Shown piece after piece: positions 1 to 64,000 of a stretch of 64,000 nucleotides of DNA. The translations under genes were made by a program, and so were the position numbers. Positions within the stretch are counted from its first letter, which is position 1. Each line of letters starts with the position of its first letter. The stretch is taken from the sequence record OZ195776.1. The stretch is one strand, 5' to 3'. The notes under the pieces are model-generated. The model saw only the letters and a program-made list of their open reading frames with translations. It was not told the DNA's origin and made no database searches.

Positions 1-1800
<1,800 letters not shown>

Positions 1801-1836
1801 ATATAACGACAAACAATTAACTTAAAGGAATCTCAA

Positions 1837-3855
1837 ATGGCGCTATTATCTCCTGGCGTGGAAACCAAAGAGATTAACCTTGCGAGTGCTATCGGCCGAG
1901 CGGCTACAGGCACAGGCGCAATGGTAGGTAAGTTCGAATGGGGTCCAGCTTATCAGCTAACTCAAGTAACTTCCGAATCAGACGTGGTTAGTATCTTTGG
2001 TCGTCCTAACGACTACACTGCTGCTTCATTTTTGACAGCAACAAACTTCCTTCGTTACGCAAATGACCTACGAGTTGTTCGTATTTGTGATGAAGGAACA
2101 GCTAAAAACGCATCAATTGTGTATAACACGATCAATTACGATAGCATTACCGGCACTGGTGGTTTTGCAGTTGGTGAAGAGCTAACAATCACGCTAGGTG
2201 GTTCGGATGCAATTACTGAAAAAGGCAAAGTCCTTGAAGTAGATGGATCTGGCAACCCAATGCGCTTGTGGCTTCCATCAGCGGAAATCATTGCAGATGC
2301 TCAAGCGGAGGGTACGTTCCCTTCAACACGCTCAATTGGTGTTGAAAACGCAACTTCTCAAACAGCTCAGTTGGTAACTCCTGTAATCGTACAAGATGCG
2401 AATATCTATTTCCCGAATCGCGATTTAGCGTTTGGCGCAATGACAGCAATCGATGATTCTGGTATCGCACCTACGTTCGGCGACGAGTCGGACAAATTCG
2501 ATTACCCTCGTATTGTCGCTCAGTATGTTGGTGAATTCGGCGATGGTGTATCAGTTGAAGTAATCAACTATGACGATTACCAAGCAGCATTTACGTTCAG
2601 CGCTGATGCAGGTTGGACTCGTGGTGAAATTGACCTACCAGTTTACCCAGATGGTGGTATTCGTACCCTGAACCTAGCAAGTACGTTCCAATTCGGTCCG
2701 GAAAACGCAAATCAATACGCTGTAGTAGTTCGTGTTGGTGGTGAAGTTCTTGAAACTCATATCGTTTCTACGAGCCCATCAGACCGTGACGTAAACGGTC
2801 AAACTATCTTCATTGACGAATACTTCGAAAATGGTGGCAGTCAGTACATCTTCGCTATTTCACAAGGTTGGATTACAGCATCAGGTGCTTACAACTTCGG
2901 TGGTGGTGTTGATAACGCAGCTCAAGCTGGCGATTGGATGCTTGGGTACGATATGCTTTCTGATCCAGAATTGCTAACTGTGAATCTTGTTGTTGTGGGC
3001 AATGCAGCAGCAGAAACCGTAGCAATTGCAAGTGAAGTGCAGAAATACGCAGTAACGTCTATCGGCGCAATCCGTCAAGACTGTGTTGTATTCTGTTCAC
3101 CACCAGCAGCTCACGTTGTTAATAAAACTGCAACCGATGCAGTGGACAACATCGTTGGTTGGAGAACTGGTATCGATCCGACAGATGGTCAAGCAGTAAA
3201 CGACAACTTGAATGTTTCGTCTACATACGCAGTTATCGATGGTAACTACAAATACATGTACGACAAGTACAGTGATCGCAACCGTTGGGTTCCTCTTGCA
3301 GGTGACATCGCCGGTCTTTGTGCGTTCACGGACCAAGTTGGTCAACCTTGGATGTCTCCAGCAGGTTTCAACCGTGGTCAAATCGCAGGTGTAAGCCGTC
3401 TGGCTATCGACCTACGTCGTGCTCACCGTGACCGTCTATATGAATTGGGCATCAACCCAGTTGTTGGATTCTCTGGTCAAGGCTTCGTGCTTTACGGTGA
3501 CAAAACCGCAACTACTCAAGCAAGTGCATTCGATCGTATCAACGTACGTCGTCTGTTCAACATGTTGAAGAAAGCGATTAGTGATTCTGCAAAATACAAG
3601 CTATTCGAACTGAACAACGCGTTCACTCGTAGCAGCTTCAAGTCAGAAATCGACTCATACTTGACTAACATTCAAGATTTGGGTGGCATTTACGACTTCA
3701 TGGTAGTTTGTGACGAATCGAACAACCCAGGATCTATAGTTGACCGCAACGAGTTTGTGGCAAGCATCTATATCAAGCCTGCACGTTCAATCAACTTCAT
3801 CACATTGAACTTCGTTGCTACGGCAACTGACGCAGACTTCTCTGAGTTAGTCTAA
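1837..3855 (+). CDS. 18: Tail sheath protein (gp18)
   Basis: MALLSPGVETKE N-terminus, FEWGP, WMSPAGFNRG, FDRINVRRLF, YIKPARSINFITLNF. Confidence 0.98.
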   Translation: MALLSPGVETKEINLASAIGRAATGTGAMVGKFEWGPAYQLTQVTSESDVVSIFGRPNDYTAASFLTATNFLRYANDLRVVRICDEGTAKNASIVYNTINYDSITGTGGFAVGEELTITLGGSDAITEKGKVLEVDGSGNPMRLWLPSAEIIADAQAEGTFPSTRSIGVENATSQTAQLVTPVIVQDANIYFPNRDLAFGAMTAIDDSGIAPTFGDESDKFDYPRIVAQYVGEFGDGVSVEVINYDDYQAAFTFSADAGWTRGEIDLPVYPDGGIRTLNLASTFQFGPENANQYAVVVRVGGEVLETHIVSTSPSDRDVNGQTIFIDEYFENGGSQYIFAISQGWITASGAYNFGGGVDNAAQAGDWMLGYDMLSDPELLTVNLVVVGNAAAETVAIASEVQKYAVTSIGAIRQDCVVFCSPPAAHVVNKTATDAVDNIVGWRTGIDPTDGQAVNDNLNVSSTYAVIDGNYKYMYDKYSDRNRWVPLAGDIAGLCAFTDQVGQPWMSPAGFNRGQIAGVSRLAIDLRRAHRDRLYELGINPVVGFSGQGFVLYGDKTATTQASAFDRINVRRLFNMLKKAISDSAKYKLFELNNAFTRSSFKSEIDSYLTNIQDLGGIYDFMVVCDESNNPGSIVDRNEFVASIYIKPARSINFITLNFVATATDADFSELV

Positions 3856-3898
3856 TCACTATGGGGTGGGAAACCACCCCTAATAAAAGGAAAAAACA

Positions 3899-4399
3899 AT
3901 GGCAATTAACGTTGATAACATCAAACGTGCCTTCGGTTCTGGTGATTTTGCGCGTTCAAACTTGTTTGAAGTAGAAATCCCATACCTAGGTGAAAACTTC
4001 AAATTCCAATGTCGTGCATCTGCAATGCCACCAGGTACTGTTGAGAAAATCGAAGTGTCGTACCAAAACCGCAAATTCAACATTGCTGGTGACCGTACGT
4101 TCGATGATTGGAATGTAACGGTATACAACGACCAAGAACACACAGTTCGTCGTTCGTTGATGGCTTGGCAAAACCGCATGGCTGGTTTGAGCAAAGAAGT
4201 ATCAGGCGAAGCACCTGACGCATACAAGCGTGAAGGTACAATTACGCAGCTTGACCGTAACGGTGATCCTGTTACATCAGCATCCGTGTACGGTATTTTC
4301 CCAACAACTGTTGGCGAAGTGGCGTTTGACTGGGATTCGAATAACGAAATCCAGACTTTTGAAGTAACATTCAGTTTGGATTACTTCTCAGTATCGTAA
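3899..4399 (+). CDS. 19: Tail tube protein (gp19)
   Basis: GDFARSNLFEV, NIAGDRTFDDWNVTVYND, FDWDSNNEIQTFEVTF; follows gp18. Confidence 0.97.
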   Translation: MAINVDNIKRAFGSGDFARSNLFEVEIPYLGENFKFQCRASAMPPGTVEKIEVSYQNRKFNIAGDRTFDDWNVTVYNDQEHTVRRSLMAWQNRMAGLSKEVSGEAPDAYKREGTITQLDRNGDPVTSASVYGIFPTTVGEVAFDWDSNNEIQTFEVTFSLDYFSVS

Positions 4400-4476
4400 A
4401 ATTACGACGCTAAATACCGGTAAGAACGAAAGGGTGAGCCTGTCTCGCCCTTTTACTATCGCATCAGAGGAACGAC

Positions 4477-6006
4477 ATGTTAGAATTTTTAAAGTTCTGG
4501 GACAAGCAAGAACAAGACGACCAAAAGGAAGCACAACGCTCTCCGATTAAGTCTTTCGCTGCTCCCGACAACATAGACGGTGCGACTGAAGTCGAACAGA
4601 GTATGCTTGGTCCAATGATGGCCGGCATGACAAACGTCAATGGCGAAGACAGTCGTCCAAAAATCCGAGAATTGGTTCGTACTTACCGTGGCTTAGCAAA
4701 CTACCACGAGGTAGATGACGCGATTCAAGAAATCGTTGATGAAGCCATTGTGGTTGAAGACGGCAAAGAAGTCGTTTGGTTGGATATGGATTCAACGGAC
4801 TTCTCGGAAAACATAAAAAAACGAATTGACGAAGAATTTGGCAAAATTGTCCAAATGTTAAAACTTCGTAAGCACGGCCACAAGTGGTTCCGTCGTTGGT
4901 ACGTGGATAGCAGAATTTACTTCCACAAAATCCTCGATAAGGACAACAACATCATTGAGCTACGTCCATTGGACCCAACCAAGTTGGAGTTAGTTCGTGA
5001 GATTAAGAAAGAAGAACGCGAAGGCGTTCAAGTGGTCGTTGGTACAGTTGAATACTACTTGTACAAGTCAGGCAACGGTAGTGGCTACGTCTGGACTCAG
5101 AATCATCAAAGCGAAGTTCGCATTCCAAAAGAAGCGATTGTGTTTGCTCATTCTGGTCAATATGATAGCTGTGGGGATTCACCATTTATTATTGGTTACC
5201 TACACCGCGCAATTAAGCCAGCCAACCAACTTAAAATGTTGGAAGACGCACTTGTAATTTACCGTTTATCACGCGCACCAGAACGTCGAGTTTTCTACGT
5301 TGATGTTGGTAACCTACCGACAAACAAAGCGCAGCAGTACGTAAACGGCATCATTAACTCAGTAAAAAATCGCCTCGTATACGATACCAACACCGGTAAG
5401 GTTAAAAACCAAACCAGTGCTATGTCGATGCTTGAGGATTATTACCTACCGCGCCGTGAGGGTGGTAAGGGTACTGAAGTAACTACGCTTCCAAGTGGCC
5501 AAAACCTTGGTGAAATTGAAGACGTACAATACTTCAACCGTAAATTGTTCAAAGCGATGTACATTCCATCTAGTCGCGCAGCCTCGGAAGATATGCAACA
5601 AGGCATTTCGTTTGGCGGTGGTGGTGAAATTACACGTGACGAGCTGAAGTTTAGTAAATTTATTCGCCGTCTACAATCTCGTTTCGAGCAAATCATGCTT
5701 GATCCACTGAAACATCAGCTAATTGTTAACAACATAATTACTGAACAAGAGTGGGACGAAAACGTAGAACGACTGTACGTGACCTTCAACAAGGACTCGT
5801 ACTTCGAAGAAGCTAAAGATTTAGAGATACTAAATAGTCGTATGAACGCACTTCGCGAGATACAAGAACACGTTGGTGTGTACTTCAGTAACGCGTATGT
5901 GCAAAAAGAGATTTTGCGTCTTTCAGATGACCAGATCGAGACAATCGCTAAGGAAATCGAAGAAGAACAGTCAAATCCACAATTTAAACGAGATGACGGA
6001 TTTTAA
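4477..6006 (+). CDS. 20: Portal vertex protein (gp20)
   Basis: WYVDSRIYFHK, YLHRAIKPANQLKMLEDALVIYRLSRAPERRVFYVDVGN, EDYYLPRREG. Confidence 0.98.
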   Translation: MLEFLKFWDKQEQDDQKEAQRSPIKSFAAPDNIDGATEVEQSMLGPMMAGMTNVNGEDSRPKIRELVRTYRGLANYHEVDDAIQEIVDEAIVVEDGKEVVWLDMDSTDFSENIKKRIDEEFGKIVQMLKLRKHGHKWFRRWYVDSRIYFHKILDKDNNIIELRPLDPTKLELVREIKKEEREGVQVVVGTVEYYLYKSGNGSGYVWTQNHQSEVRIPKEAIVFAHSGQYDSCGDSPFIIGYLHRAIKPANQLKMLEDALVIYRLSRAPERRVFYVDVGNLPTNKAQQYVNGIINSVKNRLVYDTNTGKVKNQTSAMSMLEDYYLPRREGGKGTEVTTLPSGQNLGEIEDVQYFNRKLFKAMYIPSSRAASEDMQQGISFGGGGEITRDELKFSKFIRRLQSRFEQIMLDPLKHQLIVNNIITEQEWDENVERLYVTFNKDSYFEEAKDLEILNSRMNALREIQEHVGVYFSNAYVQKEILRLSDDQIETIAKEIEEEQSNPQFKRDDGF

Positions 6007-6017
6007 AAGGTTTTAAT

Positions 6018-6185
6018 ATGAGCTTAGAAGCAATGGTGCAAGCAGCACGTGATGGTAAAATTAACGATTTCGATACAGCATTCAATTCTGTAATGGCGCA
6101 ACGCACCATGCAGCGTATCGAAGACAATAAAGTGGAAATTGGTAAATCTGTTCGAGTAGACGGGGAGTATACCAAGGAGGACTAA
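6018..6185 (+). CDS. 67: Prohead core protein (gp67), 55 aa, not in ORF track
   Basis: Hand translation MSLEAMVQAARDGKINDFDTAFNSVMAQRTMQRIEDNKVEIGKSV...; sits between gp20 and gp68 with TAATG overlap. Confidence 0.8.
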   Translation: MSLEAMVQAARDGKINDFDTAFNSVMAQRTMQRIEDNKVEIGKSVRVDGEYTKED

Positions 6186-6697
6186 TGAAGTTCATCACAG
6201 AATCCCAAGAGCAGCAAACAATCGAAGATATGGTTGAATCGGTGGTTATCGGTTCAATCGACAAAGAGCAGGTACACAAAGAACTGTTTGATTACGCAGA
6301 GCAACATGAGCTTGGTGCATATTCGCACAAGTCAATTGTAGAAAGTGTAAACCTAACAGTTCAAGTTCTGGAAGCAATGGCTGACGGATTGTGTGACTTG
6401 GATTCGGTCGATTCCTTCCTTGAAGCATTTGCTGATGAGTACGGCTTAGACGAAGCGACAGTTAAGCGTGTTTCGGTTGCGTCAAAACGCAGCGGTGGCA
6501 AGCTAGTAACTAAAGTGAAAGACCGCAAGACGCGCGCACGAAAAGCCGCATCTACAACTGGTCTGTCAAAATCTTCACTACGCAAACGTGCTCGTAAGGC
6601 TGCCAAGACGAAACGCCGTACAGGTGGATCGCAAAAGAAAAAATCTCAGCGTCTACGTGCTAAATCAATGAAAAAACGTAAGCAAATGGGACTATAA
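6185..6697 (+). CDS. 68: Prohead core protein (gp68)
   Basis: Basic C-terminus KVKDRKTRARKAASTTGLSKSSLRKRARKAAKTKR; synteny. Confidence 0.9.
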   Translation: MKFITESQEQQTIEDMVESVVIGSIDKEQVHKELFDYAEQHELGAYSHKSIVESVNLTVQVLEAMADGLCDLDSVDSFLEAFADEYGLDEATVKRVSVASKRSGGKLVTKVKDRKTRARKAASTTGLSKSSLRKRARKAAKTKRRTGGSQKKKSQRLRAKSMKKRKQMGL

Positions 6698-6699
6698 AC

Positions 6700-7359
6700 A
6701 TGGCAGAACAATTATTAATCGAATCTTGGGGCACTCCTTACCACGTGGATGATAGCGGCGTTTACGCACTTATCGAAGCGAAGGTTGAAAGCGATGGCCC
6801 TATGTACATCGAAGGCGTTTTCATGCAAGCAGATGTCGTAAACCGTAATGGTCGTCGATATCCAAAAAAAGTTATGGAAAAAGCCGTTGATAAATACATT
6901 ACAGAACAGGTGGTAACGCGACAAGCCCTTGGCGAGTTGAATCACCCTTCCCGTTCTAACGTTGATCCAGCAGAAGCTGCAATTCGAATTACTGAATTGT
7001 GGTGGGATGGGGCCAATGTAATGGGTAAAGCAATAGTACTGGACACTACCAAAGGTAAAGAAGTCCAAGCGCTTATCAAAGGCGGTTGGGTACCTGGAGT
7101 TAGCTCTCGTGGTCTCGGATCTGTTAAACAGGTTGGTGGCATTAACGAAGTGCAAGATTTCAGACTAACCGTTGGCGTAGATGTCGTGTGGGGACCTAGT
7201 GCTCCTAACGCTTATGTACGCGCAGTAAATGAAAGTACCCAACATCCTGCTGAAAAAGCGGCAATCAATACACCAATTTCTGAAAATTCTGACGAAAATT
7301 CTGCAAATTTGGACGCTGATTTCGCAAAACTGGCGGAAACATTAGAAAAACTCTTATAA
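6700..7359 (+). CDS. 21: Prohead protease (gp21)
   Basis: IEGVFMQADVVNRNGRRYPK, ALGELNHP, GVSSRGLGS, VDVVWGPSAPNAYV. Confidence 0.97.
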   Translation: MAEQLLIESWGTPYHVDDSGVYALIEAKVESDGPMYIEGVFMQADVVNRNGRRYPKKVMEKAVDKYITEQVVTRQALGELNHPSRSNVDPAEAAIRITELWWDGANVMGKAIVLDTTKGKEVQALIKGGWVPGVSSRGLGSVKQVGGINEVQDFRLTVGVDVVWGPSAPNAYVRAVNESTQHPAEKAAINTPISENSDENSANLDADFAKLAETLEKLL

Positions 7360-7362
7360 GTA
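7355..7362 (+). promoter_or_regulatory. T4-type late promoter variant TATAAGTA (gp22)
   Basis: One mismatch to TATAAATA, about 30 nt upstream of gp22; same 8-mer upstream of gp23. Confidence 0.7.
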
Positions 7363-7392
7363 CTATAAGAAAATCTTTAAAGGAAACAGGAA

Positions 7393-8238
7393 ATGCATAT
7401 CAAAGAGCAATTACTGGAAGCAGTATCTCAAGATGATACTCAAATCACTGCAGCTCTTGACGGCATCTTCGAGTCTGTTGAACTTTCCGAAGGTGTTCGC
7501 GAGAAGTTCAGCGTAGTATTTGAAAGTGCTATCAAAGCAAAAGCTGTTGAGCTTGCTGAAAGCTACATTACCGAAGCTGCTGACAAAGCAGAAGAAGTTA
7601 TCGCAGAGCATAAACAAGAGCTTAACGAAGCTGCTGAAAAGTACGGCGATCACATCGCTGAACAAATGTCAAACAAACTAGATTCTTACCTTGACCACGT
7701 TGTTGACGCATGGATGGCAGAAAACAAACTTGCTATCGAAAACGGTCTAAAAGTTTCAATGTTCGACAATATGATGGAAGGCATGAAAGATCTGTTCGTT
7801 GAGAACAACATCGAATGTCCGGAAGACAAGATTGACGTAGTTGAAACAATGGAAGAAAACATCCAAGACCTTGAGTCTCAACTTGATTCTGTTATCTGCG
7901 AAAATCGCAAGTACAAAGACTACGCATCATACGTTGAGAAGAACATCGTTATCGATGAAGCAACTGCAAACATGACTGAGTCTCAAAAAGAGAAAGTTCT
8001 GACTCTTGCAGAATCAATTCGCTTCGACGAAAACTTCAAGTCTAATCTTCACGCTGTAATCGATTTCGCTGCTGGTATCCAACTTTCAGAAGTTGAAGCG
8101 CCTGCGAAGAAAGACGAAGACGAAGAAGATGATATGGCATCTGAAAAAGATGACAAAAAAGACGACAAAAAAGACGATATGAAAGAACAATTCGTTCCTC
8201 GTATGTCACAATACCTGAGCGCTACCAACCTAAGCTAA
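7393..8238 (+). CDS. 22: Prohead scaffold protein (gp22)
   Basis: Acidic helical protein with YLDHVVDAWMAENKLAIENGLK; between gp21 and gp23. Confidence 0.95.
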   Translation: MHIKEQLLEAVSQDDTQITAALDGIFESVELSEGVREKFSVVFESAIKAKAVELAESYITEAADKAEEVIAEHKQELNEAAEKYGDHIAEQMSNKLDSYLDHVVDAWMAENKLAIENGLKVSMFDNMMEGMKDLFVENNIECPEDKIDVVETMEENIQDLESQLDSVICENRKYKDYASYVEKNIVIDEATANMTESQKEKVLTLAESIRFDENFKSNLHAVIDFAAGIQLSEVEAPAKKDEDEEDDMASEKDDKKDDKKDDMKEQFVPRMSQYLSATNLS

Positions 8239-8246
8239 TCAGGCTT

Positions 8247-8254
8247 TATAAGTA
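8247..8254 (+). promoter_or_regulatory. Late promoter TATAAGTA (gp23)
   Basis: Directly upstream of the gp23 RBS. Confidence 0.7.
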
Positions 8255-8285
8255 ATTGTATATTCAATCAAAGGAATTTTCTAAG

Positions 8286-9839
8286 ATGAAATTAACAGAA
8301 AAATGGAAAGAACTGCTTGAAGCTGAAGGCGCTCCAGAAATCGCGACTGCTTCCAAAGCAAAAATCATGGCTAAGATTTTCGAAAACCAAGATTCGGACA
8401 TCAACCATGATCCAGCATACCGCGATCCTCAGTTGATCGAAGCATTTAATGCTGGTCTAACTGAAGCACAAATTGGTGGTGACCACGGTTATAATGCGGA
8501 CAATATCGCAAAAGGCCAAACTTCTGGTTCAGTAACAAACATCGGTCCTACTGTAATGGGTATGGTTCGTCGTGCGATTCCAAACCTTATCGCGTTTGAC
8601 GTATGTGGCGTGCAGCCAATGTCAGGTCCAACTTCACAAGTGTTTACACTTCGCACAGTTTACGGTAGCAACCCTACTGATGCTAATGCACGTGAAGCGT
8701 TCCACCCAACTAACGCTCCAGACGCGTCGTTCTCTGGTCAAGCTGCTGCTGCAGTAATTGCAGACCTTCCAAACGGTGCACTAACTTCAGGTACTGCGTA
8801 CAAAGCAACCATGATTGGTTCTGAAACTGGTACAGAAGTTCGTTACTTCCTAGCAATCACAAGTGCAACAATCACTCTAGCAACTGCTGGTGAAGTGACT
8901 GCAGCAGAATACCAAACGCTAATCACTGGCGGCAACGTAACAGAAATCGATGCTGGTATGGCAACGTCTCAAGCAGAACTACAAGAAGGCTTCAACGGTT
9001 CTTCTGGTAACGCTTGGAACGAAATGAGCTTCCGTATCGACAAACAAGTTGTTGAAGCGAAGTCTCGTCAATTGAAAGCACAATACTCAATTGAGCTTGC
9101 ACAAGATCTACGCGCTGTTCACGGCCTTGACGCTGATGCAGAGCTATCTGGTATTCTTGCTAACGAAGTAATGGTTGAAATCAACCGCGAAATCATCAAC
9201 TTGATTAACGCACAAGCGCAAATCGGTGCTTCTGGTTGGACATCAACTGCAGCATCTGGTGTATTCAACTTCGGTAACTCAACTGATATCCGCGGTGCTC
9301 GTTGGGCTGGTGAAAGCTACAAAGCTCTACTAATCCAAATCGAAAAAGAAGCTAACGAAATCGGTCGTCAGACTGGTCGTGGTGTTGGTAACTTCATCAT
9401 CGCTTCTCGCAACGTTGTTTCTGCTCTTGCAATGACTGATACAATGGTTGGTCCTGCTGCTCAAGGTATGCAAAAAGGCGACATGAACACTGATACAAGT
9501 GCTTCAGTTTACGCTGGTGTTCTTGGTGGTAAGTACAAAGTGTACATCGACCAATACGCAGTAAGTGATTACTTCACAGTTGGTTACAAAGGTTCAAACG
9601 AAATGGACGCTGGTATCTTCTACAGCCCATACGTACCATTGACTCCACTACGTGGTAGCGATTCTCGTAACTTCCAACCAGTAATTGGTTTCAAAACTCG
9701 TTACGGTATCCAAGTTAACCCGTTTGCTGATCCAACTCAAACACCTAACGGTGCTGGTAAAGTATCAGGCGGCATGCCTGCTGCAACAAACATGGGCAAA
9801 AACTGCTACTTCCGTCGCGTATTCGTACAAGGTCTATAA
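8286..9839 (+). CDS. 23: Major capsid protein (gp23); start placed at MKLTEKW after AAGGA
   Basis: IGGDHGY, GMVRRAIPNLIAFDVCGVQPM, KSRQLKAQYSIELAQDLRAVHG, FQPVIGFKTRYG. Confidence 0.99.
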   Translation: MKLTEKWKELLEAEGAPEIATASKAKIMAKIFENQDSDINHDPAYRDPQLIEAFNAGLTEAQIGGDHGYNADNIAKGQTSGSVTNIGPTVMGMVRRAIPNLIAFDVCGVQPMSGPTSQVFTLRTVYGSNPTDANAREAFHPTNAPDASFSGQAAAAVIADLPNGALTSGTAYKATMIGSETGTEVRYFLAITSATITLATAGEVTAAEYQTLITGGNVTEIDAGMATSQAELQEGFNGSSGNAWNEMSFRIDKQVVEAKSRQLKAQYSIELAQDLRAVHGLDADAELSGILANEVMVEINREIINLINAQAQIGASGWTSTAASGVFNFGNSTDIRGARWAGESYKALLIQIEKEANEIGRQTGRGVGNFIIASRNVVSALAMTDTMVGPAAQGMQKGDMNTDTSASVYAGVLGGKYKVYIDQYAVSDYFTVGYKGSNEMDAGIFYSPYVPLTPLRGSDSRNFQPVIGFKTRYGIQVNPFADPTQTPNGAGKVSGGMPAATNMGKNCYFRRVFVQGL

Positions 9840-9861
9840 GACTAAGTCGAAACAAAGACAC

Positions 9862-9888
9862 AAAAAGCCACCTTCGGGTGGCTTTTTT
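9862..9888 (+). terminator. Rho-independent terminator after gp23
   Basis: AAAAAGCCACC-TTCG-GGTGGCTTTTTT; UUCG tetraloop and U tract. Confidence 0.92.
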
Positions 9889-9900
9889 CGTTTCTGGACA

Positions 9901-9951
9901 AAATTATTTTTAAACCCCGTTGTCTCCAAATCAAAATACTGTAATATGGGC
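9901..9951 (+). promoter_or_regulatory. Early promoter GTTGTC-N17-TAATAT with AT-rich UP element
   Basis: GTTGTC 9919-9924 and TAATAT 9942-9947, followed by GGGC; same architecture recurs elsewhere in the window. Confidence 0.85.
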
Positions 9952-9990
9952 CTCAGTTAAGCAAGACCAACCCATTCCAAGGAGACAGTT

Positions 9991-11184
9991 ATGTCAGTAC
10001 AACAAGCAACTAAATTCGAAAACGTTCTTAGCCTAAACTGCATCAACACTGCTGCTTTTGAAGCACGCGTTGAAGATGTAAACAAAATCGCTAAACGTTT
10101 GGGTCTTGATCCAATCACTTTCACTTACGGTGAAATCACTTCTGTTGTTAAACAAGGTGTTCATGGCAAATACAAAGAGCACTTCGTTGAAGTTACAATC
10201 ACTGGCGAGTACCCAACATACAATGGTTGGTCTTTCGTTACTCTCCTTGACCACGAAGAAGGTCTCGTTCGTTCATTCGGTGAAACAAACCACCGTCATC
10301 TAATCGGCGATACTACTTGTCATCACTGTAACACTAAGCGCTCTCGTTCTAAAACGTTCGTAATCACTAACGATGATAAAGAAATGCAGGTTGGTGGTGC
10401 TTGTCTGAAATACTACATCAACACCAAAACAACCAACTCTCTAACATCTTTTTACTCTGCATTTGATGCGTTCTTTGACGATTACCCAATGGGTGGTGGT
10501 TACGCTGCTAATCCAGTATTCTTGGTAGAAGATACTATCAAATGGTGTTGGGTAGATGTTCAAGAACGTGGTTACAAAGGTACTCACTCTGAATTATCAA
10601 CTCGTCGCGTTGTTTCTGGTATCTTGAACCCACCAGCTGGTGATTACGGTAAAGAAGACCGTGCACGTCGTGATGATTACACTGCGCGCTACGACCTTGA
10701 ACAAGCTGAGAAAGAAGCTGCTAAAATCATTGATTGGGTGAAAGCTCTTGAACCTAAAACTGATTTTGAACACAACATCAAAGCATGTATTGAGCGTGGG
10801 TTTGTTTCTTCTAAAGGATTTGGATTCACTTGCGCTGCAATCGTTGCTTACAACAAAGCTCAAGACAACGACATTCTTGCTAAGAAGAAAGTTAAGGAAG
10901 TTTTGGTTTCTAATTACATCGGCACTATCAAGAAACGTGAAGAGTTTGAATTAACTCTAGAACATGTGTTCGTAAGCGAAGGTTACTACGGTGACACTTA
11001 CATTCACAAGTTCACCGATCTTAACGGTAATGTTGTAACTTGGTTCGGTACGAAACGTCTATCACACAAAGATGGTAGCGCAGTAGGTGTTACTGACACG
11101 GTTAAAGTTAAAGCCACTGTTAAAGAACATGCTGAATACAAAGACGTTAAGCAAACGGTTGTACAAAGAGTAACTGTCGCGTAA
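9991..11184 (+). CDS. Early hypothetical protein with CxxC motif and probable C-terminal OB-fold
   Basis: 397 aa, phage-typical codon use, CHHC...C motif, C-terminal beta-rich segment; behind an early promoter. Confidence 0.7.
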   Translation: MSVQQATKFENVLSLNCINTAAFEARVEDVNKIAKRLGLDPITFTYGEITSVVKQGVHGKYKEHFVEVTITGEYPTYNGWSFVTLLDHEEGLVRSFGETNHRHLIGDTTCHHCNTKRSRSKTFVITNDDKEMQVGGACLKYYINTKTTNSLTSFYSAFDAFFDDYPMGGGYAANPVFLVEDTIKWCWVDVQERGYKGTHSELSTRRVVSGILNPPAGDYGKEDRARRDDYTARYDLEQAEKEAAKIIDWVKALEPKTDFEHNIKACIERGFVSSKGFGFTCAAIVAYNKAQDNDILAKKKVKEVLVSNYIGTIKKREEFELTLEHVFVSEGYYGDTYIHKFTDLNGNVVTWFGTKRLSHKDGSAVGVTDTVKVKATVKEHAEYKDVKQTVVQRVTVA

Positions 11185-11291
11185 TAAGCGATTTACGACA
11201 TAAGGTGGCAAATGCCACCTTTTCTTGGTTTTAAGCGCTTAGAATCGATTTTAGACCGCTAAATACCCCCACAACGATATAAGGGATACCC

Positions 11292-11921
11292 ATGAAAAAA
11301 GAAGAATTGGAAGATCACGTTAGTGACCTGAGTAAAAAAGACCTTTACGATTTCGCCTTGGAACACTTCGGCATCAAATTAGATACCCGTCGTCGTCCAG
11401 AGGTGGTACTCGAAACATTCTACAAACGTGTTGCTAAGAGAGACCCGATCAAGCCATTCGCTCGTCCCAAAAACGTTGTTCGTGACCCATTTGCTCACAT
11501 CGATGCAGATGAAGTTGAAGAACCTGTAATAGAGGATTTGAATGATGCCGAAACTGAGACGGTTGAAATCACCGAAGTTCAAGTGCAAGATTTGTCAAAT
11601 GGAACTGACGAGTTGCGAAGAGACTTGCAACCAGACGAACTCGAAAGAGTGGAAGAAACGCCGGTCTTTATTAACCCGACGTACCAGCTCAACATGAGTG
11701 ACGGAACATTACGTTTCGCTCAAGTTGCGTATCACGTAACGGATGTACTTGAAGACCTAAAAGCAGGTGGGAAGTTGAAAGATTTGTCATTAGCTGCTGA
11801 TGTTTTAGGACATGTACTAACCACGATTCAGTATGCACGCCAACTAGGCAGCGTTACTGTACGAGAAACCCGCAACAGCGGATTCCTCAAATATAAAGCG
11901 TCAGATTTCGCAAGAGTCTAA
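11292..11921 (+). CDS. inh: Inh-like protein (prohead protease inhibitor/minor head protein), paralogue 1
   Basis: N-terminal FGIKLD, acidic linker, C-terminal GSVTVRETRNSGF matching T4 Inh GSVLIRETRNSSF. Confidence 0.8.
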   Translation: MKKEELEDHVSDLSKKDLYDFALEHFGIKLDTRRRPEVVLETFYKRVAKRDPIKPFARPKNVVRDPFAHIDADEVEEPVIEDLNDAETETVEITEVQVQDLSNGTDELRRDLQPDELERVEETPVFINPTYQLNMSDGTLRFAQVAYHVTDVLEDLKAGGKLKDLSLAADVLGHVLTTIQYARQLGSVTVRETRNSGFLKYKASDFARV

Positions 11922-12046
11922 TACGTGAGCGACCGCACCAAAAGCGGTCGCACATCCTCCCAACCAAACCCTCCAAACATCCTCATTGTTCATATCCCCT
12001 CAAAAAAATCTCCATCATATTTGCTTGAAGTATTTGTCGAATGACG

Positions 12047-12054
12047 CATAAATA
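12047..12054 (+). promoter_or_regulatory. Late promoter variant CATAAATA
   Basis: One mismatch to TATAAATA, 25 nt upstream of 12080. Confidence 0.6.
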
Positions 12055-12079
12055 GAGCAAAACCCTAAGGAAAATCAAA

Positions 12080-12673
12080 ATGATTGAATTTATCACAGAG
12101 CGCAAAAGCGGCGACAAGTGGTATCAGGGTAGTCGTGGAGAGGTTGCTCACAACGTTCGTAAGATCGGTGTGAAGAAAGGCGGTGTGAAAGGAGCTATTC
12201 TTTCAAAGTCAGCGAATCTCATTGCCAAGGTGGCAGCTACGGGTACTTTGGGACGCGAGAATCGCAAAATCCAACAAGCGCAAACCAAAATGGAAGCGGC
12301 TGGCGTAAGCGCACTTCGTTATATGAACTACCTGGAAGCATCTATCAAATCTGACCGTCCTCGCGATGAAATTGTGAAGTCTGCGAAGCTATTGAAAGGC
12401 TATATTTCGGACACGAATAAGGCAGTACAAGAAGTTGTACGTCTAATTGACCGTTACCAACGACTTGACAACGAAGAGAAGCGTTCGCGTGGACTTGCTG
12501 GTGCAATCGTAGGTGCCGACGAGTTTTCGAAATACGACTTCCAAGATTTCTACCGAATGATGAACGACATCGAAGATGTTGCATTCAACTTAAACAAAGC
12601 AGCAACCGCTGCAATCACCAACGATTACGAATACGCATTGCGTCAAATGCATGCAGTTAAAGGTATTTTATGA
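12080..12673 (+). CDS. Putative internal head protein
   Basis: N-terminus MIEFITE resembles gp21-cleaved targeting leaders (T4 Alt MELITE); late promoter upstream. Confidence 0.55.
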   Translation: MIEFITERKSGDKWYQGSRGEVAHNVRKIGVKKGGVKGAILSKSANLIAKVAATGTLGRENRKIQQAQTKMEAAGVSALRYMNYLEASIKSDRPRDEIVKSAKLLKGYISDTNKAVQEVVRLIDRYQRLDNEEKRSRGLAGAIVGADEFSKYDFQDFYRMMNDIEDVAFNLNKAATAAITNDYEYALRQMHAVKGIL

Positions 12674-13197
12674 TTGAGTTTATCGCAGAACAGCGTCGTT
12701 TAAAGACGAGAAAAGGAAGCGCGATTAAGCGTTCCAAATGGGGCGTGGGCAAGGATATTGGCGGAAGCTTGTATGTTCACGTGAATTACGTGCCAGCGGA
12801 TTTTCGTAATATGGTAGATGAAGCACGAATGAAGATTTTGATTGAACATCCAACGTTTGATCCAAACATCGTGCGTATCGACTACAAGAAAGGAAGCGTG
12901 GCGTTTTACGACTCGCCGGAATTTGACAACTCAAACGAACCTGCAGCAGGTACGATGATTGTTGTTAAAGATGGTGTAGTTGCAAAACCAAGAGTGGTTA
13001 AACAGATATGGCATCACAAATGGCTATGGGTAGGAGACGACTATCGTGGTTTCAACGCGGAAGAAGCGTTCAAGCGAAGCGAAGAATGGTTGTCCAAGGA
13101 TACCGAGGATAATCCACTACCATTTGCAAAAATTGGCAACCGCCAGACTTGGAAAGACTGGCTGGCTGACAATAGTTTGAAAGAATCTGCTGGTTAG
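12670..13197 (+). CDS. Putative internal head protein with a domain resembling DNA-phosphorothioation-associated proteins
   Basis: Leader MIEFIAE; motifs GKDIGGSLYVH, NIVRI, VAFYDSPEFD, QIWHHKWLWV. Confidence 0.5.
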   Translation: MIEFIAEQRRLKTRKGSAIKRSKWGVGKDIGGSLYVHVNYVPADFRNMVDEARMKILIEHPTFDPNIVRIDYKKGSVAFYDSPEFDNSNEPAAGTMIVVKDGVVAKPRVVKQIWHHKWLWVGDDYRGFNAEEAFKRSEEWLSKDTEDNPLPFAKIGNRQTWKDWLADNSLKESAG

Positions 13198-14297
13198 TAG
13201 TTCTTCAACAATCCTTCAATAATACGGATACGTGCTTCTGCAAGTGCGTGTCCGTATTCCGGACCTGGTTCAACATCCAGCTTAATTCCAAGCGTGTCGG
13301 TCTTGACTCGTTTCGCAAACGCAGTGATCAGAGGTACGCGACAAGCACTTAACGCCATGTCCAACTCATCGTGAGCATTTCCCCACAATCCAATCGAACG
13401 AAGTACGCGGTACCAAGTACCAGAATCAGTACTAACAAACCCATCTGACATTAATTCATCCAAGACAATCGTTTTCTTAGCAACGCTGATGTATTTCTTC
13501 GGCGCATTTAAGAACTGTAACAATTCAACAAATTCCAATGACGCCATAAACACCTGCTTGTGACCACGGTACGTTTTGCTTGCGTGAATTGCATGAATGC
13601 GATCCCACACTCCAAGTTCCGGAATGAATCCGAATTCAGCCAACAGATCGAAGTACACGATTGGGTCATTTGCATCAAGAGCTTTTTCAGTCTCAACCCA
13701 AATACGCTCAGAAGATACTTTGTGCAACATACCATCACGAACCATTTGACGACACAGTTCCTTCGTCTCTGGAGCAACCGTAAATCCGAGATGGTAGTAA
13801 CGAGCTGCAAATCGAGCACAACGCAACACTCGTAACGGATCTTCTGCAAATGCATCTGAAACGTGACGAATCACCTTGTTTTTCAAATCTTTCAGACCTC
13901 CAAATGGGTCGATTAGATTAGTTGAATCATCTGGGAACGTATCGCAGAATCCCAAAGTCCATTCGCTACCTTTTTCAACTGCCATTGCGTTGATTGTAAA
14001 ATCACGACGACGTAGGTCATCTTCAATGGAAACGTTCTGAACATCACACGTGAAGTCACCGTAACCATCACCAATCGAACGTTCTATTCGAGCCAATGCC
14101 CATTCGTTACCATCAGAATCCAACCAAACAGGAAAGTCAGCACCGATAGTTGGACCGAAACGATCTACCATATCGTTAATCGAAGAGCCAGTTACAACAT
14201 AATCGATGTCTTTTGGACGGTAGCTGTAACCACCACCACTTTTCAAAATAGTGTCACGGACAAATCCACCCACTACGTATTCTGCATACTTTATCAT
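13194..14297 (-). CDS. cca: tRNA nucleotidyltransferase (CCA-adding enzyme)
   Basis: VGGFVRD, KDIDYVV, GADFPV, ALAR.ER, EDDLRRRDFTINAMA, DPFGG, EDPLRVLR.ARFAAR. Confidence 0.95.
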   Translation of the reverse strand: MIKYAEYVVGGFVRDTILKSGGGYSYRPKDIDYVVTGSSINDMVDRFGPTIGADFPVWLDSDGNEWALARIERSIGDGYGDFTCDVQNVSIEDDLRRRDFTINAMAVEKGSEWTLGFCDTFPDDSTNLIDPFGGLKDLKNKVIRHVSDAFAEDPLRVLRCARFAARYYHLGFTVAPETKELCRQMVRDGMLHKVSSERIWVETEKALDANDPIVYFDLLAEFGFIPELGVWDRIHAIHASKTYRGHKQVFMASLEFVELLQFLNAPKKYISVAKKTIVLDELMSDGFVSTDSGTWYRVLRSIGLWGNAHDELDMALSACRVPLITAFAKRVKTDTLGIKLDVEPGPEYGHALAEARIRIIEGLLKNY

Positions 14298-14488
14298 TAT
14301 TTCATATCTCCAGGTTTGAAGTTAGCCCAAGATGCGTCATCAGATAGACGTTTAGAGTGAGCGCGTTCATCTTTCAGTTCGCTACGAAGAGTCATCGTTT
14401 CGGCGATTAGTTGTTGCGTGGTTGATTTGGATACAACTCCAAATTGCTCAAGTTCACGAGCTGCTATTTGTTCAATTGTCGCTTTCAT
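14297..14488 (-). CDS. Hypothetical protein (start at MKATIE)
   Basis: GAGGAAA RBS, early promoter just upstream, stop/start overlap with cca. Confidence 0.6.
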   Translation of the reverse strand: MKATIEQIAARELEQFGVVSKSTTQQLIAETMTLRSELKDERAHSKRLSDDASWANFKPGDMK

Positions 14489-14522
14489 GTCGTTTTCCTC
14501 ATAAATACTCTTCAGTTCTTGT

Positions 14523-14551
14523 ATATTACGAGAATTCATTTAAAAGGCAAC
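14523..14551 (-). promoter_or_regulatory. Early promoter GTTGCC-N17-TAATAT driving the cca operon
   Basis: Forward-strand atatta 14523-14528 and ggcaac 14546-14551. Confidence 0.75.
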
Positions 14552-14552
14552 A

Positions 14553-14560
14553 CATAAATA
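14553..14560 (+). promoter_or_regulatory. Late promoter CATAAATA for the fibre gene cluster
   Basis: One mismatch to consensus, 23 nt upstream of ATG 14584. Confidence 0.65.
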
Positions 14561-14583
14561 CTAACAAAAATGAGGGCAAAATT

Positions 14584-14922
14584 ATGGCTTACGAAAAGGT
14601 AGAATTGCCACCTAAATTGTCGCGTCGCACTCACGGGATTAATTTGGCCGACTATGATGAAGGCGTTTACGTCGATCTGCTAGGTAGCCCAAATGGTATG
14701 GATAGCAATTATTTCGCAATACTCGGCGATCAAAACGTATCGATTGAGTTTGCGATGGGTGGATTTTATAACAACCTACCAGGAAAAGTGGATCCATTAC
14801 CAGGTGTTAGCGACTTTCACCAACTAGGTCCAAATGGTCACTACGAGGCACAAGGGCGATTGTTCACAGGTGATATTCGTTTGTGGTTCCGCGGACGTGG
14901 CATCGTTACAATAGTTTATTAA
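14584..14922 (+). CDS. Small putative virion structural protein (start at MAYEKV)
   Basis: GAGG RBS, first gene of the late cluster; the track start at 14422 overlaps opposite-strand gene and promoters. Confidence 0.6.
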   Translation: MAYEKVELPPKLSRRTHGINLADYDEGVYVDLLGSPNGMDSNYFAILGDQNVSIEFAMGGFYNNLPGKVDPLPGVSDFHQLGPNGHYEAQGRLFTGDIRLWFRGRGIVTIVY

Positions 14923-14931
14923 GGAGAAATC

Positions 14932-16746
14932 ATGTCAAGTATTGACTTGCCTGGCAAGCTGATTGACGCAACGGCAGTTGATCCGCACACTCATCCAATA
15001 TCTGATATTATTGGGTTGCAGGCGTATCTCGATAGAATCATCAACTGGCGCGGTGAATACGCCAACGGCATCGTATACGAACGTAACGATTTAGTGAGAG
15101 ACGGCGATTGGTTAATGCTTGCATTGCAAGAAACTACTGACCAACCAGCTCCTGCTAACTCGGAACCAAATTCGTCAATATACGATGGTCGCGAAACATT
15201 CGTTGAATCATCTTTCGATGGTACGGTGGATTCAGGCTACACAATTACATTCGATAAGGATGGTTACGTACGTCGTCTGTTGGTATACGTACCAGAAATT
15301 AAGGCGGGATTGACTCACCGTCTTATTGTTGAAAACATTACCGATCCTAACAACATATCGGTTTCAGACACAACAAACATTGAATTCATTGCAAATAACT
15401 GGGCATCGGTTGAGATTGGCAATAGCCTAATCAAAGCAGGTACCAAGTTCCGGGTTTATCTGAGTTCTCTTAGTCGCACAAGCGAAACTGTATTCAACGG
15501 TCGTTGGATGTTTGAAAGCTCAAGTGATACGGTACTACCAACTGTCGGTAGTGGTGGATGGACTCGCTTCAAACACAACCAGATTCGTATAAGTAAGCGC
15601 GATTTAGACGACCAGGTGTTGGATCCGACGTTTGCTGACATCGTACCAGGAACAACGTTAGACTTTACTCGTTCGAGTAACGTGGAAAATGGATATACGT
15701 ACCTTGTACGTCGTGTGGTTGATAATACATCAGTTGATTACATCGATTTGGATGTAACACTTAGCGATAACCGCGGTACGTTGGCTGATGGTGATATTAC
15801 AGATACAGTAATCAACATCCCTACTGGCGTTGATACTAAATACGTATCAGAAGCAGATTTTCTTTCAAATTATCCACCAACATTCGCAACCGTTGAAGGT
15901 TACCTATCGCTAAACGGCGCGGTTCAACCAGATACAACAAATATTGGTTATGGACTTGAATTTGACTATCAACCAGCTGTTCTTAGCAGCGATTGGACAA
16001 TGGTCGTTCATGCTCATGGTGGTGCTGGTGGAGATGGAAGCGTCATCGATCCAGATGCGTTCTTGCCTCAACTACGTGGTGGAGAAGAACCAGAAGCGTT
16101 TGCTGCTACCCTAGCGTACGATATAGATTCAAGAGTTGTTTACAACAGTCGAGAATACCGAGCGGTTGCTAGTTCATTAGCCGGTCCATGGGTAGAAGCG
16201 AATTGGGTAGAAGTGTCTATCCAGAACAACGAAGAGCGTATTTCGAATCTTGAAAATAGAACAGTAGAGATTGAATACGAGTACACGCAATCCAAAACGC
16301 CATCAGAATACTGGTCAGTTGATACAGCAGGTCTAACACTAGACGAATTCAATCAACCAAATGTTCAAATATTCTTTAACGGTATTAAGCTTCGCAAAGG
16401 CGGACAAGCAATTTGGATTAGTGCAAACGAACTTCGAATCATATATACGTCTATAGAAACCGAAGATTACCTGATAGTAAGAAAGACGCAGACAGCGTCG
16501 GCTGGCTCGATTACAGAAGTTGATATTACACAAGATAAGAATCCAAGCGAAGTTTGGACGATCTCAGGTGTTAACATTGGCAACTCAGTATCGGAGTTTG
16601 CAGACCCTAAAATCCAAGTGTACTACAACGGAGTTAAACTTCGTAAAGGCGCACAAGTTGTTTGGATTAGTGCAACAGAACTACAGCTTAATCATTACAC
16701 CTCTGTTCAATCAGAAGATTACCTAACTATCAGAACAACTGTCTAA
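14932..16746 (+). CDS. Putative fibre/structural protein with CBM-like motifs and duplicated C-terminal domain
   Basis: WRGEYANGIVYERNDLV motif, one CBM5/12-like repeat, two copies of Q(I/V)xxNGxKLRKGxQxxWISAxEL. Confidence 0.65.
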   Translation: MSSIDLPGKLIDATAVDPHTHPISDIIGLQAYLDRIINWRGEYANGIVYERNDLVRDGDWLMLALQETTDQPAPANSEPNSSIYDGRETFVESSFDGTVDSGYTITFDKDGYVRRLLVYVPEIKAGLTHRLIVENITDPNNISVSDTTNIEFIANNWASVEIGNSLIKAGTKFRVYLSSLSRTSETVFNGRWMFESSSDTVLPTVGSGGWTRFKHNQIRISKRDLDDQVLDPTFADIVPGTTLDFTRSSNVENGYTYLVRRVVDNTSVDYIDLDVTLSDNRGTLADGDITDTVINIPTGVDTKYVSEADFLSNYPPTFATVEGYLSLNGAVQPDTTNIGYGLEFDYQPAVLSSDWTMVVHAHGGAGGDGSVIDPDAFLPQLRGGEEPEAFAATLAYDIDSRVVYNSREYRAVASSLAGPWVEANWVEVSIQNNEERISNLENRTVEIEYEYTQSKTPSEYWSVDTAGLTLDEFNQPNVQIFFNGIKLRKGGQAIWISANELRIIYTSIETEDYLIVRKTQTASAGSITEVDITQDKNPSEVWTISGVNIGNSVSEFADPKIQVYYNGVKLRKGAQVVWISATELQLNHYTSVQSEDYLTIRTTV

Positions 16747-16757
16747 CAGGAGACAAC

Positions 16758-19700
16758 ATGAATCAAGACATGATTAGTCGCTTGAATGTAGGTACAATCT
16801 CAGATGCAGTAGCAGCGAACTTCCGTATTGGGGAGTTCGTTTCTATCGCGGAGACTGGTCTTACATATCAATGTAAAGCGACAAGCGGAGACATCACGCT
16901 TTCAAATGGTCTTTTCCTACTAGCATCCGATCACGTTCTTCGTGGCGGTAGCTCATACGAAGTTTACACCTCAGGTAAAGCGTATTCTGTAGGTGATAAA
17001 GTTTTCAACACAACAACAAACTTATACTACCGTTGTATCGCGGACGCGTCAACATCAGACCCATTCAGTGCGGCGTTCTTCCAAGAAATGTCACTTGAGC
17101 AAGGTTATGAAATTGCAGACGAAGCGACTCAGTACGCGCGTGCTAAAGACGCAGAGTTTGGACAAACTCTACAAGTCATGCAAACTCGTGACAGTCTTAC
17201 TAACGGTGACTTACTAACAACTCGCCAATGTGCCATTATTGCATCGACTCTTGGTCTAGGTGCTTACTTCCGTACTACAAACGGTCGTGTTCTACCGCGC
17301 TTTGGTAACAACGCAACGAACAACTACGGTATCTACGGTGGTGATTTAGCAGATCCAACAACAGATGGCGCGGCGGTTGAGCTAGTGATTCCACGTGTTC
17401 ACTTACACAAGTTCATGCGTTTGAATCTACATAAGATTCAATCTTCAACTGGTGGTGTTAAAAACACTTGGTTGTACTCTGGCGACCCACTTACAGGCGG
17501 TACTGAGGTTCTACCAGAAGCTGGTGTGCGTTCGAGTAGCGACACAAGCCGTCAGGTTACCTATCTAATCGATGACATTTCAAACGATTTACACCTAGTG
17601 ATTCGTAACGAGTGGGTTCAAGACATCAACGTGATGGGTTACATTGCAGAGACGCCAGACAAAACACGTATGGCAATCGCTATGGGCGAAATCGTTGGTA
17701 TCAGTGGATATGTAAACGGTGACCAGTTCACATCGTGGGATGCGGATGCAATCTTACGCCCACTAGGTGTTGCGGCTTACTTCCGTAAAGACCAAGGTCG
17801 TGTTTTACCTAGCTACTACAATCAGTGGGGCTTGGGCTTTACAGCACCAGAACACGCTGACCCAACAACGGCAGGTCCGGCAGTAGAAATAGTTGTTCCA
17901 AAAGCGATTCTGGATCCAAACAACGAGATTACGATTCTTCGTTCAGCATCAACTGGTACTGGATCTCGTTACGTTCGTGTGTTCTCTGGCGACCCAATTA
18001 GTGGCGGCACTGAAATCACTCCACATTACGGCACTGCGATTCAGTTAACAACCGACTCGGCTGTTGCTTCGTTTCGTGTGGGTTCTGGTAACATCAACTT
18101 GCCAGAAGATATTCATATCGTTATTTCACTACAATACGTGAAAGATATTAGCGTCGGCAATTACCGTGTTCAAGATACTTTTGACACAACTCCGATTGAT
18201 GCAATTCGTGGTTCGGGTGCTTACGCAGATTACCAAGAAACAGGTACGGCGTATACAACAGGCGATAAAGTGTTCGACTCTGCATCGCGTTTGAACTACC
18301 GTGCTCTAGTTGATATTGCCGATCCAGCAGGCGCGTTTGATCCGACAGACTGGCGTGAGCTATCAATCGAATCGTTAGACGAAGCAAGCCCAACGACTCA
18401 AATCGACGCGCTTCGTGGTGATGCTCAGTATCCACAATACCAACCGACTGGTACGGCATACAGCATTGGTGATAAAGTATTCGAACCAGTAACAGGTCGA
18501 AACTATCGCGCAAACCAATTAATCATTCCTCCTGCAGGTGCGTTTAACGCTTCTGAGTGGACAGAGTTATCAGTTCGTGCAATGGATGAGGGATTGACGG
18601 TTGGATTCGCTCGTATCGAAACTCAAATCGATGCGCTTCGTGGTGATACTGAGTACGACGAATACGACGTGAACAGTTCATATACTGTAGATGATAAGGT
18701 TCGATACAACAACAAAAACTTCATATGTATCGTCAATACTCCTGTACCAACAGGCGCGTTTGATCCGAACGACTGGAAAGAACTTTCAATCGAGTCGATT
18801 CATACAGAAATTGATGACAACGTGTTGCAGATTAATGCAGTACGTGGTGCGGGCGTATATGAAACCTACGCAGAGACTGGTACGGCATACAGCATTGGTG
18901 ATAAAGTATTCGAACCGACGTTAAACAAGAACTACAAAGCAAAAGTTGCGATTGCTGACCCAGCGGGTGCGTTTACACCAGCAAGTTGGGAAGAACTTTC
19001 AGTAGAGTTTAACGCAGAACCAACAACTATTCGTGACCGTCTATCTGAACTATCAGGTGACGACCGTCTAGATGCTTCGGCAATCAAGAACATTGTTTCA
19101 CCTTCAAGTGGTGGTTCTGGATTGCATCGTGAAATGCTACGAGTTGCGGCTCGTGATAGTATTACTAACGGTGACTTATTCACAGAAGCACAAATCAACG
19201 AGGTCTTTAGTGGTCTTCCGTTTGAAACAACTGTAGTTACTTCTGGTGCTAACTACGCTATGCCTAACTATTTCAATGATGCTAATGTTATTGGTTTCTA
19301 TACTAACAATGGTTACGCAGACCCTACATTTGGTGGTGCAAATGGTCTGGTTCTAAAGATTGACAAAGAATACTTTGATTCGTCTAAAGAACTTGCAATC
19401 AGCTCAGTAGCTTGGGGTACAACAAACGAACGTTGGATTCGTGCGTATAATGGTGATGCAACAGCAAGCGGCACAGAGCTTGAATTGTCAGTAGGTCTTT
19501 CACAGTACTACGATACATCTACACCAATGACACGTAAATGGGCAATCCCAGATGGTTGTGACGACATTTACATCTACATTGGACAACAAGTAGTATTTGA
19601 CATCCAACTAACAGATGTAACTACAACATCAAGACCTATTCTTGGGAACAACAGTGTAAGTGCAGTAGTTCGTGGACTTGTTGAACAGTACGACTACGCA

Positions 19701-21020
19701 CACACAAGTCAACTAGCGGTAGGTGATGCAGAATTAGTTGCAGGTTCTATCTCGGCAGGTGCTTACTTCCGTACTACAAACGGTCGTTTGATTCCTGTGG
19801 TTTTCAACTCAGGTGGTAGAACAGGTTTCTGGTTAGCTGGTGCAAGTCTTGACCCAACTGGCGACGTGGCTATTCCTGAAATCGTAATCCCTGCAAGTTC
19901 GTTACAGCACAACATGACCATCAAGATGGTGAACACTAACGTTACTTCTGTTGCAGGTCAATCTGTTCAAGTCTACTCTGGAAACCCAACAGGTTCTGGT
20001 GTACGTCTTACTCCTATTGCAGGAACTGAAACGGACGTAGGTTACACTGAATGGAACGTATCATCTACTCCTACCGCAACTGGCGTTGTAGCAGATGACT
20101 TACACTTGTGTTTCATTTCTAAATGTATTCACGACATTGAACTAATCAATCACTCTCTGGATGTTCTACGAACTTCCCATGGTGAAGGTTTCGAAAACGT
20201 ACACGAAGAACTACGTGGCGGTACAGTCCCAAGCGAGTTTAGTTCTACATCATCGTATAGCGCAGGTGATAGAGTTTATCGAGCAACCGATAACAGAGTA
20301 TACGCCGCTAAGGTAGCAATCACAGCAGGTGCGTGGAATGCGTCTCAATGGAATGAATCTTCTATCAATGAGAACGAATCTCGTATTACCGTAGCCGAAA
20401 GCACAGTAGCTAACCACGAAACGGAGATTGACGCTCTACGCGGTGCAAATGCTTACGGCATCTACGACCAAACGGCTAACTACGTAATCGGTGACAGAGT
20501 TTACTACTCTGGTAGAGACTATGAAGCGATTGCTCCAAGTACAGCACAAGCGTTTACTCCTGCTAACTGGTATCAACTGTCAGTACGAAACAACGCTTCG
20601 CCTTACGCAGTACGTGACCGTCTACAACGCCTAACAGGTGACGATAGACTTGACGTGAGTGCTGTTAAAGGTTTAGTTGCGGTTGATAGAGAAGTATCAC
20701 AAACAGCACACGGTTTCGCTTTACTTCAACCAGTTGTTTACAACGGAACACAGTGGATTGTAGCAGACAACTCATCTGCAGACACAACGGCTCAGGCTGT
20801 AGTCACTGAGATTGTTGATGTAAATACATTCAGAGCGCAAGTATCCGGCATTGCAGAAATCCCATCACATGGTCTGACAGTAGGTGACTATTACTGGCTA
20901 GGTGCATCAGGATCGCTAGATATTACACAACCGACAACTGGAATTATCCAAGAAGTGTTACGAGTGTTCGATACCGACCTCATTCACATTAACCTTGGCC
21001 AGGCTTTCCAAGTCGCTTAA
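16758..21020 (+). CDS. Large fibre protein with seven CBM5/12 (chitin-binding)-like repeats and a C-terminal capsid-fibre-base-like domain
   Basis: Repeats Y-x-x-GD(K/R)V-x5-8-Y-x-A...AF-x-P-x-x-W-x-ELS; C-terminal HGF...HGLTVGDYYWL...G.L...P domain. Confidence 0.7.
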   Translation: MNQDMISRLNVGTISDAVAANFRIGEFVSIAETGLTYQCKATSGDITLSNGLFLLASDHVLRGGSSYEVYTSGKAYSVGDKVFNTTTNLYYRCIADASTSDPFSAAFFQEMSLEQGYEIADEATQYARAKDAEFGQTLQVMQTRDSLTNGDLLTTRQCAIIASTLGLGAYFRTTNGRVLPRFGNNATNNYGIYGGDLADPTTDGAAVELVIPRVHLHKFMRLNLHKIQSSTGGVKNTWLYSGDPLTGGTEVLPEAGVRSSSDTSRQVTYLIDDISNDLHLVIRNEWVQDINVMGYIAETPDKTRMAIAMGEIVGISGYVNGDQFTSWDADAILRPLGVAAYFRKDQGRVLPSYYNQWGLGFTAPEHADPTTAGPAVEIVVPKAILDPNNEITILRSASTGTGSRYVRVFSGDPISGGTEITPHYGTAIQLTTDSAVASFRVGSGNINLPEDIHIVISLQYVKDISVGNYRVQDTFDTTPIDAIRGSGAYADYQETGTAYTTGDKVFDSASRLNYRALVDIADPAGAFDPTDWRELSIESLDEASPTTQIDALRGDAQYPQYQPTGTAYSIGDKVFEPVTGRNYRANQLIIPPAGAFNASEWTELSVRAMDEGLTVGFARIETQIDALRGDTEYDEYDVNSSYTVDDKVRYNNKNFICIVNTPVPTGAFDPNDWKELSIESIHTEIDDNVLQINAVRGAGVYETYAETGTAYSIGDKVFEPTLNKNYKAKVAIADPAGAFTPASWEELSVEFNAEPTTIRDRLSELSGDDRLDASAIKNIVSPSSGGSGLHREMLRVAARDSITNGDLFTEAQINEVFSGLPFETTVVTSGANYAMPNYFNDANVIGFYTNNGYADPTFGGANGLVLKIDKEYFDSSKELAISSVAWGTTNERWIRAYNGDATASGTELELSVGLSQYYDTSTPMTRKWAIPDGCDDIYIYIGQQVVFDIQLTDVTTTSRPILGNNSVSAVVRGLVEQYDYAHTSQLAVGDAELVAGSISAGAYFRTTNGRLIPVVFNSGGRTGFWLAGASLDPTGDVAIPEIVIPASSLQHNMTIKMVNTNVTSVAGQSVQVYSGNPTGSGVRLTPIAGTETDVGYTEWNVSSTPTATGVVADDLHLCFISKCIHDIELINHSLDVLRTSHGEGFENVHEELRGGTVPSEFSSTSSYSAGDRVYRATDNRVYAAKVAITAGAWNASQWNESSINENESRITVAESTVANHETEIDALRGANAYGIYDQTANYVIGDRVYYSGRDYEAIAPSTAQAFTPANWYQLSVRNNASPYAVRDRLQRLTGDDRLDVSAVKGLVAVDREVSQTAHGFALLQPVVYNGTQWIVADNSSADTTAQAVVTEIVDVNTFRAQVSGIAEIPSHGLTVGDYYWLGASGSLDITQPTTGIIQEVLRVFDTDLIHINLGQAFQVA

Positions 21021-21063
21021 TATGTACTCCCTGTCTTCGGGCAGGGATTAATAAGGAAACAAG

Positions 21064-24000
21064 ATGTCAAAATCAAATGTTGTTCAGATTCGAGACACAG
21101 CGACTCAAATCCGTGACAAACTTCAAGGTCTAGCTGGTACAAATCGACTAGACGCAACCGCTGTAGAGTTTATTGATAGTTTCCAAACTATCTGGGTAAG
21201 CACGAACGGTTCGGATACAAACGACGGTCGAACTCCAACAGAACCGTTCTTAACTATCGGTGCGGCATTAACTGCGGCAGCGACACTGCCTGCTACTTCT
21301 AAGCGAGTTGTTAAGTGTGTAGACGCATCAACATTCGCAGAGAATGTAAGTGTCAGCAGCTCGGTCGATTTAGACCTAGAGCATTGTTCACTAGTTGGTA
21401 ATATTACATCATCTTTGCCAGTTCGTACCAAAATCAAACTAGCAGTTCTACAAGGTAGCTTAACAACATCCAATGGTGTTCATGCAGAGATTCAGCAAGT
21501 AGCTGGTAATCTGATTGTAGGTAACTCTAATTCCGCTGCTGCTTACATTAGCGTAGAAGATTGGGTATCTGGTACAATAGACACAACAAACGCAGTTGGT
21601 GATTTGTTTGTAGATATCAAACACAATGACGCTAACTTGGTAATCCCGACAGACGTTGTAGGCTTTAACCCATTTGGTTTTGTAGCAGGCTCAGTTGTTC
21701 AACCAACAAGTCTAGTAGATTCACTGGAAACGCTAACGGGTGACGACCGTCTAGATGCATCGGCAATCAAAGGTATCACTTCTGGGTCTAATCCACACAC
21801 TAGAGTAGACTTCACGGACTTCGGTGCGGCAGGTAACGGTTGGTACGACTTGATTAGCTGGCCGGCAATCCCAGCGTTTACTACCGATACTTGGGGTGCG
21901 GATTTCATTATCTACATGAACTCTAACACAACTGACACCATCATTACTCAACGAGTGAATATAAACTTCCCCGTAGGTATTGCAAACTCAAGCGACGATA
22001 CTATGATTCGTATCATCGGTCGTATTGTTGCAGGTAGCTCGGTTGGTGGTGGACAGTATCGTATCATTCAAGACACTTCAACTGTAACCTCAATGACTCG
22101 TTTACAGGTTCAGTTTACCTCCGGTAATACATACGCTGGTTCAATGACTAACGCGCTACCATTGGATTATTCTGGTTCGGGTGCTACGTTCGGTGGACTT
22201 GCTCTGCACACTCCAACTGGTAACGAAGTTGTTATTAAAGAAATCAACACAGCAAACTGGGACGACCAAAGTATTCACGATGGTTCAACAGGTGGTATTG
22301 CTTGTGAGAGTATTGGTAATCACCAAACAAGCAACGCTTACATTGATTTCACTACCTCTGATATTGCAACCGTTGTAAACGACCAAACGGTTATCCGTGC
22401 GTCGGAGGTTGGTACACGATTCTCGGCCGGTGAATATGAAGTATTTGAGAAACAGTTCAGAGGTTCTACTCCAACTGCTTGGCCATGGGATACAACACCT
22501 AGTACTGATTCTACACTTACTCTAGGCAATACGGACAACCCGAACTTTACGTTCCCGATTGTGACTTGTGAACAAACAGAAACAGCGATGGTGACAACAC
22601 CTATCATTGGTTATGTTCCTCCGTTTATCAGTAACACAAGCGCACTTCGCCCAACTGGCGCGAACGGACGTTGTAACTTCTCGATTACTGGATTTGTTCC
22701 TAATCAACGAGTTGGTATTCGAGTATACATTACGAAAGATGGTTCTAGCCAAGGTGGTGTATGGAGAATGGACCGCGGTGGTGTTCAGCAATCAGATATC
22801 AACTTATCTGGTACAGCAGGACAAACACTAACAACATTCTTGGAATACACAACTGTAGTTACAGAAGCAGACTTCACCGCAGGTGCTATTGACTTGCAAG
22901 TGTATCGTACAGATAACCCACCGGGTGGTACTCCTTGGAACGACGCGGGTTGGATGTCATTCGTTGTGTCTTACGACCTTATCGTAGAATCTATTGAACC
23001 AGCTTTGGACACAAACGTTGTAGCTCAGTTCGACTCGAACACGCGTGGTATCTTACCACCTCGTATTGCTCCATTCTTGAATCCTAATCACCCAGATGGC
23101 GCACAAGCTGTTGATGTGTTTAGCGGCAGACCTATCGTTTCTTTCGATGGTGATTGGAGCTATTACTTGTCTTCTCGTCGTAAAGCGTCAGACCTAGAGT
23201 ACGGTATGTTCGCGTATGCAGATGCTGGCACGACATGGGGAGAGCAAGGCTGGACGGGTAACATGGTTGATACGTCTCAGATTGTTGATGACTACTTGGG
23301 CTTCCCTAAGCTGATTCGCTCAACGAGTACTACATCGGTACGCGATGCAAACGCACCACTCAATACAGACGCACTGTGGCAAGCAGCTTGGGACAACGGT
23401 TACCGACTGGACTTCCGTATCATGCTGAACGGTGACGGGGACATAATGCAGGTCAATGCTGAACCTCGCAATACAGCTACATCTTGGCCTACTGGTCGAT
23501 ACACACTGACCGCTATCAGCGAAACTGGTGTTGTGAACATCTATGACACCACTGACACTGTTATAGCTTCGACCACTCAAGATGAGATGCACACATTCTC
23601 AATCGTTGTACAAAACCCTACTGCAAGCACAATCGCTCAATACTACCTAGACGATGTTTTAATTGGTGAAATAGACATTCAAGGGTTTGACGGTCAGCGT
23701 GGTTTGTACTTGTGGGAGAATGCAGGCGCTAGTCGTGGTTGGTCTATTGAGTACATTGCAATGTACGTACTGGAAACAGGAGCTAACGACGTAACGCTAA
23801 ACCGTACTGATGTAGAAGCCGCAGTTACTTACAGTAACGCAGTGGAGAACGCGACAGTTCGTATTCCGAAAGGTTTGTTCGACTTCGATGCAACGGTAGA
23901 CGTTATTAATGGTTCTAGTACTCCTATGACTATTACTGGTGAAGTTGGTTCAAACATCTCGTTCCACTCAGGTGACCAAGAAATCACTATCCCTGCTGGT

Positions 24001-24399
24001 TCTGGTGCTCGTATTGCTCAGACAGCACGACCACGCGGTAATAAGTGGGCGATTGTTGGTTCAGAGCGTAACAAGACCCCTACCTCACAAGGGCATTCGT
24101 TGCAGTTCTTGTTCGACCCTGCATCTAACACAATCCTTAATAGACACGGTAGCTTCACTGGAGCAATCACTATTACGGATAACGGTGTAGGTGACATCTG
24201 GTTTGACTTTGAAGGTTATTCTTCAATTGGTTCGTTCGGTTCTGACAATGTAACGGCTTTAGCTACTACTAACCGAGGTTTTGGAACAAACTTTATTGAT
24301 GTTGAGTTAGACTCTGCGGCAGCAAACTTAGTAGTTAACACACAAAACATTGGCGGCAACCCGATTGATACAATCTTCTCGGTTGCACTTTACTGGTAA
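21064..24399 (+). CDS. Putative receptor-binding/fibre protein, paralogue A
   Basis: 1111 aa, Thr/Gly/Ser-rich beta content, WVSTNGSDTNDGRTP motif, colinear similarity to the next gene. Confidence 0.65.
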   Translation: MSKSNVVQIRDTATQIRDKLQGLAGTNRLDATAVEFIDSFQTIWVSTNGSDTNDGRTPTEPFLTIGAALTAAATLPATSKRVVKCVDASTFAENVSVSSSVDLDLEHCSLVGNITSSLPVRTKIKLAVLQGSLTTSNGVHAEIQQVAGNLIVGNSNSAAAYISVEDWVSGTIDTTNAVGDLFVDIKHNDANLVIPTDVVGFNPFGFVAGSVVQPTSLVDSLETLTGDDRLDASAIKGITSGSNPHTRVDFTDFGAAGNGWYDLISWPAIPAFTTDTWGADFIIYMNSNTTDTIITQRVNINFPVGIANSSDDTMIRIIGRIVAGSSVGGGQYRIIQDTSTVTSMTRLQVQFTSGNTYAGSMTNALPLDYSGSGATFGGLALHTPTGNEVVIKEINTANWDDQSIHDGSTGGIACESIGNHQTSNAYIDFTTSDIATVVNDQTVIRASEVGTRFSAGEYEVFEKQFRGSTPTAWPWDTTPSTDSTLTLGNTDNPNFTFPIVTCEQTETAMVTTPIIGYVPPFISNTSALRPTGANGRCNFSITGFVPNQRVGIRVYITKDGSSQGGVWRMDRGGVQQSDINLSGTAGQTLTTFLEYTTVVTEADFTAGAIDLQVYRTDNPPGGTPWNDAGWMSFVVSYDLIVESIEPALDTNVVAQFDSNTRGILPPRIAPFLNPNHPDGAQAVDVFSGRPIVSFDGDWSYYLSSRRKASDLEYGMFAYADAGTTWGEQGWTGNMVDTSQIVDDYLGFPKLIRSTSTTSVRDANAPLNTDALWQAAWDNGYRLDFRIMLNGDGDIMQVNAEPRNTATSWPTGRYTLTAISETGVVNIYDTTDTVIASTTQDEMHTFSIVVQNPTASTIAQYYLDDVLIGEIDIQGFDGQRGLYLWENAGASRGWSIEYIAMYVLETGANDVTLNRTDVEAAVTYSNAVENATVRIPKGLFDFDATVDVINGSSTPMTITGEVGSNISFHSGDQEITIPAGSGARIAQTARPRGNKWAIVGSERNKTPTSQGHSLQFLFDPASNTILNRHGSFTGAITITDNGVGDIWFDFEGYSSIGSFGSDNVTALATTNRGFGTNFIDVELDSAAANLVVNTQNIGGNPIDTIFSVALYW

Positions 24400-24443
24400 T
24401 AATAATGAGCCCTTCGGGGCTCCATTTAAGGAACCATTGCTAC

Positions 24444-27272
24444 ATGTCTAAAGACAATATAATAAGATTACCTTCCGGATCTCCAGACACGCCGATCCAG
24501 GTGAGAGATAAACTACAAGGTCTTGTACATGACGACCGTCTATCGTCAGATGCCGTACACTTTGCAAGTAGCACCAACGTCGTATATGTCAGCCAACAAG
24601 GTGATGATTCAAACGAAGGTCGTTGTCCAGTAGAACCCAAGCGTACACTCGACGCTGCACTTCAACTAGCATATACACTGCCTGACGCATCGAGACGATT
24701 TGTTGTTTGTGTAGATGCTTCGGTTTTCAGCGAGGATGTAGTACTAACAGAATCAATCGATCTGTATTGCCCTCTAGCATCATTGATTGGTGACCTAACT
24801 GCATCAGCCAGTGATATTAACTACGTGGAATTCTTCTTTGTTCAAGGGACTGTAAACCTAAATGCATTCGATCACTTTAAATTTAACGAAGTGGTGAGTG
24901 TAGTTAGAATTGGTGATCTCACTTCAGCGGGAGCAAGTTTGTACGTAACAAACTTCGTAACTGGTCAGGTAGATCTCACCAACGCTAAAGGCAAGGCGTA
25001 CATACACATAGATCATAACCTAGCACCTGTTACACTAGATCCACCAGATGGATTTGCAATGGCAGGTAATTTGAATGGTACTCCCTTATCACCGGACGAG
25101 CACGCTAGGGCATTAGAAACTCTGACTGGTGATAGGAGAATCGACCCACTGGCCCTCCAGAACTTTAAATCGGTAGGTGATCCAGACGTCGCAAGATCGT
25201 GGTTGGACTTTACCACTCAAGGGACAGAGGTTCACGCCAATGGCAAGTCATCGATTAAAGTATCTGGTACTGGTACTAGATTTAACTCCGGCGCGTATGA
25301 TACATTCACGAGATATTTCAGAGGTAGCATACCGACCAAATGGCCATGGTATTCGATATCTGGAACGGAGTCTGTGCTAACGATAAGCTCGTCATGGGAT
25401 GCTTTATTTGTATTCCCTACAGTTACTTGCAATCAGTACTCACATAACCTCGTAGCGGTTCCTATAACCGGATTTCCAGATCCGTTCATTAACAATATCA
25501 ATGCCCTGCGCCCAAACGGTACCTCTAGTATAGCGCAATTCACCATAACAGGATTCAATCTAAATCAACGAGTTGGCGTTCGCGTGTACATATCCAAATC
25601 TGGCACGACTCAGCGTGGCGATTGGAGAATGGAGAATGGCGGCACTGAGGTTGATTCTGTAGTTCTAGGAGCTGATGATTATCAAAACCTCGATTCATAC
25701 CTAGAATACACTAAAGTGGTAACTCAAGCTGATATCGACGCCGGATCTATTATAGTAACAGTTCGTCGTGCAGACACCCCAAATGGTACCACCGACACTT
25801 GGTGGGATGATCATTGGATGAGTTTCATAGTTTCGTACGATTTGATCGTGGAAACACTCGAACCGAATCTAGATTCCCATGCGGTGGTACAATTCGATTC
25901 GGAACGAAAAGGCATATTACCACCTAGGATTACACCTACTGACGAAGTGAATCGTACTGATGGGATACTTGCCGTAGAACGCAGCACAGGACTGCCTATA
26001 GTATCACATAAAAACGGATGGTCTCATTATTTGACGAACCGTCGCAAAGCAAATGAGATGCTCCATGAGTATCCTATGTACGCAAGTGAAGGTAACATGG
26101 CCGATCAGGGCTGGACTGGTAGTATGGCAACCTCATCTACGGTTGTGCACGACTTCATTGGCTTCCCGGATCTTATCACATGTAACGCGCCAGACAGCAC
26201 AGTGGAAGCTACGGTACCATTCACCAGCACGATTCAATTCTGGTTGGATGCTTGGAATAACGGATTTAGAGTAGATTTCCGAATGTTTTTCGGTCTTGGC
26301 GATAAGCTACAAATCAACGTTGAGCCGAGTACCACAGTTACAGATTGGCCATCAGGTCGATACGAGCTAACGCTCGAACAGAATGGAGCACATGTAGACG
26401 TGCGCTTCCAGGGTATTCTATTGACAAATACATCAGTAGATACCATGAACACGTACAGCATCATATGTGATAACCCAAGAGCCAGCACTCATGCACGCAT
26501 ACTATTGAACGACAAAGAGATTGGCACTGGTGATATTGGCGGCCACAACGGTCAACGCGGTATGTACCTATGGGATGATACAGGACCTACTAGAGATTGG
26601 CATATAGAATACGCAAATGCGTACGTTATTGGCAATCTTACAGATGATGTTACGTTGACTCATGATGATGTATCGTCGTCGATCGTGTACAGCAATGTTG
26701 TGGAGAATGCTACAGTAAGAATCCCTAAGGGATTGTTCGAATTGGGCACTACCATAGAACTTACAAACGCATCCACTACTCCAATGACGGTTACCGGAAC
26801 ACACCTATCGGAAATTTCCATTCAAGGTGAAACCTCCGTGCAAGTGCCATCAGGTTCTGGTGTGTATCTAACGCAAATGACTAGGCCACGTGGAACCACT
26901 TGGGCATTGATAGGTGGCGAACGGCCTAAGACTCCAGTGTCAGAAGGACATAGTTTGTTCTTCTCGTACAATGGATATAGTAACCAAATAACCAACCGTC
27001 ATGGTACTTTTACCGGAAATATCGGTCACACGAGAAGAGCTACCGGAGAGTACGTGTTTGATATTGCCGGAGTTACCATTGACGACTACGCGACTACTGT
27101 AATGGTGCAAGTCACTGACGTGCTAGCAATGCCCGCAGTAACAACAGCGCTTCTCAATGGTGCATACGGTGATTTGGAAATCAACGTGTTTGAAGAAGAT
27201 AGGTCCGTTGGTGGCAGTGGATTGTTTGATACGCTAATAGATCGACGCATTTCGGTATGCTTGTACTGGTAA
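24444..27272 (+). CDS. Putative receptor-binding/fibre protein, paralogue B (start at MSKDN)
   Basis: Shares blocks with paralogue A (GTRF..G.Y..F...FRGS.PT.WPW; LRP.G....F.ITGF..NQRVG.RVYI; NATVRIPKGLF; same final LYW). Confidence 0.65.
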   Translation: MSKDNIIRLPSGSPDTPIQVRDKLQGLVHDDRLSSDAVHFASSTNVVYVSQQGDDSNEGRCPVEPKRTLDAALQLAYTLPDASRRFVVCVDASVFSEDVVLTESIDLYCPLASLIGDLTASASDINYVEFFFVQGTVNLNAFDHFKFNEVVSVVRIGDLTSAGASLYVTNFVTGQVDLTNAKGKAYIHIDHNLAPVTLDPPDGFAMAGNLNGTPLSPDEHARALETLTGDRRIDPLALQNFKSVGDPDVARSWLDFTTQGTEVHANGKSSIKVSGTGTRFNSGAYDTFTRYFRGSIPTKWPWYSISGTESVLTISSSWDALFVFPTVTCNQYSHNLVAVPITGFPDPFINNINALRPNGTSSIAQFTITGFNLNQRVGVRVYISKSGTTQRGDWRMENGGTEVDSVVLGADDYQNLDSYLEYTKVVTQADIDAGSIIVTVRRADTPNGTTDTWWDDHWMSFIVSYDLIVETLEPNLDSHAVVQFDSERKGILPPRITPTDEVNRTDGILAVERSTGLPIVSHKNGWSHYLTNRRKANEMLHEYPMYASEGNMADQGWTGSMATSSTVVHDFIGFPDLITCNAPDSTVEATVPFTSTIQFWLDAWNNGFRVDFRMFFGLGDKLQINVEPSTTVTDWPSGRYELTLEQNGAHVDVRFQGILLTNTSVDTMNTYSIICDNPRASTHARILLNDKEIGTGDIGGHNGQRGMYLWDDTGPTRDWHIEYANAYVIGNLTDDVTLTHDDVSSSIVYSNVVENATVRIPKGLFELGTTIELTNASTTPMTVTGTHLSEISIQGETSVQVPSGSGVYLTQMTRPRGTTWALIGGERPKTPVSEGHSLFFSYNGYSNQITNRHGTFTGNIGHTRRATGEYVFDIAGVTIDDYATTVMVQVTDVLAMPAVTTALLNGAYGDLEINVFEEDRSVGGSGLFDTLIDRRISVCLYW

Positions 27273-27321
27273 TAAATACGACAGAGGGTCAATGTTGGCC
27301 CTTTCTTCGTAGGAGAGTTGT

Positions 27322-27759
27322 ATGCAACGTCTTAGAGACAATTGGATCCCTTTGGCTGCGCTGATTCTATCTTGCGTGGTAGCAGTTGGTGGGTATTATA
27401 GCAGCACCGTAGTAGTTGCTACGAAAGTAACATATCTTGAAAGTGAACTTGCTCAAATGAAAGATCAGGCCGTGGACATCACGGTTCTTGAATCGGAAGT
27501 GAAAGCATTACAAGAAGCTGATAAGAGGTTTTTTAAGACTATGGATGGAATAGGGGAAGGATTGGTTTCTGTCTCTGATCGTCTATACTCTCTTGAGACT
27601 TTGTCGACGTTGTCAATCGATACGAATAAACGTCTAGTGAATGCTTTGGATAAACTGGATGGGACTTTGGATAAGATTAACGATACTGTTATCCGTTTAG
27701 AAACAAGAGTTAGTGTGTTAGAAGGGCAATACGATCGTACTGATCGTAGAAACCCATAA
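27322..27759 (+). CDS. Membrane-anchored coiled-coil protein (lysis or fibre-associated candidate)
   Basis: N-terminal hydrophobic helix WIPLAALILSCVVAVGGYY, then heptad-rich helix; AATAAATA at 27273 upstream. Confidence 0.55.
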   Translation: MQRLRDNWIPLAALILSCVVAVGGYYSSTVVVATKVTYLESELAQMKDQAVDITVLESEVKALQEADKRFFKTMDGIGEGLVSVSDRLYSLETLSTLSIDTNKRLVNALDKLDGTLDKINDTVIRLETRVSVLEGQYDRTDRRNP

Positions 27760-27761
27760 AC

Positions 27762-27789
27762 AAAAAAGGCCGCAATTGCGGCCTTTTCT
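27762..27789. terminator. Bidirectional terminator
   Basis: AAAAAAGGCCGC-AATT-GCGGCCTTTTCT between convergent genes. Confidence 0.85.
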
Positions 27790-28320
27790 TTATTTCAATG
27801 TTACGAAACGACTGTTTGCAGACTCACGTACAAGCACTTCACCGTTTTTAGCAATCCAATGACGGATTGTTTTCAAATCAGACTCAATAGATGAATCTAC
27901 TGACGTTTCATCGCCAGCCAAGAACGCGTTAATCGAACGGAAATCAACGTTTGCGTATGGCTTATCACCATTCACTAAATTCAATTCCCAAGCAGGTTCG
28001 AAACCTTCTTCTACTACTGGTGGAAGCCAAGGCTCTTCGTCAGAATCGATGCTAACATCAACTTCGACGATTTCTTCTGGTGTTTCCACTTCTTCTTCCA
28101 CAATCGCGTTTACAACGACCAATTCTTCATTGTCGTCTTCTGCTACGAATGGGAGAGGCTTCACAGGCGCTGTGCCTTCAATTGCTTTGTTAAGTTGTTC
28201 TACCATAACCTTCTTACTTTTACGACGATCCAAATCTACCTCAAAATATTCAGTAGCGAATGCGTCTAATTCGGCCTTACTAAGACCTTCAATGTATTGT
28301 TCCATTTTATTATCACTCAT
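27790..28320 (-). CDS. inh: Inh-like protein, paralogue 2
   Basis: C-terminal IRHWIAKNGEVLVRESANSRFVTLK vs T4 Inh YYINRDGSVLIRETRNSSFVTLK; acidic linker. Confidence 0.8.
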   Translation of the reverse strand: MSDNKMEQYIEGLSKAELDAFATEYFEVDLDRRKSKKVMVEQLNKAIEGTAPVKPLPFVAEDDNEELVVVNAIVEEEVETPEEIVEVDVSIDSDEEPWLPPVVEEGFEPAWELNLVNGDKPYANVDFRSINAFLAGDETSVDSSIESDLKTIRHWIAKNGEVLVRESANSRFVTLK

Positions 28321-28335
28321 CGTTGAAAGATGAGA

Positions 28336-28611
28336 TTATTTATAAGGATGGCGCTCTCTTACCGATTCGATAAAATCACTCTCCCATTTCAAGCAATCAT
28401 CCACCGAACCACCAGCATTTGAAATAGCAATCAGATTGCGATTGCTACCAGCGTAGTATATTGCAGCGTTAACTGCAAACAAATGCGCAGCTCGTTTAAC
28501 CGAGTAATGCTGGAACTTTACCAAACGATCGATGAACAAATGTGCTTGTTCGTCGTTCAACCCTAAATCGGCTGCTGCAAGCATAACTCGACGTAATTCT
28601 GATTTCTTCAT
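28336..28611 (-). CDS. Hypothetical protein
   Basis: 91 aa ORF with GAGA RBS in a co-oriented run. Confidence 0.65.
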   Translation of the reverse strand: MKKSELRRVMLAAADLGLNDEQAHLFIDRLVKFQHYSVKRAAHLFAVNAAIYYAGSNRNLIAISNAGGSVDDCLKWESDFIESVRERHPYK

Positions 28612-28661
28612 AATAGTCTCTCAAAGACAAAAAAGCCCACCGAAGTGGGCTCTTGGAATGA

Positions 28662-29285
28662 TTAAGCGTAGATAAACGCGATTCGGTTGTATTCAGGTGA
28701 GGATGCAGTCAGCTTTTTAAGACGTGCATGGACGTTCTTGTAAAGACGGTGAGCAAACTCTTCGTTGGTCAACCGTGCTTCTGCGAACAACTCATCTAAC
28801 GCAATTTTAGAAGCGTTGTCGTTGTTGAAGAATTCAAGAAGAACCTTCACACGAGCGCGATGAGAGCTGTTCACGTAGTTGTGAATAGTTGCTTGATTGC
28901 TTACCGCAAGAAAACGATGGAACGAACTATCGATGATAGCAGAAACACCAACCATACAAACGGTAGGAGATACACGCTCTTGCTTAGGCACCGGAGTGAT
29001 ACCGAAAGTTTTAGCATCTTGAGTAAGAACCCAAAGGTGTTTAGCAAGGTACGCTTCGCGATCGTAAACTTCCATCGACTTAGTGAAACGGCGATCTTCT
29101 GTCAGAACGTATTGAATACGACGACGTTGGTTTTCATCGTACTGACGGAACAAACGAACCATTAGATCGACAATAGAAAGGCTGTGTTGAACAGATAGAA
29201 TCTCTTCGATTGCATCACCAAGTTGCTGAACAGTTACTTTTTTACCAAGAGAGTAGTTAGTGTTTACAAGTTGAATGTTTTTCAT
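28662..29285 (-). CDS. Hypothetical protein (start at MKNIQ)
   Basis: AAGGA RBS, phage-typical codon usage. Confidence 0.7.
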   Translation of the reverse strand: MKNIQLVNTNYSLGKKVTVQQLGDAIEEILSVQHSLSIVDLMVRLFRQYDENQRRRIQYVLTEDRRFTKSMEVYDREAYLAKHLWVLTQDAKTFGITPVPKQERVSPTVCMVGVSAIIDSSFHRFLAVSNQATIHNYVNSSHRARVKVLLEFFNNDNASKIALDELFAEARLTNEEFAHRLYKNVHARLKKLTASSPEYNRIAFIYA

Positions 29286-29313
29286 GATATTTTCCTTCAC
29301 AATTTAATATAGT

Positions 29314-29556
29314 TTACTCAAAAATGATCTCAACAGTACCGGTGTTTCCGGTTAGTTGGTAATACGCATCTTCCAAGTTCCAGGTGTCGAGGTCAACCTT
29401 TTTTTCTGAATGACCATTAAACCAGAACGTATACGTGTTTGAATTCCAATCATGCTCAGAGATTAACTCGAGTCCATTATCACACATCATGCGAGGAACA
29501 CGAGAGTGATCATCAGATGTCATCATAACTTGATTTACGAATTCTGTACCGTTCAT
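29314..29556 (-). CDS. Hypothetical protein (start at MNGTEF)
   Basis: AGGAG RBS; early-type promoter upstream. Confidence 0.6.
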   Translation of the reverse strand: MNGTEFVNQVMMTSDDHSRVPRMMCDNGLELISEHDWNSNTYTFWFNGHSEKKVDLDTWNLEDAYYQLTGNTGTVEIIFE

Positions 29557-29619
29557 GCTTTGCTCCTGTATCGTTGAAAGCCCGGCCATAATATGCGTTA
29601 TGGCCGAACAAGACAACAG

Positions 29620-30114
29620 CTATCTACGAAATTTATCAATATTTTTCTGATATTCTTTGTGACTCCACAATCCAAACGTAATTGTCTTACCGTTTCTCCA
29701 CCACACTAAGGCGATTGGATCAGGTTGACGTGGATTGTTTGGGTTCATGCCGTCAATCAGCTTAGGGTGCGGCTTAGAGTGCCAAATCGGCTGTGTAAAC
29801 TTGCCTTTGAATGCCCAACCATTCTTCGACTTGCCCATCTTATCGTCCGGACGTGATGCATTGCCCTTGTAAGCAACTTCGTAAATCGTGTTCATTACGG
29901 CACGCATCGCATCTGGGTTAGATTGTAGTTTGGCAAAGTGATGCTGTGAATCTGAATCGAATTTCCACTGATATTCCGGAGTCTCGGTGTCCATTAGATG
30001 CTGGACTTCTGCGGTCGTCAATAGATTGCTGATTTGTGCATACGCTTCGTCAAGTACGTCAAGTCGAACTACGCCTAAGATGTTTTCATAGTGAAATTCG
30101 CTAAATGTTTTCAT
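29620..30114 (-). CDS. Putative internal head protein
   Basis: N-terminus MKTFSEFHYE resembles the T4 capsid targeting sequence MKTYQEFIAE; downstream of late promoter 30551. Confidence 0.6.
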   Translation of the reverse strand: MKTFSEFHYENILGVVRLDVLDEAYAQISNLLTTAEVQHLMDTETPEYQWKFDSDSQHHFAKLQSNPDAMRAVMNTIYEVAYKGNASRPDDKMGKSKNGWAFKGKFTQPIWHSKPHPKLIDGMNPNNPRQPDPIALVWWRNGKTITFGLWSHKEYQKNIDKFRR

Positions 30115-30115
30115 A

Positions 30116-30523
30116 CTACCTCAAATATACAAAGTTATCGCGAGCGTTGTTACGTACAAGCAACTTGCCACGCTTTTTAATCCAATATTCGATTGTTTGT
30201 AGATCTGCGCTATCACGACGACCACTGTTCCAAGAGTGAATCATTTCTGGACTCATGGATATGTAATATTCGTTACCGCGACGGAAGGTAGGTGCCCAAC
30301 GTGGTCGGAACTTTTCAAGTGCAGGCACTTCTTGCTCAACCAACTCGGACTCTTCTTTTACTTCTTCCTCGTCAACAACCACCTCTGGTTCTATTACCAG
30401 GTCTCGGTCCTTGATTAGCTCTAAGATTGATACCTTCGGAAGATTTTTGTCAAATTCAACATCTGGGAAATTTTCTTCTATGTATTCAATCAGTTTACGC
30501 TTTGTTAATGATGATAAGCTCAT
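30116..30523 (-). CDS. Inh-like protein, paralogue 3
   Basis: C-terminal TIEYWIKKRGKLLVRNNARDNFVYLR; acidic linker; F.P.W motif shared with paralogue 2. Confidence 0.65.
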   Translation of the reverse strand: MSLSSLTKRKLIEYIEENFPDVEFDKNLPKVSILELIKDRDLVIEPEVVVDEEEVKEESELVEQEVPALEKFRPRWAPTFRRGNEYYISMSPEMIHSWNSGRRDSADLQTIEYWIKKRGKLLVRNNARDNFVYLR

Positions 30524-30550
30524 TAGCGTCTCCTTACGTTATTAGTCTAA

Positions 30551-30576
30551 TACTTATAAAACTCCGTCTATAAATA
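30551..30576. promoter_or_regulatory. Divergent late promoters: TATAAGTA (minus, 30551-30558) and TATAAATA (plus, 30569-30576)
   Basis: Between divergent inh-like and uvsW genes, as in the T4 inh/uvsW arrangement. Confidence 0.75.
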
Positions 30577-30607
30577 AAATCACAAGAAGTCAATATGAGT
30601 TTTAAAA

Positions 30608-32131
30608 ATGGATATTACAATTTCATACCACAACGAAAGCTATGTACAAATACTAGCTGAACCTGGTGTGCTTCATGAAATGATCGATTATTTTTCGTTC
30701 CAAGCTGAAGGATACAGGTTCAACCCGAAATACAAGATGGGTATTTGGGACGGAAAGATAAGACTCATGACTTATCAAGGTCTCCTACCATACGGATTGG
30801 TAGAACAAGCTCTATCATTCGCGCGTAACATGATGTACAAAGTTGAGATGGATCCAAAGATCAATCCAATCAATGATCTATCACGCGAAGAATTTGATAA
30901 ATGGATTGATGGCGTAGAGATGTACTCAGGCGCTAACCGAATCGATCCGTATTGGTACCAAAAAGATTCTGTGTATCACGCGATTACACAAAAACGTGGC
31001 GTACTTAACCTACCAACATCTGCTGGTAAGAGTTGCATTCAGTCATTAATTTCCTTGTACTTCCTGGAAACGTTGCGTGAATCGGAAGAAGAGAAGATTC
31101 TAATCATCGTTCCTACAACTGCTCTCGTTCAGCAAATGATGGATGATTTCGTAGACTATCGTATATTTGGCTATGACAACCTCTACGGCATTAAAGGCGG
31201 AGTTGACCGCAATGCTATAGGTGACCGCGAAATCGTTGTCTCAACGTGGCAGAGCGCCGTTAAACAGCCACAAGAGTGGTTTGAGCAATTCGGTATGCTG
31301 TTGGTGGATGAATGTCACCTTGCCACTGGTAAATCACTTGATGGCATCATCAAGAAAATGACGAACTGTGTATACAAGTTTGGTCTGACTGGCTCGCTTC
31401 GAGACGGCAAAGCAAACATCATGCAATACGTTGGTTCATTTGGACAAATCTTCCGTCCGGTTGATACTAAGCAACTAATGGAAGAAGGCCAGGTAACTGA
31501 CTTGGACATTAAGTGTTTGATGTTGGAATACCCAGAGACGGTCCGATCTGAAATGAAAGGCTCTGATTACCAGAGTGAAGTGAAGTGGTTGCTATCGAAT
31601 GTAGCGCGAAACAAGTTCTTGATTAAACTTGCGTACAACCTAAGCGCGAAACAAGGTGAGAACACACTGTTGCTGTTCAAAAACCTAAAGCACGGCAAGC
31701 TGTTGTACGAAGCGTTGAAGAAAGTCCATGATCCGGAAAAAGTGTTCTACGTTTCTGGTGCTACGAAGACGGAAGCTCGTACAGAGGTGAAGAAGATCTC
31801 GGAAGACATCGATGGAGCAATTATCGTTGCGAGTTACGGTGTATTCAGTACCGGTATCAGTATCAAGAAACTTCACAACGTTATCTTCGCACACCCAACG
31901 AAGAGCAAGGTAACAACGCTACAGTCAATCGGTCGTGTGTTGCGTAAACACGGTAGTAAGGTTCGCGCGAAGCTATTCGATGTCATCGATAACTTGGCAA
32001 TCAAACCTAAACGTGCAAATGCTAAGAAGCAATACAGTCACGTCAACTACACCATGAAGCATGGCATGAAGCGTATCGAGCTGTACAACCAAGAACAGTT
32101 TGATTACATCATCAGAAAAGTACACTTATAA
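30608..32131 (+). CDS. uvsW: UvsW DNA helicase
   Basis: LPTSAGKS, IIVPTTALV, DECH, GLTGS, LQSIGRVLR. Confidence 0.97.
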   Translation: MDITISYHNESYVQILAEPGVLHEMIDYFSFQAEGYRFNPKYKMGIWDGKIRLMTYQGLLPYGLVEQALSFARNMMYKVEMDPKINPINDLSREEFDKWIDGVEMYSGANRIDPYWYQKDSVYHAITQKRGVLNLPTSAGKSCIQSLISLYFLETLRESEEEKILIIVPTTALVQQMMDDFVDYRIFGYDNLYGIKGGVDRNAIGDREIVVSTWQSAVKQPQEWFEQFGMLLVDECHLATGKSLDGIIKKMTNCVYKFGLTGSLRDGKANIMQYVGSFGQIFRPVDTKQLMEEGQVTDLDIKCLMLEYPETVRSEMKGSDYQSEVKWLLSNVARNKFLIKLAYNLSAKQGENTLLLFKNLKHGKLLYEALKKVHDPEKVFYVSGATKTEARTEVKKISEDIDGAIIVASYGVFSTGISIKKLHNVIFAHPTKSKVTTLQSIGRVLRKHGSKVRAKLFDVIDNLAIKPKRANAKKQYSHVNYTMKHGMKRIELYNQEQFDYIIRKVHL

Positions 32132-32161
32132 AAAAAGCCGCTAATGCGGCTTTTTCTTTAT
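32130..32161. terminator. Bidirectional terminator, identical to 57580-57611
   Basis: AAAAAAAGCCGC-TAAT-GCGGCTTTTTC. Confidence 0.85.
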
Positions 32162-32164
32162 CTA

Positions 32165-32323
32165 CTATACCAACAGTTCAACTTGGTTAAGTTGATCAGT
32201 CGATTCGGTCATCGCCATTTCTTGTAGGTGCTGATGACACGTTCCAGTGTGCACAGTACCTTGTGGCGTTTCGACGACCGGTTCGCCTTCTTTAATAGGC
32301 TGCTTACAAACTACGCAGTTCAT
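32165..32323 (-). CDS. UvsY.-2-like small protein (52 aa), not in ORF track
   Basis: Hand translation MNCVVCKQPIKEGEPVVETPQGTVHTGTCHQHLQEMAMTESTDQLNQVELLV matches the T4 UvsY.-2 pattern CVVCK...GPVH.G.C. Confidence 0.85.
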   Translation of the reverse strand: MNCVVCKQPIKEGEPVVETPQGTVHTGTCHQHLQEMAMTESTDQLNQVELLV

Positions 32324-32325
32324 TG

Positions 32326-32493
32326 TTACTCCAAAAGTTCATCGATGGTTGCTTTGCGAGTCATTGCTTGACAGTAGCATGAATCTTTTGAAAATGGGTT
32401 ACCGTGAAGTTCCCACCCTTCTGCCAATGCTTCGTTCATCGCGGTTTCAAATCCACCAATTGAATGATGGACCACTAACTTGTATTTAAGCAT
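32326..32493 (-). CDS. Small DUF1737-like protein (55 aa), not in ORF track
   Basis: Hand translation MLKYKLVVHHSIGGFETAMNEALAEGWELHGNPFSKDSCYCQAMTRK... Confidence 0.6.
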   Translation of the reverse strand: MLKYKLVVHHSIGGFETAMNEALAEGWELHGNPFSKDSCYCQAMTRKATIDELLE

Positions 32494-32920
32494 TGATATG
32501 TTCCATTACGTAACGTTTAACTTCGGCGCCATCGATAGTGAAATCAGAGTAGTTCTGTTTCAGATAACCCATCACTTTGCCCATTCCGCCCATGTTTTCC
32601 ACGTTCAGTTCAAGACACTTCGATTTAACCAATACTTCCAATTGCTCACCAGCAAGGGATTGTGGTAGATACACAGACAGAACTTCAACTTCGTGATCAA
32701 GCTCTGCTTTTGCATCTGGGCGGTATTGCAGCTCATCTGCCACTGCTTTGATTTGCTTGCTGATGGTTGACTTCACCAGTTCATCAGACTTTTCAACACC
32801 CAGCTTAATTGCTTGAGTATCAACGGTCGCCATGATACGAGAAAGAGCATTCTTCGCAACTACGTCTTTTGATTTAAGAGCAAGCATACGAGCGGTTTTG
32901 ATTTTGTTGTATAGTTCCAT
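32486..32920 (-). CDS. GatB/YqeY domain protein
   Basis: IKTARMLALKSKD, EVEVLSVYLPQ, MGKVMGYLK, DGAEVK. Confidence 0.85.
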   Translation of the reverse strand: MELYNKIKTARMLALKSKDVVAKNALSRIMATVDTQAIKLGVEKSDELVKSTISKQIKAVADELQYRPDAKAELDHEVEVLSVYLPQSLAGEQLEVLVKSKCLELNVENMGGMGKVMGYLKQNYSDFTIDGAEVKRYVMEHINA

Positions 32921-32947
32921 TTTGTGTTTCTCACTTTTTAGTTTAAA

Positions 32948-33361
32948 TTAGTACAGTTTACCAGTTAGGTCAGTTGCCATTGAACGGAATGCGTGCGACC
33001 AGTTCCACTCATCCATAACCAGTTGGTTGAATTGTTGAGCAGTTAGTTGTAGCTCGTCCATAGTGGACATTTCAATCATACGAATTGCACGCTTGTATTC
33101 AGCAGCGTTTGATTGAGGGTGCGTAGGACGTTGTAGCAGTTCGTTTTCACGACCATGCTTTTTGATAAACGCCGCTTGTTTACGGTGGAAGGTGATTGAC
33201 TTTTCACGCCATGCTTCCATAGCTTCCGCGTAGATCACATCGTGCTGTTCAGCGTTTGCTTTAACTGTTTCAAGCAGTTTATCACGATTTACAATTACTT
33301 CATTCAATGCCACAGCATTTCTCCCAATGTTGAGATTGTTAAGGTTAAGAGTGGGTGTCAT
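32948..33361 (-). CDS. Hypothetical protein
   Basis: 137 aa ORF coupled to the uvsY stop. Confidence 0.7.
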   Translation of the reverse strand: MTPTLNLNNLNIGRNAVALNEVIVNRDKLLETVKANAEQHDVIYAEAMEAWREKSITFHRKQAAFIKKHGRENELLQRPTHPQSNAAEYKRAIRMIEMSTMDELQLTAQQFNQLVMDEWNWSHAFRSMATDLTGKLY

Positions 33362-33771
33362 ACAACGCCAGCCTCTAATTTACGCAAATCGATGATGTTC
33401 TTGACCGTAAAGCCAAGATCACGAATTGCTTTGATTGAATCTTCAATGTGCGCTAACACATTCTTTACATGAGCCATCATCAGCTCGGATTTCATCACTT
33501 CTGGATCACCAGCAAGCACGATTTTAATCTCGCTTTTCTCAACGAGCATATCGCTCACCATCTCTGGATGTTTACCAATGTAATACAAGAACTGATTACG
33601 ACGGACTGTATTCAAGTCACGTTCAGCCTTGGCCAACATTGATTTAGCTTGTGCGCGATAGTTTAACCATTTACCGACCAGAATTGGAACGCGATGAGTT
33701 GCTGTTTGCAAGTTCGCTACATCCAATTTCAAATCATTGGCTAATTCTGCTTTCAAGTCTTCTAATTTCAT
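33358..33771 (-). CDS. uvsY: UvsY recombination mediator
   Basis: MKLEDLKAELANDLKLD, KWLNY, YYIGK, GFTVKNIIDLRKLEAG; 137 aa from ATG 33771. Confidence 0.92.
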   Translation of the reverse strand: MKLEDLKAELANDLKLDVANLQTATHRVPILVGKWLNYRAQAKSMLAKAERDLNTVRRNQFLYYIGKHPEMVSDMLVEKSEIKIVLAGDPEVMKSELMMAHVKNVLAHIEDSIKAIRDLGFTVKNIIDLRKLEAGVV

Positions 33772-33791
33772 TTTTCCCTCCACACGACCAG

Positions 33792-33820
33792 AGTATATAT
33801 CTCAAACGCGTGATTGTTAA
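33792..33820 (-). promoter_or_regulatory. Sigma70-like promoter TTAACA-N17-TATACT for uvsY
   Basis: Read on the minus strand just upstream of uvsY. Confidence 0.45.
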
Positions 33821-33848
33821 ACTTGCTTATATAAAGACTTTTAAGGTC

Positions 33849-33856
33849 TATAAATA
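33849..33856 (+). promoter_or_regulatory. Perfect late promoter TATAAATA with no downstream plus-strand gene
   Basis: Exact consensus in the 300 bp intergenic region. Confidence 0.55.
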
Positions 33857-34083
33857 AACTCCTTAAACCCCTAATACAATAACTACTATAAGATCCTGGA
33901 GGATTTTAGCGCTGCTAAAATCGAAACAGGTTCGTAGACCTTAAAATTTAGACGAAATCCGCAAGAGAACACGTCTAGAACCCTCTCTATAACGTTTTCT
34001 CATTAGAAATGATAAAGTATACCAAACTGAACCAATACTGGCTTAGAATCGTTTATAGACGCTCCGAAGAGCGTCCTTGAATA

Positions 34084-34866
34084 TTATAGGTAGTAGTAAG
34101 AAGAGTTTTTAGAGCTCTCAACGCGACCTTTGATTACTGAGTAGTAAGAACCAAGAGCTTTAGCAGCAGCGTAAATGCTTGTGAACTCACCCTCTGGAGT
34201 CATGATGGTCTTACCGGTAGTTTTCTTCGCTGGTTTAACAACAGCTTTTGGAGCTGGTTTTGGAGCAGGAGTGTTTACCTCAGTTGTTTTTGGAGCAGCT
34301 TTTGGAGCAACAACTACGTTCTTGTTTTCAGAAAGAGCTTTGATGCGAGCGTACTCGGTACCAGTAACAACTTTCAATTTACCCATTGTTTCAGCTTTAC
34401 GACCTGGCATCCAAGATTGGCTGATGTTTTGGATTTTACGAGTCATCTTCTGGTAACCGCAGATGTATTCGATTGAACCATCATCCTTTTGGAAGTAAAC
34501 AACGTACTTCGCAGGAGCAGCTTCTGGTTTAGAGATTGAAGAACAACGTTGTCCGTCACCACCAAGTTCAAGGTGAATTTGACGCCAGATGTTGCTGTGG
34601 TCAGAAGTACCACGACGTGTGTGGTCGATAGCGTGAGCAAGTTCATGTGTTAGCGTGTTTACTTGTTCTTCGTAAGAACGAGCGTTGATTAGCTTCTTGC
34701 TCAAACGAATCAGTTTACGACCACCCCAGCAATCACCAAGAGTGCGTGAAGTGTTAGACCACTCAAATTTCCAACCTTTTGATTTAAGATCGATGCCAAG
34801 TTTGTTGTCACCGCTTAGAAGTGCATTTGCTTTTGCTTCAAGGTTAGCCATAGTTGCTGTAGTCAT
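34084..34866 (-). CDS. SprT-like zinc metalloprotease with C-terminal NUMOD1/HTH-like domain
   Basis: RTLGDC, IRLS, TLTHELAHA, H...W, H..LGG..QRC; PAPK-rich linker; TPEGEFTSIYAAAKAL. Confidence 0.85.
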   Translation of the reverse strand: MTTATMANLEAKANALLSGDNKLGIDLKSKGWKFEWSNTSRTLGDCWGGRKLIRLSKKLINARSYEEQVNTLTHELAHAIDHTRRGTSDHSNIWRQIHLELGGDGQRCSSISKPEAAPAKYVVYFQKDDGSIEYICGYQKMTRKIQNISQSWMPGRKAETMGKLKVVTGTEYARIKALSENKNVVVAPKAAPKTTEVNTPAPKPAPKAVVKPAKKTTGKTIMTPEGEFTSIYAAAKALGSYYSVIKGRVESSKNSSYYYL

Positions 34867-34884
34867 GATAATTCTCCGTAGTGT

Positions 34885-34945
34885 TTCTTAATGACCGTTC
34901 CCGGCCGACAGAGCCCATATTACAGTAATACGGATTTGAGACAAC
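34885..34945 (-). repeat. Early promoter/stem-loop cassette, family A copy 1
   Basis: GTTGTC-N17-TAATAT plus leader; 34885-34925 is identical (41 bp) to 56736-56776. Confidence 0.9.
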
Positions 34946-35032
34946 ACGTTTATACGAAATTAAACCAATTAATCGAAACTTTTTCTTTCAGGCACAAAAA
35001 ACCCGCGATGAACGCGGGTTCTTGTTTTGCTG

Positions 35033-35539
35033 TTAAACGATTTTGTGTCGTTCGATTGCATCGTTAATCAGTTCAACCAACTGGTCTTGACTCAGACCAC
35101 CGTTGATTAGAATAGCTCCTTTTTTACCGTGTTTGGTATTGAACTTGTAATCAGCGTAGAAATGCTCCATCATCTGCGCTGTAAACACTTCCGACACGAT
35201 GTTGATGCCGTATGTTTCACCAGCACCTACAACAACGTAAAAGCGAAGGTCTTCAAGTTCAGCACCTGGTTGAGTTTCACGAATCTTCCACTCAAAATCA
35301 AACTCGGTGTTCAGCCACAATAGTGCTTCTTCAATGTTTGCGTTTTTAGCAGCTTTTATCTCGACTTTTTTAGCTGCAGCTTTCGCACCACGGTTTGCTT
35401 CTTGACGCATCTTCGTACGAAGGTCTGTAAGGTAAGAAGCACGACCTTTCTCATCAACAGCAGTGAAACCGTTAGATGAAAGAGTAAGACCGAAGTAAGC
35501 AGCAACTTGTTCGTTAGTAGCAGTTTGAAAGTTAGTCAT
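35033..35539 (-). CDS. Early hypothetical protein
   Basis: GGAG RBS, behind a family A cassette. Confidence 0.75.
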   Translation of the reverse strand: MTNFQTATNEQVAAYFGLTLSSNGFTAVDEKGRASYLTDLRTKMRQEANRGAKAAAKKVEIKAAKNANIEEALLWLNTEFDFEWKIRETQPGAELEDLRFYVVVGAGETYGINIVSEVFTAQMMEHFYADYKFNTKHGKKGAILINGGLSQDQLVELINDAIERHKIV

Positions 35540-35573
35540 GGTGAATCTCCGTTATTGTTTCTATTTGATTTTG

Positions 35574-35626
35574 GCCTTTGCCGGCCGACAGAGCCAATAT
35601 TACAGAATCGTGGGTTCAGAGGCAAC
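35574..35626 (-). promoter_or_regulatory. Early promoter cassette, family A variant
   Basis: GTTGCC-N18-TAATAT followed by TGGCTCTGTCGGCCGGCAAAGGCC. Confidence 0.75.
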
Positions 35627-35797
35627 CGTTTTTTCTCTTTTCCAGGTATATTTTTGGTATTTTGATATAACTCCGTCTTTATACAGGGAATCCACGTACT
35701 CCATCCATCGTAGAATTTCGCAACCTTCGTAAACCATCTCAGAAAATATAGTTCTGGCTTCTCTTTTCGTTATTCTATCTTGCATAACGTTTTCCAT
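35600..35797 (-). CDS. Small hypothetical protein
   Basis: 65 aa ORF whose 3' end overlaps the promoter; support is weak. Confidence 0.4.
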   Translation of the reverse strand: MENVMQDRITKREARTIFSEMVYEGCEILRWMEYVDSLYKDGVISKYQKYTWKREKTVASEPTIL

Positions 35798-35836
35798 AAG
35801 TAAGTTAGTGATAATATTTAAAGGAACTGTAACGTG

Positions 35837-37561
35837 ATGTTGACGTTTAATGAATTAAAAGAAAATGCAGATGGCGTGTATGACTACCACGTTGCACGCA
35901 AAGTAGGGAAAACTCACCTATACCGTATCAGCAACCCAGCGAAGCAAGATATCGCAGTTGCATTTAGTCCACTTAGCCAATCTGGCTTTACATCGACCGC
36001 TAAACGAGTTTGGTTTGGTACGGTGTCCGCGATCAAGCAACGTAAAGGTGGCGCTGTGATTCGTGACCTGGGTGATCCTGGTATGATGGCCAATACCATT
36101 GGCAATGTGGTTGATGAATTCTTCGTAGCGCGCAAAGCTAACGCGGTTATGCTTCGTGTGAATAAAGTTGGTAGTGGTAAGCTGTGGGACGTGCAATTGA
36201 AACGCGTTCTGAAGAAATATCGCCTAAAAGCAGAAACCACTCAAATGGTCGCTAATGGTGAATCAGATATTCGTGGTTCGTACAGCTTCTTCGTAATCAG
36301 TCGCGCGTCATTTAACCCAGACACGCTATTTGAATCAGAAGAATCAACAATCCGTCGTATCGCTTCGATGATGGCTCAAGAACCGGATCCAGCGTTTGTA
36401 ACCGTGTCTATGGCGATGTCTGACGTACCTGGTGCAGAGTTTAAAAGCGAAGAAGCAATCGCTCAGTGGATGGAAGACGAGCCACCTCGTGTTGTAACAA
36501 ACTCATTGCAACTTACTCTTGGTGCACGCTTCTCATACCCACAAACAATCATCGGTCGTAAAATCGAAGCACAAAATGCTGTTAAACAAGCAGTGTTTAC
36601 TGACGAAGACACGCAACGACAAGTTGAATTGCTTCTGAGTGCGTCAGAAGGCGCTATTGAACTGGATTCTGATCCAATTGCAATCGCGAACAAATTAATG
36701 CCAATGGTTCGTAATATTGACATGTCATCTCCGTCAGTAGCACGTGCTGTTAAAAAGCTGACTGCTCACGTTGGTCGTGCCCAAGCCGATAGAACACGTA
36801 ACCAGTATGCGGATTTGTCTGCTAAGTTGGTTGACGACTACGCTGACAAGATATCTCCAGAAGAACGCACCGTAATCAAAGAATACACAGGTCTTGAATA
36901 CGAAAGCATTAACGAAGCGTTGATGCACGGTACGGAAGATTCTGAATACATCGATAAGATCAATACGCTTGATAACGCGTTTAGCTCTATCGGAATGAAC
37001 ATGGGAAATCTCAAACCACGTACGATGTTGTATCGCGGATTGCCAATGGATAACCACGTTGCAATTGAGATGGTCAAGAACAAATCATTTGCGAGTTTGG
37101 CATTCATGTCATCTTCGATGGATCCAATGACAGCGTCTCAGTTTGCTGAATTGTATCCGTTCCGTTTGGTAGCATCAGAGACTGAGCCTGCTGACTTCGT
37201 AAACGTATTGCGTGAGTCTTCGGCGAAAGAGTGTGGCGTGGTATTCATTATCGATCCGGAAGGCGTACCTGGTTTGATTCCTGGTGATATGGGTGTTGCT
37301 GCAGAAACGGAAGTGATTATCAACCGTGGAGTGACGTTCAGAGCTGATCCAGTTAGTATATCGCCAGATGGCAAGTACATGGTCGTTCGATTGTCAGTAG
37401 CTGATAAGAAGGCTTACGTTGAATCTGTTTTGGGAATGGTACAAGCAAACAATGCTGCTGTTGCGTTGGAAGGTATTGCTGATATGATTTCCGTGATGGA
37501 ATTTGATGAAGAAGATATTGGTACAACCTGCGCTGAGAAGCAAAGAAGTCCAATCGTGTAA
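35837..37561 (+). CDS. alt: Alt-like NAD:protein ADP-ribosyltransferase, likely virion-packaged
   Basis: C-terminal ART signature YTG..Y..IN, LYRG, FMSSS, ETEVIINRG; leader MLTFNELKE; CATAAGTA late promoter at 35795. Confidence 0.85.
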   Translation: MLTFNELKENADGVYDYHVARKVGKTHLYRISNPAKQDIAVAFSPLSQSGFTSTAKRVWFGTVSAIKQRKGGAVIRDLGDPGMMANTIGNVVDEFFVARKANAVMLRVNKVGSGKLWDVQLKRVLKKYRLKAETTQMVANGESDIRGSYSFFVISRASFNPDTLFESEESTIRRIASMMAQEPDPAFVTVSMAMSDVPGAEFKSEEAIAQWMEDEPPRVVTNSLQLTLGARFSYPQTIIGRKIEAQNAVKQAVFTDEDTQRQVELLLSASEGAIELDSDPIAIANKLMPMVRNIDMSSPSVARAVKKLTAHVGRAQADRTRNQYADLSAKLVDDYADKISPEERTVIKEYTGLEYESINEALMHGTEDSEYIDKINTLDNAFSSIGMNMGNLKPRTMLYRGLPMDNHVAIEMVKNKSFASLAFMSSSMDPMTASQFAELYPFRLVASETEPADFVNVLRESSAKECGVVFIIDPEGVPGLIPGDMGVAAETEVIINRGVTFRADPVSISPDGKYMVVRLSVADKKAYVESVLGMVQANNAAVALEGIADMISVMEFDEEDIGTTCAEKQRSPIV

Positions 37562-37601
37562 TAAAGGAAAAGCCGGCAAATGCCGGCTTTTTTTGTGCGT
37601 G

Positions 37602-37931
37602 TTAGTTTAGTTCGAGTTCTTCCATTTCACCCGCACCAACGTCCATCACTTTTTCTAAAGGAATCCAACGAGTGCCGTTAAAGTACTGACACTGGTCATT
37701 CCACTTAGAAGGAAGAACGTTGAAACGCCACTTCTCGTAAGGAACCGACTGAACGACCATTGCTTTCCAAGCACATGACGTTGCAGGAGGAAGACGGGAG
37801 TATGCAGCAAAACCAAGAAGAACCACAGCAATTAGAATAGCAAGCGCAGAGCGCTTGTATTCCATCGCAAGTTCCCAAAAGATTGTTGCGTTGTCCCAGA
37901 ATGCAACTACTTTATTCCAGTATGTTTTCAT
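37602..37931 (-). CDS. Membrane protein downstream of dda (Dda.1-like position; start at MKTYW)
   Basis: One TM segment, C-x-W...C-Q-Y...WIP pattern. Confidence 0.55.
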   Translation of the reverse strand: MKTYWNKVVAFWDNATIFWELAMEYKRSALAILIAVVLLGFAAYSRLPPATSCAWKAMVVQSVPYEKWRFNVLPSKWNDQCQYFNGTRWIPLEKVMDVGAGEMEELELN

Positions 37932-37944
37932 CACTTTTACCTTT

Positions 37945-39213
37945 CTAGTAGAATAAACACCACTTTTCGGCACGAGTACTTCCAACGTAAGCAAGTTGTT
38001 TACGTAAGCAAGGATCTGCGTAATCCAAATCGGCAGTGTAGATTGCAGCACCTTTAATGGTGATGCCTTGTGCTTTGTGTAACGTACTAGCACCTAGCGA
38101 TTTGGTATCGACCATGCGATCCTTCAACGCCCAGAATGCTTGCCACATCATCTTACGATTTCGTGACGCTGCCAAACCTTTGTATTCGTTTGATGCACGG
38201 AACATGAAGCGACCGAAAGTCTTCTCAGCTTCTTCACCCCACAACACGCACACCTCTTGAATGTCGCCTTCTTCTTGCTCAACCTCCAAGAATGCAACTT
38301 CAACGTGTTCAGTTTCCATTCGAGGTAGAGTAAGTGCAAACAACACTGGTTCTGGTTCGTTGATAATACGGACAATCTCTCCATTGTTCAACACAATTTC
38401 TGAGAATTTCCCATTTGTTTTGGATACAGGCTGTTGTAATACCAGATATTCGCCATCGACAAATGGTAAGTCTGTTTTGTAAACATGCTGACGAATGAAG
38501 CCGTTTAGGATGTCAACGTTCTTGTTCGTGAAAGCGAACATACGATAGTTAAGCAAATCCTCTGGAGTCTTGATGACCTTTAGGAATTGGTTAATCATCT
38601 TCATTGAATCCGGAATATGGAACATTCCGCATTTTGTTGCTCTATCCCAGTTTGTACGGAACCATCCACCTTCGCGAATTTCCGTCGCCACTTGGATAAG
38701 TGGATTGTTCGCAGCTTGTCGAACAATCTCATCCAAATACACACACTCAAACAAATCAAACAACGGGCTTAGATGGCCATCAGCATGACGTACAGGTTGA
38801 ATCTGATCCTTATCACCAATCGCAATGATGCGACATGATTTAGGGAGTGTATTTAGCATGATATTAACGAGATCGTCATCATACATCGATGCTTCGTCAA
38901 TTAACAGCACGTCTAATCCAGCCAAGTCCGGAACTTCGGATTGCTCAAACATACGTTGGTCTTCGTACGTATCTGGATGGATTTTTAGAAGGCTGTGGAT
39001 CGTACACGCATCTTCACCAGACATTCCCGCCAGTACGATTTTCGCTTGGTGCGTTGGAGCAGCCAAAGCGAATCGTTTCATTTTGGCTTTTAGACCTTCA
39101 ATGATGTACTTGGTTAGGAACGATTTACCGGACCCAGCAGGTCCGGAAATTGTCAAATGTTCGGATGTTTCTAATGCACGATCGAGGGCGTTTTGTTGAC
39201 CTTCGTTTAGCAT
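37945..39213 (-). CDS. dda: Dda DNA helicase
   Basis: GPAGSGKS, AAPTHQAK, CTIHSLLKI, IDEASM, GDKDQIQPV, TLHKAQG. Confidence 0.96.
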   Translation of the reverse strand: MLNEGQQNALDRALETSEHLTISGPAGSGKSFLTKYIIEGLKAKMKRFALAAPTHQAKIVLAGMSGEDACTIHSLLKIHPDTYEDQRMFEQSEVPDLAGLDVLLIDEASMYDDDLVNIMLNTLPKSCRIIAIGDKDQIQPVRHADGHLSPLFDLFECVYLDEIVRQAANNPLIQVATEIREGGWFRTNWDRATKCGMFHIPDSMKMINQFLKVIKTPEDLLNYRMFAFTNKNVDILNGFIRQHVYKTDLPFVDGEYLVLQQPVSKTNGKFSEIVLNNGEIVRIINEPEPVLFALTLPRMETEHVEVAFLEVEQEEGDIQEVCVLWGEEAEKTFGRFMFRASNEYKGLAASRNRKMMWQAFWALKDRMVDTKSLGASTLHKAQGITIKGAAIYTADLDYADPCLRKQLAYVGSTRAEKWCLFY

Positions 39214-39221
39214 GAATTCTC

Positions 39222-40556
39222 CTATTCTTTGAAACCACTAAGTTCTTCTAACGTGTTCGCGACGTCTTTGTCCCAACGACAATTTTGGAAAATTGGTAGG
39301 AATAGTGCGTACACGTCCTTATTTTTTGATTTGATTACAGCGTTGTACTTCGCTTCGAAGATTGCTTCAAGCAAATCGCCACGAAGATACATGTCCCACA
39401 AATCAATACGCTCTTGTGTGTTGAAACCACTACCACAGTTTGTAACCAAACGACCACAATCAGTAGTTAGCGTAACAGCACCAAGCATGCCTTTGTACTT
39501 GCCAGAACCTTCATGAGCTTCAATGACGCGCAGGTCAGCAGTATGCTCTTCTTTGTACTTCACAAGTGCTTTAGAACGACGATCTTCCCACAAAGCATTT
39601 GGATCTTTTAGGATAATACCTTCAAGACCTTGCTCTGTGTACGAATGATAAACGTCAGATGCTTCTTCTTTGTTGTTTACCATTGTATATGGGATTGCTT
39701 GCAAACTAACCTCGTTCGCAATTAAATCGTTCAAATGAGTTTTACGCTGAATGTAAGGACGATTCAGTCTCATAGATTCGCCGGTGTAAACGCTTAGCGG
39801 AATCAGATCCCAAACCTGGTACACGATGCCCATTTGCTCTTCATGAGAGATGGTGCCTTTGTTTGATTTGTTCACGATGCCGTTACCAGCAGCACGACTG
39901 TCAACATTGTCGATACCATCTGGAGCGTAAACTAGCTCACCGTCAATAACACAGTCGGTAAGACCAAGACGTGCAATTGATTCGCGTAGATTCGTTAGGT
40001 TTTGGTACTGCTTGCCGTTACGAGACACGAACGTAATGTCGCCAATCGCATCGATGATTGCCATACAACGAGCGCCATCAGCTTTCAATTCAGCAAACGC
40101 AGGACGTTTCAGAATCTTATCGACCAAAGCTTCTTTGTACGAACTTGCAAGCATACAAGGCTGTTCTGGAATCAGCTTCTTCCAGGTCTTGTTTGCAGAA
40201 CTACCAGACGCACCACAGTCAAGTTTACGTTTGATAACACGACTTAGCACTTCTGCATCATCTGGATGCAATTGCGATAGTACGTTACCGAGGAAATCGA
40301 TTGCTGATTGACCACGATTCTTTTCAGTTACGAGATGATCAAACACGTCGTCAAACGCTTCATCCAGCGTATAACCATCGGTAGGGTTGGAGATGAACTC
40401 AGGAATCTGCTTGATGTTGAAGCTGATCTGAGGTGTATAAGCCAGTTTGAAGGCGTATTTCAGCGCCAAGTTGTTAGATTGACTGGTCAGGATTGCCAGT
40501 TTCTCTTTCTTCTTGGTAGTGCTTGCGATTTGGTTTAGGATATCAAGAACGCGCAT
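39222..40556 (-). CDS. 30: ATP-dependent DNA ligase (gp30)
   Basis: ELKADGAR, IDGELV, EGIILKD, ALVKYKE, FLPIF. Confidence 0.97.
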   Translation of the reverse strand: MRVLDILNQIASTTKKKEKLAILTSQSNNLALKYAFKLAYTPQISFNIKQIPEFISNPTDGYTLDEAFDDVFDHLVTEKNRGQSAIDFLGNVLSQLHPDDAEVLSRVIKRKLDCGASGSSANKTWKKLIPEQPCMLASSYKEALVDKILKRPAFAELKADGARCMAIIDAIGDITFVSRNGKQYQNLTNLRESIARLGLTDCVIDGELVYAPDGIDNVDSRAAGNGIVNKSNKGTISHEEQMGIVYQVWDLIPLSVYTGESMRLNRPYIQRKTHLNDLIANEVSLQAIPYTMVNNKEEASDVYHSYTEQGLEGIILKDPNALWEDRRSKALVKYKEEHTADLRVIEAHEGSGKYKGMLGAVTLTTDCGRLVTNCGSGFNTQERIDLWDMYLRGDLLEAIFEAKYNAVIKSKNKDVYALFLPIFQNCRWDKDVANTLEELSGFKE

Positions 40557-40755
40557 TTGCTGTTTCCTTCATTTGGGGATTATCTAAAAATACTTGCGGG
40601 AACACTTCACGAACGTAGCACGTATGTTGCATATCGTTTTTGTAAAGCGTTTCTTCCGCATGCTCACGTTTGATGAATAAAGCAGGCATCGTCATCGTCT
40701 CACCGATGTTGATAATTGCCACTTCATCTGTTTCTTTGATCAAGATTGCATGCAT
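40543..40755 (-). CDS. Hypothetical protein
   Basis: 70 aa, overlaps both neighbours in an operon. Confidence 0.6.
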   Translation of the reverse strand: MHAILIKETDEVAIINIGETMTMPALFIKREHAEETLYKNDMQHTCYVREVFPQVFLDNPQMKETANARS

Positions 40756-41045
40756 CAGTTATTCACTATAGGTTGGTTGGTGAAATGGGCGTCATTCTCT
40801 TCAACGAACACATTACCATCGACAATGGCAACGTCAAAGATACGACTTGCAATTACACCAGGATATACGTGGTTGATGTAATTGCGTGCGTCTTGGAACC
40901 AATCGTTCCAATCAGCTTCAAGAAGAGCTTCCCACTCTTCTTTCTTTTGAAATAGTTGTTTTCCTTGCTGCTGACGATCGTTCAGCTTTACCGCGCGTTC
41001 CGCTAGAGCAGAACCACGTTGAATGATGTATGCGCGTTTAATCAT
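40755..41045 (-). CDS. Hypothetical protein
   Basis: 96 aa, GGAG RBS, coupled stop/start. Confidence 0.65.
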   Translation of the reverse strand: MIKRAYIIQRGSALAERAVKLNDRQQQGKQLFQKKEEWEALLEADWNDWFQDARNYINHVYPGVIASRIFDVAIVDGNVFVEENDAHFTNQPIVNN

Positions 41046-41096
41046 ATTGACTCCAATTGGAAATCCCCAACCAAATTTAGTCAGGGATTCGTTTTG

Positions 41097-41693
41097 TTAC
41101 GGGTGAATCGCTTTGCATCGATTCAAGTATGCTTTGATTTCACCAACCGACTTCAAATCAGCGTGGTCATCGAAGCGATTTAGGAATACAGTTTCGACGC
41201 CGCAATTATCCCGGATTTCGTTAATGTTTTCAAGCTGATCATCGATAAAACCAACAACATTCTCGCGACCCATTATCTCGTGAACATACGGAACCTTTGA
41301 TTCGGTATACTCAATGGTGATCAGCTCTTTGAAACAACGAGGAAAGAACGTTTCCAAGTTGAATTTGCGAATGGTCCAATGCTCAGTGGTATTGCCGAAC
41401 TTTGTAAGTGCGATTAGATTGTAATCACGAGCTAATTTGTGAATTGATTCGACGGCATCAGTAAATGCGGTCATGTACTTACCATGTTCGATGTTGTAAC
41501 GCTGGAGCATGTCGCTGGCCATCTTATGATCACGAATACCCAATAGTTTGTTTGGCGTAGAGTGAACTGGGCATGTAAAATGCTTCAATACGTTTGTTGG
41601 ATCGATGCCATTCTTAGCACAGAAGAACGGTAGTTGGCTCTCCCATTGAATTAGAACACCATCTACGTCGAAAATTAGAGTTGGTTTTTCCAT
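41097..41693 (-). CDS. HAD-family protein (T4 gp30.2-like)
   Basis: LIFDVDGVL motif I, FIDD motif IV; upstream of gene 30. Confidence 0.8.
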   Translation of the reverse strand: MEKPTLIFDVDGVLIQWESQLPFFCAKNGIDPTNVLKHFTCPVHSTPNKLLGIRDHKMASDMLQRYNIEHGKYMTAFTDAVESIHKLARDYNLIALTKFGNTTEHWTIRKFNLETFFPRCFKELITIEYTESKVPYVHEIMGRENVVGFIDDQLENINEIRDNCGVETVFLNRFDDHADLKSVGEIKAYLNRCKAIHP

Positions 41694-41704
41694 TATTAAG
41701 CTCC

Positions 41705-42169
41705 TTACTTGGCTTTGTTGAAGTTAGCCCAGTACGTAGATGCACCGGCTTTTGACATTTCAAGTTTTTCTACTGCAAGTTCAATCGCTTGTTTGCGCGT
41801 AGAAACATCGTTCTCAGCCATTAGAGCAGCAAAACGTTCTTTCTTCGATGTTGGTTTAGTAGCAACAACATCAGGTGTTTCTTCGATTACAACTTCCGGA
41901 ACTGTAGGTTCGTTACGAATAACGGTGTTGAAACATTGAATAGCTTCATCAGCTTCTGCAAGTTTAGCAAACACTTCTTCGTTCGTATCACAGCGGAAGT
42001 ATTCCACAGCAGCAATTTCAAGAACAGCTTGAGATTCATCGGTGTATGTAGCAGTAGATAGAACACGTTCTTGTGTTAATGGATCCACATGACAGATAAT
42101 CTCGTAACGAGAGTTTGCTTTAGCGTTTAGAGATTCAACTGCGTTGCGAACAAGTTTGAAGTTAGTCAT
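41705..42169 (-). CDS. Early hypothetical protein with C-terminal HTH-like segment
   Basis: Behind a family B cassette; RKQAIELAVEKLEMSKAGASTYW. Confidence 0.7.
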   Translation of the reverse strand: MTNFKLVRNAVESLNAKANSRYEIICHVDPLTQERVLSTATYTDESQAVLEIAAVEYFRCDTNEEVFAKLAEADEAIQCFNTVIRNEPTVPEVVIEETPDVVATKPTSKKERFAALMAENDVSTRKQAIELAVEKLEMSKAGASTYWANFNKAK

Positions 42170-42171
42170 AA

Positions 42172-42240
42172 TGTTTTCCTTTAGTAGGTCAGCCCCGTGC
42201 CAACAAAGCCCATATTACAGGATTCATTATAAAGGGCAAC
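42172..42240 (-). repeat. Early promoter/leader cassette, family B copy 1
   Basis: GTTGCC-N17-TAATAT; 42172-42222 matches 48466-48516 at 50 of 51 bp, including the RBS. Confidence 0.9.
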
Positions 42241-42266
42241 GATTGCTACCCTTTATTTTGATTATT

Positions 42267-42632
42267 TTATGCGTTATCTTCGATCAAGTACTCTCGCTCC
42301 TCGCCTTCGAATAGATTCAGAAGCTCATCGAATGTGAATCGCGCACCAAGAACGGCGTTCACAGCATCTGTGATGGTTAGAGCGCTTTTGATCTCGCTAA
42401 AAGGCAACACACGTTCGATGTGGTTCTTAACACGATCTACGCCTTCTACAACCGGCTGTACGCCGCCAATGATTCGCAGTTCCATATCTTCCACGTACAC
42501 CATTGCATGATTTTCACACCAGATCTTTCCAGCACGGTAGTGAACATCATCAGCATCGTAGAAGTACAAATTATCTTCAAGTTGCTCTAATAGCGTTTGT
42601 TCGTTTAGTAGCTTGATGATTTTAGATTTCAT
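42267..42632 (-). CDS. Hypothetical protein (start at MKSK)
   Basis: GAAGGA RBS; variant early promoter GTTGCC-N17-TTATAT at 42677-42705. Confidence 0.65.
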   Translation of the reverse strand: MKSKIIKLLNEQTLLEQLEDNLYFYDADDVHYRAGKIWCENHAMVYVEDMELRIIGGVQPVVEGVDRVKNHIERVLPFSEIKSALTITDAVNAVLGARFTFDELLNLFEGEEREYLIEDNA

Positions 42633-42741
42633 GATATTTCCTTCAAGTTGTGATAGCGTTGTTGCTATGGGCATCAATATAAAGAAGGTTAATCGTGAGG
42701 GCAACAGTGGGATACAAAAAAAGCGCCAAAAGGCGCTTTTC

Positions 42742-43050
42742 TTATTTCAACAACAACCACTTGGCAGTTTGTACTGCTACTTGATGAGAGGTGTAGTCGT
42801 ATATTTTGATGAAATTGTGCTTCAGCAACCAATCAACCGCTTCCAAATCTTCTTTGGTGGCGTGATTCTTTTTCCATTGCTTGAAACACGGATATTGAGA
42901 TATCCGATTCACTGTTTTCTTAACGTGCTCTGGGCGATTGGCCCATTCGCGACGTACGCTCCGTGAGTACGGATCTCCAGCATATTCTTTGCGGGAAACG
43001 ATCACGATTATGATCAATAATATAATTGCGGCTATTAGTAGTCCAGTCAC
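42742..43050 (-). CDS. Small membrane-anchored protein
   Basis: N-terminal TM helix LLIAAIILLIIIVIV. Confidence 0.6.
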   Translation of the reverse strand: MTGLLIAAIILLIIIVIVSRKEYAGDPYSRSVRREWANRPEHVKKTVNRISQYPCFKQWKKNHATKEDLEAVDWLLKHNFIKIYDYTSHQVAVQTAKWLLLK

Positions 43051-43116
43051 TTACTTCTCCAGTTATGACTCCACATTCCAATACACGCCAATATCAAACA
43101 GAATAGGATAAAGCCC

Positions 43117-43362
43117 TCAGCCACGTCTGACCGCCTTAATATACACTTCACCTTGACGAACTCCGAAAACGGGAACACCTGGTATGCTGTGATATAACGT
43201 TGGTGAAAAAGTAGGCATGCCAACTATATTGCCGATTGCGACCTGTACCTGACCACATCGACTACAGTATCTGTATTCAAAGGAAACCGCACCAAACGCA
43301 AAATCATCTGAAATGTGGTTGTAGTATTCCCATTCGTGTCCAAACCAGCATCGTATCTTCAT
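43117..43362 (-). CDS. Hypothetical protein with CWFGH...CSRC putative Zn motif
   Basis: 81 aa ORF in a co-oriented run. Confidence 0.55.
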   Translation of the reverse strand: MKIRCWFGHEWEYYNHISDDFAFGAVSFEYRYCSRCGQVQVAIGNIVGMPTFSPTLYHSIPGVPVFGVRQGEVYIKAVRRG

Positions 43363-43366
43363 CGGA

Positions 43367-43618
43367 TTATCCTTCTTTGATTATTTCAAAGATTTCATCT
43401 AAAAACGGTTCGATGTCGTCAATATTGATATCATCTTCCGATAACTCGAGCATGTCGGTTAATAGGTCGATGATATCATGTTCTGTTAATGTACCTGTAG
43501 CAAAATGCACCTGGCCAATCTGTTCGGCAACGTTCCAATAATATTCATCGAAACCGTCTTCCGTATTAAAATTCGCCAGGTTGTACTGCTCAAGTAACAA
43601 GTTAAAATCATGAGTCAT
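43367..43618 (-). CDS. Acidic hypothetical protein
   Basis: 83 aa, AAGGT RBS. Confidence 0.55.
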   Translation of the reverse strand: MTHDFNLLLEQYNLANFNTEDGFDEYYWNVAEQIGQVHFATGTLTEHDIIDLLTDMLELSEDDINIDDIEPFLDEIFEIIKEG

Positions 43619-43670
43619 TTGTAAATACCTTAATTGTTAATTATGTAACAACCGTATTTACAACCCATGT

Positions 43671-43892
43671 TTACGCCATTGCTTTTTTAAACAAGACGGC
43701 AATGGTAGCAATGGTAGCAAGTACAGGACCAAGCAATACAAGCGTGAACAGCGTGCATACTTCGACATGCTTGTCTGTGCACTTAGGATTTTCTTTACGG
43801 AAAGCGACGATTTCTTCGTGATTCATCATGCGCTCACGGAAAGCAACGTAAAGCATAAGGCCAAGTACAACGTAAATCAGTGTTAGGATCAT
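43671..43892 (-). CDS. Small membrane protein (two TM segments)
   Basis: Two hydrophobic stretches; ATGA overlap with the upstream gene. Confidence 0.6.
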   Translation of the reverse strand: MILTLIYVVLGLMLYVAFRERMMNHEEIVAFRKENPKCTDKHVEVCTLFTLVLLGPVLATIATIAVLFKKAMA

Positions 43893-44629
43893 GTTAATTC
43901 CTTTGTATCAATAATGCGAATACCAAATTCTGGATTTTCGCGTTGAGAGTAGGCACGTGGGTTACAAACAACGTTGCAACCGTACACCTCGTAGTCGCAC
44001 TCTTGATGGATGTGTCCGTGAATGTGGACATCGATTCCTTCCAAGAGTTCGGGGTTTTCAGAGTAATACCAACGATTTGAATCTTGACCAGCGTAACGCT
44101 CATCGAGACTCAGAGAGCAGAGAGCGTGGTGCGTAATAAGCACTTTCTTCAAGTCAGGAAACGTTCGCTTGACATCCTCTATGAATTTCAGCGTATTCAG
44201 ATGAGCGTGTTGTATATCGTTACCAGTAAGGCGGCGATATTGCGGACCTCGAATCCTTTTCGCGTCGTTCATTGTGTACCGCCAGTTCATTTCATCTAGC
44301 GGCGTGACGATTGAGTGCCAGGCAGTTCCACCAAAGAACACAACATCTTCAACCACCAACCAATCGTCCATCAGAACATGGACATTGTCTTTCGTAGTCT
44401 CAAACTTGTGCACCTCGTGTATTGCAAGTCTCCACCAATCGTGGTTACCAGGAACAGCTATCACATGCAGCCAACGGTCAGCAACTTCTTCTAAGTCACG
44501 AACCGTACGACCTTTTGAATTAATATCCCCTGCAACCACGAGAACGGCAGACTTATCGCCAGTTAATTCTGTGAGGTAGTTCCCACCATGATAATCGTTG
44601 TGGATGTCAGAAAGATAGTAAATTCTCAT
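43889..44629 (-). CDS. Calcineurin-like metallophosphoesterase
   Basis: SDIH, AGDI, PGNHD, ITHH, HGHIH, NPRAY. Confidence 0.92.
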   Translation of the reverse strand: MRIYYLSDIHNDYHGGNYLTELTGDKSAVLVVAGDINSKGRTVRDLEEVADRWLHVIAVPGNHDWWRLAIHEVHKFETTKDNVHVLMDDWLVVEDVVFFGGTAWHSIVTPLDEMNWRYTMNDAKRIRGPQYRRLTGNDIQHAHLNTLKFIEDVKRTFPDLKKVLITHHALCSLSLDERYAGQDSNRWYYSENPELLEGIDVHIHGHIHQECDYEVYGCNVVCNPRAYSQRENPEFGIRIIDTKELT

Positions 44630-44892
44630 GCAGCTTTTAGTCCTTGTTCGAGCAAAATCATCACAGGAGCTAAACAGCCGTATGCTCCGATCATTGCAGC
44701 GTGGGTTGAATAATGCATTGCGTTAAACACTGCACCACCAATGTAGTAACGAGCCATAATGGCAAGTTTAGCAGCTTTGCTTGATGTTTCTTCCATATCC
44801 AGAGTGAACTTAACAAAGCGCTCGATGTTCGTATCACGACGATCAATATTAGTTAATTGGTGCCATGCGATTACACTATCTACGTATTTCAT
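44626..44892 (-). CDS. Hypothetical protein
   Basis: 88 aa, ATGA overlaps at both ends. Confidence 0.6.
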   Translation of the reverse strand: MKYVDSVIAWHQLTNIDRRDTNIERFVKFTLDMEETSSKAAKLAIMARYYIGGAVFNAMHYSTHAAMIGAYGCLAPVMILLEQGLKAA

Positions 44893-45047
44893 ATTACTTT
44901 ATACCCATTGTTGAGTTTTTCACAAATGTAAGAATTACCACCGACGCAATGAACGCGCCAGATGTTCTTGTCGTATCCGCCGTCGCTAGACCAGCGATAA
45001 TGGGGTAGATGTTCTACCCCGATAACGTATTGACGGTGAATAATCAC
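44889..45047 (-). CDS. Small hypothetical protein (52 aa, GTG start), not in ORF track
   Basis: Fills the gap with GTGA overlap on the topoisomerase stop and ATGA overlap downstream. Confidence 0.5.
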   Translation of the reverse strand: MIIHRQYVIGVEHLPHYRWSSDGGYDKNIWRVHCVGGNSYICEKLNNGYKVI

Positions 45048-46858
45048 TTACTCATCCAGTCCTTACGAAGCTGAGAATCGTCACCGAACATTACATCAAA
45101 ACAAGACGTATCATCGATTTCGACTACATCATACACGGGTTCGTTGATAACCTTGCCGTATTCTTTCTCGGTAAGCGAACCCAGACCTTTAATGTACCGG
45201 ATTTTCCAGGTTGAGCCAAGGCGAGATTTGCGATAATCGTCTAAATTATAGAACCAACGCGTTTCTTCGCTCTTACCTTTGCCTTTAGTCGCGATGATTA
45301 CAGGCGTTTTGATGAACTTCACACGACCTTGCTTGTACAAATCAGGCCAGTTGTTGAAGAAAGCCAATAGCAACGGATAGATGCTACCTTGACCATCCAC
45401 ATCCGCATCCACAAGAATACCGATGTCTTGATAGTACATGTCACGAATGTCTTCGTTACCAAGTTGAATGTCCAAGATGGCCATTACGTCACTCAGTTCC
45501 TTACATTTCATGATTTTGTTCGGCTTCTCATTCCATGTGTTCATCGGCTTACCACGTAGCGCATAACCGCCGTGTTTCGCTGAATCTCGCACTTTAATCA
45601 GATAACCGATTGCTGACTTACCTTCCGCTAAGAACAGCGTACCGCCACGTTGAGACGCTTTGATGTGGTCGTCAACCTTTTTGCGTTTCTGTTCTTTCTG
45701 CTTCTTAGCAAGTTCACGAGCTTCTGCTGCCATTTGCTTGGCAAGCAAGTTATCAATGATCGGATGAATGATCGCATCGCAATCAACCACACGCTTAGCG
45801 ATTTTCTCGTAGCTCAGATCTTTCAGATATGGACTAACTTCACCTTGCGAGTTTGTTAGACGTTCTTTCGTCTGGCTATCGAACTTCGGATTCGTAAACC
45901 CTCGAACAAATAGACCAAGCATCAGACCGTTTTTCAATAACGGCTTTGTAACATCGACTTTGTGTTTGCGCTTAACGAGAGGCACTATGGCGTCCGTTAA
46001 ACGGTTCATAAAGTAATCAACGTGAGTTCCGCCTTTTGACGTTCCTACACCGTTTACAAAGCTATTCTGACGGAATTCATCAGTGCTGCCAATGAATCCA
46101 GTTACGTTAGAACCTTCGTCAAATACCAGCTCAGTGCCGTACAACTTAGCGTATTGCTTGATGTTGCCAGAAACCTTCTTCTTGTTAAATCGGAATGTGA
46201 TTTCTGGGTATGCGACCGCAAGGGTTTCAACACGATCACGAATGATTGCAACGTCATTTGGAGACAGGCTGAAAATCTCAAAGCGATTGAAGTCAGGTAC
46301 GAATGTTACAGACGTTCCTTTGTACTTCCCTTTAGTCTCATTGACGAAGATGCGACTTGCATTGTTGCTACACGATACAGTTACCGTGTTTTTGCCATCA
46401 CCTGTTTTACCAACAAAGCGTTGACTGAAAATGTTCGTACAGAACGAACCTACACCGTTTGTACCGATACCTTCTCGGTCGTCCGTAAAGTTACTACCGG
46501 CTTTTGCTTTGGTCCAAGCAGCAACTGGACGTAGAATTTTGCTACCATCCGTATCTGTGATAAGGTCTTGAGGAATGCCTCGTCCGTTATCTTCTACGGT
46601 AATTTCATTCACATTCACGGTAACGCTGATTTCGTTACCATGCTTGAACTTCGTGCGAATTGCTTCATCGATTGAGTTATCAATAATCTCGTTAATAATC
46701 TTAGCGAGACCTGGGATGTATTTGATTGACTTATACTCACCAGAAACAAAGCACTCGAGTTCTTCAAGAGCCGTACTACCGATATACATTCCTGGTTTCG
46801 CAAGAATATGGTCTCGGTCAGTTAGGATCTTAAAATCTGTTTCGTTTGCGTTTGTCAT
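45044..46858 (-). CDS. 39: DNA topoisomerase II large subunit (gp39+gp60 fused)
   Basis: INEIIDNSIDE, VEDNGRGIP, GTNGVGS, AEGKSA, LRGK, DADVDG, YIKGLGSL; 604 aa from MTNANE. Confidence 0.96.
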   Translation of the reverse strand: MTNANETDFKILTDRDHILAKPGMYIGSTALEELECFVSGEYKSIKYIPGLAKIINEIIDNSIDEAIRTKFKHGNEISVTVNVNEITVEDNGRGIPQDLITDTDGSKILRPVAAWTKAKAGSNFTDDREGIGTNGVGSFCTNIFSQRFVGKTGDGKNTVTVSCSNNASRIFVNETKGKYKGTSVTFVPDFNRFEIFSLSPNDVAIIRDRVETLAVAYPEITFRFNKKKVSGNIKQYAKLYGTELVFDEGSNVTGFIGSTDEFRQNSFVNGVGTSKGGTHVDYFMNRLTDAIVPLVKRKHKVDVTKPLLKNGLMLGLFVRGFTNPKFDSQTKERLTNSQGEVSPYLKDLSYEKIAKRVVDCDAIIHPIIDNLLAKQMAAEARELAKKQKEQKRKKVDDHIKASQRGGTLFLAEGKSAIGYLIKVRDSAKHGGYALRGKPMNTWNEKPNKIMKCKELSDVMAILDIQLGNEDIRDMYYQDIGILVDADVDGQGSIYPLLLAFFNNWPDLYKQGRVKFIKTPVIIATKGKGKSEETRWFYNLDDYRKSRLGSTWKIRYIKGLGSLTEKEYGKVINEPVYDVVEIDDTSCFDVMFGDDSQLRKDWMSK

Positions 46859-46883
46859 GCAATCTCCATAAAATGAATAACCA

Positions 46884-47390
46884 TTACTCCACAAGTTTGG
46901 TGTAATAATGAACTTTTTTGCAAGGCTCAATAGAGGAGCCTGGATATACATATCGTCGTTCAGTTACTCCCAAATTATGAAAGCCGTTTTTCGCGAATAA
47001 GTTCTGCGAACGCGTATTATGCGGCAATATTGTTGCGAAGACAACTGCCAATCCCAATTCTTTTGCAAATTGTTCTGCGTGTTTGATTACCAAAGAACCG
47101 TAACCTTTACCCCAGAACGCACTTCCCATGCTCAACCCAACTTCCATCGTTGCTCCACGAGGAGTGAACGTAGCGAACCCAATTGCTTGATCCGATTCTT
47201 CTTCAATGATGATAAAGCGGTAAAAATCACCCAGTTCGATGTTGTTTCGTGCGTTTTTAAGCACTCTGAGAATCATTTCGTGTGATTTCACTGGAGTCGA
47301 TGAAAGCATCTTCCACATTACATCGTCCGTAGCCCAGTTTTCAAATAACTGCTGAACGCGGTTGTCGTCCGGTTCGATCATATGAATCAT
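46884..47390 (-). CDS. GNAT acetyltransferase (RimJ/RimL-like)
   Basis: EVGLSMGSAFWGKGYGS acetyl-CoA motif, NTRSQNLFAKNGF. Confidence 0.85.
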   Translation of the reverse strand: MIHMIEPDDNRVQQLFENWATDDVMWKMLSSTPVKSHEMILRVLKNARNNIELGDFYRFIIIEEESDQAIGFATFTPRGATMEVGLSMGSAFWGKGYGSLVIKHAEQFAKELGLAVVFATILPHNTRSQNLFAKNGFHNLGVTERRYVYPGSSIEPCKKVHYYTKLVE

Positions 47391-48214
47391 TAGTGGCCCC
47401 ACTTCTCATTAAATTTTGCTTCTGCGTCACGACGCAAAATTTCGCGACGGACTGAACGGATTTTGTAGCATTGGTCTGTAACCAATGAGTTCCAGTTACG
47501 TTCCCACTTGCGCGCATCTTTGATGCCAGCTTTCTTAGCATCGAGGATTTTGGCAATAGTACCGTCAAATTCTGCGCGCTGAGCGTTGTATGCTTCCATG
47601 AACGCTGATTCGTTATACTCACCCAGCTTCGTTAGTTTAGCGGTAAGAACATCTTTGACTTCGAATGCGTCTTTGTGAGCCATACGGTTACCACCATCAC
47701 ACAGCGAGCTCCAACCCATAAACTGACCGAAGTGTTTGTTGGTCTTGATATCAACCATACGATCGAACTCAGCTTGTTCTTTTTCCAATTCTTCTTGGGC
47801 AGCTTTGTCCGCAGCAGCTTTTGCAGCAAGACGTGATTCTGAGTTTTGGAACTCGTGCAGGTTACGGTTCAGCGCTTTGACGGTATTTTTGTCAGACATG
47901 ATGCACGAATTTACAGCGTCAGATACACGAGACATGTCGAAGTAAACGCGTTTACTTGAGTTGTTAAATTCAAGCACGTAAACTTGTTCGTTGCGAAGTA
48001 CCGACTCTTCTACCTTGGTGTTAAAGAAACCACCTTGACACGAACCTGGACGAACGATTTCAGCAAGATTTAGCGCAATTGGTTGGGCTTGCCATTCGCG
48101 GTAACCGTCATACGATGCAGACAGTCCGTTGAAAGATGCTGATGCGTTGTCAAGTGCGAAAGCGCCAGATGAAGCAGTAGATAGTAGTAGAGCTGCGATG
48201 ATAGACTTTTTCAT
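47390..48214 (-). CDS. Secreted/periplasmic protein with Sec signal peptide
   Basis: MKKSIIAALLLSTASSGAFA signal peptide with A-F-A cleavage site. Confidence 0.75.
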   Translation of the reverse strand: MKKSIIAALLLSTASSGAFALDNASASFNGLSASYDGYREWQAQPIALNLAEIVRPGSCQGGFFNTKVEESVLRNEQVYVLEFNNSSKRVYFDMSRVSDAVNSCIMSDKNTVKALNRNLHEFQNSESRLAAKAAADKAAQEELEKEQAEFDRMVDIKTNKHFGQFMGWSSLCDGGNRMAHKDAFEVKDVLTAKLTKLGEYNESAFMEAYNAQRAEFDGTIAKILDAKKAGIKDARKWERNWNSLVTDQCYKIRSVRREILRRDAEAKFNEKWGH

Positions 48215-48226
48215 AGTAATTTCCTC

Positions 48227-48463
48227 TTATTTTGCAAGTTCGATGTTAGCAGAAACGAATTCGATGATTTGAGCAGATAGTTTCTTACCAGCTTTTTTCA
48301 TACCATTTTTACCAGATGGAGTTTTGTAGTTTACTTTAACGATAGGAGCATCAGTTTCGATACCAAATACGCGACCGTAAGCACCATCTAAGTTGAAACC
48401 AACTTGAGATTTGTGGATACCGAAAGCAGCAGTGAAAGATTTAGTAGCGATTGTGATGTTCAT
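48227..48463 (-). CDS. Small early hypothetical protein
   Basis: Directly behind family B cassette copy 2. Confidence 0.7.
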   Translation of the reverse strand: MNITIATKSFTAAFGIHKSQVGFNLDGAYGRVFGIETDAPIVKVNYKTPSGKNGMKKAGKKLSAQIIEFVSANIELAK

Positions 48464-48465
48464 AG

Positions 48466-48534
48466 TGTTTTCCTTTAGTAGGTCAGCCCCGTGCCAACAA
48501 AGCCTATATTACAGGAATCCGAATAAATGGCAAC
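48466..48534 (-). repeat. Early promoter/leader cassette, family B copy 2
   Basis: GTTGCC-N17-TAATAT; near-identical to 42172-42222. Confidence 0.9.
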
Positions 48535-48582
48535 ACTGCAGATACAAAAAAACCGCCTTTTGGCGGTTTAATTTAAAACGAA

Positions 48583-49011
48583 TTAGAACTTCGAGAGGTC
48601 AAGTTCGTCTTGATCCATGCTTGCAAGCGCAAGTAACGTGAATACGTCGAATGGATTTGTGATGTACAAGACTTCTTCGTCAATACAATTGCTGCACGCT
48701 TCTTCTGGACCGAAGCAATTGCAAAGCATCTCGTCTTCTTCCATCGCATCGCGGCGTAGGTCTGCGAAGAACTTCTTCACATAACCATGAATCGCTTCTT
48801 GCATTGATGCTTCATCGCGGATGAAACCGAACATTTCTACCATATCTTCTGGTACGGGAATGTCAAACCACTGCGTGTTTAGTGGGTTATCGACCATGTA
48901 ACCAAGTGCAGTCATTGCATCGATTAGGAAATCGTTTTCTGGAACCAAATCCATTTTGATGCGAATTGTGTGCGAATCGAACAGGTGTGTAATTACGAAT
49001 GGAGTTTTCAT
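48583..49011 (-). CDS. Acidic hypothetical protein
   Basis: 142 aa, AAGGA RBS, CNC...CSNC motif. Confidence 0.65.
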   Translation of the reverse strand: MKTPFVITHLFDSHTIRIKMDLVPENDFLIDAMTALGYMVDNPLNTQWFDIPVPEDMVEMFGFIRDEASMQEAIHGYVKKFFADLRRDAMEEDEMLCNCFGPEEACSNCIDEEVLYITNPFDVFTLLALASMDQDELDLSKF

Positions 49012-49028
49012 GAACTTTCCTTACTTGA

Positions 49029-49523
49029 TTATTTGTCGTATTTTGTTTCGTCGAACTTGCCAAGACCGTACGAGCCATCATAAGCGTGGCCAGTATCAGC
49101 TTCTGTTAGCACAAATTGTGCTAGACGAGTACCAGGTTTGGTAATCATCATTCCCTGCGTTACGTGCAGACAACCTGCAACATAACCATTAAACCCACTG
49201 TCGTACAGACCGCTTGTTACAAAGCAAGCATTGCGGTTTAGCGTGCTACGTTGGATTAACCAACCAGCTTCACCTTCTGCAATTTGAACCTTGTGATCAA
49301 ACAACACGTCGTATCGACCTGGTGGTAGACGAATGAAGCCGTCTTCACCTGGGATAATTTCTTTACCACCGCGGTGCTCTTTCATGTCTTCCGTAATAAC
49401 GAAAGGAGCATCTGAGATTGTGAAAACCTTAGCCAAACGTACGTCGTACGCATTTGGTTGGATATGGTCTTCAACGATGTTTGTGATTGTGCTCTTAGAA
49501 GAGTCTGTTGCGATGTTAATCAT
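49029..49523 (-). CDS. Trimeric dUTPase/dCTP deaminase family protein
   Basis: IQPNAYDVRL, QRSTLNRN, GLYDSGFNG, GTRLAQ. Confidence 0.88.
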   Translation of the reverse strand: MINIATDSSKSTITNIVEDHIQPNAYDVRLAKVFTISDAPFVITEDMKEHRGGKEIIPGEDGFIRLPPGRYDVLFDHKVQIAEGEAGWLIQRSTLNRNACFVTSGLYDSGFNGYVAGCLHVTQGMMITKPGTRLAQFVLTEADTGHAYDGSYGLGKFDETKYDK

Positions 49524-50061
49524 TGATGTTTGCCTTTATGTATTCGTCAATATCGCCGTCGTAGATGCCGTTGACCAAGTTGATCAATTCACGACGGAAG
49601 TGCCAATCGTGGCTGTTTTTAACCTTGAAGTCCGGTTCGAAAGGAATTGTTTCGCTTTCGTGACCATCAGATTCGGTTTTGTCTGATAGAACCTGAATAA
49701 CGATTACATCTTCTTCTTCTTTGCAGAACTTGTATTCATTCTCAAAGCGTAAATCAGTAATCACGACAGGTTGTATCATTTTACGTTTCACTTCCTCAAC
49801 GAAGAAGTTGACGTTTGCACGACGAGCAAACATACCAGTGTTTCTTACGATGTCGCGACCGTCAATTTCACGACCTCGAATCTCATGAATGGAACGTTTG
49901 AACACGTCATACTCAGCAGTGCCAGTAAGCTGGTACGTTTCGCAGATTTCTTCACGAATTGGATCTGCGAAAGCTACCATGCGATGCCCGAAGGCATCGC
50001 TAATGATTTGTCCAGCGTAATCTTTGCCACTGCCTCTATATCCACAGATAGCAATATGCAT
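49516..50061 (-). CDS. Deoxynucleoside monophosphate kinase (gp1-like)
   Basis: IAICGYRGSGKD P-loop, AFADPIR, VITDLRFENE, HESE. Confidence 0.9.
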   Translation of the reverse strand: MHIAICGYRGSGKDYAGQIISDAFGHRMVAFADPIREEICETYQLTGTAEYDVFKRSIHEIRGREIDGRDIVRNTGMFARRANVNFFVEEVKRKMIQPVVITDLRFENEYKFCKEEEDVIVIQVLSDKTESDGHESETIPFEPDFKVKNSHDWHFRRELINLVNGIYDGDIDEYIKANIND

Positions 50062-50918
50062 TATTTCACCATTTTATCAATGAAAGCAATGTTTTGTTTA
50101 GCGAGCTCAACGTCGCCACCAGCGAAGTCAAAGTCAACTTCTTTTTCAAACTTACCGTCGATCAGACCAGTTGGAGTCTCGTCGTAAGCAACGCCGTTTA
50201 GACCTGCCCAAGGAGCTGATGATGTATCCCAAGAACGAATCGCCCATTGGAAGTTTTTAACAAGCTCGATTTCACGAGGACCATCAAGCATACCCAAGAA
50301 GTGAAGACGTTTCGTTGCACGACCATCTAAGATACCACGTTCTTGTAGTAAGTTCATCATGCGCCAGCGAGCAAGGAAGCGCTGTAGTTTGTTGTCTTTC
50401 TCGATGCCACCAAATGCGTTTGGAACACCTAGAATACTGATACCGATAACATCAATGTCTTCGTTATCTAAAGCCCATTCGATTGATTGGATGTAACCTT
50501 CCAAATCACCGATTTCAGATTGTGGTACGTAGAACGTATCAAAACCTGCTTCTTTGAACTGAGGAATCTGTTTGATTGCCATGTCACGTGTCTTTTCCCA
50601 AGGCTCTGCTGGGTAATCCGAAAGAACAATACAGTCAGCATTAACGCGTTTGCCCATTTCGATTAGACGTTCTGGTTGGTACATGACACCACCGTTGTGT
50701 TTTACCATTTCAAATGCGCTGTTGTCCATCATTACGTATTTGCCGTCGTCAAGATCACGGTAGTAATCTGTGTACGCTTGGTTGTACATAACACCGACAT
50801 TGAACGTTGGATCGATTAGATGCGCAAGGATCAAGTGAGAACCGTTTGTTTTGGTTAGTTCTTCTAGGTGCGGAGTTGGTACGATGTGGCAAAAGTTGAT
50901 AGAAGTTGTGAAATCCAT
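50061..50918 (-). CDS. dpdA: TGT-fold DNA guanine transglycosylase (DpdA-like)
   Basis: TIM-barrel TGT-type motifs MDNSAFE, VLSD, VPQ, IGIS, LHFLG, SWDTSS; no Zn-binding CxCxxC; near QueD-like and folE genes. Confidence 0.7.
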   Translation of the reverse strand: MDFTTSINFCHIVPTPHLEELTKTNGSHLILAHLIDPTFNVGVMYNQAYTDYYRDLDDGKYVMMDNSAFEMVKHNGGVMYQPERLIEMGKRVNADCIVLSDYPAEPWEKTRDMAIKQIPQFKEAGFDTFYVPQSEIGDLEGYIQSIEWALDNEDIDVIGISILGVPNAFGGIEKDNKLQRFLARWRMMNLLQERGILDGRATKRLHFLGMLDGPREIELVKNFQWAIRSWDTSSAPWAGLNGVAYDETPTGLIDGKFEKEVDFDFAGGDVELAKQNIAFIDKMVK

Positions 50919-50996
50919 GTTTTATTCCTCAAGTGGTTCATTCAAATTAGTATACACATTTGTGTAGAAAAATAAAGCCGCAATTGCGGCTTTTTC

Positions 50997-51200
50997 TTAG
51001 TAACCTGCTACGTCGTCGATTGCTTGATTAAAATCGTTCATGTAGTGGTGACCAAATTTTTTGACAAACTCTTTCTTCATCTTATCGATGTCCATGTCAG
51101 AGTTTTCTAGTTTGTCAACTGCCCAGTCGTAAGCTGCCATTGATGCAGCGCCGTTACGTTCAGTTATTTTGCTTTCGCTAAATTGCTCGAATGTTTTCAT
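50997..51200 (-). CDS. Small putative internal head protein
   Basis: MKTFEQFSE leader; CATAAGTA late promoter at 51235-51242. Confidence 0.65.
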   Translation of the reverse strand: MKTFEQFSESKITERNGAASMAAYDWAVDKLENSDMDIDKMKKEFVKKFGHHYMNDFNQAIDDVAGY

Positions 51201-51237
51201 TTGCGTGGTTCCTTTTGTATTAATGAATTCTTTTTAC

Positions 51238-51612
51238 TTATGAGAACTCTACAATGGCACCATTTTCAGCATCTTCGTTAACTTCAACTTTCCACCAACG
51301 ACCTTCAGCACCCCAAATGTCGTTCAGATGTTCGATGATGTTCATACCAAACTGCTCACATGACATTCGACCCAAATCTCGTGGAAGTGTGCTTAGATAT
51401 GCATCCAGTGTACGACGGAGTTGTATGAATTCGATGTCTCGATCATCGTGAAAGACGTTTGTTTCTACACGAAAGCCAAAAATATGACGATGTGGGTGCG
51501 CCAAGAACGATACATCCAAATCGCTCCCATCGCATAGCTCTGGGATGGTAGCGGATTCTGGAAAGTTGTGAATAAATTCACGAGAAGTTGTAACAAATAC
51601 CGAAGTCTTCAT
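51238..51612 (-). CDS. QueD-like T-fold protein (6-pyruvoyl-tetrahydropterin synthase family paralogue)
   Basis: FIH, HPHRHIF, DRDIEFI, MSCE, VEVNEDAENGA match the QueD/PTPS pattern. Confidence 0.75.
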   Translation of the reverse strand: MKTSVFVTTSREFIHNFPESATIPELCDGSDLDVSFLAHPHRHIFGFRVETNVFHDDRDIEFIQLRRTLDAYLSTLPRDLGRMSCEQFGMNIIEHLNDIWGAEGRWWKVEVNEDAENGAIVEFS

Positions 51613-51664
51613 AAAGAGTCCTTATAAATAACAATAAACTGCATATCCCATTTTGGAACATACT

Positions 51665-52342
51665 ATGAAAAAATACCACTATACCTACAAAACTACCATA
51701 TGTCACCCATCTAAAGGAGATTTAATTTACGTCGGTAAGCACTCGACGGATAATCTCGACGACGGATATCTTGGTTCTGGTAAGATATTACTCGCTATGA
51801 TAGCCAAATACGGCAGAGACATAGCCAGTCTGGAAGTTGCTGATATGCATTTAACTGAAAGTGCTGCGTACGAAGCAGAATGTCAGTTGATATCAGAAAC
51901 CGTACAATCATACCCAAATACCTGTTTGAATTTAACTGGGTTTGGTGGTCGTTACGATTATAATCCAGACAAACCATACGAAAGACAACCATTTCAACAC
52001 GATGAAGCTGCCAAAGCAAAAATGAGTAAGAGTCGCTTTGGAAAAAAGCAAAGTACCGAAACAAAAGCTAAGCGAGCTGCGTCACACAGAGGCCGTAAAA
52101 ACACCACCGAAACCAAGCAAAAAATGCGCGAGTCTCGATTGAAAGTTGCTCAAACTCAAGAACACAAAGATTTAGTTAGCGGTGAAAATCACCCCAAGTT
52201 TAAAGGGTGGTATCACACTCCACTTGGAAAGTTTCCAAGTGCTAATCAAGCCGCAAAAGCCTACAATACCAAAACACAGTGTATTATTAACTGGTGCAAG
52301 ACGACGAGAAAGCCGGAGTTCTGGTTTGAGCCAAAGGGGTAG
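51665..52342 (+). mobile_element. Free-standing Seg-like GIY-YIG homing endonuclease with NUMOD3/NUMOD1-like motifs
   Basis: HYTYKTT...IYVGKHSTDNLDDGYLGSG, EAE..LI, CLNL; ETKAKRAASHRG and ETKQKMRES repeats; own TATAAATA at 51623; opposite strand to neighbours. Confidence 0.88.
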
Positions 52343-52918
52343 CTATAAAATTTTACCTATACAGAATACTTCTTCATCATAATGCTTTTGAATTGCATCA
52401 CGAAAGAAGAATACGTCATCCAATGATACGGGATAGAAGTGGTGACAGTCAACGCCAACATTCAATCCATTTCGTTTAAATTTCTGACCATGAACATGTC
52501 CGAACAAAGTGAACATTTCAAAGTCGCTGATGGAAGGTTCGTGAACTAACATGAAATCATCAAACACAGCTTTCATGTTGGCTTCGCCATCGCTGGTTGC
52601 TATCAAACTTTCTGCATCCGGATGAACGAAGCAGTAGCGCACAAAGCGATTATACACCGTTTTGAACGGTGATTTGTCATACTCGATATCTCGTTCGTAA
52701 TTGCCTTCAATTAGCGTTATATTGCCATTGAGGCGTTCTAAGACATCAAAGTTGCCAAAATCTCCAAGATGAAAAACTTCATCATCTGGTTTGACTTTAG
52801 CATTCCATCGATGAATCATTTCCTGATCCATTTGAGCTACATTATCAAATGGCCGCTTGCTCAAAGTCAACGTTCTTTCTGAACCAAAATGAGTATCGGA
52901 TGTAAACCACGTTGCCAT
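52343..52918 (-). CDS. Calcineurin-like metallophosphoesterase
   Basis: FTSDTHF, HLGDFG, GNYE, LVHEP, FGHVH, NVGVD. Confidence 0.9.
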   Translation of the reverse strand: MATWFTSDTHFGSERTLTLSKRPFDNVAQMDQEMIHRWNAKVKPDDEVFHLGDFGNFDVLERLNGNITLIEGNYERDIEYDKSPFKTVYNRFVRYCFVHPDAESLIATSDGEANMKAVFDDFMLVHEPSISDFEMFTLFGHVHGQKFKRNGLNVGVDCHHFYPVSLDDVFFFRDAIQKHYDEEVFCIGKIL

Positions 52919-52973
52919 AATATACCTTTGCATAAAAATAAAGCCGCTTTCGCGGCTTTTTCAATTGAATCGA

Positions 52974-53663
52974 TTACAGATTCGATAGGAACTCACGGCG
53001 AAGACCGCTATCCTTTTCTGCAAAACGACCACCGGAAGCAAGAGTAGTTGTTACAGACTGTTCGTCTTCAACGCCACGCATGCTAACGCAAGTATGTTTT
53101 GCACCCATATGAACGATTACATCGTCGGTACCCAGAATGTGTTTCAGAGCTTCGCAAATTTGCGATGTAAGACGCTCTTGTACTTGTGGGCGACGTGCAA
53201 AATATTCAACGATGCGGTTCAGCTTGCTTAAACCAAGGACTTTGTCACCTGGAATGTACGCAATTGTACAACCAAAATCACGGTCACCGAAATCGCTAAA
53301 CGGCATTAGGTGATGCTCGCAAAGAGACTTCACTTTGATGTTTTTAACGAGAACGAACTCATCACCATGACTGAACTTGTTTTCAACAGTAGTACATTTA
53401 GGGAAATGATCCGGAGTTAGACCGCTCATTAGCTCTTTAACGTACATTTTTGCCACACGACGTGGTGTTTCAACAAGCGAGTCGTCAGCCAAATCCAGAC
53501 CAAGAGTTTCGAGTACTTGCGTCATCAGACCTTCAATCTTTTCGATTTTCTCTTCTGCTGGCACGTTTACCAAATCAGTAGTTGGAGTTTGGATACCAAG
53601 CTCAAGTAGACGAGCTTCAACTGATTTACCTAGTTCTGCATTTGCTTTTGACTTATCAAACAT
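52974..53663 (-). CDS. folE: GTP cyclohydrolase I
   Basis: ETPRRVAKMY, SLCEHHLMPF, LGLSKLNRIV, RPQVQERLT, HTCVSMRGV. Confidence 0.97.
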   Translation of the reverse strand: MFDKSKANAELGKSVEARLLELGIQTPTTDLVNVPAEEKIEKIEGLMTQVLETLGLDLADDSLVETPRRVAKMYVKELMSGLTPDHFPKCTTVENKFSHGDEFVLVKNIKVKSLCEHHLMPFSDFGDRDFGCTIAYIPGDKVLGLSKLNRIVEYFARRPQVQERLTSQICEALKHILGTDDVIVHMGAKHTCVSMRGVEDEQSVTTTLASGGRFAEKDSGLRREFLSNL

Positions 53664-53689
53664 AAATTTTACCTTTCGACTTTATTATC

Positions 53690-53767
53690 CAGACCAAAAA
53701 GGACAAGGGGTCTGTCACCTTGGACTATCTCAACTCAGATAGCTAGGGAAGCATATCACCACTTCCC
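53690..53767 (-). promoter_or_regulatory. Structured 5' leader of folE: two hairpins and an H-type pseudoknot
   Basis: GGGAAG/CTTCCC, CTATCT/AGATAG, CAAGG/CCTTG with loop CAGACC complementary to downstream GGTCTG. Confidence 0.55.
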
Positions 53768-53791
53768 ATAATTGTAAACGTATTTATTAAT

Positions 53792-54472
53792 TTAAAACGG
53801 CCAGTCATCATCCAATACTTCGAAGTATGGTGCTGCTGAAATCGTACCCTCGATTCGAAAAATCGAACGGTCTGGGTTACGGACCGCAACATTACGCGAT
53901 GGCGTCGTTGCAGCTCGCTGATCCGTAATATCATCACGGAACGGGCCAGTATCAACAACACCATGCACCAATATTGCACTTTTGCTACCGAGTTCTTTTG
54001 CGTCAGCATCAAACTGAGTAAATTGATTGAATCTGTCGCTAGGTTTGTTAAATTCTTTTACGAATTCAGGGCGTAGCTTAACACCAGTAATAGTACCGTC
54101 AGGACCAGCATACGTCGCCGCTTGGTGGATGTTTTCTGTTAGAAACGTTGCATAGCCATCTCGACTGCGCATTCCATAATCACCTCGCGTACCACGATAC
54201 CAAATCGCGCCACCTACTAAACGTGCAGCTTCTCGTTTCAAACCTGTTCTCCAAACGCTCTCTAAATCAGCAATTGCCTTTTTGACCGCAGATGGAGCAT
54301 CGTCTGTATCGTAACCGTTCATGAACAGTTCCCATGTAAAATCATTGTAATTGCTCGGAGAGACGGATTTAACGATTTTAACACGAGACTGATCATCCGT
54401 TGCTGCTATGAATTCTGCTACAGCTCTTTCAACTGCTACAGATTCCCATAGATGTTCATTGAATGATTTCAT
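53792..54472 (-). CDS. Putative packaged ADP-ribosyltransferase-like protein
   Basis: Leader MKSFNEHLWE; WYRGT, FLTENIHQAATYAG, ILVHGVVD pattern; GATAAATA at 54498-54505. Confidence 0.55.
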   Translation of the reverse strand: MKSFNEHLWESVAVERAVAEFIAATDDQSRVKIVKSVSPSNYNDFTWELFMNGYDTDDAPSAVKKAIADLESVWRTGLKREAARLVGGAIWYRGTRGDYGMRSRDGYATFLTENIHQAATYAGPDGTITGVKLRPEFVKEFNKPSDRFNQFTQFDADAKELGSKSAILVHGVVDTGPFRDDITDQRAATTPSRNVAVRNPDRSIFRIEGTISAAPYFEVLDDDWPF

Positions 54473-54503
54473 TGTAATTTCCAATGTAGAAAACTACTAT
54501 TTA

Positions 54504-54887
54504 TCAAGAAACCGTTTCTAACACAACGTGTTTGACTTTGGTTACCTTATGGACCTTGGCGATCGCAAATTGCTCATCGCTTTTAGCAGCCCACTCAGTT
54601 GCCAATTTTTCAGCTTCCGCAAGAGACAAGTCGCTCGCTTCTACATCAGCGTTATCGATGTTAAGAACACACCAAACTTGACGTTCTGGTTTGACGACCT
54701 TAGTCGATTCCAGCATGTTCTCTGCGATTGTCGCCGAACGATTGTCATCGGTTTTCACACGATACCGTTGGGATTCCCAATTGAATCCCTTTGCTTTCAC
54801 CGCTACTACGTATCCGTAACAGCCCGCACAAGGCGATTGGCTGTTTTCGGAAACACGCACACGCTCTTTCATTTTAAATCGAGCCAT
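54504..54887 (-). CDS. Hypothetical protein with N-terminal KOW/SH3-like barrel
   Basis: FKMKERVRV...G.VVAV...YRVK...I.E..LE. Confidence 0.6.
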   Translation of the reverse strand: MARFKMKERVRVSENSQSPCAGCYGYVVAVKAKGFNWESQRYRVKTDDNRSATIAENMLESTKVVKPERQVWCVLNIDNADVEASDLSLAEAEKLATEWAAKSDEQFAIAKVHKVTKVKHVVLETVS

Positions 54888-55906
54888 CAGAATTCACCAT
54901 CTAGGATGTCCATCCAATAATGACGAACGGTGTTAACACAAAGATTACCAAATGGCTTTTTAAGCACTTTCCAGTCATCCTTGTGGATAGGAACTTCGTC
55001 ACGTTCATCGCGTTCGAACTCGGCTTTAGCATCTTGGATTAGAAGACCTTGCAGCATGCCAAATTGCTTTTGGTTCACTGTACCGATTTTAGATAGAACG
55101 TTACGGAGACGAGCTTCGGTCACGTAAAGAGACAATTCGCTGTACAGTTTCTCTTGTTCTTCTGTTAGAACAATCGGAGCTGCAGGAGCTTTGGTATCTT
55201 TACCTTTCTTTTCTTTGAACTTTTCGCTCTTCACTTTGATACACGCTCGTGCACCATGAGGGAGCAATTGTTCTTTGTGAAGCTGCTTGATTACGAAACC
55301 TTCTGACACATTGTCTTCGGTTTGCGGACCAAGTTTAGTCACGAATTCAGGGCTGATTGCAAGCAAATCGTCCAGAGTACCAGTTGCAAGTTCCGGCACG
55401 GTTGGGATGTCGCTCATTAGGCAGTAGCTTTGAACGATAGGCCATTCCAGCCAAAACTCTTGAGCTCCGCGGATGACTTTGATGTCGTATGCGATGAAAT
55501 CTTTCTCACCGTATTTGACTTCTTTTTGGATGCCATCGCCAAACAACTCACCGTAAGTGATTGTAACGTCACCAGATTCGATGATGCCAGCATCCCACAG
55601 ACGATCGTTTAGGAAACGAATCTTGTCAGCGTAGTCTTCAACCACGTCGGTACAACCATAGAAGTCGTAATCGCCAACCGCGTTGGCACCGATGGTGCTG
55701 CTACGTTTAGCTGGAGTTACACGAAGATCGCCAACTTCTGTTTTGTCAGGCTCAGCAATGAAGCTAAAGTTAGCACCATGAACCTTCTCTGTCGCTACCC
55801 AGTCTTTAACACCGAGCATAGAACAGTAGTTTACAAACTTTTGACGGTAACCGTTTTCAAGAGATGTGAATTTACGAAAGAATTTAGACACCGATGTATT
55901 CCTCAT
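54887..55906 (-). CDS. rnlB: RNA ligase 2 (Rnl2 family)
   Basis: WVATEKVHGANFSF, YGELFG, FIAYDI, SEGFVIK, IKVKSEKFKE, YVTEARLRNVLSKIG. Confidence 0.95.
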   Translation of the reverse strand: MRNTSVSKFFRKFTSLENGYRQKFVNYCSMLGVKDWVATEKVHGANFSFIAEPDKTEVGDLRVTPAKRSSTIGANAVGDYDFYGCTDVVEDYADKIRFLNDRLWDAGIIESGDVTITYGELFGDGIQKEVKYGEKDFIAYDIKVIRGAQEFWLEWPIVQSYCLMSDIPTVPELATGTLDDLLAISPEFVTKLGPQTEDNVSEGFVIKQLHKEQLLPHGARACIKVKSEKFKEKKGKDTKAPAAPIVLTEEQEKLYSELSLYVTEARLRNVLSKIGTVNQKQFGMLQGLLIQDAKAEFERDERDEVPIHKDDWKVLKKPFGNLCVNTVRHYWMDILDGEF

Positions 55907-56195
55907 TATTAGCGTTGTCGATTGCAGTTTGAATTGCAGTCCATATTAAGTGTGAATTCAGAGAATGGACGATTCCAGATTCTGATTCAACAAATGCACG
56001 ATACGTCGTGTTCTTGTAGTTTACGTCAGTGTAATAACGAGCTACTAGAACGTCCGCATCAATTACGATGACTTGGTCGTTGTCAAGCAAGTATGCTTCT
56101 GACCCATCACCATCGTTACAATATTCCATCGTAACTGTTGACAGTGGGTTGATTGCCAGTTCTTCTAACTGGTTACGTATTTTGATTGGAGTCAT
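55884..56195 (-). CDS. Hypothetical protein
   Basis: 103 aa in an operon with overlaps. Confidence 0.6.
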   Translation of the reverse strand: MTPIKIRNQLEELAINPLSTVTMEYCNDGDGSEAYLLDNDQVIVIDADVLVARYYTDVNYKNTTYRAFVESESGIVHSLNSHLIWTAIQTAIDNANNEEYIGV

Positions 56196-56524
56196 AATTT
56201 AGCTCTCTCAGTGTCGATGTATTTCTCGAGTTCGGCGAGCACAACGCTCAGTTTGAATCGATAATTGATTGGCTTGACGGCTTCACGCGTGTCAGTACCA
56301 TGAATTTTTTGAGATTTGATGGCAACACCATCTTTGTCGTCCATCATACAACCAGTATTGTCTGATTGACGGAACAACTCTATTGCAATCACTTTTGGTA
56401 GACTCGATACCGTCGCTGCAGAAATTACACTAACCGGATGAGTCAGCTCACGTTTGAGCCACATCTCATACTTTCGTTCTAGATCGTCCAGAACACGAGT
56501 CATTACTTCACTGCGAATGCCCAT
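56192..56524 (-). CDS. Hypothetical protein
   Basis: 110 aa, GGAG RBS. Confidence 0.65.
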   Translation of the reverse strand: MGIRSEVMTRVLDDLERKYEMWLKRELTHPVSVISAATVSSLPKVIAIELFRQSDNTGCMMDDKDGVAIKSQKIHGTDTREAVKPINYRFKLSVVLAELEKYIDTERAKL

Positions 56525-56532
56525 ACGTACTC

Positions 56533-56721
56533 CTATTTCATTAGTTGTTGCGTTGCGTAACGGTAAAGCGCATCACGAGTTTTCTCAGTGATTTGCTCCA
56601 TCTTGAAACACTCATCAGCATTACGACGAATAACGTCATAACGTTCTTGGCAAGGCCAGTGAGCGATTTCTTTAGGAGTAAGGTTACACGCTTTTTTAAA
56701 AGAAGCAACGGTTAATTTCAT
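56533..56721 (-). CDS. Small early hypothetical protein (start at MKLTV)
   Basis: Directly behind family A cassette copy 2. Confidence 0.65.
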   Translation of the reverse strand: MKLTVASFKKACNLTPKEIAHWPCQERYDVIRRNADECFKMEQITEKTRDALYRYATQQLMK

Positions 56722-56735
56722 AATGTTTTCCTGAA

Positions 56736-56796
56736 TTCTTAATGACCGTTCCCGGCCGACAGAGCCCATATTACAGATCTGAGTAGAAATGGCAAC
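56736..56796 (-). repeat. Early promoter/stem-loop cassette, family A copy 2
   Basis: GTTGCC-N17-TAATAT; 41 bp identical to 34885-34925. Confidence 0.9.
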
Positions 56797-56826
56797 ACTA
56801 AATAACAGAAAAATGAGGAAAGAATA

Positions 56827-57336
56827 ATGCCAAAGCAATTACGACAATCACAAATGACCGAAGTACGCAACGAACTAACCATGAACCAACTTGGTAAGTG
56901 TTTGTTGTGCGACACGCCATTATCACAAGAGAAACGCACTCCTCATGTAGACCACGATCACCAATTCGGAAACGTTCGAGGAATCCTTTGCGCAGCTTGT
57001 AACACATACGAGGGTGTGGTTCATCACAAATTCGAACGAAGTGGGTTGAAAGGACGTGGCGTTGATTACACAACTTGGTTGCGCCGTCTTGCGGATTATC
57101 TTGAAGATGATTACACCGACAACGACTTCCATCCTCAGCATCCGAAAGATCAGACGAAAATCTTCGGTAAAATGCGTTTAAACGAGATGAAAGAGCATCT
57201 GACGAGCGTTGGCATTACTTTTCCTGAAAACGCTAAGAAGGCGGATTTAGAGAAGATTTACCGCAAGAGTTTCTTGCACAATCCACGCTGTGATTTTGAT
57301 AACGGCAAGTATGACAGCGGCAATAAAGCCGAATAA
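56827..57336 (+). CDS. 49: Recombination endonuclease VII (gp49)
   Basis: CLLC, HVDHDH, VRGILCAACN..EG, Y...L..L..YL..D, HP. Confidence 0.93.
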   Translation: MPKQLRQSQMTEVRNELTMNQLGKCLLCDTPLSQEKRTPHVDHDHQFGNVRGILCAACNTYEGVVHHKFERSGLKGRGVDYTTWLRRLADYLEDDYTDNDFHPQHPKDQTKIFGKMRLNEMKEHLTSVGITFPENAKKADLEKIYRKSFLHNPRCDFDNGKYDSGNKAE

Positions 57337-57351
57337 CATGAGAGAAATGAA

Positions 57352-57576
57352 ATGGACAATCAACACAAGAAAATCAAAGGCTATCGCGACCTATCTCAAG
57401 CTGAAATTGATGGTATGAATGCCGTCAAAGCAGAAGGTGAGCGTCTAAAGCAAATGATTGCTGATTTACGTGAGCAAGAAACAATCGATGAGCGTTGGGT
57501 AGCAATTGCTGAGACTCATCTACAGCAAGGTATTATGGCAGCAGTTCGCTCCATCGCCAAACCAGAATCATTCTGA
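57352..57576 (+). CDS. acb2: Anti-CBASS protein Acb2 homologue (cyclic oligonucleotide sponge)
   Basis: MDNQHKKIKGYRDLSQAEIDGMNAVK...RWVAIAETHLQQGIMAAVRSIAKPESF closely matches the recalled Acb2/T4 Vs.4 family sequence. Confidence 0.9.
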   Translation: MDNQHKKIKGYRDLSQAEIDGMNAVKAEGERLKQMIADLREQETIDERWVAIAETHLQQGIMAAVRSIAKPESF

Positions 57577-57579
57577 TAC

Positions 57580-57611
57580 AAAAAAAGCCGCTAATGCGGC
57601 TTTTTCTTTAT
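57580..57611. terminator. Bidirectional terminator, identical to 32130-32161
   Basis: GCCGC-TAAT-GCGGC flanked by A and T tracts, between convergent genes. Confidence 0.85.
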
Positions 57612-57916
57612 AGATTTGATGGATCGAAGGTTCCTTCGAACTCCGGCAGAGTTTCAATTCGAATCTCACCCCACGGCTCGTTACGACCATCGGTTCCAGA
57701 TTTAATTTCAACTATCGTCCAACCAGCTTCTTGTAGCAATGATTTGATCACTGCTTCGTCAGATGGGCTGAAACGCTGATAGAACATCATTGTTCCTGAT
57801 AGCGAAGTCATTTTATCTAAACGCGTGTTTAGTTGTTCAATCCATTTGAGACGCTGCTCGTTAGATTGGCGTTCAAGTCGGTCAGATACGTTTCTTGGGG
57901 TGCGAATTTGGCTCAT
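57608..57916 (-). CDS. Hypothetical protein
   Basis: 102 aa, ATGA overlap with the upstream gene. Confidence 0.6.
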   Translation of the reverse strand: MSQIRTPRNVSDRLERQSNEQRLKWIEQLNTRLDKMTSLSGTMMFYQRFSPSDEAVIKSLLQEAGWTIVEIKSGTDGRNEPWGEIRIETLPEFEGTFDPSNL

Positions 57917-58281
57917 AGTCGGATTTCAACTCCATTCATAATACAAGTTAGTGTAGTGACAAACTCAAGGCCACTTGTTACTTCACGATGACGTTTTTCC
58001 ATTTCGGTAACGTCTTCTGCAGACATAAAGTCGGCAAGATGTTCGATTAGGTGGTCGCTACCGGTGCATTCGTGCCAAGCACGTAGACCGTCTTCCAAAT
58101 ACTCGTAAACAGCAAGTTCTGCTTGAGTTTCTGAGTGCTTACCATCCAATTCGTAGAAATACATACTCAATTCATGATTGATTTGGTTTTCGTACTTCTC
58201 ATACATGCCATCATCCAGCCAAACCATTTGACTTTCAGTTTGATTACTGTAGTAACCACATGCAGACATTTCAATAAACAT
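57913..58281 (-). CDS. Acidic hypothetical protein
   Basis: 122 aa, GGAG RBS nearby. Confidence 0.6.
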   Translation of the reverse strand: MFIEMSACGYYSNQTESQMVWLDDGMYEKYENQINHELSMYFYELDGKHSETQAELAVYEYLEDGLRAWHECTGSDHLIEHLADFMSAEDVTEMEKRHREVTSGLEFVTTLTCIMNGVEIRL

Positions 58282-58329
58282 GACAATTGCTCCAATTAAG
58301 AAAAAAGCGGCATAATGCCGCTTTTAGAA

Positions 58330-58713
58330 TTACTTCGCTGCGCGTTTTTGCTTGCGCGTTTTGTTAGGCTTGCGACCTTTTGATGCAGCATTGTCACGAC
58401 GAACCTTCGCTTGAAGTTCGCGAACTTCTTTCGGTTGATGCATCGCTTCGTTCAGACCAGCTTTAGCAAGTTTGGTCAACTGCTTGAACTCTTTCGCTGG
58501 GCGAGTTAGACGACCCGCTTGACGACTCGCTTTTACACGACCAGAGTAGTTGCTGCCTTTTAGCTTCTGCAGAGAAGCGATTGCCTGACCATCGTCTGGC
58601 TGTACCTTGATGTGACGCTCAAGCTTCGCGACCTTATTGGTCAGTGCGCGGTTGTCGCCTTTGTAACGTGCGTAGCAACCTTTTTGAGAAGCAGATGTAG
58701 TTTTCTTAGCCAT
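58330..58713 (-). CDS. Highly basic hypothetical protein
   Basis: Lys/Arg-rich; GAAAGGT RBS. Confidence 0.7.
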   Translation of the reverse strand: MAKKTTSASQKGCYARYKGDNRALTNKVAKLERHIKVQPDDGQAIASLQKLKGSNYSGRVKASRQAGRLTRPAKEFKQLTKLAKAGLNEAMHQPKEVRELQAKVRRDNAASKGRKPNKTRKQKRAAK

Positions 58714-58785
58714 GTTCAATTACCTTTCATTAAAATATATGATGCTCACAAGAGCGTTTTCAAGAATTGTTACTATACCAGAGTT

Positions 58786-59112
58786 TTACTCTGATTTATA
58801 CACTACAGCGATGTTTTTGTAGTGTGTATGTACCCATTTAACACGTTTAGTGTCGGTTTGTTCCATCTGACCAGCGATGATACGTGGATCTGGTACGTTC
58901 TTAATGTGACCTTGTGGCAACAGAACGATGTCCCCTACGCTTACGATGTCTTGGTCAACTTCACCACCAACTGAAATTACTTTGCCATGCAAAGGCACTT
59001 CACCTTGGTTAAGTGTACCTAAAACGATACCACCAGCGGATTTAAGTTCTTCACCTTCCGACTTGGCGTTGGTATCAATGATGACTTGTTCACCTTGAGC
59101 GTATGCTTTCAT
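58786..59112 (-). CDS. 31: GroES-like co-chaperonin (gp31)
   Basis: AQGEQVII, KSAGGIVLG mobile loop, GKVISVG, VGDIVLLP, HYKNI. Confidence 0.92.
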   Translation of the reverse strand: MKAYAQGEQVIIDTNAKSEGEELKSAGGIVLGTLNQGEVPLHGKVISVGGEVDQDIVSVGDIVLLPQGHIKNVPDPRIIAGQMEQTDTKRVKWVHTHYKNIAVVYKSE

Positions 59113-59312
59113 TCTTTGCTTCCATATTTTGCACGAGCTTCTTCAAATGCTGACGTGCGTTGTTTTACTGCTTTTTGTCGTTCTTCAAATTCACGACACT
59201 TACGACGTCTTGGTCCGTCTTCCACATCATAATCGATTGGATTGGAACCACGTTGGTCCCAACCAATCCAGTAATCAGTGAGTTCATCCAAGATTTCTTT
59301 AGAGCTTGCCAT
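59109..59312 (-). CDS. Small hypothetical protein
   Basis: 67 aa with overlaps at both ends. Confidence 0.55.
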   Translation of the reverse strand: MASSKEILDELTDYWIGWDQRGSNPIDYDVEDGPRRRKCREFEERQKAVKQRTSAFEEARAKYGSKE

Positions 59313-59565
59313 TCGGTACGATGCCTACGAACTTATCTGATTTAAACGAACGCCAACCTTTAGCATCAAAATCGTAATAACGAATTGTTTTGACGCCCTC
59401 GTGGTCTTCCGTAACCAGTCCATCCTGGACACCGCCTTTCGGCAATTTATCATCAGGTACGTAATCGATGTTACGGGTACCCAATGCGATTCGTTCAGAA
59501 CCATCGGCTTTCTTAAAAGAGAACTTAACGATAGAACCGTTTAACGCTTTAACAATGTCAATCAT
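59299..59565 (-). CDS. WYL_2/DUF2693-like protein (T4 gp31.1-like)
   Basis: VKFSFKKADGSERIALGTRN, YYDFDAKGWRSFK. Confidence 0.8.
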   Translation of the reverse strand: MIDIVKALNGSIVKFSFKKADGSERIALGTRNIDYVPDDKLPKGGVQDGLVTEDHEGVKTIRYYDFDAKGWRSFKSDKFVGIVPNGKL

Positions 59566-59605
59566 ATTACCACCAATATAAGGCCGGTTAAACCGGCCAT
59601 TTCAA

Positions 59606-60505
59606 TTAAAGTTCTACAATTGCGCCTTTCGACAAACCTTCCGATACCCATAGACGAGTAGCGCCAAGCTCACGAAGACGGTCGCCAAACTCACGCTCAA
59701 CAGCGCTTGCTAGGTTTTCGATTGTAGTTTCGTGTGGGAACACTGTAACTTTCGAAGTTGTTTCCATGCGGAAGTTACCGCGTAGTGAACGATATGCGAT
59801 AACCAAGTTTGGATCTTCTACCGTTACGTTTTCGTTCCAAGCAAAGATGCCTTGATAGAAATCAGCGATTTCTTGTAGCAATGCAGTTGCTTCTACGTCA
59901 GTTGCGATGAACGAACGATGGCCATGAGCAATGTTTTGACAACCGTAGCTCGTGCTCGAACGTAGACCGTGAACGTATTTGAATGTTGTGTGCGAAACTA
60001 CTGCTTTTGGCAAGAAGAAGTTGCTGCACAAATCAACTACCACTTTAGTTACTGGATAACCAAGAGCGATTAGTTCACGTTTTAGCATATCTTCGATGTA
60101 TGCCTTTAGATGAGCATGGTATTGCTCTTCTTCTGTTGCATCTTCCGCTGCGATACCGTTCATTGGAATTACTTGATACCAATCATCAACCGATGCAACT
60201 ACTGATGTGGTCGATGTGTCAAGTGCAACACGGTCACGGTCTTTAACATCTTGCATACCGTATATACCAAAGCCGTCAACAACAACCATACGGTGGTCAA
60301 TTGCGTGCTCGCTATCATCGATCAGTTTTTTGATTTCTTTCTTACAACCAGAAAAGTCGATTACAACCTGCTCTTGAGCATCAACTTCACCAGCGATTTC
60401 ACATGACAGTGTTAACGACTCGCCGATTAGATTACCGTTTTTACCTAACCAACAATGATCGATTACTGAAATATCGCCGACGTACATGTTTGCTGTTTGA
60501 ATCAT
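59606..60505 (-). CDS. queD: Two-domain 6-carboxy-tetrahydropterin synthase (QueD2-type)
   Basis: ISVIDH.W...GES, VIDFSGCKKEIK, IDHRMVV, YVHGLR...GCQNIAHGHRS, TTIENLA; resembles the long gammaproteobacterial QueD. Confidence 0.85.
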   Translation of the reverse strand: MIQTANMYVGDISVIDHCWLGKNGNLIGESLTLSCEIAGEVDAQEQVVIDFSGCKKEIKKLIDDSEHAIDHRMVVVDGFGIYGMQDVKDRDRVALDTSTTSVVASVDDWYQVIPMNGIAAEDATEEEQYHAHLKAYIEDMLKRELIALGYPVTKVVVDLCSNFFLPKAVVSHTTFKYVHGLRSSTSYGCQNIAHGHRSFIATDVEATALLQEIADFYQGIFAWNENVTVEDPNLVIAYRSLRGNFRMETTSKVTVFPHETTIENLASAVEREFGDRLRELGATRLWVSEGLSKGAIVEL

Positions 60506-60506
60506 T

Positions 60507-60743
60507 TTAAACCCTTTCATATTCATTTGATTGTAACCAGATTTGGAACTCTTCGATCCAAACTTGGTCGCTTGTTGCGTGAAGTTTTACTTCTATTGGA
60601 AGTGTACCGTACTTAGCGGCTGCTTTTAAAGCTCGAATCGCATATAAACTTTCCATAATGGATTGTTCTGCCAATTCATCTTCACTTTCTATTTGGTCGA
60701 CTATTGCCTCAGGCTTTAGTCTGACAACGATAAAAGTACTCAT
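60507..60743 (-). CDS. Hypothetical protein (start at MSTF)
   Basis: 78 aa between dCMP deaminase and queD. Confidence 0.5.
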   Translation of the reverse strand: MSTFIVVRLKPEAIVDQIESEDELAEQSIMESLYAIRALKAAAKYGTLPIEVKLHATSDQVWIEEFQIWLQSNEYERV

Positions 60744-61242
60744 CTGAGTCCCACCATCTCGAGCGATCCTCTGGATCATTTACAAAAACTTCAATGTCGT
60801 GAGAAAGCAACCACTTTCTCCAATTCGGACCTACCGAAGGATGCACATCCTTAACAAAAACGCGTCTGATGCCCGCAGCTACGATGATTTTTGCGCAATT
60901 AACACAAGGACTTAGCGTAACATAGATGTCAGCTCCCTCTGTGCTCAATCCGGCACGTGCAGCGTAACAAACAGCGTTTTGTTCAGCGTGTATCTCATTT
61001 TCAAGAGACCACTTTGTGTGAGCTTGACGGTTAGTTAGAACATAACCTCCAGCCCCATTGGATTTAGCGAATCCTAAACGTTGACCTTCGCAGCCGCATT
61101 TGGGAGCTCCCGAAGGAGTCCCGTTGTAACCAGTGCTCAAAACACGATCGTTTTTAACAATGACCGCACCAACTTGGTATTTCAAGCAGCTACTTTCCTG
61201 AGCAACTAACGTTGCCATTCCCATGAACGTACAAGGCTTCAT
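60709..61242 (-). CDS. cd: dCMP deaminase
   Basis: SSCLKYQVGAVIV, STGYNG, HAEQNA, TLSPCVNCAK. Confidence 0.95.
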   Translation of the reverse strand: MKPCTFMGMATLVAQESSCLKYQVGAVIVKNDRVLSTGYNGTPSGAPKCGCEGQRLGFAKSNGAGGYVLTNRQAHTKWSLENEIHAEQNAVCYAARAGLSTEGADIYVTLSPCVNCAKIIVAAGIRRVFVKDVHPSVGPNWRKWLLSHDIEVFVNDPEDRSRWWDSDEYFYRCQTKA

Positions 61243-61243
61243 A

Positions 61244-61528
61244 TTACAGTCCAAACATTGATTCAGCAGGAATCCACTTCTCAAGGCATACAAAGCCACG
61301 AGAAACGATTTTCGGAATCATGTCCGAAGCAACTTCCATTGCTGTGCGTGTTTGTTGATAGAAACCATCTTCGTCGCAACCGAATACCGGATGGAACATG
61401 ATTGGATTCACGTAAAGAACACCGTTGTATTCAAATGAAAGGTGAGCTACTGGGTAAGTGCCATTGGCTACTTCGATTAGGTTACCTTCCATTGCTTTGA
61501 TTTCGATTGCAGTTGTGTTCAAGTTCAT
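61244..61528 (-). CDS. Small early hypothetical protein
   Basis: AAGGA RBS, behind family A cassette copy 3. Confidence 0.65.
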   Translation of the reverse strand: MNLNTTAIEIKAMEGNLIEVANGTYPVAHLSFEYNGVLYVNPIMFHPVFGCDEDGFYQQTRTAMEVASDMIPKIVSRGFVCLEKWIPAESMFGL

Positions 61529-61548
61529 ATTGAATCCTTAGTTGTTTG

Positions 61549-61607
61549 GTTAATGGCCGTTGCCGGCCGACAGAGCACATATTACAGGATTCAGAATTTC
61601 AGACAAC
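61549..61607 (-). repeat. Early promoter/stem-loop cassette, family A copy 3
   Basis: GTTGTC-N17-TAATAT then GTGCTCTGTCGGCCG-GCAA-CGGCCATTAA. Confidence 0.85.
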
Positions 61608-61928
61608 TTATTTTTCGATATTTTCGATAGGAATTTCTAAGTCAGGACGGTCAGCCACCATTTGACGCACGGTAGCTTCGTCTACATTAAGTTCGTAGAA
61701 CGACATAGATTTGGTTTGAGCGTAGCAAACTTCGTCAGATACGAAGAACTTTGCGACATTTGACGTGATTACCCACTTGTCTTCACCGAAGCGCTCGTGG
61801 ATATCGTCGGTAATGTAGCCAGACAGTGCAGCTTTCTTGAAAGGATTGAACGGACGTTCGTCGATTAGACGCTCTTCTTTTAGACGTAGTTGAGCGGTAA
61901 CGATTTCTTGCAGTTTTTCAATAAACAT
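61608..61928 (-). CDS. Hypothetical protein
   Basis: 106 aa, TAATG overlap with the DUF4326 gene. Confidence 0.6.
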   Translation of the reverse strand: MFIEKLQEIVTAQLRLKEERLIDERPFNPFKKAALSGYITDDIHERFGEDKWVITSNVAKFFVSDEVCYAQTKSMSFYELNVDEATVRQMVADRPDLEIPIENIEK

Positions 61929-62224
61929 TATGTAAACCTCAGTAAAGGACTGGAGAGACGCTCCAGATGTTTCAAAATAATATCACCATGACAACGCTTC
62001 GGTTTACACCAACAACCGAGCTTTTTACCACGCAGTTTGAGAAACTCCGTGACGTTATCTGGATCTTCAAGTTCGCAAAGCAACCACTCTTCGTAAAGAG
62101 CGATTACTTCGGTTCTGGTACCGTGGACACCAATCTTAAATGGGTTTCCCCACCGACTGAGTCCACGAGCTACCGGTACGTCACAATCTTCGTGACGCAT
62201 GTTGACAACGGTTGTTTTTACCAC
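61928..62224 (-). CDS. DUF4326 family protein
   Basis: VVN...DV...R.SRWGNPF, Y.EWL, LRGKKLGCWCKPKRCHGD. Confidence 0.88.
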   Translation of the reverse strand: MVKTTVVNMRHEDCDVPVARGLSRWGNPFKIGVHGTRTEVIALYEEWLLCELEDPDNVTEFLKLRGKKLGCWCKPKRCHGDIILKHLERLSSPLLRFT

Positions 62225-62835
62225 TCATCATCCTCGTCAAGTTCGTCACCATGGTAGGCAACGATTGACGAACTTGACGATAGGTTCAGACCCATTACAG
62301 ACTTCGCGAAGCTGTTTACTTCGTTAACCGTATTGGATGTAAGACGACTGTCGTTAAGAATCAGATCGTCACCAACGAATGAGCTGTTAATTGGAACTAG
62401 CACGTTTTCGTTTGGTAAAAGACCAGCACCATGCTTCTTACACGCAGCAATCAGTTTCTCTACGCGTGCGATGTCCGAATCAGACATAACGTAAAACTCA
62501 CTACGATCGATTTCAAGACCATATACGTAAAACGGTTCACCGCCGGAGTATTTGCGAACACTGTAGCCTTTGAGTTTCGATGGTACCACTGGAATTTGGT
62601 AAATCCTCATGCCAAAGCCAAGAACCGCTGCTGGATCTTTCTTAGCAGGCAATGCGTCTTTCAACATTTTGCTAGTATTGACTGTTCTGCGTGAGCTTGA
62701 GCTTGATGAGCGCATTGAGCTACCAAGTCCTTGACCAGCCATGTAAGATCGTGCCTGACGCGCGTCCATGCCACTTGAGCGAATGAAATCGCGTGCTGTG
62801 TTACGCTGTTCGTTAAATTGAGTAAATGTTTTCAT
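62218..62835 (-). CDS. Putative internal head protein (start at MKTFTQF)
   Basis: MKTFTQFNE leader, AGGGA RBS; the track extension overlaps the next gene. Confidence 0.65.
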   Translation of the reverse strand: MKTFTQFNEQRNTARDFIRSSGMDARQARSYMAGQGLGSSMRSSSSSSRRTVNTSKMLKDALPAKKDPAAVLGFGMRIYQIPVVPSKLKGYSVRKYSGGEPFYVYGLEIDRSEFYVMSDSDIARVEKLIAACKKHGAGLLPNENVLVPINSSFVGDDLILNDSRLTSNTVNEVNSFAKSVMGLNLSSSSSIVAYHGDELDEDDEW

Positions 62836-62848
62836 TGTAATCCCTATG

Positions 62849-63292
62849 TTATTCTGAAAGAATGAATAGAACTGAATCATCTTGGTCTTGCGTGCGTAGA
62901 GTGTGGTACCCGTACTGCTTACCAAAACGTAAAGCCATTCTTTTGTATAATGATACACGACTTCGGTCCGCTTTAGAACCCTCAAATCGTATCGTATCAA
63001 TATCGTAACCTTGTTGCATTGATTTATTCAAAAATGCGCTAATTCCAGCTACGACTGTTGAGAATACCATAGGAGCATTGCCTGTTCCTGTCGCATCCCA
63101 TCTAATTTTGTTGCCATCTCGGAGGCTAAATTCGACATCAAGCGTACCTTCGTATTCGGTCAAATATATTCCGTACATACGGTCGTCTATTTTGAACGTT
63201 CCGGTCCACTCTTCGTCGTATTGCCACTTCCAAGTGATTTGAGCTGGTCGTGAATTAAACGACTCAGTCAAATGTTCTCTGAACGATATCAT
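62849..63292 (-). CDS. Putative internal head protein
   Basis: MISFREHLTE leader, GGAGG RBS, CATAAATA late promoter at 63311-63318. Confidence 0.7.
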   Translation of the reverse strand: MISFREHLTESFNSRPAQITWKWQYDEEWTGTFKIDDRMYGIYLTEYEGTLDVEFSLRDGNKIRWDATGTGNAPMVFSTVVAGISAFLNKSMQQGYDIDTIRFEGSKADRSRVSLYKRMALRFGKQYGYHTLRTQDQDDSVLFILSE

Positions 63293-63332
63293 ACGCCCTC
63301 CTTAAACTTGTATTTATGGAAGGCATATGCGA

Positions 63333-64000
63333 TTACGCCATTGAGTACTGGACACCAATCATATCTGGGTTGCAACCAATTGCTTGGAAATGCACTGCAA
63401 AACCAACAGGAACACCGAACGTGATAACGTTATCGGAAGTGTCTACTGGCTGGAATTCAAATCCATCAGCAAAACATTTGATGGTCGCGTCTACCGGTAG
63501 TCGAGAAATGTCGAATTCTACCGAAAGTACGCTACCTGCTGGCATGTCTGGGTGAGGATAAACCTGACCATTACCGCCGCTCCAAAGAAGCTCAACGTAT
63601 TCGCGTAGGTCTACACTCGTCCAATCAATTGGCGGAATACGCGGATCAACGCCCTTAGCAAACTCGATTAGAGTAATGTCAAGATCTGGAGTTGCATCGT
63701 TGATAACCTGCTCAATGATGTTCCAATCACCACCAGCAAGTTCGCTACCGATTTTCGGAATGTACAGCATTTCGATTTGAGATGCACGAGCGTTAAGCTC
63801 CATGAACGCAAGACCGATAGCAGCGTAGTTCGCATGACGTTTGTCCGTACCATACTCGTATTGAGAATACACGTTCAGTACGTGACAATCAGCACCAACG
63901 TTAGCAAGAGAGAATCCGCCAAGTTTCGCTCGATCGCCTTCCATGCCGTAGTCAACATCAGCTTGGAATACTTCAGGGAACTCACGAAGTTGACCAGCAA
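63333..64000 (-). CDS. Macro-domain (ADP-ribose hydrolase/binding) protein with C-terminal extension; 5' end outside the window
   Basis: AGQLREFP, VLNVYSQY, PKIGSELAGGDW..I..VI pattern; frame stays open to the window edge. Confidence 0.8.
   Translation of the reverse strand, partial: AGQLREFPEVFQADVDYGMEGDRAKLGGFSLANVGADCHVLNVYSQYEYGTDKRHANYAAIGLAFMELNARASQIEMLYIPKIGSELAGGDWNIIEQVINDATPDLDITLIEFAKGVDPRIPPIDWTSVDLREYVELLWSGGNGQVYPHPDMPAGSVLSVEFDISRLPVDATIKCFADGFEFQPVDTSDNVITFGVPVGFAVHFQAIGCNPDMIGVQYSMA

Follow-up and report, generated by a model that had tools for sequence, protein, structure and literature searches.

Vibrio phage D479, a T4-type jumbo phage related to KVP40, probably carries a set of head-internal proteins with a T4-type capsid targeting sequence (CTS) at the N-terminus. 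Eight genes of this set (c1 to c8) lie in the window, that is, the 64,000 nt analysed here (bases 1-64000 of OZ195776.1), and at least six further genes lie elsewhere in the genome. They combine Glu-ending leaders, present in statistical excess and conserved while the bodies diverge, with late promoters, a gp21-type protease and a conserved capsid cleavage site. The products are expected to be targeted to the prohead, cleaved, retained and ejected, and may act against host defences.

Tagged genes of D479

The eight open reading frames and N-termini of the original prediction were all present in an ORF check, as follows (arrow, predicted cut).

12080..12673, + strand: c1, 197 aa, leader MIEFITE↓R; phrog_16422, orthologue of KVP40.0372
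12670..13197, + strand: c2, 175 aa, leader MIEFIAE↓Q
29620..30114, - strand: c3, 164 aa, basic, leader MKTFSEFHYE↓N; phrog_16269, orthologue of KVP40.0375
35837..37561, + strand: c4, 574 aa, leader MLTFNELKE↓N; Alt-like ADP-ribosyltransferase
50997..51200, - strand: c5, 67 aa, leader MKTFEQFSE↓S
53792..54472, - strand: c6, 226 aa, leader MKSFNEHLWE↓S
62218..62835, - strand: c7, 205 aa, leader MKTFTQFNE↓Q; serine-rich orphan, second gene of the c8 operon
62849..63292, - strand: c8, 147 aa, leader MISFREHLTE↓S; DUF6934-like domain

Seven of the eight starts agree with the annotation of OZ195776.1. The exception is c7, whose annotated start at 62880 is upstream and overlaps the preceding gene; the start at 62835 lies 14 nt after the stop of that gene. 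A set of eight had been proposed, but the genome-wide count is larger, at least 14: the whole D479 genome holds 14-17 tagged genes, with 6 to 9 of them beyond the window. The bodies were said to be mutually unrelated, and indeed no cross-matches were found among c1 to c8 (self-tblastn, E<=1e-3), which fall in different PHROG/Pfam families or in none. In the wider genome set, c10 and c12 are paralogous, and so are the members of the c8 family.

Leaders and the prohead protease

The leaders had been likened to the T4 CTS and the Alt leader, which agrees with the T4 references in NC_000866 (ipII/ipIII MKTYQEFIAE, ipI MKTFKEF...ITE, alt MELITE) and with the published determinants (PMC9026906). In the T4 CTS, residues 4 and 7 serve targeting (Y4 and F7 in IPIII) and residues 8 and 10 serve processing, and gp21 cuts after L/I-x-E (PMC9026906); weaker cleavage at x-x-E has been reported (PMC12991175). 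Phe occupies position 4 in all eight D479 leaders. Position 7 is F in c3, c5 and c7, L in c4 and H in c6 and c8, and the c1 and c2 leaders are of the short Alt-like type. The leader ends in I/L-x-E in c1, c2, c4, c6 and c8, and in F-x-E in c5 and c7, with Phe and not Leu/Ile at P3. The c3 leader has a non-canonical end, either H-Y-E or F-S-E (residues 4-6), and its exact cut site is uncertain because P3 before the last Glu is not hydrophobic. A leader pattern at the DNA level recovered ipI, ipII and ipIII in T4 and seven genes in D479, and a loose leader regex applied to the 91 annotated window genes returned the eight candidates and one probable false match.

The protease presumed to cut these leaders and the capsid protein are encoded upstream of c1.

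6700..7359, + strand: gp21-type prohead protease, presumed leader peptidase, 48% identical to T4 gp21
8286..9839, + strand: gp23 major capsid protein, maturation site ..GLTE↓AQIGGDHGYN conserved

D479 gp21 retains the GELNHP (His85) and GVSSRGLGS (Ser140) motifs (catalytic residues from PMC12991175) and its own LLIE↓SWG site. The N-terminal Phi-x-E sites of gp21 and gp22 are conserved, and the gp23 site aligned by eye to T4 ..FLTE↓AEIGGDHGYN. D479 head proteins are 35-64% identical to those of T4.

Late promoters

The six predicted NATAA(A/G)TA motifs were all found at the claimed coordinates, 18-34 nt 5′ of the ATG of the gene or operon head, so that each of the six transcription units of c1 to c8 appears to have a correctly placed late promoter.

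12047..12054, + strand: late promoter motif CATAAATA, c1-c2 operon, 25 nt 5′ of ATG 12080
30551..30558, - strand: late promoter motif TATAAGTA, inhB-c3 operon, 27 nt 5′ of ATG 30523
35795..35802, + strand: late promoter motif CATAAGTA, c4, 34 nt 5′ of ATG 35837
51235..51242, - strand: late promoter motif CATAAGTA, c5, 34 nt 5′ of ATG 51200
54498..54505, - strand: late promoter motif GATAAATA, c6, 25 nt 5′ of ATG 54472
63311..63318, - strand: late promoter motif CATAAATA, c8-c7 operon, 18 nt 5′ of ATG 63292

The G variant is likely a working promoter, since TATAAGTA at 8247 drives gp23. At the place matching the c1-c2 motif, the orthologues in KVP40, D484, F86 and 1.081.O have TCTAAATA, and the inhB-c3 motif stands back to back with the late motif of uvsW at 30569. 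The promoter 7-mer showed no excess over chance in the window (19 versus 16.7 +/- 3.9), but 13 of the 19 occurrences, including those of gp22 and gp23, sit just 5′ of the start of a correctly oriented ORF; the position of the motif, not its count, is thus informative. A late promoter precedes five of the nine window genes returned by the loose regex, versus 7 of the 82 others. Beyond the window, the motif is present for c10, c12, c13 and c14; c9 and c11 each lack a canonical one.

Proteins behind the leaders

Among the cargo are an Alt-like ADP-ribosyltransferase (ART), a protein predicted to fold like members of the ART superfamily, a DUF6934-like family present in several copies and a number of small, basic proteins. 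The original prediction described two bodies as ART-like and one as PT-associated-like, which held in part: c4 is clearly an ART, c6 is ART-like with moderate confidence at the level of fold, and c2 shows only a weak likeness to TIGR04096.

By its sequence c4 is a clear ART. It matched PF03496 at 4.7e-14 (52.6 bits, cut-off 23.4) and phrog_802 at 2.1e-39, and is 28% identical to the ART domain of T4 Alt with YR, STS and ExE kept; LYRG, FMSSS and ETEV are the c4 counterparts of the T4 Alt motifs in the alignment. In its orthologues the leaders are MIGFQQLTE↓N and MIGFQELNE↓T. T4 Alt is known to enter the head, to be cleaved by gp21 and to be injected (PMC9026906); c4, an Alt homologue with both leader and late promoter, serves as an internal positive control.

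The AF2 model of c6 (pLDDT 89.7) has a helical N-domain and a C-terminal domain (88-221), whose top PDB matches are almost all ART domains (Z 5.3-7.9; Foldseek, VIA), including MbcT (Z 7.9), PARP1/2/4 and tankyrases (Z 6-6.7); a pre-ejectosome protein of cyanophage A4 also matched (Z 6.3). With moderate confidence, this domain is predicted to have an ART-superfamily fold. No homologue was found in 50,697 phage records and no sequence match in Pfam or PDB; hhalign against the Alt ART domain matched the YRG segment only (E 0.059). There are 17 metagenomic relatives, and the invariant residues of the family are Y92, R93, G94, Y121 and D174. Short relatives also start with Phi-x-E leaders, those in T4-like contigs with MKLLEITE, MKIKEILNE and MRYQELIE, and one distant relative forms the C-terminal domain of a protein of 2552 aa whose gene adjoins an ejection-protein gene.

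The mature c1 protein is basic (pI 9.7), and c2 is translationally coupled to c1 by an ATGA overlap. Orthologues of c2 start MSIIFE, MNLIFE or MIIFE, followed by a conserved R..KTRKGS. Assignment of c2 to TIGR04096 (DNA phosphorothioation-associated putative methyltransferase) was rejected at 16.7 bits against a cut-off of 150; the match spans only the C-terminal 146 positions, and the Atlas TM to this family is about 0.5, a weak resemblance to one accessory domain of the dnd-associated methyltransferase family. The c5 gene, with no homologue in KVP40 or D484, has a hairpin terminator (50993-50974) directly 3′ of its stop and therefore looks like a self-contained promoter-gene-terminator unit. 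No homologue of c7 was found in phage records or IMG/VR.

In D479 the two halves of KVP40.0371 (320 aa) are separate genes, c2 (N-terminal half) and c8 (C-terminal half), each with its own leader, and the fused KVP40 protein retains an internal LTE↓SLDKPA at the domain junction. The PHROGs of c8 are phrog_6387, phrog_16075 (positions 164-304) and phrog_27801, and it has no Pfam match. Its paralogues scored 14-23 bits against DUF6934 (PF22028; cut-off 27), which one D484 paralogue alone passed, and c8 compared with DUF6934 clusters gave an Atlas features score of 0.95 and a TM of 0.78, with a GNAT-like fold as a lead. The Atlas score, TM and shared PHROGs suggest that c8 and its paralogues are akin to DUF6934. 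Across this DUF6934-like family the leaders differ and vary from 5 to 12 residues, and the Glu is invariant and abuts the conserved (A/S)F(D/N)(R/K)P start of the domain (alignment A2).

Two Inh-like genes accompany the cargo.

11292..11921, + strand: Inh-like paralogue adjoining c1-c2 (prohead protease inhibitor / minor head protein)
30116..30523, - strand: Inh-like paralogue, first in the c3 operon; phrog_8608 at 6.5e-24

The former matched phrog_8608 at 6.8e-8 and phrog_1051 at 3.6e-5; the stop of the latter is 1 nt 5′ of the c3 ATG. That c1/c2 and c3 adjoin such genes in the head module would also fit a role of some or all of the tagged proteins in assembly alone: like gp67, gp68 and Inh, they would be brought to the prohead core by the leader and degraded by the protease, and the fragments would leave before DNA packaging, so that none is injected. 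D479 gp68 itself begins MKFITE, several products are small, basic and devoid of an enzymatic signature, and most T4 core proteins are removed from the head (PMC9026906). However, an Alt-like ART and a predicted ART-fold protein make sense only inside the host cell, many of the cargo genes are orphans dispersed between genes without a structural role, which is unexpected for assembly factors, and T4 IPI-III, with exactly this leader type, are retained and ejected (PMC9026906). We consider a purely assembly role unlikely.

Conservation and spread of the leader

Orthologues of c1 to c4 in four other lineages (KVP40, D484, F86 and 1.081.O) keep a Glu-ending leader with bodies only 29-64% identical. 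The c1 leader, MIEF[IL]TE, persists across five lineages whose proteins are about 37% identical overall, and the residues after it vary; orthologues of c3 start MLRFNEYE↓N, MFKFSEYE↓N, MIQFSEHE↓N and MFKFAEYE↓N. The tag is not peculiar to D479: it is T4-superfamily-wide. In IMG/VR, MKTFxQFxE occurred in at least 120 contigs, versus 12 for a permuted control. In T4-like metagenomic contigs it stands at the N-terminus of at least 65 protein families unrelated to one another, and T4-like genes lie near 57 of 80 loci.

A shared N-terminus could also stem from selection for efficient translation initiation, through A-rich codons following the ATG, or from some other function of the N-terminus, its likeness to the T4 CTS being coincidental. 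Highly expressed phage genes often have AAA ACA as codons 2-3, and the exact MK[TS]Fx[QE][FHY] pattern is found in no gene of KVP40, D484, F86 or 1.081.O. Moreover, T4 gene 61.1, in an early region, begins MKTFKEFIKE, and its NC_000866 annotation does not name it an internal protein; the tag by itself may therefore not prove packaging. Against this, residues 4, 7 and the terminal Glu are conserved while the leader codons for F, Q and E vary synonymously, indicating that selection acts at the protein level. The Glu marks a domain boundary in the DUF6934-like family whatever the leader length, the codon-permuted control is about tenfold rarer and falls inside ORFs, whereas MKTFxQFxE falls at ORF starts, and the tag is linked to late promoters in the window. 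This reading is quite improbable. Leaders are short and MK.. starts common, but an accidental, biologically meaningless likeness among a few N-termini is effectively refuted by five window matches to the DNA pattern versus 0.00 in 100 shuffles, by eight MK[TS]F starts at ATGs genome-wide versus 0.8-1.3 expected (Poisson P about 1.5e-6) and by conservation of the leader in orthologues.

Packaging and comparison with known systems

The packaging proposed in the original prediction is supported by the leaders, gp21 and the gp23 site, the late promoters and the Alt homologue. In this mechanism the genes would be transcribed late, alongside the head genes, from gp55-type NATAA(A/G)TA promoters. A leader of 5-12 residues (Met, aromatic at 4, hydrophobic around 7, end hydrophobic-x-Glu) would dock each protein to the scaffolding core while the prohead assembles, and the gp21-type protease would cut after the leader Glu. 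The mature proteins would remain in the head with the DNA and be ejected into the next host cell, where they may act before any phage gene is expressed. We infer, with good support, that the D479 set is a new instance of a known mechanism extended to new genes. The leader thus gives a simple way to list the candidate injected proteins of D479.

The closest parallel is with the T4 internal proteins, which share an N-terminal tag of about 10 residues, MKT(F/Y)x(E/Q)F..E, in which positions 4, 7, 8 and 10 hold residues of the same classes and which has a gp21 site at its end. Their bodies are likewise mutually unrelated and often small and basic, and their genes look non-essential and lie at several loci. 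In contrast, D479 is a KVP40-related Vibrio jumbo phage with 14-17 tagged genes, versus three annotated IP genes in T4, and no D479 body is homologous to a T4 IP. The D479 units have a proximal canonical late promoter, whereas T4 ipII and ipIII have none within 50 nt. T4 Ip1-3 block GmrSD-type restriction of glucosyl-hmC DNA (PMC12373910), a modification not shown for D479.

Like T4 Alt, c4 combines an Alt/VIP2-type ART domain, in which YR, STS and ExE are present, with a late promoter and a short N-terminal leader whose last residue is Glu, and its gene lies near the ligase gene (gene 30). The identity is, however, only 28% and confined to the ART domain, BLASTP did not align the first 320 residues of c4 with T4 Alt, and the leader is of a longer MxxFxxLxE type than MELITE. 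In the phiKZ-like giant phages (201phi2-1, phiKZ, SPN3US), many head-internal proteins are also cut after Glu by a protease related to gp21 and then ejected (PMC9026906), but the propeptides there are long, differ from one another and carry an S/A-x-E motif, and no short shared N-terminal tag like MKTFxQFxE is described there (PMC9026906). MuF-fused and polyvalent effectors also deliver ARTs and other enzymes via head packaging (Iyer et al. 2017; PMC9503650); theirs are fused to a structural domain in a giant polypeptide, whereas those of D479 are separate small genes with predicted cleavable tags.

Results

Leader-bearing genes in the window

The window corresponds, at 100% identity, to positions 1-64000 of Vibrio phage D479 (OZ195776.1, 257,764 bp). 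The genome came from a mix of seawater and oyster, and the phage is unclassified in the NCBI taxonomy; among the sequencing runs searched, D479 sequence was present in the source DNA run only. The window opens with a T4-type head/tail module (terminase, gp18, gp19, gp20, gp67, gp68, gp21, gp22 and gp23). The head proteins share 47-76% identity with those of KVP40 and 35-64% with those of T4, which makes D479 a relative, though a divergent one, of the Schizotequatrovirus group. The remaining D479 genome, complete KVP40, complete D484 and the relevant parts of T4 were used for comparison. The eight ORFs that were proposed to carry capsid-targeting leaders were checked in the window sequence and begin exactly as described:

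12080, c1, MIEFITE
12670, c2, MIEFIAE
30114, minus strand, c3, MKTFSEFHYE
35837, c4, MLTFNELKE
51200, minus strand, c5, MKTFEQFSE
54472, minus strand, c6, MKSFNEHLWE
62835, minus strand, c7, MKTFTQFNE
63292, minus strand, c8, MISFREHLTE

The annotated start is the leader ATG in seven of the eight. The exception is c7, for which the start in the record (62880) overlaps the preceding gene and the leader ATG lies 14 nt past that gene's stop. Deposited starts are probably wrong for window 62218-62880, genome 150236-150508 and 148814-149989, KVP40.0116 and KVP40.0150: the leader ATGs at 62835, 150236 and 148895 agree better with ribosome sites, stop-start coupling or late promoters, as do internal Met codons with a leader in the two KVP40 genes.

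In T4, ipII and ipIII begin MKTYQEFIAE/A, ipI begins MKTFKEF...ITE/A and alt begins MELITE/L (slash, presumed gp21 cut after Glu). The N-terminal 10 residues of IPIII are enough for targeting to the head, for which residues 4 and 7 matter most, while residues 8 and 10 matter for processing; gp21 cleaves after L/I-x-E (PMC9026906). Phe occupies position 4 of all eight D479 leaders, and position 7 is F, L or H. The leaders end in I/L-x-E in c1, c2, c4, c6 and c8 and in F-x-E in c5 and c7, and the end of c3 is non-canonical.

The D479 leaders are not a product of chance. Five window sites matched a degenerate DNA pattern encoding M-[KI]-x-F-x-[QE]-[FHY], versus 0.00 in 100 shuffles, and MK[TS]F occurred at eight ATGs of the whole genome versus 0.8-1.3 expected (P ~1.5e-6). 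The DNA pattern for MKT[FY]x[QE]F returned ipI, ipII and ipIII from T4, seven genes from D479 and none from KVP40. A loose leader regex on the 91 annotated window genes recovered all eight candidates and one extra, 54504-54887, which is probably a false hit. The window gene 37602-37931 starts MKTYWNKVVAFWD, sharing its first four residues with T4 ipII/ipIII; because of its hydrophobic continuation and the lack of a late motif, it probably lies outside the tagged set.

Late promoter motifs

The six late motifs, NATAA(A/G)TA, that had been assigned to these genes (12047, 30551, 35795, 51235, 54498 and 63311) are all present. Each lies 18-34 nt ahead of a start codon, either that of the gene itself or that of the gene heading its operon. 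By number alone, the promoter 7-mer is not enriched in the window (19 versus 16.7 +/- 3.9 expected), and the 8-mer occurs 48 times in the whole genome versus a mean of 72 (range 58-94) simulated with a first-order Markov model of that genome, which is consistent with avoidance outside promoters. It is the placement of the motif, not its number, that is striking: 13 of the 19 window motifs are correctly oriented and closely precede an ORF start, those of gp22 and gp23 included. Both of these use the G variant TATAAGTA, which is therefore a genuine late promoter in D479.

At window 30551-30576, back-to-back late motifs share one 84-bp intergenic region, facing an Inh-like gene and c3 leftward and uvsW rightward. 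A homing endonuclease gene (51623-52342), on the strand opposite to its neighbours, has its own late motif TATAAATA 34 nt upstream. A mobile DNA cassette of promoter plus leader was not evident, the upstream regions having only promoter and ribosome-binding site in common.

Tagged genes beyond the window

The set of eight proved too small, as leaders of the same type head further D479 genes:

148895, MRSFKEHALDE
149991, MKGFNDY...IAE, possible tagged gene
150236, MKTFAQFLTE, annotated start later, leader ATG overlaps upstream stop
170831, minus strand, MKTFEQFNE
170916, MKTFDQFITE
173048, minus strand, MKTFEEFNE
225218, minus strand, MKTLQTYMVE
225921, minus strand, MNDFKQFMVE
226705, minus strand, MEFRTFLTE

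The whole genome encodes 14-17 leader-bearing proteins, orphans for the most part. Four of the tagged genes beyond the window have their own late motif, and many D479 tagged proteins are basic in their mature form (pI >9). Three tandem DUF6934-like paralogues at genome 224790-226705 (VPHD479_0391, 0392 and 0393) carry three different leaders (MKTLQTYMVE, MNDFKQFMVE and MEFRTFLTE). Late-promoter genes with looser leaders number about 10 in KVP40 and about 6 in D484. Exact T-even-like starts, MK[TS]Fx[QE][FHY], number eight in D479 versus none in KVP40, D484, F86 and 1.081.O.

Processing machinery

D479 gp21 is 48% identical to T4 gp21 and keeps the GELNHP and GVSSRGLGS motifs, which hold the catalytic His85 and Ser140 (PMC12991175). 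The maturation site of gp23 is kept (GLTE/AQIGGDHGYN in D479, FLTE/AEIGGDHGYN in T4), and the N-terminal Phi-x-E sites (Phi, hydrophobic) of gp21 and gp22 are conserved. Three Inh-like paralogues (Inh being a minor head protein and prohead protease inhibitor) were found in the window; two directly adjoin tagged genes, and two have their own late promoter:

11292-11921, Inh-like gene
27790-28320, Inh-like gene
30116-30523, minus strand, Inh-like gene, first of the c3 operon

Orthologues

Comparison with orthologues gives the strongest support for the leader reading. The c1 orthologues of KVP40, D484, F86 and 1.081.O all start MIEF[IL]TE with a late motif ahead, while overall identity is only ~37% and the residues past the leader Glu vary. 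Those of c2 start MSIIFE, MNLIFE or MIIFE, followed by a conserved R..KTRKGS; those of c3 start MLRFNEYE, MFKFSEYE, MIQFSEHE or MFKFAEYE, followed by N; and those of the Alt-like c4 start MIGFQQLTE or MIGFQELNE. Leaders of the DUF6934-like family, which comprises c8 and its D479, KVP40 and D484 paralogues, vary in sequence and in length (5-12 residues), and the leader Glu column is invariant, always abutting the domain start (A/S)(F/L)(D/N)(R/K)P. No homologues of c5, c6, c7 or of c9, c11 and c13, three leader-bearing genes beyond the window, were found in KVP40 or D484.

KVP40.0371, D484_0017 and F86_0016 (~320 aa) each join a c2-like half to a DUF6934-like half. The KVP40.0371 junction reads LTE/SLDKPA, a predicted internal protease site. 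In D479, c2 (12670-13197) and c8 (62849-63292) are distant, separate genes with one leader each, which suggests gene fission or fusion. In 1.081.O, c2 likewise has the short form.

Cargo bodies

Two bodies had been called ART-like (ADP-ribosyltransferase) and one PT-associated-like. The assignment holds well for c4 (35837-37561), which matches PF03496 above the cut-off (4.7e-14) and phrog_802 (2.1e-39) and aligns with the T4 Alt ART domain at 28% identity through the YR, STS and ExE motifs; it is clearly a predicted Alt-like ADP-ribosyltransferase. T4 Alt is packaged in ~40 copies, trimmed by gp21 and injected (PMC9026906), so c4 serves as an internal positive control.

For c6, an ART-superfamily fold of the C-terminal domain is likely from structure modelling. 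No relative was found among 50,697 phage records, and an exhaustive search gave 17 metagenomic relatives; close relatives of c6 or c7 were not found in IMG/VR. The AF2 model from the single sequence was unusable (pLDDT 37), and that with 16 homologues reached pLDDT 89.7. Residues 88-221 matched almost exclusively ART folds: MbcT (Z 7.9), PARP1/2/4 and tankyrases (Z 6-6.7), a cyanophage A4 pre-ejectosome protein (Z 6.3) and cholix toxin (Z 5.4), in agreement with earlier Atlas leads; Foldseek E-values were only 0.03-0.5. PDB sequence search and hhalign gave no support for ART kinship at sequence level, and hhalign of the c6 family with the Alt ART domain aligned only a YRG segment, not significantly. 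Short c6 relatives start MKLLEITE, MKIKEILNE, MRYQELIE, MKLTQIFNE and MLLVELCE; two relative-bearing contigs have T4-like neighbours. A distant relative forms the C-terminal domain of a protein of 2552 aa, which adjoins a DNA-ejection-protein homologue.

The PT-associated call holds less well: the resemblance of c2 to a dnd-associated methyltransferase family is weak and concerns that family's C-terminal part. The c8 family is DUF6934-like with a lead to a GNAT-like fold. Weak PF22028 matches inside Alt-like genes prompted its comparison with the Alt N-terminal domain, and homology was unsupported (hhalign probability 0.13). The bodies of c1, c3, c5 and c7 had no informative match, and PDB sequence searches with c4, c6, c7, c13 and two profiles, A1 and A2 (c8 and its paralogues), gave nothing useful.

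The tag in metagenomic contigs

DNA encoding MKTFxQFxE was found in at least 120 IMG/VR contigs versus 12 for a control that permuted the order of the same codons. Among the matches listed, 116 of 121 stand at the head of an ORF of 40 aa or longer and have hardly any open frame before them; control matches fall inside ORFs. The mature parts form at least 65 unrelated clusters, and for 29 matches a late-type motif stands no more than 70 nt away (both among the matches listed); T4-like genes (gp13, 14, 15, 17, 18, 20, 21 or 23) lie within 5 kb at 57 of 80 loci checked. Being spread over T4-like contigs, the tag is therefore a feature of the T4 superfamily and no peculiarity of D479. The largest tag-bearing cluster among the matches listed is a 51-aa family starting MKTFKQFQEEWSNKYKK, on at least 22 T4-like environmental contigs.

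Discussion

Taken with T4, the processing machinery and the orthologues, the sequences favour the original prediction of head-packaged, injected proteins as the best interpretation of the leaders. T4 itself offers a caution. Its gene 61.1 (NC_000866 18966-19130; 54 aa, hypothetical), also flagged by the leader search, lies in an early region ahead of the primase gene and opens with a perfect CTS-like 10-mer, MKTFKEFIKE/D. Either gp61.1 is an overlooked fourth internal protein, which is possible, or the tag alone is insufficient evidence.

The D479 leaders may have been homogenised to the T-even consensus, which is absent from the nearest relatives KVP40, D484, F86 and 1.081.O; if so, either the tag would have co-evolved with the scaffolding core or tagged cassettes would have been imported. 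Within the literature searched, the CTS is described for T-even phages only. Our search turned up neither a virion proteome of a KVP40-type phage nor any account of CTS-like leaders in such phages; the paper on the KVP40 genome, or Repoila 1994, may already mention them. We tentatively suggest, at slightly less than even confidence, that MKTFxQFxE and the looser M-x-x-F...Phi-x-E are a head "zip code" across the T4 superfamily that could detect the injected proteome from sequence.

Injected proteins act ahead of all phage gene expression and are therefore prime candidates for counter-defence. Alt reprograms RNA polymerase. T4 Ip1-3 act against GmrSD restriction enzymes, each blocking a different one (PMC12373910). 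The short, searchable tag yields a ready candidate list, mostly without known relatives, in a marine Vibrio phage of an oyster-associated collection, and the metagenomic survey suggests that it could serve the mining of T4-like phages generally. The leader could also load foreign proteins into KVP40-type heads, as has already been done in T4. T4 has one inh gene, whereas D479 has three Inh-like paralogues. Overall, the tagged set of D479 appears to be a new case, of unusual size, of a mechanism already known rather than a system of a new kind.

What the first reader, a model, noticed from the sequence alone, without database searches (positions are those of the whole stretch)
12670..13197. Packaged protein resembling a domain of DNA-phosphorothioation-associated proteins
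The motif order GK.IGGSLYVH / NIVRI / VAFYDSPEFD..NEPA / QIWHHKWLWV.DDY recalls the repeated domain of the dnd-linked putative methyltransferase family (TIGR04096-type: GK...LYVH, NIIK, SFL.YP.FD...HP, ILHRKE.FV...Y). A stand-alone copy with a capsid-targeting leader could act as an injected decoy or inhibitor against Dnd/Ssp phosphorothioation defence, which is common in vibrios. The family match is from memory.
Basis: inference. Interest (0 to 1): 0.65.

Follow-up and report, generated by a model that had tools for sequence, protein, structure and literature searches.

The report
Head-packaged copy of a phosphorothioation-linked domain
A T4-like Vibrio phage appears to package in its head, and probably inject, a small protein made of one uncharacterised domain that bacteria (including one in six Vibrio-family species sampled) keep next to their DNA-phosphorothioation genes, so it is a candidate new counter-defence protein.

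Summary
ORF 12670-13197 (+) of Vibrio phage D479 (KVP40-like) encodes 175 aa: a 7-residue T4-type capsid-targeting leader (MIEFIAE), then one copy of a ~150-aa domain I call X. X has no Pfam family and no solved-structure match, although the model is confident (pLDDT 93).

Profile-profile comparison links X to the repeated domain of TIGR04096 proteins (98.8% probability, E 1.4e-16).

TIGR04096 is tightly linked to phosphorothioation. All 10 sampled Pseudomonadota loci lie beside dndBCDE or sspABCD-like genes. In Vibrionaceae, 31 of 32 carrier genomes also hold DndC or SspB.

X, usually with the same methyltransferase, also sits inside giant phage polyvalent proteins. About half of the complete stand-alone phage copies carry a T4-like leader with an I/L-x-E site.

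Packaging is therefore well supported by sequence but not shown experimentally. An anti-Dnd/Ssp role is plausible (about 0.3-0.4) but untested. The phage clade is only ~20% identical to the host clade. It is conserved in 51 KVP40-like records. It also fuses to RNA- and ADP-ribose-related enzymes.

The phage protein is not a TIGR04096 member: it lacks the methyltransferase and scores 16.7 bits against a 150-bit cut-off.

The parts
12670..13197 (+). CDS of the 175-aa protein: leader plus one X domain
   Evidence: ORF list. Hypothetical protein VPHD479_0014 in the record. phrog_16075, unknown function, E 9e-82. No Pfam family. AlphaFold2 model with pLDDT 93.
12670..12690 (+). Leader M-I-E-F-I-A-E: T4-type capsid-targeting sequence with an I-x-E cleavage site. 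The predicted mature N-terminus is Gln8.
   Evidence: EFIAE is identical to residues 6-10 of T4 IPII/IPIII. The gp21 cleavage motif is L/I-X-E (PMC9026906). The coding pattern for M-I-E-F-x-x-E occurs only twice in the 257,764-bp genome, at this gene and its neighbour. Residues 1-5 of the model are disordered.
12733..13176 (+). Core of the X domain (residues 22-169), homologous to the repeated domain of TIGR04096
   Evidence: TIGR04096 profile positions 321-467 map here. hhalign 98.8%, E 1.4e-16. Alpha+beta fold: beta-beta-alpha-beta4 followed by helices.
12080..12673 (+). Adjacent 197-aa basic protein with the same leader (MIEFITE). Its stop codon overlaps the X start codon (ATGA). Probable co-packaged partner or fellow internal protein.
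   Evidence: phrog_16422, unknown function. Conserved upstream of the X gene in KVP40 as KVP40.0372.
6700..7359 (+). gp21-type prohead protease, the enzyme expected to remove the leader
   Evidence: Annotated as head maturation protease. 46-59% identical to gp21 homologues of T4-like coliphages.

Best explanation
The gene encodes an internal head protein of a T4-like Vibrio phage.

Proposed sequence of events:
1. The 7-residue leader MIEFIAE targets the protein to the prohead core.
2. The gp21-type protease cuts after Glu7. This leaves a basic 19-kDa protein (pI 9.2) that is a single X domain.
3. The protein is packed with the DNA and injected with it, so it acts before any phage gene is expressed.

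X is an ancient, uncharacterised alpha+beta domain. Its conserved polar site (Lys28, Tyr35, His37, Asp86, His115, Lys117) is kept in every context. That points to a specific ligand-binding or catalytic site.

In bacteria, X flanks a class-I SAM methyltransferase (X-MTase-X, TIGR04096). That gene sits beside Dnd or Ssp phosphorothioation clusters. In phages, the MTase-X module is built into giant virion-borne polyvalent proteins.

The most likely role of the solo phage copy is counter-defence at the moment of DNA entry. It would engage the same target as the host X domains (a DNA backbone feature, a ligand or a partner protein) without methylating it. That would blunt phosphorothioation-linked self/non-self discrimination in Vibrio hosts.

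What is shown: the homology, the domain architectures, the genomic linkage, the leader and the protease gene.
What is inferred: packaging, cleavage, injection, and above all the target.
For: Leader and packaging:
- EFIAE is shared with the T4 IPII/IPIII leader.
- The I-x-E motif matches gp21 specificity (PMC9026906).
- The same leader is on the ATGA-coupled neighbour and nowhere else in the genome.
- A gp21 homologue lies at 6700-7359.
- The gene lies 2.8 kb downstream of gp23, on the same strand, beside an inh-like gene.
- In metagenomic T4-like phage L006, the X gene shares the leader MKF..YL(T/I)E with four other genes, one of them an ART-PolyVal gene.
- 27 of 53 complete stand-alone homologues have an [LI]-x-E leader.

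Domain:
- 1121 representative proteins match at E<=0.001.
- The model is confident (pLDDT 93).
- The same residues are invariant in solo, fused and giant proteins.

Link to phosphorothioation:
- hhalign 98.8%, E 1.4e-16 to TIGR04096 X copies.
- 10 of 10 TIGR04096 loci lie beside dndB-C-D-E or Aminotran_5/DUF4007/PAPS_reduct (SspABD-like) genes. Gene roles are taken from PMC12914056.
- In 201 Vibrionaceae genomes, 32 carry TIGR04096. Of these, 31 also carry DndC or SspB, mostly 1.4-14 kb away on the same contig.

Delivery by invaders:
- MTase-X sits within 3,300-4,900-aa proteins that also carry SNF2 helicase, LPD38, LPD3, DarA_C or ART-PolyVal.
- Two such proteins are encoded between phage tail genes and lysis genes.
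Against: - There are no virion proteomics for any KVP40-like phage in the searched literature. Packaging rests on sequence alone.
- No clear T4-type late promoter was found. There is only a CATAAATA 32 nt upstream of the neighbour gene, and exact TATAAATA is not enriched in the window.
- The phage clade is only about 20% identical to the host clade.
- Direct matches to TIGR04096 are far below its cut-off: 16.7 bits against 150.
- The gene is kept in 51 KVP40-like phage records at 60-68% identity. That looks more like a core function than a fast-changing anti-defence gene.
- Other fusion partners are CCA-adding enzyme, NFACT-R, YafQ and Tpt1/PARP-like ARTs. Neighbours include TROVE and Macro genes. 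These point to RNA or ADP-ribose biology.
- The partner methyltransferase resembles small-molecule and tRNA methyltransferases, not DNA base methyltransferases.
- PADLOC has no model for the domain.
Confidence: 0.4

Rival explanations
1. A generic injected nucleic-acid-binding or DNA-protecting internal protein, not aimed at phosphorothioation systems. The basic mature protein rides in on the DNA like other T4 internal proteins or P1 DarA/DarB. It shields the DNA or helps the first steps of infection. The shared domain reflects a common nucleic-acid-binding activity, not a shared pathway.
For: - The mature protein has pI 9.2, with a lysine/arginine-rich arm right after the leader.
- The gene is conserved across the 51 KVP40-like records.
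- The domain occurs in polyvalent proteins of phages that carry Amidase_3 endolysin and holin genes, possibly outside the range of Vibrio-type phosphorothioation systems.
- Solo copies also occur on Vibrio plasmids with no PT genes in the flanks examined (8 kb each side).
Against: - About ten polar residues are invariant across all contexts. That is more than a plain DNA-coating protein needs.
- The host clade shows a near-exclusive link to PT clusters.
Confidence: 0.25
2. An RNA-directed or ADP-ribose-linked effector module. X would bind or process RNA (for example tRNA ends), or an ADP-ribosylated or nucleotide-derived ligand, and would work alongside the phage's CCA-adding enzyme and related repair or take-over enzymes.
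For: - X is fused to complete CCA-adding enzymes with HD domains (P0086, P0122).
- It is also fused to NFACT-R, YafQ, ART-PolyVal and a Tpt1/PARP-like domain.
- The CCA-adding enzyme gene of D479 abuts the X gene, convergent with a 4-nt overlap.
- A TROVE gene lies directly upstream in L006, and a Macro gene directly downstream in L009.
- The partner methyltransferase's structural neighbours include Trm9, METTL6 and Hen1.
Against: - Polyvalent proteins and internal-protein gene arrays combine unrelated effectors by design (PMC5512222). Fusion or adjacency there is weak evidence of a shared pathway.
- In KVP40 the CCA enzyme lies 5 kb away.
- Each of these partners is rare: 1-2 of 60 proteins, against 13 of 60 for the methyltransferase.
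Confidence: 0.12
3. Not packaged. The N-terminal similarity is coincidental or vestigial, and the protein acts in the cytoplasm late in infection.
For: - The leader is only 7 residues, against 10 in T4.
- In KVP40 the homologue starts MSIIFE, a weaker match.
- There are no proteomic data.
Against: - The same leader is found on exactly two adjacent genes in 258 kb.
- Leader arrays occur in related phages.
- 27 of 53 complete solo homologues carry an [LI]-x-E leader.
Confidence: 0.1

Closest known systems
T4 internal proteins IPI, IPII and IPIII (capsid-targeting-sequence proteins; IPI* blocks the GmrSD restriction enzyme)
   Same: A short N-terminal leader ending in I/L-x-E, with EFIAE identical to IPII/IPIII. 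The mature protein is small and basic. The gene lies outside the conserved head genes. The expected fate is packaging, cleavage by gp21 and injection for counter-restriction.
   Different: The mature part shows no sequence or fold relation to them. The leader is 7 residues rather than 10. The target is unknown. The mature domain has over a thousand relatives, including cellular ones, whereas the T4 internal proteins are poorly conserved even among T4 relatives (PMC9026906).
TIGR04096 / dnd_rel_methyl, 'DNA phosphorothioation-associated putative methyltransferase' (architecture X-MTase-X)
   Same: The X domain is homologous, with the same motif order: GK..Y.H, N.V+, P.FD, I(W/L)H(H/R)K, IG....W. 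Some loci also carry a separate stand-alone X-type ORF of 171-180 aa.
   Different: The phage protein has no methyltransferase, and none of this type is found anywhere in the phage genome. It has one copy of X, not two. It belongs to a separate clade with WHHKW in place of LHRKE and an added basic N-terminal arm. It scores 16.7 bits against a 150-bit cut-off.
Polyvalent proteins of phages and conjugative elements, and their solo LPD domains (Iyer et al. 2017, PMC5512222); P1 DarB
   Same: X occurs inside 3,300-4,900-aa proteins alongside SNF2 helicase, LPD38, LPD3, DarA_C and ART-PolyVal. Solo versions lie among phage late or internal-protein genes, as that paper describes for other such domains.
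   Different: X matches none of the Pfam LPD families. The associated methyltransferase is a Methyltransf_23-type enzyme, not the DarB-type adenine methylase.
JSS1_004, the known phage antagonist of DndBCDE-FGH (PMC12345140)
   Same: It is the only characterised phage counter to phosphorothioation-based defence that I found. Its target is the one proposed here.
   Different: JSS1_004 is an early-expressed kinase plus shutoff protein. It is neither packaged nor related to X.

Membership tests
TIGR04096 (dnd_rel_methyl) | Whole-protein score at or above the curated cut-off of 150 bits | tested here: not met
   16.7 bits, E 0.0024; 14.5 bits in the six-frame search.
TIGR04096 (dnd_rel_methyl) | Central class-I SAM methyltransferase domain (profile positions about 1-300) | tested here: not met
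   Only profile positions 322-467 match. No match to the methyltransferase half anywhere in the D479 or KVP40 genomes at E<=1.
TIGR04096 (dnd_rel_methyl) | The repeated X domain (GK..Y.H / P.FD / ILHRKE / IG....W) | tested here: met
   hhalign 98.8%, E 1.4e-16 against N-terminal copies; 94.9%, E 4.7e-8 against C-terminal copies. Phage-family HMM scores 30-41 bits on the four best bona fide members and 6.5-20 bits on the rest.
TIGR04096 (dnd_rel_methyl) | Encoded next to dnd or ssp phosphorothioation genes | tested here: not met
   The phage gene lies in the head/internal-protein region. By contrast, 10 of 10 cellular loci are PT-linked.
T4-type capsid-targeted internal proteins | N-terminal capsid-targeting sequence resembling MKTYQEFIAE | tested here: met
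   MIEFIAE here; the T4 IPII/IPIII leaders were read from NC_000866. The leader is shared with the adjacent gene only.
T4-type capsid-targeted internal proteins | gp21 cleavage motif L/I-X-E at the end of the leader, and a gp21 protease in the genome | tested here: met
   I5-A6-E7. Motif taken from PMC9026906. Protease at 6700-7359.
T4-type capsid-targeted internal proteins | Physical presence of the processed protein in virions, and its injection | not testable with these tools
   No virion proteome of a KVP40-like phage was found.
Polyvalent-protein-associated domains (Iyer et al. 2017) | Occurs inside large multidomain proteins with disparate effector domains encoded by phages or conjugative elements, with solo versions near structural genes | tested here: met
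   architectures; phage late-region context; solo copy in a leader array.
Polyvalent-protein-associated domains (Iyer et al. 2017) | Match to one of the catalogued LPD1-LPD40 models | tested here: not met
   No Pfam family for the solo protein at E<=1. The Pfam families found in larger relatives lie elsewhere in those proteins wherever their positions are known. Not every LPD has a Pfam model, so this is not exhaustive.

The most novel reading that the evidence does not exclude
X is the module that recognises or processes phosphorothioate in a so far unstudied core component of Dnd and Ssp systems: the X-MTase-X gene, present in 31 of 34 PT-bearing Vibrionaceae genomes sampled. T4-like Vibrio phages would then inject a pre-made, methyltransferase-less copy that blocks phosphorothioation-based self/non-self discrimination at the moment of DNA entry. 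That would be the first packaged anti-phosphorothioation protein. The MTase-X modules of giant phage polyvalent proteins would be a second, catalytic version of the same counter-measure.
Probability: 0.3. Interest if true: 0.85.

Novelty: new variant of a known kind. Interest (0 to 1): 0.68.

Why it matters
Three things follow if the reading holds.

1. It would add a new cargo class to the capsid-targeted internal proteins of T4-like phages. Only a few of these have a known target.

2. It defines a large orphan domain family: more than 1,100 sequence clusters, a confident model, and no solved relative. The family is shared by host phosphorothioation loci, giant phage polyvalent proteins and small injected proteins. 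That host-versus-invader distribution is typical of an arms-race module.

3. It exposes the X-MTase-X gene as a nearly constant but uncharacterised partner of both Dnd and Ssp systems in Vibrio. That makes its role directly testable by deletion in the host, phosphorothioate quantification and phage plating. The only phage counter to phosphorothioation defence that I found in the literature is an early-expressed kinase.

Tried and rejected
Searches that found nothing for the protein or the family:
- Pfam: no family for the protein.
- PDB by sequence profile: no match for family A1.
- Foldseek against PDB: best E 0.16.
- VIA-align against 48,161 chains: best Z 3.8, with cystatin/PepSY-like alpha+beta rolls only. 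No solved relative was recognised. This does not prove a new fold.
- BFVD: one real hit, an unnamed 1,232-aa viral protein that contains the domain.
- PADLOC: no model.
- First genome-contig scan with A1: no confirmed locus.

Ideas considered and set aside:
- MTaX1, a methylase-associated domain named in PMC10853773. Not pursued; the X-containing proteins scanned gave no Pfam hit attributable to the X region.
- The RNA-repair reading prompted by CCA-enzyme fusions and the TROVE and Macro neighbours. Kept only as a minor rival, because these contexts pool unrelated effectors.
- A T4 late promoter. Exact TATAAATA is absent near the gene and not enriched in the window. Only a CATAAATA lies 32 nt before the neighbour gene.
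- The nature of the partner methyltransferase. The profile search of PDB gave only generic motif-I matches. Fold searches gave small-molecule and tRNA methyltransferases, which do not identify a substrate.

Literature:
- Searches for TIGR04096 found only a genome-annotation mention.
- No paper on KVP40 virion proteomics was found.

Not run:
- No complex prediction, because I do not claim a specific binding partner.

Full report
**What the window is.** The 64-kb window is identical to the start of Vibrio phage D479 (OZ195776.1, 257,764 bp). D479 is a KVP40-like member of the T4 superfamily, isolated from seawater and oysters. The region upstream of the finding is the T4-type head module:
- portal;
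- prohead core proteins;
- gp21-type protease at 6700-7359, 46-59% identical to coliphage gp21 homologues;
- gp22-type scaffold (PF25623);
- gp23 major capsid protein (PF07068).

Downstream of gp23, on the same strand, lie:
- a 397-aa protein of unknown function;
- a 209-aa protein with weak matches to prohead-protease-inhibitor families;
- a 197-aa protein at 12080-12673;
- the finding, 12670-13197.

A CCA-adding tRNA nucleotidyltransferase gene (13194-14297, minus strand) converges on the finding with a 4-nt overlap.

**The observation.** Twenty-five relatives from a word-based search align over the whole domain.

A direct scan against NCBIfam gave only a weak hit to TIGR04096 (E 0.0024, 16.7 bits, profile positions 322-467 of 478). 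I therefore tested the link in other ways.
- An exhaustive profile search found 1,121 representative proteins at E<=0.001.
- Several of these match both profiles. P0101, for example, scores E 2.6e-45 against the phage family and E 6.4e-13 against TIGR04096 positions 285-451.
- I then fetched bona fide TIGR04096 genes from bacterial genomes (12 of 401 Pseudomonadota genomes). The phage-family HMM scores 30-41 bits on the four best of them and 6.5-20 bits on the rest.
- hhalign gives 98.8% probability, E 1.4e-16 over 147 columns.
- The ESM Atlas structure search independently lists clusters named 'DNA phosphorothioation-associated putative methyltransferase' among the nearest models.

These proteins are built X-methyltransferase-X. 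The N-terminal copy keeps the I-L-H-R-K-E motif. The C-terminal copy has mostly lost it. The one 488-aa member with a single copy keeps the motif.

**The leader.** The protein starts MIEFIAE and its upstream neighbour starts MIEFITE. T4 IPII and IPIII, read from NC_000866, both start MKTYQEFIAE. The T4 prohead protease cuts after glutamate in L/I-X-E, and the first ten residues of IPIII suffice for capsid targeting (PMC9026906).

The coding pattern for M-I-E-F-x-x-E occurs twice in the whole D479 genome, at these two adjacent genes. It occurs once in KVP40, at the neighbour's homologue.

Relatives show the same logic more strikingly. In a metagenomic T4-like phage (L006), the X gene and four other genes all begin MKF/MRF..YL(T/I)E. 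One of the four is an ART-PolyVal ADP-ribosyltransferase. Of 53 complete stand-alone homologues, 27 have an [LI]-x-E leader, and many of these leaders closely resemble the T4 sequence.

I therefore regard packaging and processing as the best-supported inference. It remains an inference: I found no virion proteome for this phage group and no clear late promoter.

**The domain.** The AlphaFold2 model is confident (pLDDT 93, pTM 0.86). After the disordered leader comes a basic arm, then a beta-beta-alpha-beta4 sheet packed on a long helix, then three helices.

It matches no Pfam family and no PDB sequence. Fold searches gave nothing significant: Foldseek E>=0.16, and VIA-align Z<=3.8 with only cystatin/PepSY-type rolls.

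About ten polar residues are invariant in solo proteins, fusions and giant proteins alike. Lys28, Tyr35, His37, Asp86, His115 and Lys117 are also kept in the TIGR04096 clade. This argues for a defined binding or catalytic site, not a mere spacer.

**Where else the domain occurs.** Of the 173 relatives collected in the two searches, 76 are solo (<=230 aa), 64 are mid-sized and 33 exceed 1,300 aa.

Among 60 mid-sized proteins, the commonest partner by far is a Methyltransf_23-type SAM methyltransferase (13 of 60). Rare partners are complete CCA-adding enzymes, NFACT-R, ART-PolyVal, a Tpt1/PARP-like domain, YafQ, GNAT, NlpC/P60 and ParB_N.

In 12 giant proteins, the methyltransferase directly precedes X in the one protein with mapped positions (P0043) and in the alignment consensus. 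Six of the 12 match Methyltransf_23. Partner domains in one or another of them are SNF2 helicase, LPD38, LPD3, DarA_C and ART-PolyVal. That is the signature of the polyvalent proteins of Iyer et al. 2017 (PMC5512222). Two of these giants are encoded between tail genes and the holin/endolysin cassette of phages.

On a Vibrio megaplasmid, X and the methyltransferase half are adjacent separate genes. D479 and KVP40 carry no methyltransferase of this type.

**Is TIGR04096 really linked to phosphorothioation?** Yes, tightly. I examined 10 loci from Pseudomonadota.
- Four lie beside dndB-C-D-E. DndB and DndD give equivalog-level hits, and DndC lies 1.4-4.4 kb away.
- Six lie beside a set of cysteine desulfurase (Aminotran_5), DUF4007, a ~1,100-aa protein and a PAPS-reductase protein. 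That is the SspABCD arrangement as described in PMC12914056.
- Three of those six also have a DndFGH/SspFGH-like trio that ends in an FtsK-type giant.

In 201 Vibrionaceae species genomes:
- TIGR04096 passes its cut-off in 32;
- DndC passes in 24;
- DUF4007 (SspB) is found in 10;
- 31 of the 32 TIGR04096 genomes also hold DndC or SspB, usually within 1.4-14 kb on the same contig;
- only three PT-bearing genomes lack TIGR04096.

The gene is thus a near-constant neighbour of both kinds of phosphorothioation system in the phage's host family. I found no paper that studies it.

Its methyltransferase domain resembles small-molecule and tRNA methyltransferases (Z 12-14). No DNA base methyltransferase appears among the top matches.

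**Reading.** The distribution fits a contested module. The host version sits inside a defence or modification locus. An invader version is delivered with the DNA, either in polyvalent proteins or as a capsid-targeted solo protein. The most economical mechanism is that the injected X engages the same target as the host X domains and so disturbs phosphorothioation-linked discrimination of incoming DNA.

I give the overall explanation 0.4, and the specifically anti-phosphorothioation version about 0.3. The points against it are:
- the phage clade is only ~20% identical to the host clade;
- it has its own methyltransferase partner in phages whose hosts I could not determine;
- the gene is conserved in 51 KVP40-like phage records;
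- some fusions and neighbours point to RNA or ADP-ribose biology instead.

The known phage counter to Dnd, JSS1_004, is an unrelated early-expressed kinase.

**Verdict.** The protein is not a TIGR04096 member, but it shares that family's defining repeated domain. It is best filed as a new kind of cargo for the known T4-type capsid-targeting route. The side result, that X-MTase-X is an unstudied near-obligate partner of Dnd and Ssp systems in Vibrio, may be as useful as the phage finding itself.

Noticed in passing
L023-L035 and L038-L043 (bacterial genomes); not in the window: The TIGR04096 X-MTase-X gene is a near-obligate neighbour of both Dnd and Ssp phosphorothioation clusters: 10 of 10 Pseudomonadota loci, and 31 of 32 carrier genomes in Vibrionaceae. 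It seems unstudied. Its N-terminal X copy keeps the ILHRKE motif, while the C-terminal copy has mostly lost it. The 856-859-aa versions add a further ~190-aa C-terminal domain.
   Followed up: partly
window 12080-12673 (+): A 197-aa basic protein (pI 9.6) with the same MIEFI.E leader. Its stop codon overlaps the X gene's start (ATGA). It is conserved upstream of X in KVP40 (KVP40.0372). It matches phrog_16422, whose function is unknown.
   Followed up: partly
window 13194-14297 (-): A CCA-adding tRNA nucleotidyltransferase gene converges on the X gene with a 4-nt overlap. Elsewhere, X is fused to complete CCA-adding enzymes (P0086, P0122). In KVP40 the two genes lie 5 kb apart.
   Followed up: partly
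window about 62873-63244 (-); L001 5004-5966: The KVP40 and nt-1 homologues of X are 306-320 aa, with an extra C-terminal ~135-aa domain. D479 lacks this fusion but encodes a 29%-identical copy of that domain as a separate small gene near 63 kb (tblastn E 1e-8).
   Followed up: no
L006 6089-16232 (metagenomic T4-like phage): Five genes share the leader MKF/MRF..YL(T/I)E, a probable array of capsid-targeted cargo that includes an ART-PolyVal ADP-ribosyltransferase. A TROVE (Ro60-like) gene lies directly upstream of the X gene, and a CCA-adding enzyme follows the array.
   Followed up: partly
L002 7977-9123 (Vibrio coralliilyticus plasmid p380); L012 (Vibrio owensii): X and the methyltransferase half of a TIGR04096-like protein are encoded as two adjacent genes on a 380-kb plasmid. 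The region consists of many small unknown genes plus an LPD1-domain protein. There are no phosphorothioation genes within the ~8 kb examined on each side.
   Followed up: partly
L044 10001-24616; L045 10001-21898: Giant phage proteins of 4,871 and 3,965 aa that contain X lie between tail genes and the holin/amidase cassette. One phage also carries a diversity-generating retroelement (Mtd_N plus reverse transcriptase).
   Followed up: no
window 12048-12054: CATAAATA lies 32 nt upstream of the 12080 start codon, one base away from the T4 late-promoter consensus. Exact TATAAATA occurs only four times in the window and is not enriched, so the late-promoter motif of this phage group may differ.
   Followed up: partly

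What the first reader, a model, noticed from the sequence alone, without database searches (positions are those of the whole stretch)
16758..21020. Candidate chitin-binding head fibre: possible phage adherence to chitin
The 1420-aa protein has seven ~50-aa repeats (e.g. YTTGDKVFD...YRA...AFDPTDWRELS) with the aromatic pattern of CBM5/12 chitin-binding modules. Two copies share 42 identical bp (18446-18487 and 18875-18916), indicating recent duplication or conversion. The C-terminal ~100 aa (HGF...W..AD...A..VV...HGLTVGDYYWL...G.L...P) resembles capsid-fibre base/cement (DUF2190-like) domains. The cluster lies in the hoc/inh region rather than at the T4 34-37 tail-fibre locus. Hypothesis: capsid-displayed fibres tether virions to chitin surfaces that Vibrio hosts colonise, analogous to Hoc-mediated mucus adherence.
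Basis: partly seen in the sequence, partly recalled or inferred. Interest (0 to 1): 0.75.

Follow-up and report, generated by a model that had tools for sequence, protein, structure and literature searches.

The report
Giant lectin-like phage fibre gene
A marine Vibrio phage carries a rare 1420-residue protein built from eleven sugar-binding-type modules; it is the main subunit of an extra, swappable fibre, and nothing yet shows that this fibre sits on the head or binds chitin.

Summary
The window is the first 64 kb of Vibrio phage D479, a T4-like relative of KVP40. The 1420-aa ORF, its seven ~55-aa repeats, the Pfam CBM_5_12 match, the 42-bp identical patch and the position in the hoc/inh region are all real. 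The DUF2190-like C-terminus is not supported.

The closest solved relatives of the repeat are the tail-binding N-terminal modules of phage tail fibres (T4 gp34, Milano gp124, 7-7-1). A true chitin-binding domain ranks only third. So the repeat is a common fibre module and does not indicate chitin.

The protein also has four ~175-aa domains that fold like galactose-binding/CBM22/CBM32-type lectin modules.

It is the middle gene of a late operon, c166-c604-c1420-c1111-c955-c145. That operon replaces the single variable virion-protein gene found at this locus in KVP40-type phages.

The same gene module occurs in five other metagenomic or draft-assembly contigs. In three of them it lies in a FelixO1/phiTE-like head/connector gene block.

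D479 has a full T4-type tail-fibre set elsewhere.

Best reading: an accessory, multivalent glycan-binding virion fibre. Its attachment site (baseplate, neck or capsid) is unresolved. Chitin specificity is unsupported.

The parts
14553..14560 (+). Late-promoter-like octamer ahead of the operon
   Evidence: It lies about 24 nt upstream of the ATG at 14584. Similar xTAAATA motifs precede the sheath, portal and 11292 genes. This is a pattern match only, and the reference consensus came from my own knowledge.
14422..14922 (+). c166 (VPHD479_0017), the conserved first gene of the locus. The real start is probably the ATG at 14584, giving 112 aa.
   Evidence: It matches phrog_14406 over aa 55-166, which is the full 112-position profile. 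It is 51% identical to KVP40.0365. The same family precedes the variable virion-protein gene in 6E35-1a.
14932..16746 (+). c604 (VPHD479_0018), the proposed proximal or adaptor subunit. Aa 36-370 are a widespread all-beta domain. Aa 382-433 are a CBM5/12-like repeat. Aa 434-604 are two ~75-aa units.
   Evidence: 589 relatives of aa 36-370 were found among 1.84 billion representatives, with no Pfam or PDB sequence match. AF2 pLDDT is about 95 for this domain. The domain co-occurs with Peptidase_S74, PTR and Phage_fiber_rpt. The C-terminal 220 aa are 42-48% identical to the gene just upstream of every c1420 homologue.
16758..21020 (+). c1420 (VPHD479_0019), the finding: a 1420-aa modular fibre subunit with architecture N-R-AA-RRRR-M-AA-RR-M-C
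16758..16940 (+). N domain (aa 1-61), conserved in homologues from unrelated phages
   Evidence: HMM hits at the N-termini of P0002, P0003, L012_339 and L014_2069
16941..17105 (+). Repeat R1 (CBM5/12-like)
17151..18209 (+). Domains A1 and A2 (aa 132-484), a lectin-like beta-sandwich pair
   Evidence: Internal repeat family A (alignment A3). The fold is inferred from the A3-A4 model.
18207..19013 (+). Repeats R2-R5 (CBM5/12-like), separated by short helical linkers. Contains both copies of the 42-bp patch (18446-18487 and 18875-18916).
19020..19154 (+). Junction motif M1 (aa 755-799)
   Evidence: It recurs at aa 1282-1320, at the N-termini of c1111 and c955, and at module borders in all homologues.
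19122..20204 (+). Domains A3 and A4 (aa 789-1149)
   Evidence: AF2 pLDDT 75-90. Foldseek matches tandem CBM22, CBM32, CBM51 and discoidin-type domains at probability 0.9-1.0.
20214..20594 (+). Repeats R6 and R7 (CBM5/12-like). R7 is the best Pfam match.
   Evidence: Foldseek matches the N-terminal modules of Milano gp124 and the 7-7-1 tail fibre at probability 1.0.
20601..20717 (+). Junction motif M2 (aa 1282-1320)
20703..21017 (+). C domain (aa 1316-1420). Fold unknown; not DUF2190.
   Evidence: It is internal in L014_2069. It precedes a tail-collar fibre domain in L016.
21064..24399 (+). c1111 (VPHD479_0020), a proposed distal subunit and paralogue of c955
   Evidence: 44% identical to c955 over 705 aa. 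Aa 238-1111 are 32% identical to the gene downstream of P0004. Aa 7-242 match an internal segment of P0003 and aa 16-245 an internal segment of P0004.
24405..27272 (+). c955 (VPHD479_0021, annotated 'tail fiber protein'), the second distal paralogue
27322..27759 (+). c145 (VPHD479_0022), a small coiled-coil or membrane-like protein that ends the operon
   Evidence: Weak coiled-coil, holin and spanin-type hits only
27764..27787 (+). Terminator-like hairpin (10-bp stem, 6 G-C pairs, T-rich tail) closing the operon

Best explanation
The ORF encodes the long middle subunit of an accessory virion fibre. The fibre is made by a six-gene late operon (about 14.55-27.79 kb): c166, c604, c1420, c1111, c955, c145.

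c1420 is a chain of independently folding modules joined by short helical linkers and two junction motifs. It has a 61-aa N domain, seven CBM5/12-like repeats, four ~175-aa lectin-like beta-sandwich domains (galactose-binding / CBM22 / CBM32 type) and a C domain of unknown fold.

Proposed mechanism (inferred). c604 links the fibre to the particle. Its conserved C-terminal 220 aa pair with the conserved N domain of c1420. c1111 and c955 are alternative distal pieces. The eleven weak sugar-binding modules per chain would give multivalent, reversible binding to a polysaccharide. The most likely target is host surface glycan (capsule, LPS or exopolysaccharide). This binding would concentrate virions at cells before the canonical T4-type long tail fibres engage.

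The whole cassette was acquired by recombination at a hypervariable locus downstream of the conserved c166 gene. KVP40-type phages carry a different single virion-protein gene there.

Shown: the anatomy, the family membership of the repeats, the fold class of the A domains, the conservation of the gene module, the locus replacement, and the complete tail-fibre set elsewhere in the genome.

Inferred: presence in the virion, order of assembly, oligomeric state, sugar binding and the ligand.

Where it attaches is unresolved. My estimate: baseplate or tail about 45%, neck or collar about 20%, capsid about 25%, not a virion part about 10%.
For: Anatomy and repeats.

CBM5/12 membership.

A domains: AF2 pLDDT is 75-90, and Foldseek matches tandem CBM22 (4xup), CBM32 (7jnf), CBM51 (2ygl), SGBP-B (7kwb) and discoidin domains at probability 0.9-1.0. 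BFVD matches are tail proteins carrying CenC or F5/8-C modules.

Conserved gene module: a c604-like C-terminus, then a c1420-like giant, then (where the contig extends far enough) a c1111-like or A-domain protein. It is seen in D479, L008, L011, L012, L014 and L009.

c604: its main domain occurs in 589 proteins and sits beside tail-fibre hallmarks such as Peptidase_S74, PTR and Phage_fiber_rpt.

Operon: tight gene spacing, a promoter-like octamer at 14553 and a terminator at 27764.

Locus replacement: c166 is 51% identical to KVP40.0365, and D479 has no KVP40.0366 homologue. In 6E35-1a the gene at this position (VP6E351A_0014) is a confirmed virion protein with the second-highest spectral counts (PMC12028318 Table S4).

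Complete T4-type fibre set elsewhere in D479.
Against: There are no proteomic or imaging data for D479, so presence in the virion is inferred.

Sugar binding is inferred from fold class only. In the solved relatives (T4 gp34, Milano gp124) the CBM5/12-like module lies in a tail-binding part of the fibre and may be purely structural (PMC10811340).

Foldseek TM-scores are low (0.1-0.28), because a multi-domain model was compared as a whole.

The C domain and c1111/c955 have no interpretable fold or family.

The order of assembly rests only on which parts are conserved between phages.

The operon's promoter is a near-match to a consensus that I recalled from memory.
Confidence: 0.55

Rival explanations
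1. One reading: the protein is displayed on the capsid as a functional analogue of Hoc, is anchored by its C-terminus, and tethers virions to chitin surfaces colonised by Vibrio.
For: The position matches the T4 hoc/inh locus. D479 has a full tail-fibre set elsewhere. In L008 and L011 the module follows the major capsid gene, and L012 shares their small upstream gene; in L009 it lies next to the terminase. In 6E35-1a the gene at this position gives the second-highest spectral counts in virions. The KVP40-type phages phiSt2 and phiGrn1 show a filament on the head by TEM (PMC4780772), and phage 7-7-1 has capsid fibres (PMC12796354). R7 passes the CBM_5_12 cut-off, and an aromatic residue aligns with the Trp of the ChiA1 domain in the 1ed7 alignment.
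Against: There is no DUF2190 or other capsid-binding match. The C domain is internal in L014 and precedes a tail-collar domain in L016. The repeat's nearest solved relatives are tail-fibre modules of non-marine phages, so a chitin link does not follow. R1-R3 do not hit the chitin-binding model at all. There are no Ig-like or Hoc-like domains. Spectral counts in the cited data set do not track copy number: portal 165/280 versus sheath 81/154.
Confidence: 0.07
2. An ordinary extra set of side tail fibres or receptor-binding proteins. It is attached to the baseplate or branches from the existing long tail fibres, and it extends host range by recognising a host surface polysaccharide.
For: Every recognisable building block has tail relatives. 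The R module matches gp34, Milano gp124 and the 7-7-1 tail fibre. The c604 domain occurs with Peptidase_S74, PTR and Phage_fiber_rpt. The best-probability match for c604 is the N-terminal branching region of CBA120 TSP4. A C-like domain lies in front of a tail-collar domain. The c604 C-terminal unit occurs in a small ORF at the distal end of the tail module of siphophage 2.058.O. BFVD top hits are tail proteins. The depositors call c955 'tail fiber protein'. T4-like phages scatter their fibre genes.
Against: There is no similarity to any baseplate-binding N-terminus, and no extra gp9/gp10-type adaptor was seen. The module recurs inside head/connector gene blocks in FelixO1/phiTE-like contigs, where tail fibres normally follow the baseplate genes.
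Confidence: 0.4
3. A neck or collar fibre, that is, a whisker-like appendage mounted on the connector.
For: In L008 the module lies between the capsid gene and the tail-terminator gene, within the block that should hold the connector genes. Felixounavirus Bas63 mounts collar and whisker proteins on its connector (PMC12609058). Anabaena phage A-1(L) has bead-chain-like neck fibres (abstract of PMC10966104). The authors of the 6E35-1a study filed the gene at this position under 'Long tail fibers collar & whiskers'.
Against: There is no sequence or fold link to fibritin, to Bas63 collar or whisker proteins, or to any neck protein. D479 keeps its own fibritin. The small genes flanking the module in L008 could not be matched to known connector genes.
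Confidence: 0.2
4. Not a virion component: a secreted or cell-bound phage protein, for example a lectin-like factor released at lysis.
For: There are no proteomic data for D479. The last gene, c145, looks membrane-associated.
Against: The operon lies among structural genes. The architecture is fibre-like, and all relatives are encoded in phage structural modules.
Confidence: 0.08

Closest known systems
N-terminal tail-binding modules of phage tail fibres: T4-type gp34 (PDB 9x3r, 9f4a), Agrobacterium phage Milano gp124 (8fqc), phage 7-7-1 tail fibre (9rkv)
   Same: They have the same ~50-aa CBM5/12-like module. They are the best profile hits in the PDB (E 1.7e-6 to 8e-3) and give Foldseek probability 1.0 with 20-22% identity over about 130 residues for R6-R7. 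D479's own gp34 has a weak copy at aa 48-88.
   Different: Those fibres have one or two copies at the N-terminus, in the part that binds the tail (Milano aa 1-175, PMC10811340). c1420 has seven copies spread along the chain. It has no similarity to the rest of gp34 or gp124, and D479 has a true gp34 elsewhere (47% identical to KVP40 gp34).
CBM5/12 chitin-binding modules of chitinases and chitin deacetylases (Pfam PF02839; for example Bacillus circulans ChiA1 ChBD, PDB 1ed7)
   Same: The HMM match is above the curated cut-off for the whole protein and for R7. The repeat profile finds 1ed7, chitinase 4tx8 and Vibrio-type chitin oligosaccharide deacetylase 3wx7 at E 0.003-0.03. An aromatic residue is kept at the position aligned with the Trp in the 1ed7 alignment.
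   Different: These modules rank below the phage tail-fibre modules. Three of the seven repeats do not hit the model. There is no attached chitinolytic enzyme domain. Binding has not been tested.
Tandem galactose-binding-like carbohydrate-binding modules (CBM22-1/22-2 of Xyn10C, 4xup; CBM32-1/32-2 of ZmpB, 7jnf; CBM51, 2ygl; discoidin F5/8-C)
   Same: The A3-A4 model matches these tandem beta-sandwich lectin modules at probability 0.9-1.0. BFVD hits carry CenC or F5/8-C labels.
   Different: There is no sequence-level match to any Pfam or PDB family. Each A domain has two extra N-terminal helices. TM-scores are low, and the ligand site has not been examined.
T4 Hoc, and the Hoc-like Hex-Dec protein of Bas63
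   Same: The genomic position corresponds to hoc/inh. Both are chains of small adhesin-type modules that could mediate weak adherence.
   Different: c1420 has no Ig-like domains and no recognisable capsid-binding domain. It is four times longer and is encoded with three other large fibre genes. Its location on the virion is unknown.
Head filaments and capsid fibres of phiSt2/phiGrn1 (KVP40-type), phiCbK and 7-7-1
   Same: They set a precedent for long flexible head appendages in myophages, including close relatives of D479 (PMC4780772; PMC12796354). The genes for those appendages are unassigned.
   Different: No sequence link can be made, because those fibre proteins are unidentified. phiSt2/phiGrn1-type genomes carry a different gene at this locus (KVP40.0366 type).
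KVP40.0366 / VP6E351A_0014, the variable virion protein at the same locus in Schizotequatroviruses
   Same: It occupies the same slot: downstream of the phrog_14406 gene and next to inh. It is a confirmed virion protein in 6E35-1a. KVP40.0366 and c604 share their first 8 residues, 6 of 8 identical.
   Different: Apart from those first residues there is no homology. It is a single 484-621-aa gene, against four genes totalling 4090 aa in D479.

Membership tests
CBM5/12 (Pfam PF02839, CBM_5_12) | Match to the family HMM above the curated gathering score | tested here: met
   Whole protein 43.2 bits against 26.2. R7 alone 27.8, R4 25.7, R6 14.8, R5 12.4; R1-R3 give no hit.
CBM5/12 (Pfam PF02839, CBM_5_12) | Small (~45-60 aa) beta fold resembling solved CBM5/12 modules | tested here: inconclusive
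   The AF2 model of R6 and R7 has pLDDT of about 78 with short strands. Foldseek matches for this part are the Milano and 7-7-1 tail-fibre modules, not chitinase CBMs. The sequence profile does reach 1ed7 at E 0.003.
CBM5/12 (Pfam PF02839, CBM_5_12) | Surface-exposed aromatic residues that stack on chitin | tested here: inconclusive
   An aromatic residue (Phe in six repeats, Trp in R6) aligns with the Trp of the 1ed7 chain. The same residue is kept in gp34 and Milano gp124.
CBM5/12 (Pfam PF02839, CBM_5_12) | Demonstrated binding to chitin | not testable with these tools
   This needs ligand-bound structures or measurements.
DUF2190-type head decoration / head-fibre base | Match of the C-terminal ~100 aa to the family HMM or fold | tested here: not met
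   No Pfam hit at E <= 10 for aa 1283-1420. No PDB hit with profile A4. The AF2 model is unfolded there. The only PHROG hit is to a family of unknown function.
Hoc-type capsid decoration | Ig-like domain string plus a capsid-binding domain | tested here: not met
   No Ig-type Pfam hits. No decoration proteins appear among the Foldseek matches.
Hoc-type capsid decoration | Located on capsid hexamers | not testable with these tools
   This requires imaging or proteomics of D479.
T4 long tail fibre proximal subunit (gp34, phrog_972) | Full-length orthology to gp34 | tested here: not met
   The PHROG hit covers only aa 635-692 against profile positions 49-106, which is the shared repeat. D479's true gp34 is at 91880-95548 and is 47% identical to KVP40 gp34. 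BLAST finds no similarity between c1420 and gp34.
Galactose-binding-domain-like CBMs (CBM22/32/51, discoidin) | Beta-sandwich fold matching solved members | tested here: met
   Foldseek probability 0.9-1.0 to 4xup, 7jnf, 2ygl, 7kwb and 7lyu for the A3-A4 model, with pLDDT 75-90. TM-scores are low because whole multi-domain chains were compared.
Galactose-binding-domain-like CBMs (CBM22/32/51, discoidin) | Sequence membership in a curated family, or a conserved ligand or metal site | tested here: not met
   No Pfam hit and no PDB sequence hit. The ligand site was not examined.

The most novel reading that the evidence does not exclude
The c604-c1420-c1111 module is a new, horizontally mobile class of head- or neck-mounted lectin fibre. 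It is shared between T4-like vibriophages, where it sits at the hoc-position slot, and FelixO1/phiTE-like marine myophages, where it sits right after the capsid gene. It would be the first gene set assigned to the head appendages seen on KVP40-type phages. It would tether virions to polysaccharide-rich surfaces such as chitin particles, biofilm matrix or host capsule. This would be a marine counterpart of Hoc-mediated adherence to mucus.
Probability: 0.2. Interest if true: 0.8.

Novelty: new variant of a known kind. Interest (0 to 1): 0.5.

Why it matters
If the fibre is real, it would be an unusually large, multivalent sugar-binding appendage added to an otherwise complete T4-type particle. 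It also marks a swappable slot for virion-surface proteins in KVP40-type phages. These phages are studied for their broad host range and for use in aquaculture.

The module is very rare: four homologues among 5.8 billion proteins, plus a few found through gene context. Yet it is shared by unrelated phage lineages. That makes it a clean case for studying how whole multi-gene fibre cassettes move between phages.

It also contains at least three domain families with no Pfam entry: the 330-aa c604 domain (589 relatives), the A domain and the C domain.

The specific idea of adherence to chitin would matter for phage ecology on marine particles, but it has no direct support at present.

Tried and rejected
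Searches and tests that led nowhere or were rejected:
- DUF2190 or any other Pfam family for the C-terminus: no hit at E <= 10.
- Hoc-like Ig domains: none.
- gp34 orthology: rejected.
- PDB sequence searches with c1420, c604, c1111 and the A-domain, C-domain and c604-domain profiles: nothing significant.
- tblastn of c1420 and c955 against 50,697 phage records: only D479 itself.
- k-mer protein searches with c604 and c1111: only the query itself.
- Source names for relatives of the c604 domain: none held.
- Foldseek of the c604 model: no convincing fold match, TM <= 0.22.
- AF2 of the C domain: unfolded.
- Matching the small genes around the module in L008 to the annotated connector genes of Pseudomonas phage vB_PsaM_M1: only the capsid protein matched.
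- Pfam on pieces of c1111 and c955: only sub-threshold noise.
- Literature on D479: none found.
- Using spectral counts as copy number for the 6E35-1a protein at this position: rejected as unreliable, because the portal out-scores the sheath in the same table.
- 'Recent duplication' as the cause of the 42-bp identity: rejected in favour of short-tract gene conversion.

Full report
IDENTITY OF THE WINDOW. The window is identical to bases 1-64000 of Vibrio phage D479 (OZ195776.1, 257,764 bp, from a seawater and oyster mix). D479 is a T4-like myophage. Its major capsid protein is about 76% identical to those of the KVP40 group (Schizotequatrovirus). I found no paper that describes it.

THE OBSERVATION.
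- The ORF 16758-21020 (+) encodes 1420 aa and is annotated 'hypothetical protein'.
- The seven repeats are real. They lie at aa 62-116, 484-540, 553-609, 628-681, 696-752, 1153-1206 and 1228-1279.
- Pfam CBM_5_12 scores 43.2 bits for the whole protein against a cut-off of 26.2.
- Scanned one at a time, only R7 passes (27.8 bits). R4 is borderline (25.7), R6 and R5 are weak, and R1-R3 are silent.
- The two 42-bp stretches are exactly identical and exactly 42 bp long.
- The repeats that carry them (R3 and R5) are only 58% identical in DNA and 52% identical at third codon positions. The patch is therefore a short gene-conversion tract inside old repeats, not a sign of recent duplication.
- A second exact patch of 31 bp links domain A1 to domain A4 (17258 and 19757).
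- The claimed DUF2190-like C-terminus finds no support. There is no Pfam hit at E <= 10, no PDB hit with a profile of the domain, and AlphaFold2 leaves it unfolded.

ANATOMY.
- HMMs built from the protein's own pieces give the architecture N(1-61) - R1 - A1 A2 - R2 R3 R4 R5 - M - A3 A4 - R6 R7 - M - C(1316-1420).
- 'A' is a second repeat family of about 175 aa, with four copies and no Pfam match.
- 'M' is a ~40-aa junction motif. It also opens the two downstream proteins.
- In the AF2 model of aa 789-1420, A3 and A4 are predicted with pLDDT 75-90. Each has two helices followed by a beta sandwich. R6 and R7 reach about 78 and are separated by helices.
- Foldseek matches the A-A tandem to tandem carbohydrate-binding modules of the galactose-binding-like class (CBM22, CBM32, CBM51, Bacteroides SGBP-B, discoidin domains) and to the CBM-like domains of Cry and Vip3 proteins, at probability 0.9-1.0. 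The Cry and Vip3 matches reflect that shared sandwich only.
- TM-scores are low because whole multi-domain chains were compared.
- The chain therefore carries eleven modules of sugar-binding type.

WHAT THE REPEAT REALLY RESEMBLES.
- A profile of the seven repeats was searched against all PDB sequences.
- The hits, in order: the tail fibre of Agrobacterium phage 7-7-1 (9rkv, E 1.7e-6); Milano gp124 (8fqc, 1.4e-4); the chitin-binding domain of ChiA1 (1ed7, 0.003); the N-termini of T4-type gp34 (9x3r aa 63-90 and 9f4a aa 49-93, 0.007-0.008); then chitinases and a chitin deacetylase (0.025 and weaker).
- Foldseek agrees: R6-R7 match the Milano and 7-7-1 modules at probability 1.0.
- D479's own gp34 (aa 48-88) and gp10 (aa 264-348) carry weak copies.
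- The module is thus a general building block of phage fibres. It descends from, or is related to, CBM5/12, and phages of E. coli and Agrobacterium use it too. Its presence does not point to chitin.
- An aromatic residue does align with the Trp of the ChiA1 domain in all seven repeats. It is equally conserved in gp34 and gp124, so it does not discriminate.

THE GENE IS PART OF A MODULE.
- c1420 sits in a tight run of same-strand genes: c166 (14422/14584-14922), c604 (14932-16746), c1420, c1111 (21064-24399), c955 (24405-27272) and c145 (27322-27759).
- The run is preceded by a late-promoter-like octamer at 14553 and closed by a strong hairpin terminator at 27764-27787.
- c1111 and c955 are paralogues, 44% identical over 705 aa.
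- Only four homologues of c1420 exist among 5.8 billion clustered proteins, at 33-44% identity. A fifth (L014) turned up through gene context.
- In every case the neighbours are conserved too. The gene upstream ends in a 220-aa region that is 42-48% identical to c604 aa 381-604. Where the contig extends past the giant gene, the gene downstream resembles c1111 or consists of A domains.
- In one contig (L012) the giant gene is split into two ORFs.
- The N domain of c1420 and the C-terminal part of c604 are conserved across unrelated phage backbones, whereas the N-terminal part of the c604-like protein varies. From this I infer that c604 is the adaptor and that its conserved end pairs with the c1420 N domain.
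- c604 aa 36-370 form a confidently predicted all-beta domain, with pLDDT about 95.
- That domain has 589 relatives in the 1.84-billion-protein library, 85 of them below 1e-30, and no Pfam or PDB match.
- In other proteins it sits next to Peptidase_S74, PTR and Phage_fiber_rpt, which are hallmarks of tail fibres and spikes.
- Its best-probability fold match, a weak one, is the N-terminal branching region of CBA120 TSP4.

THE LOCUS.
- In KVP40 the same slot holds KVP40.0365, which is 51% identical to c166, followed by one 484-aa gene, KVP40.0366, and then inh.
- In phage 6E35-1a the slot holds a phrog_14406 gene, a 90-aa gene and the 621-aa VP6E351A_0014, then inh.
- D479 has no homologue of KVP40.0366 anywhere in its genome.
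- The slot downstream of the conserved c166 gene therefore carries a variable cargo. In D479 that cargo is a 12.3-kb, four-gene fibre cassette.
- VP6E351A_0014 is a confirmed virion protein with the second-highest spectral counts after the capsid protein (414/637) (PMC12028318 Table S4).
- I do not read that figure as copy number, because in the same table the portal (12 copies) out-scores the sheath.
- D479 carries a complete T4-type set elsewhere: gp34 and gp35 (91.9-98.8 kb), a distal fibre cluster (196-206 kb), two gp12-like genes, fibritin, and gp9, gp10 and gp11. The cassette is therefore an addition.

HEAD, NECK OR TAIL?

For a head or neck location:
- The slot is the T4 hoc position.
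- In L008 and L011 the module lies one to two small genes after the major capsid gene; in L008 the tail-terminator gene follows further downstream. The contig L012 begins with a small gene homologous to one of those small genes.
- In L009 the module is next to the terminase.
- A related annotated phage has only small connector-type genes at that position.
- Felixounavirus Bas63 mounts collar and whisker proteins on its connector (PMC12609058).
- The KVP40-type phages phiSt2 and phiGrn1 show a filament on the head (PMC4780772).

For a tail location:
- Every recognisable building block has its relatives in tail proteins.
- A C-like domain precedes a tail-collar fibre domain in an IMG/VR contig. 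In another contig a protein bearing the domain lies next to a baseplate-wedge-like protein.
- The c604 C-terminal unit occurs as a small ORF at the distal end of the tail module of siphophage 2.058.O.
- The depositors labelled c955 'tail fiber protein'.

The two lines of evidence conflict. I leave the location open and give rough odds in the explanation sections.

VERDICT. The thing itself is a rare, modular, probably glycan-binding accessory fibre cassette at a swappable virion-protein slot. That makes it a new variant of a known kind, the phage adhesin fibre. It contains several uncatalogued domain families.

SLIPS AND LIMITS, STATED AS REQUIRED.
(a) In one search I joined the fetched pieces of the public D479 record into one scratch file. 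I did this only to cut genes by record coordinates. Nothing was altered or printed, and later scripts read the pieces separately.
The promoter statement therefore rests on my own knowledge and is marked weak.
I left those rows out (A6) and sent them to no other tool afterwards.
(d) One search returned engineered glycoprotein constructs of animal viruses, only because they carry a fibritin foldon tag.
(e) Consensus lines printed by the alignment tool were not used.

Noticed in passing
window 17258-17288 and 19757-19787: A second exact internal repeat of 31 bp links domain A1 to domain A4 of the same gene. Like the 42-bp patch, it looks like a short gene-conversion tract.
   Followed up: partly
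window 14422-14922: The annotated TTG start of VPHD479_0017 is probably too far upstream. Homology to KVP40.0365 and the full 112-position phrog_14406 profile begin near the ATG at 14584, which is preceded by a late-promoter-like octamer at 14553.
   Followed up: partly
L002 (KVP40) 5628-7082, KVP40.0366: The N-terminus of the KVP40 protein at this locus has two tandem fibritin-foldon-like motifs (aa 8-32 and 38-60), so it is probably a trimer. KVP40.0366 and c604 share only their first 8 residues, and the first 12 nt of the two genes are identical.
   Followed up: partly
window 11292-11921 (+), 27790-28320 (-), 30116-30523 (-): Three paralogues of the prohead protease inhibitor (inh) flank the fibre cassette. 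The first of them is annotated only as hypothetical.
   Followed up: no
window 9991-13197: The homologues of KVP40.0369, KVP40.0372 and KVP40.0371 lie on the opposite strand and on the other side of the slot compared with KVP40. The region between the capsid gene and uvsW has therefore been rearranged. The 397-aa protein at 9991-11184 is not gp24. A gp24-like 'major head protein' gene lies at 99.7 kb of the genome.
   Followed up: partly
window 21037-21056: A G+C-rich hairpin without a T-run lies in the 43-nt gap between c1420 and c1111. It might act as an RNA-stability or attenuation element.
   Followed up: no
window 14932-16746, aa 36-370 of c604: This is a widespread domain family with no catalogue entry: 589 relatives, no Pfam or PDB match, and a confidently predicted all-beta fold. 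It occurs at N-terminal, internal and C-terminal positions of phage fibre-like proteins up to 2958 aa long.
   Followed up: partly
window 16270-16743, aa 447-604 of c604: The conserved C-terminal part of c604 is itself an internal duplication of a ~75-aa unit. Single units occur as small ORFs in Vibrio phages henriette 12B8, 2.058.O and 3.058.O.
   Followed up: partly
L012 2070-7163: In one relative (assembly GCA_014845275.1) the giant gene is split into two ORFs of 339 and 1323 aa. The same assembly carries three separate copies of the module, on three contigs (L011, L012, L014).
   Followed up: no
window 27322-27759: The last gene of the operon (145 aa) has a hydrophobic N-terminus and coiled-coil-type weak hits (holin, spanin, DUF16). 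It does not look like a known tail-fibre chaperone.
   Followed up: no
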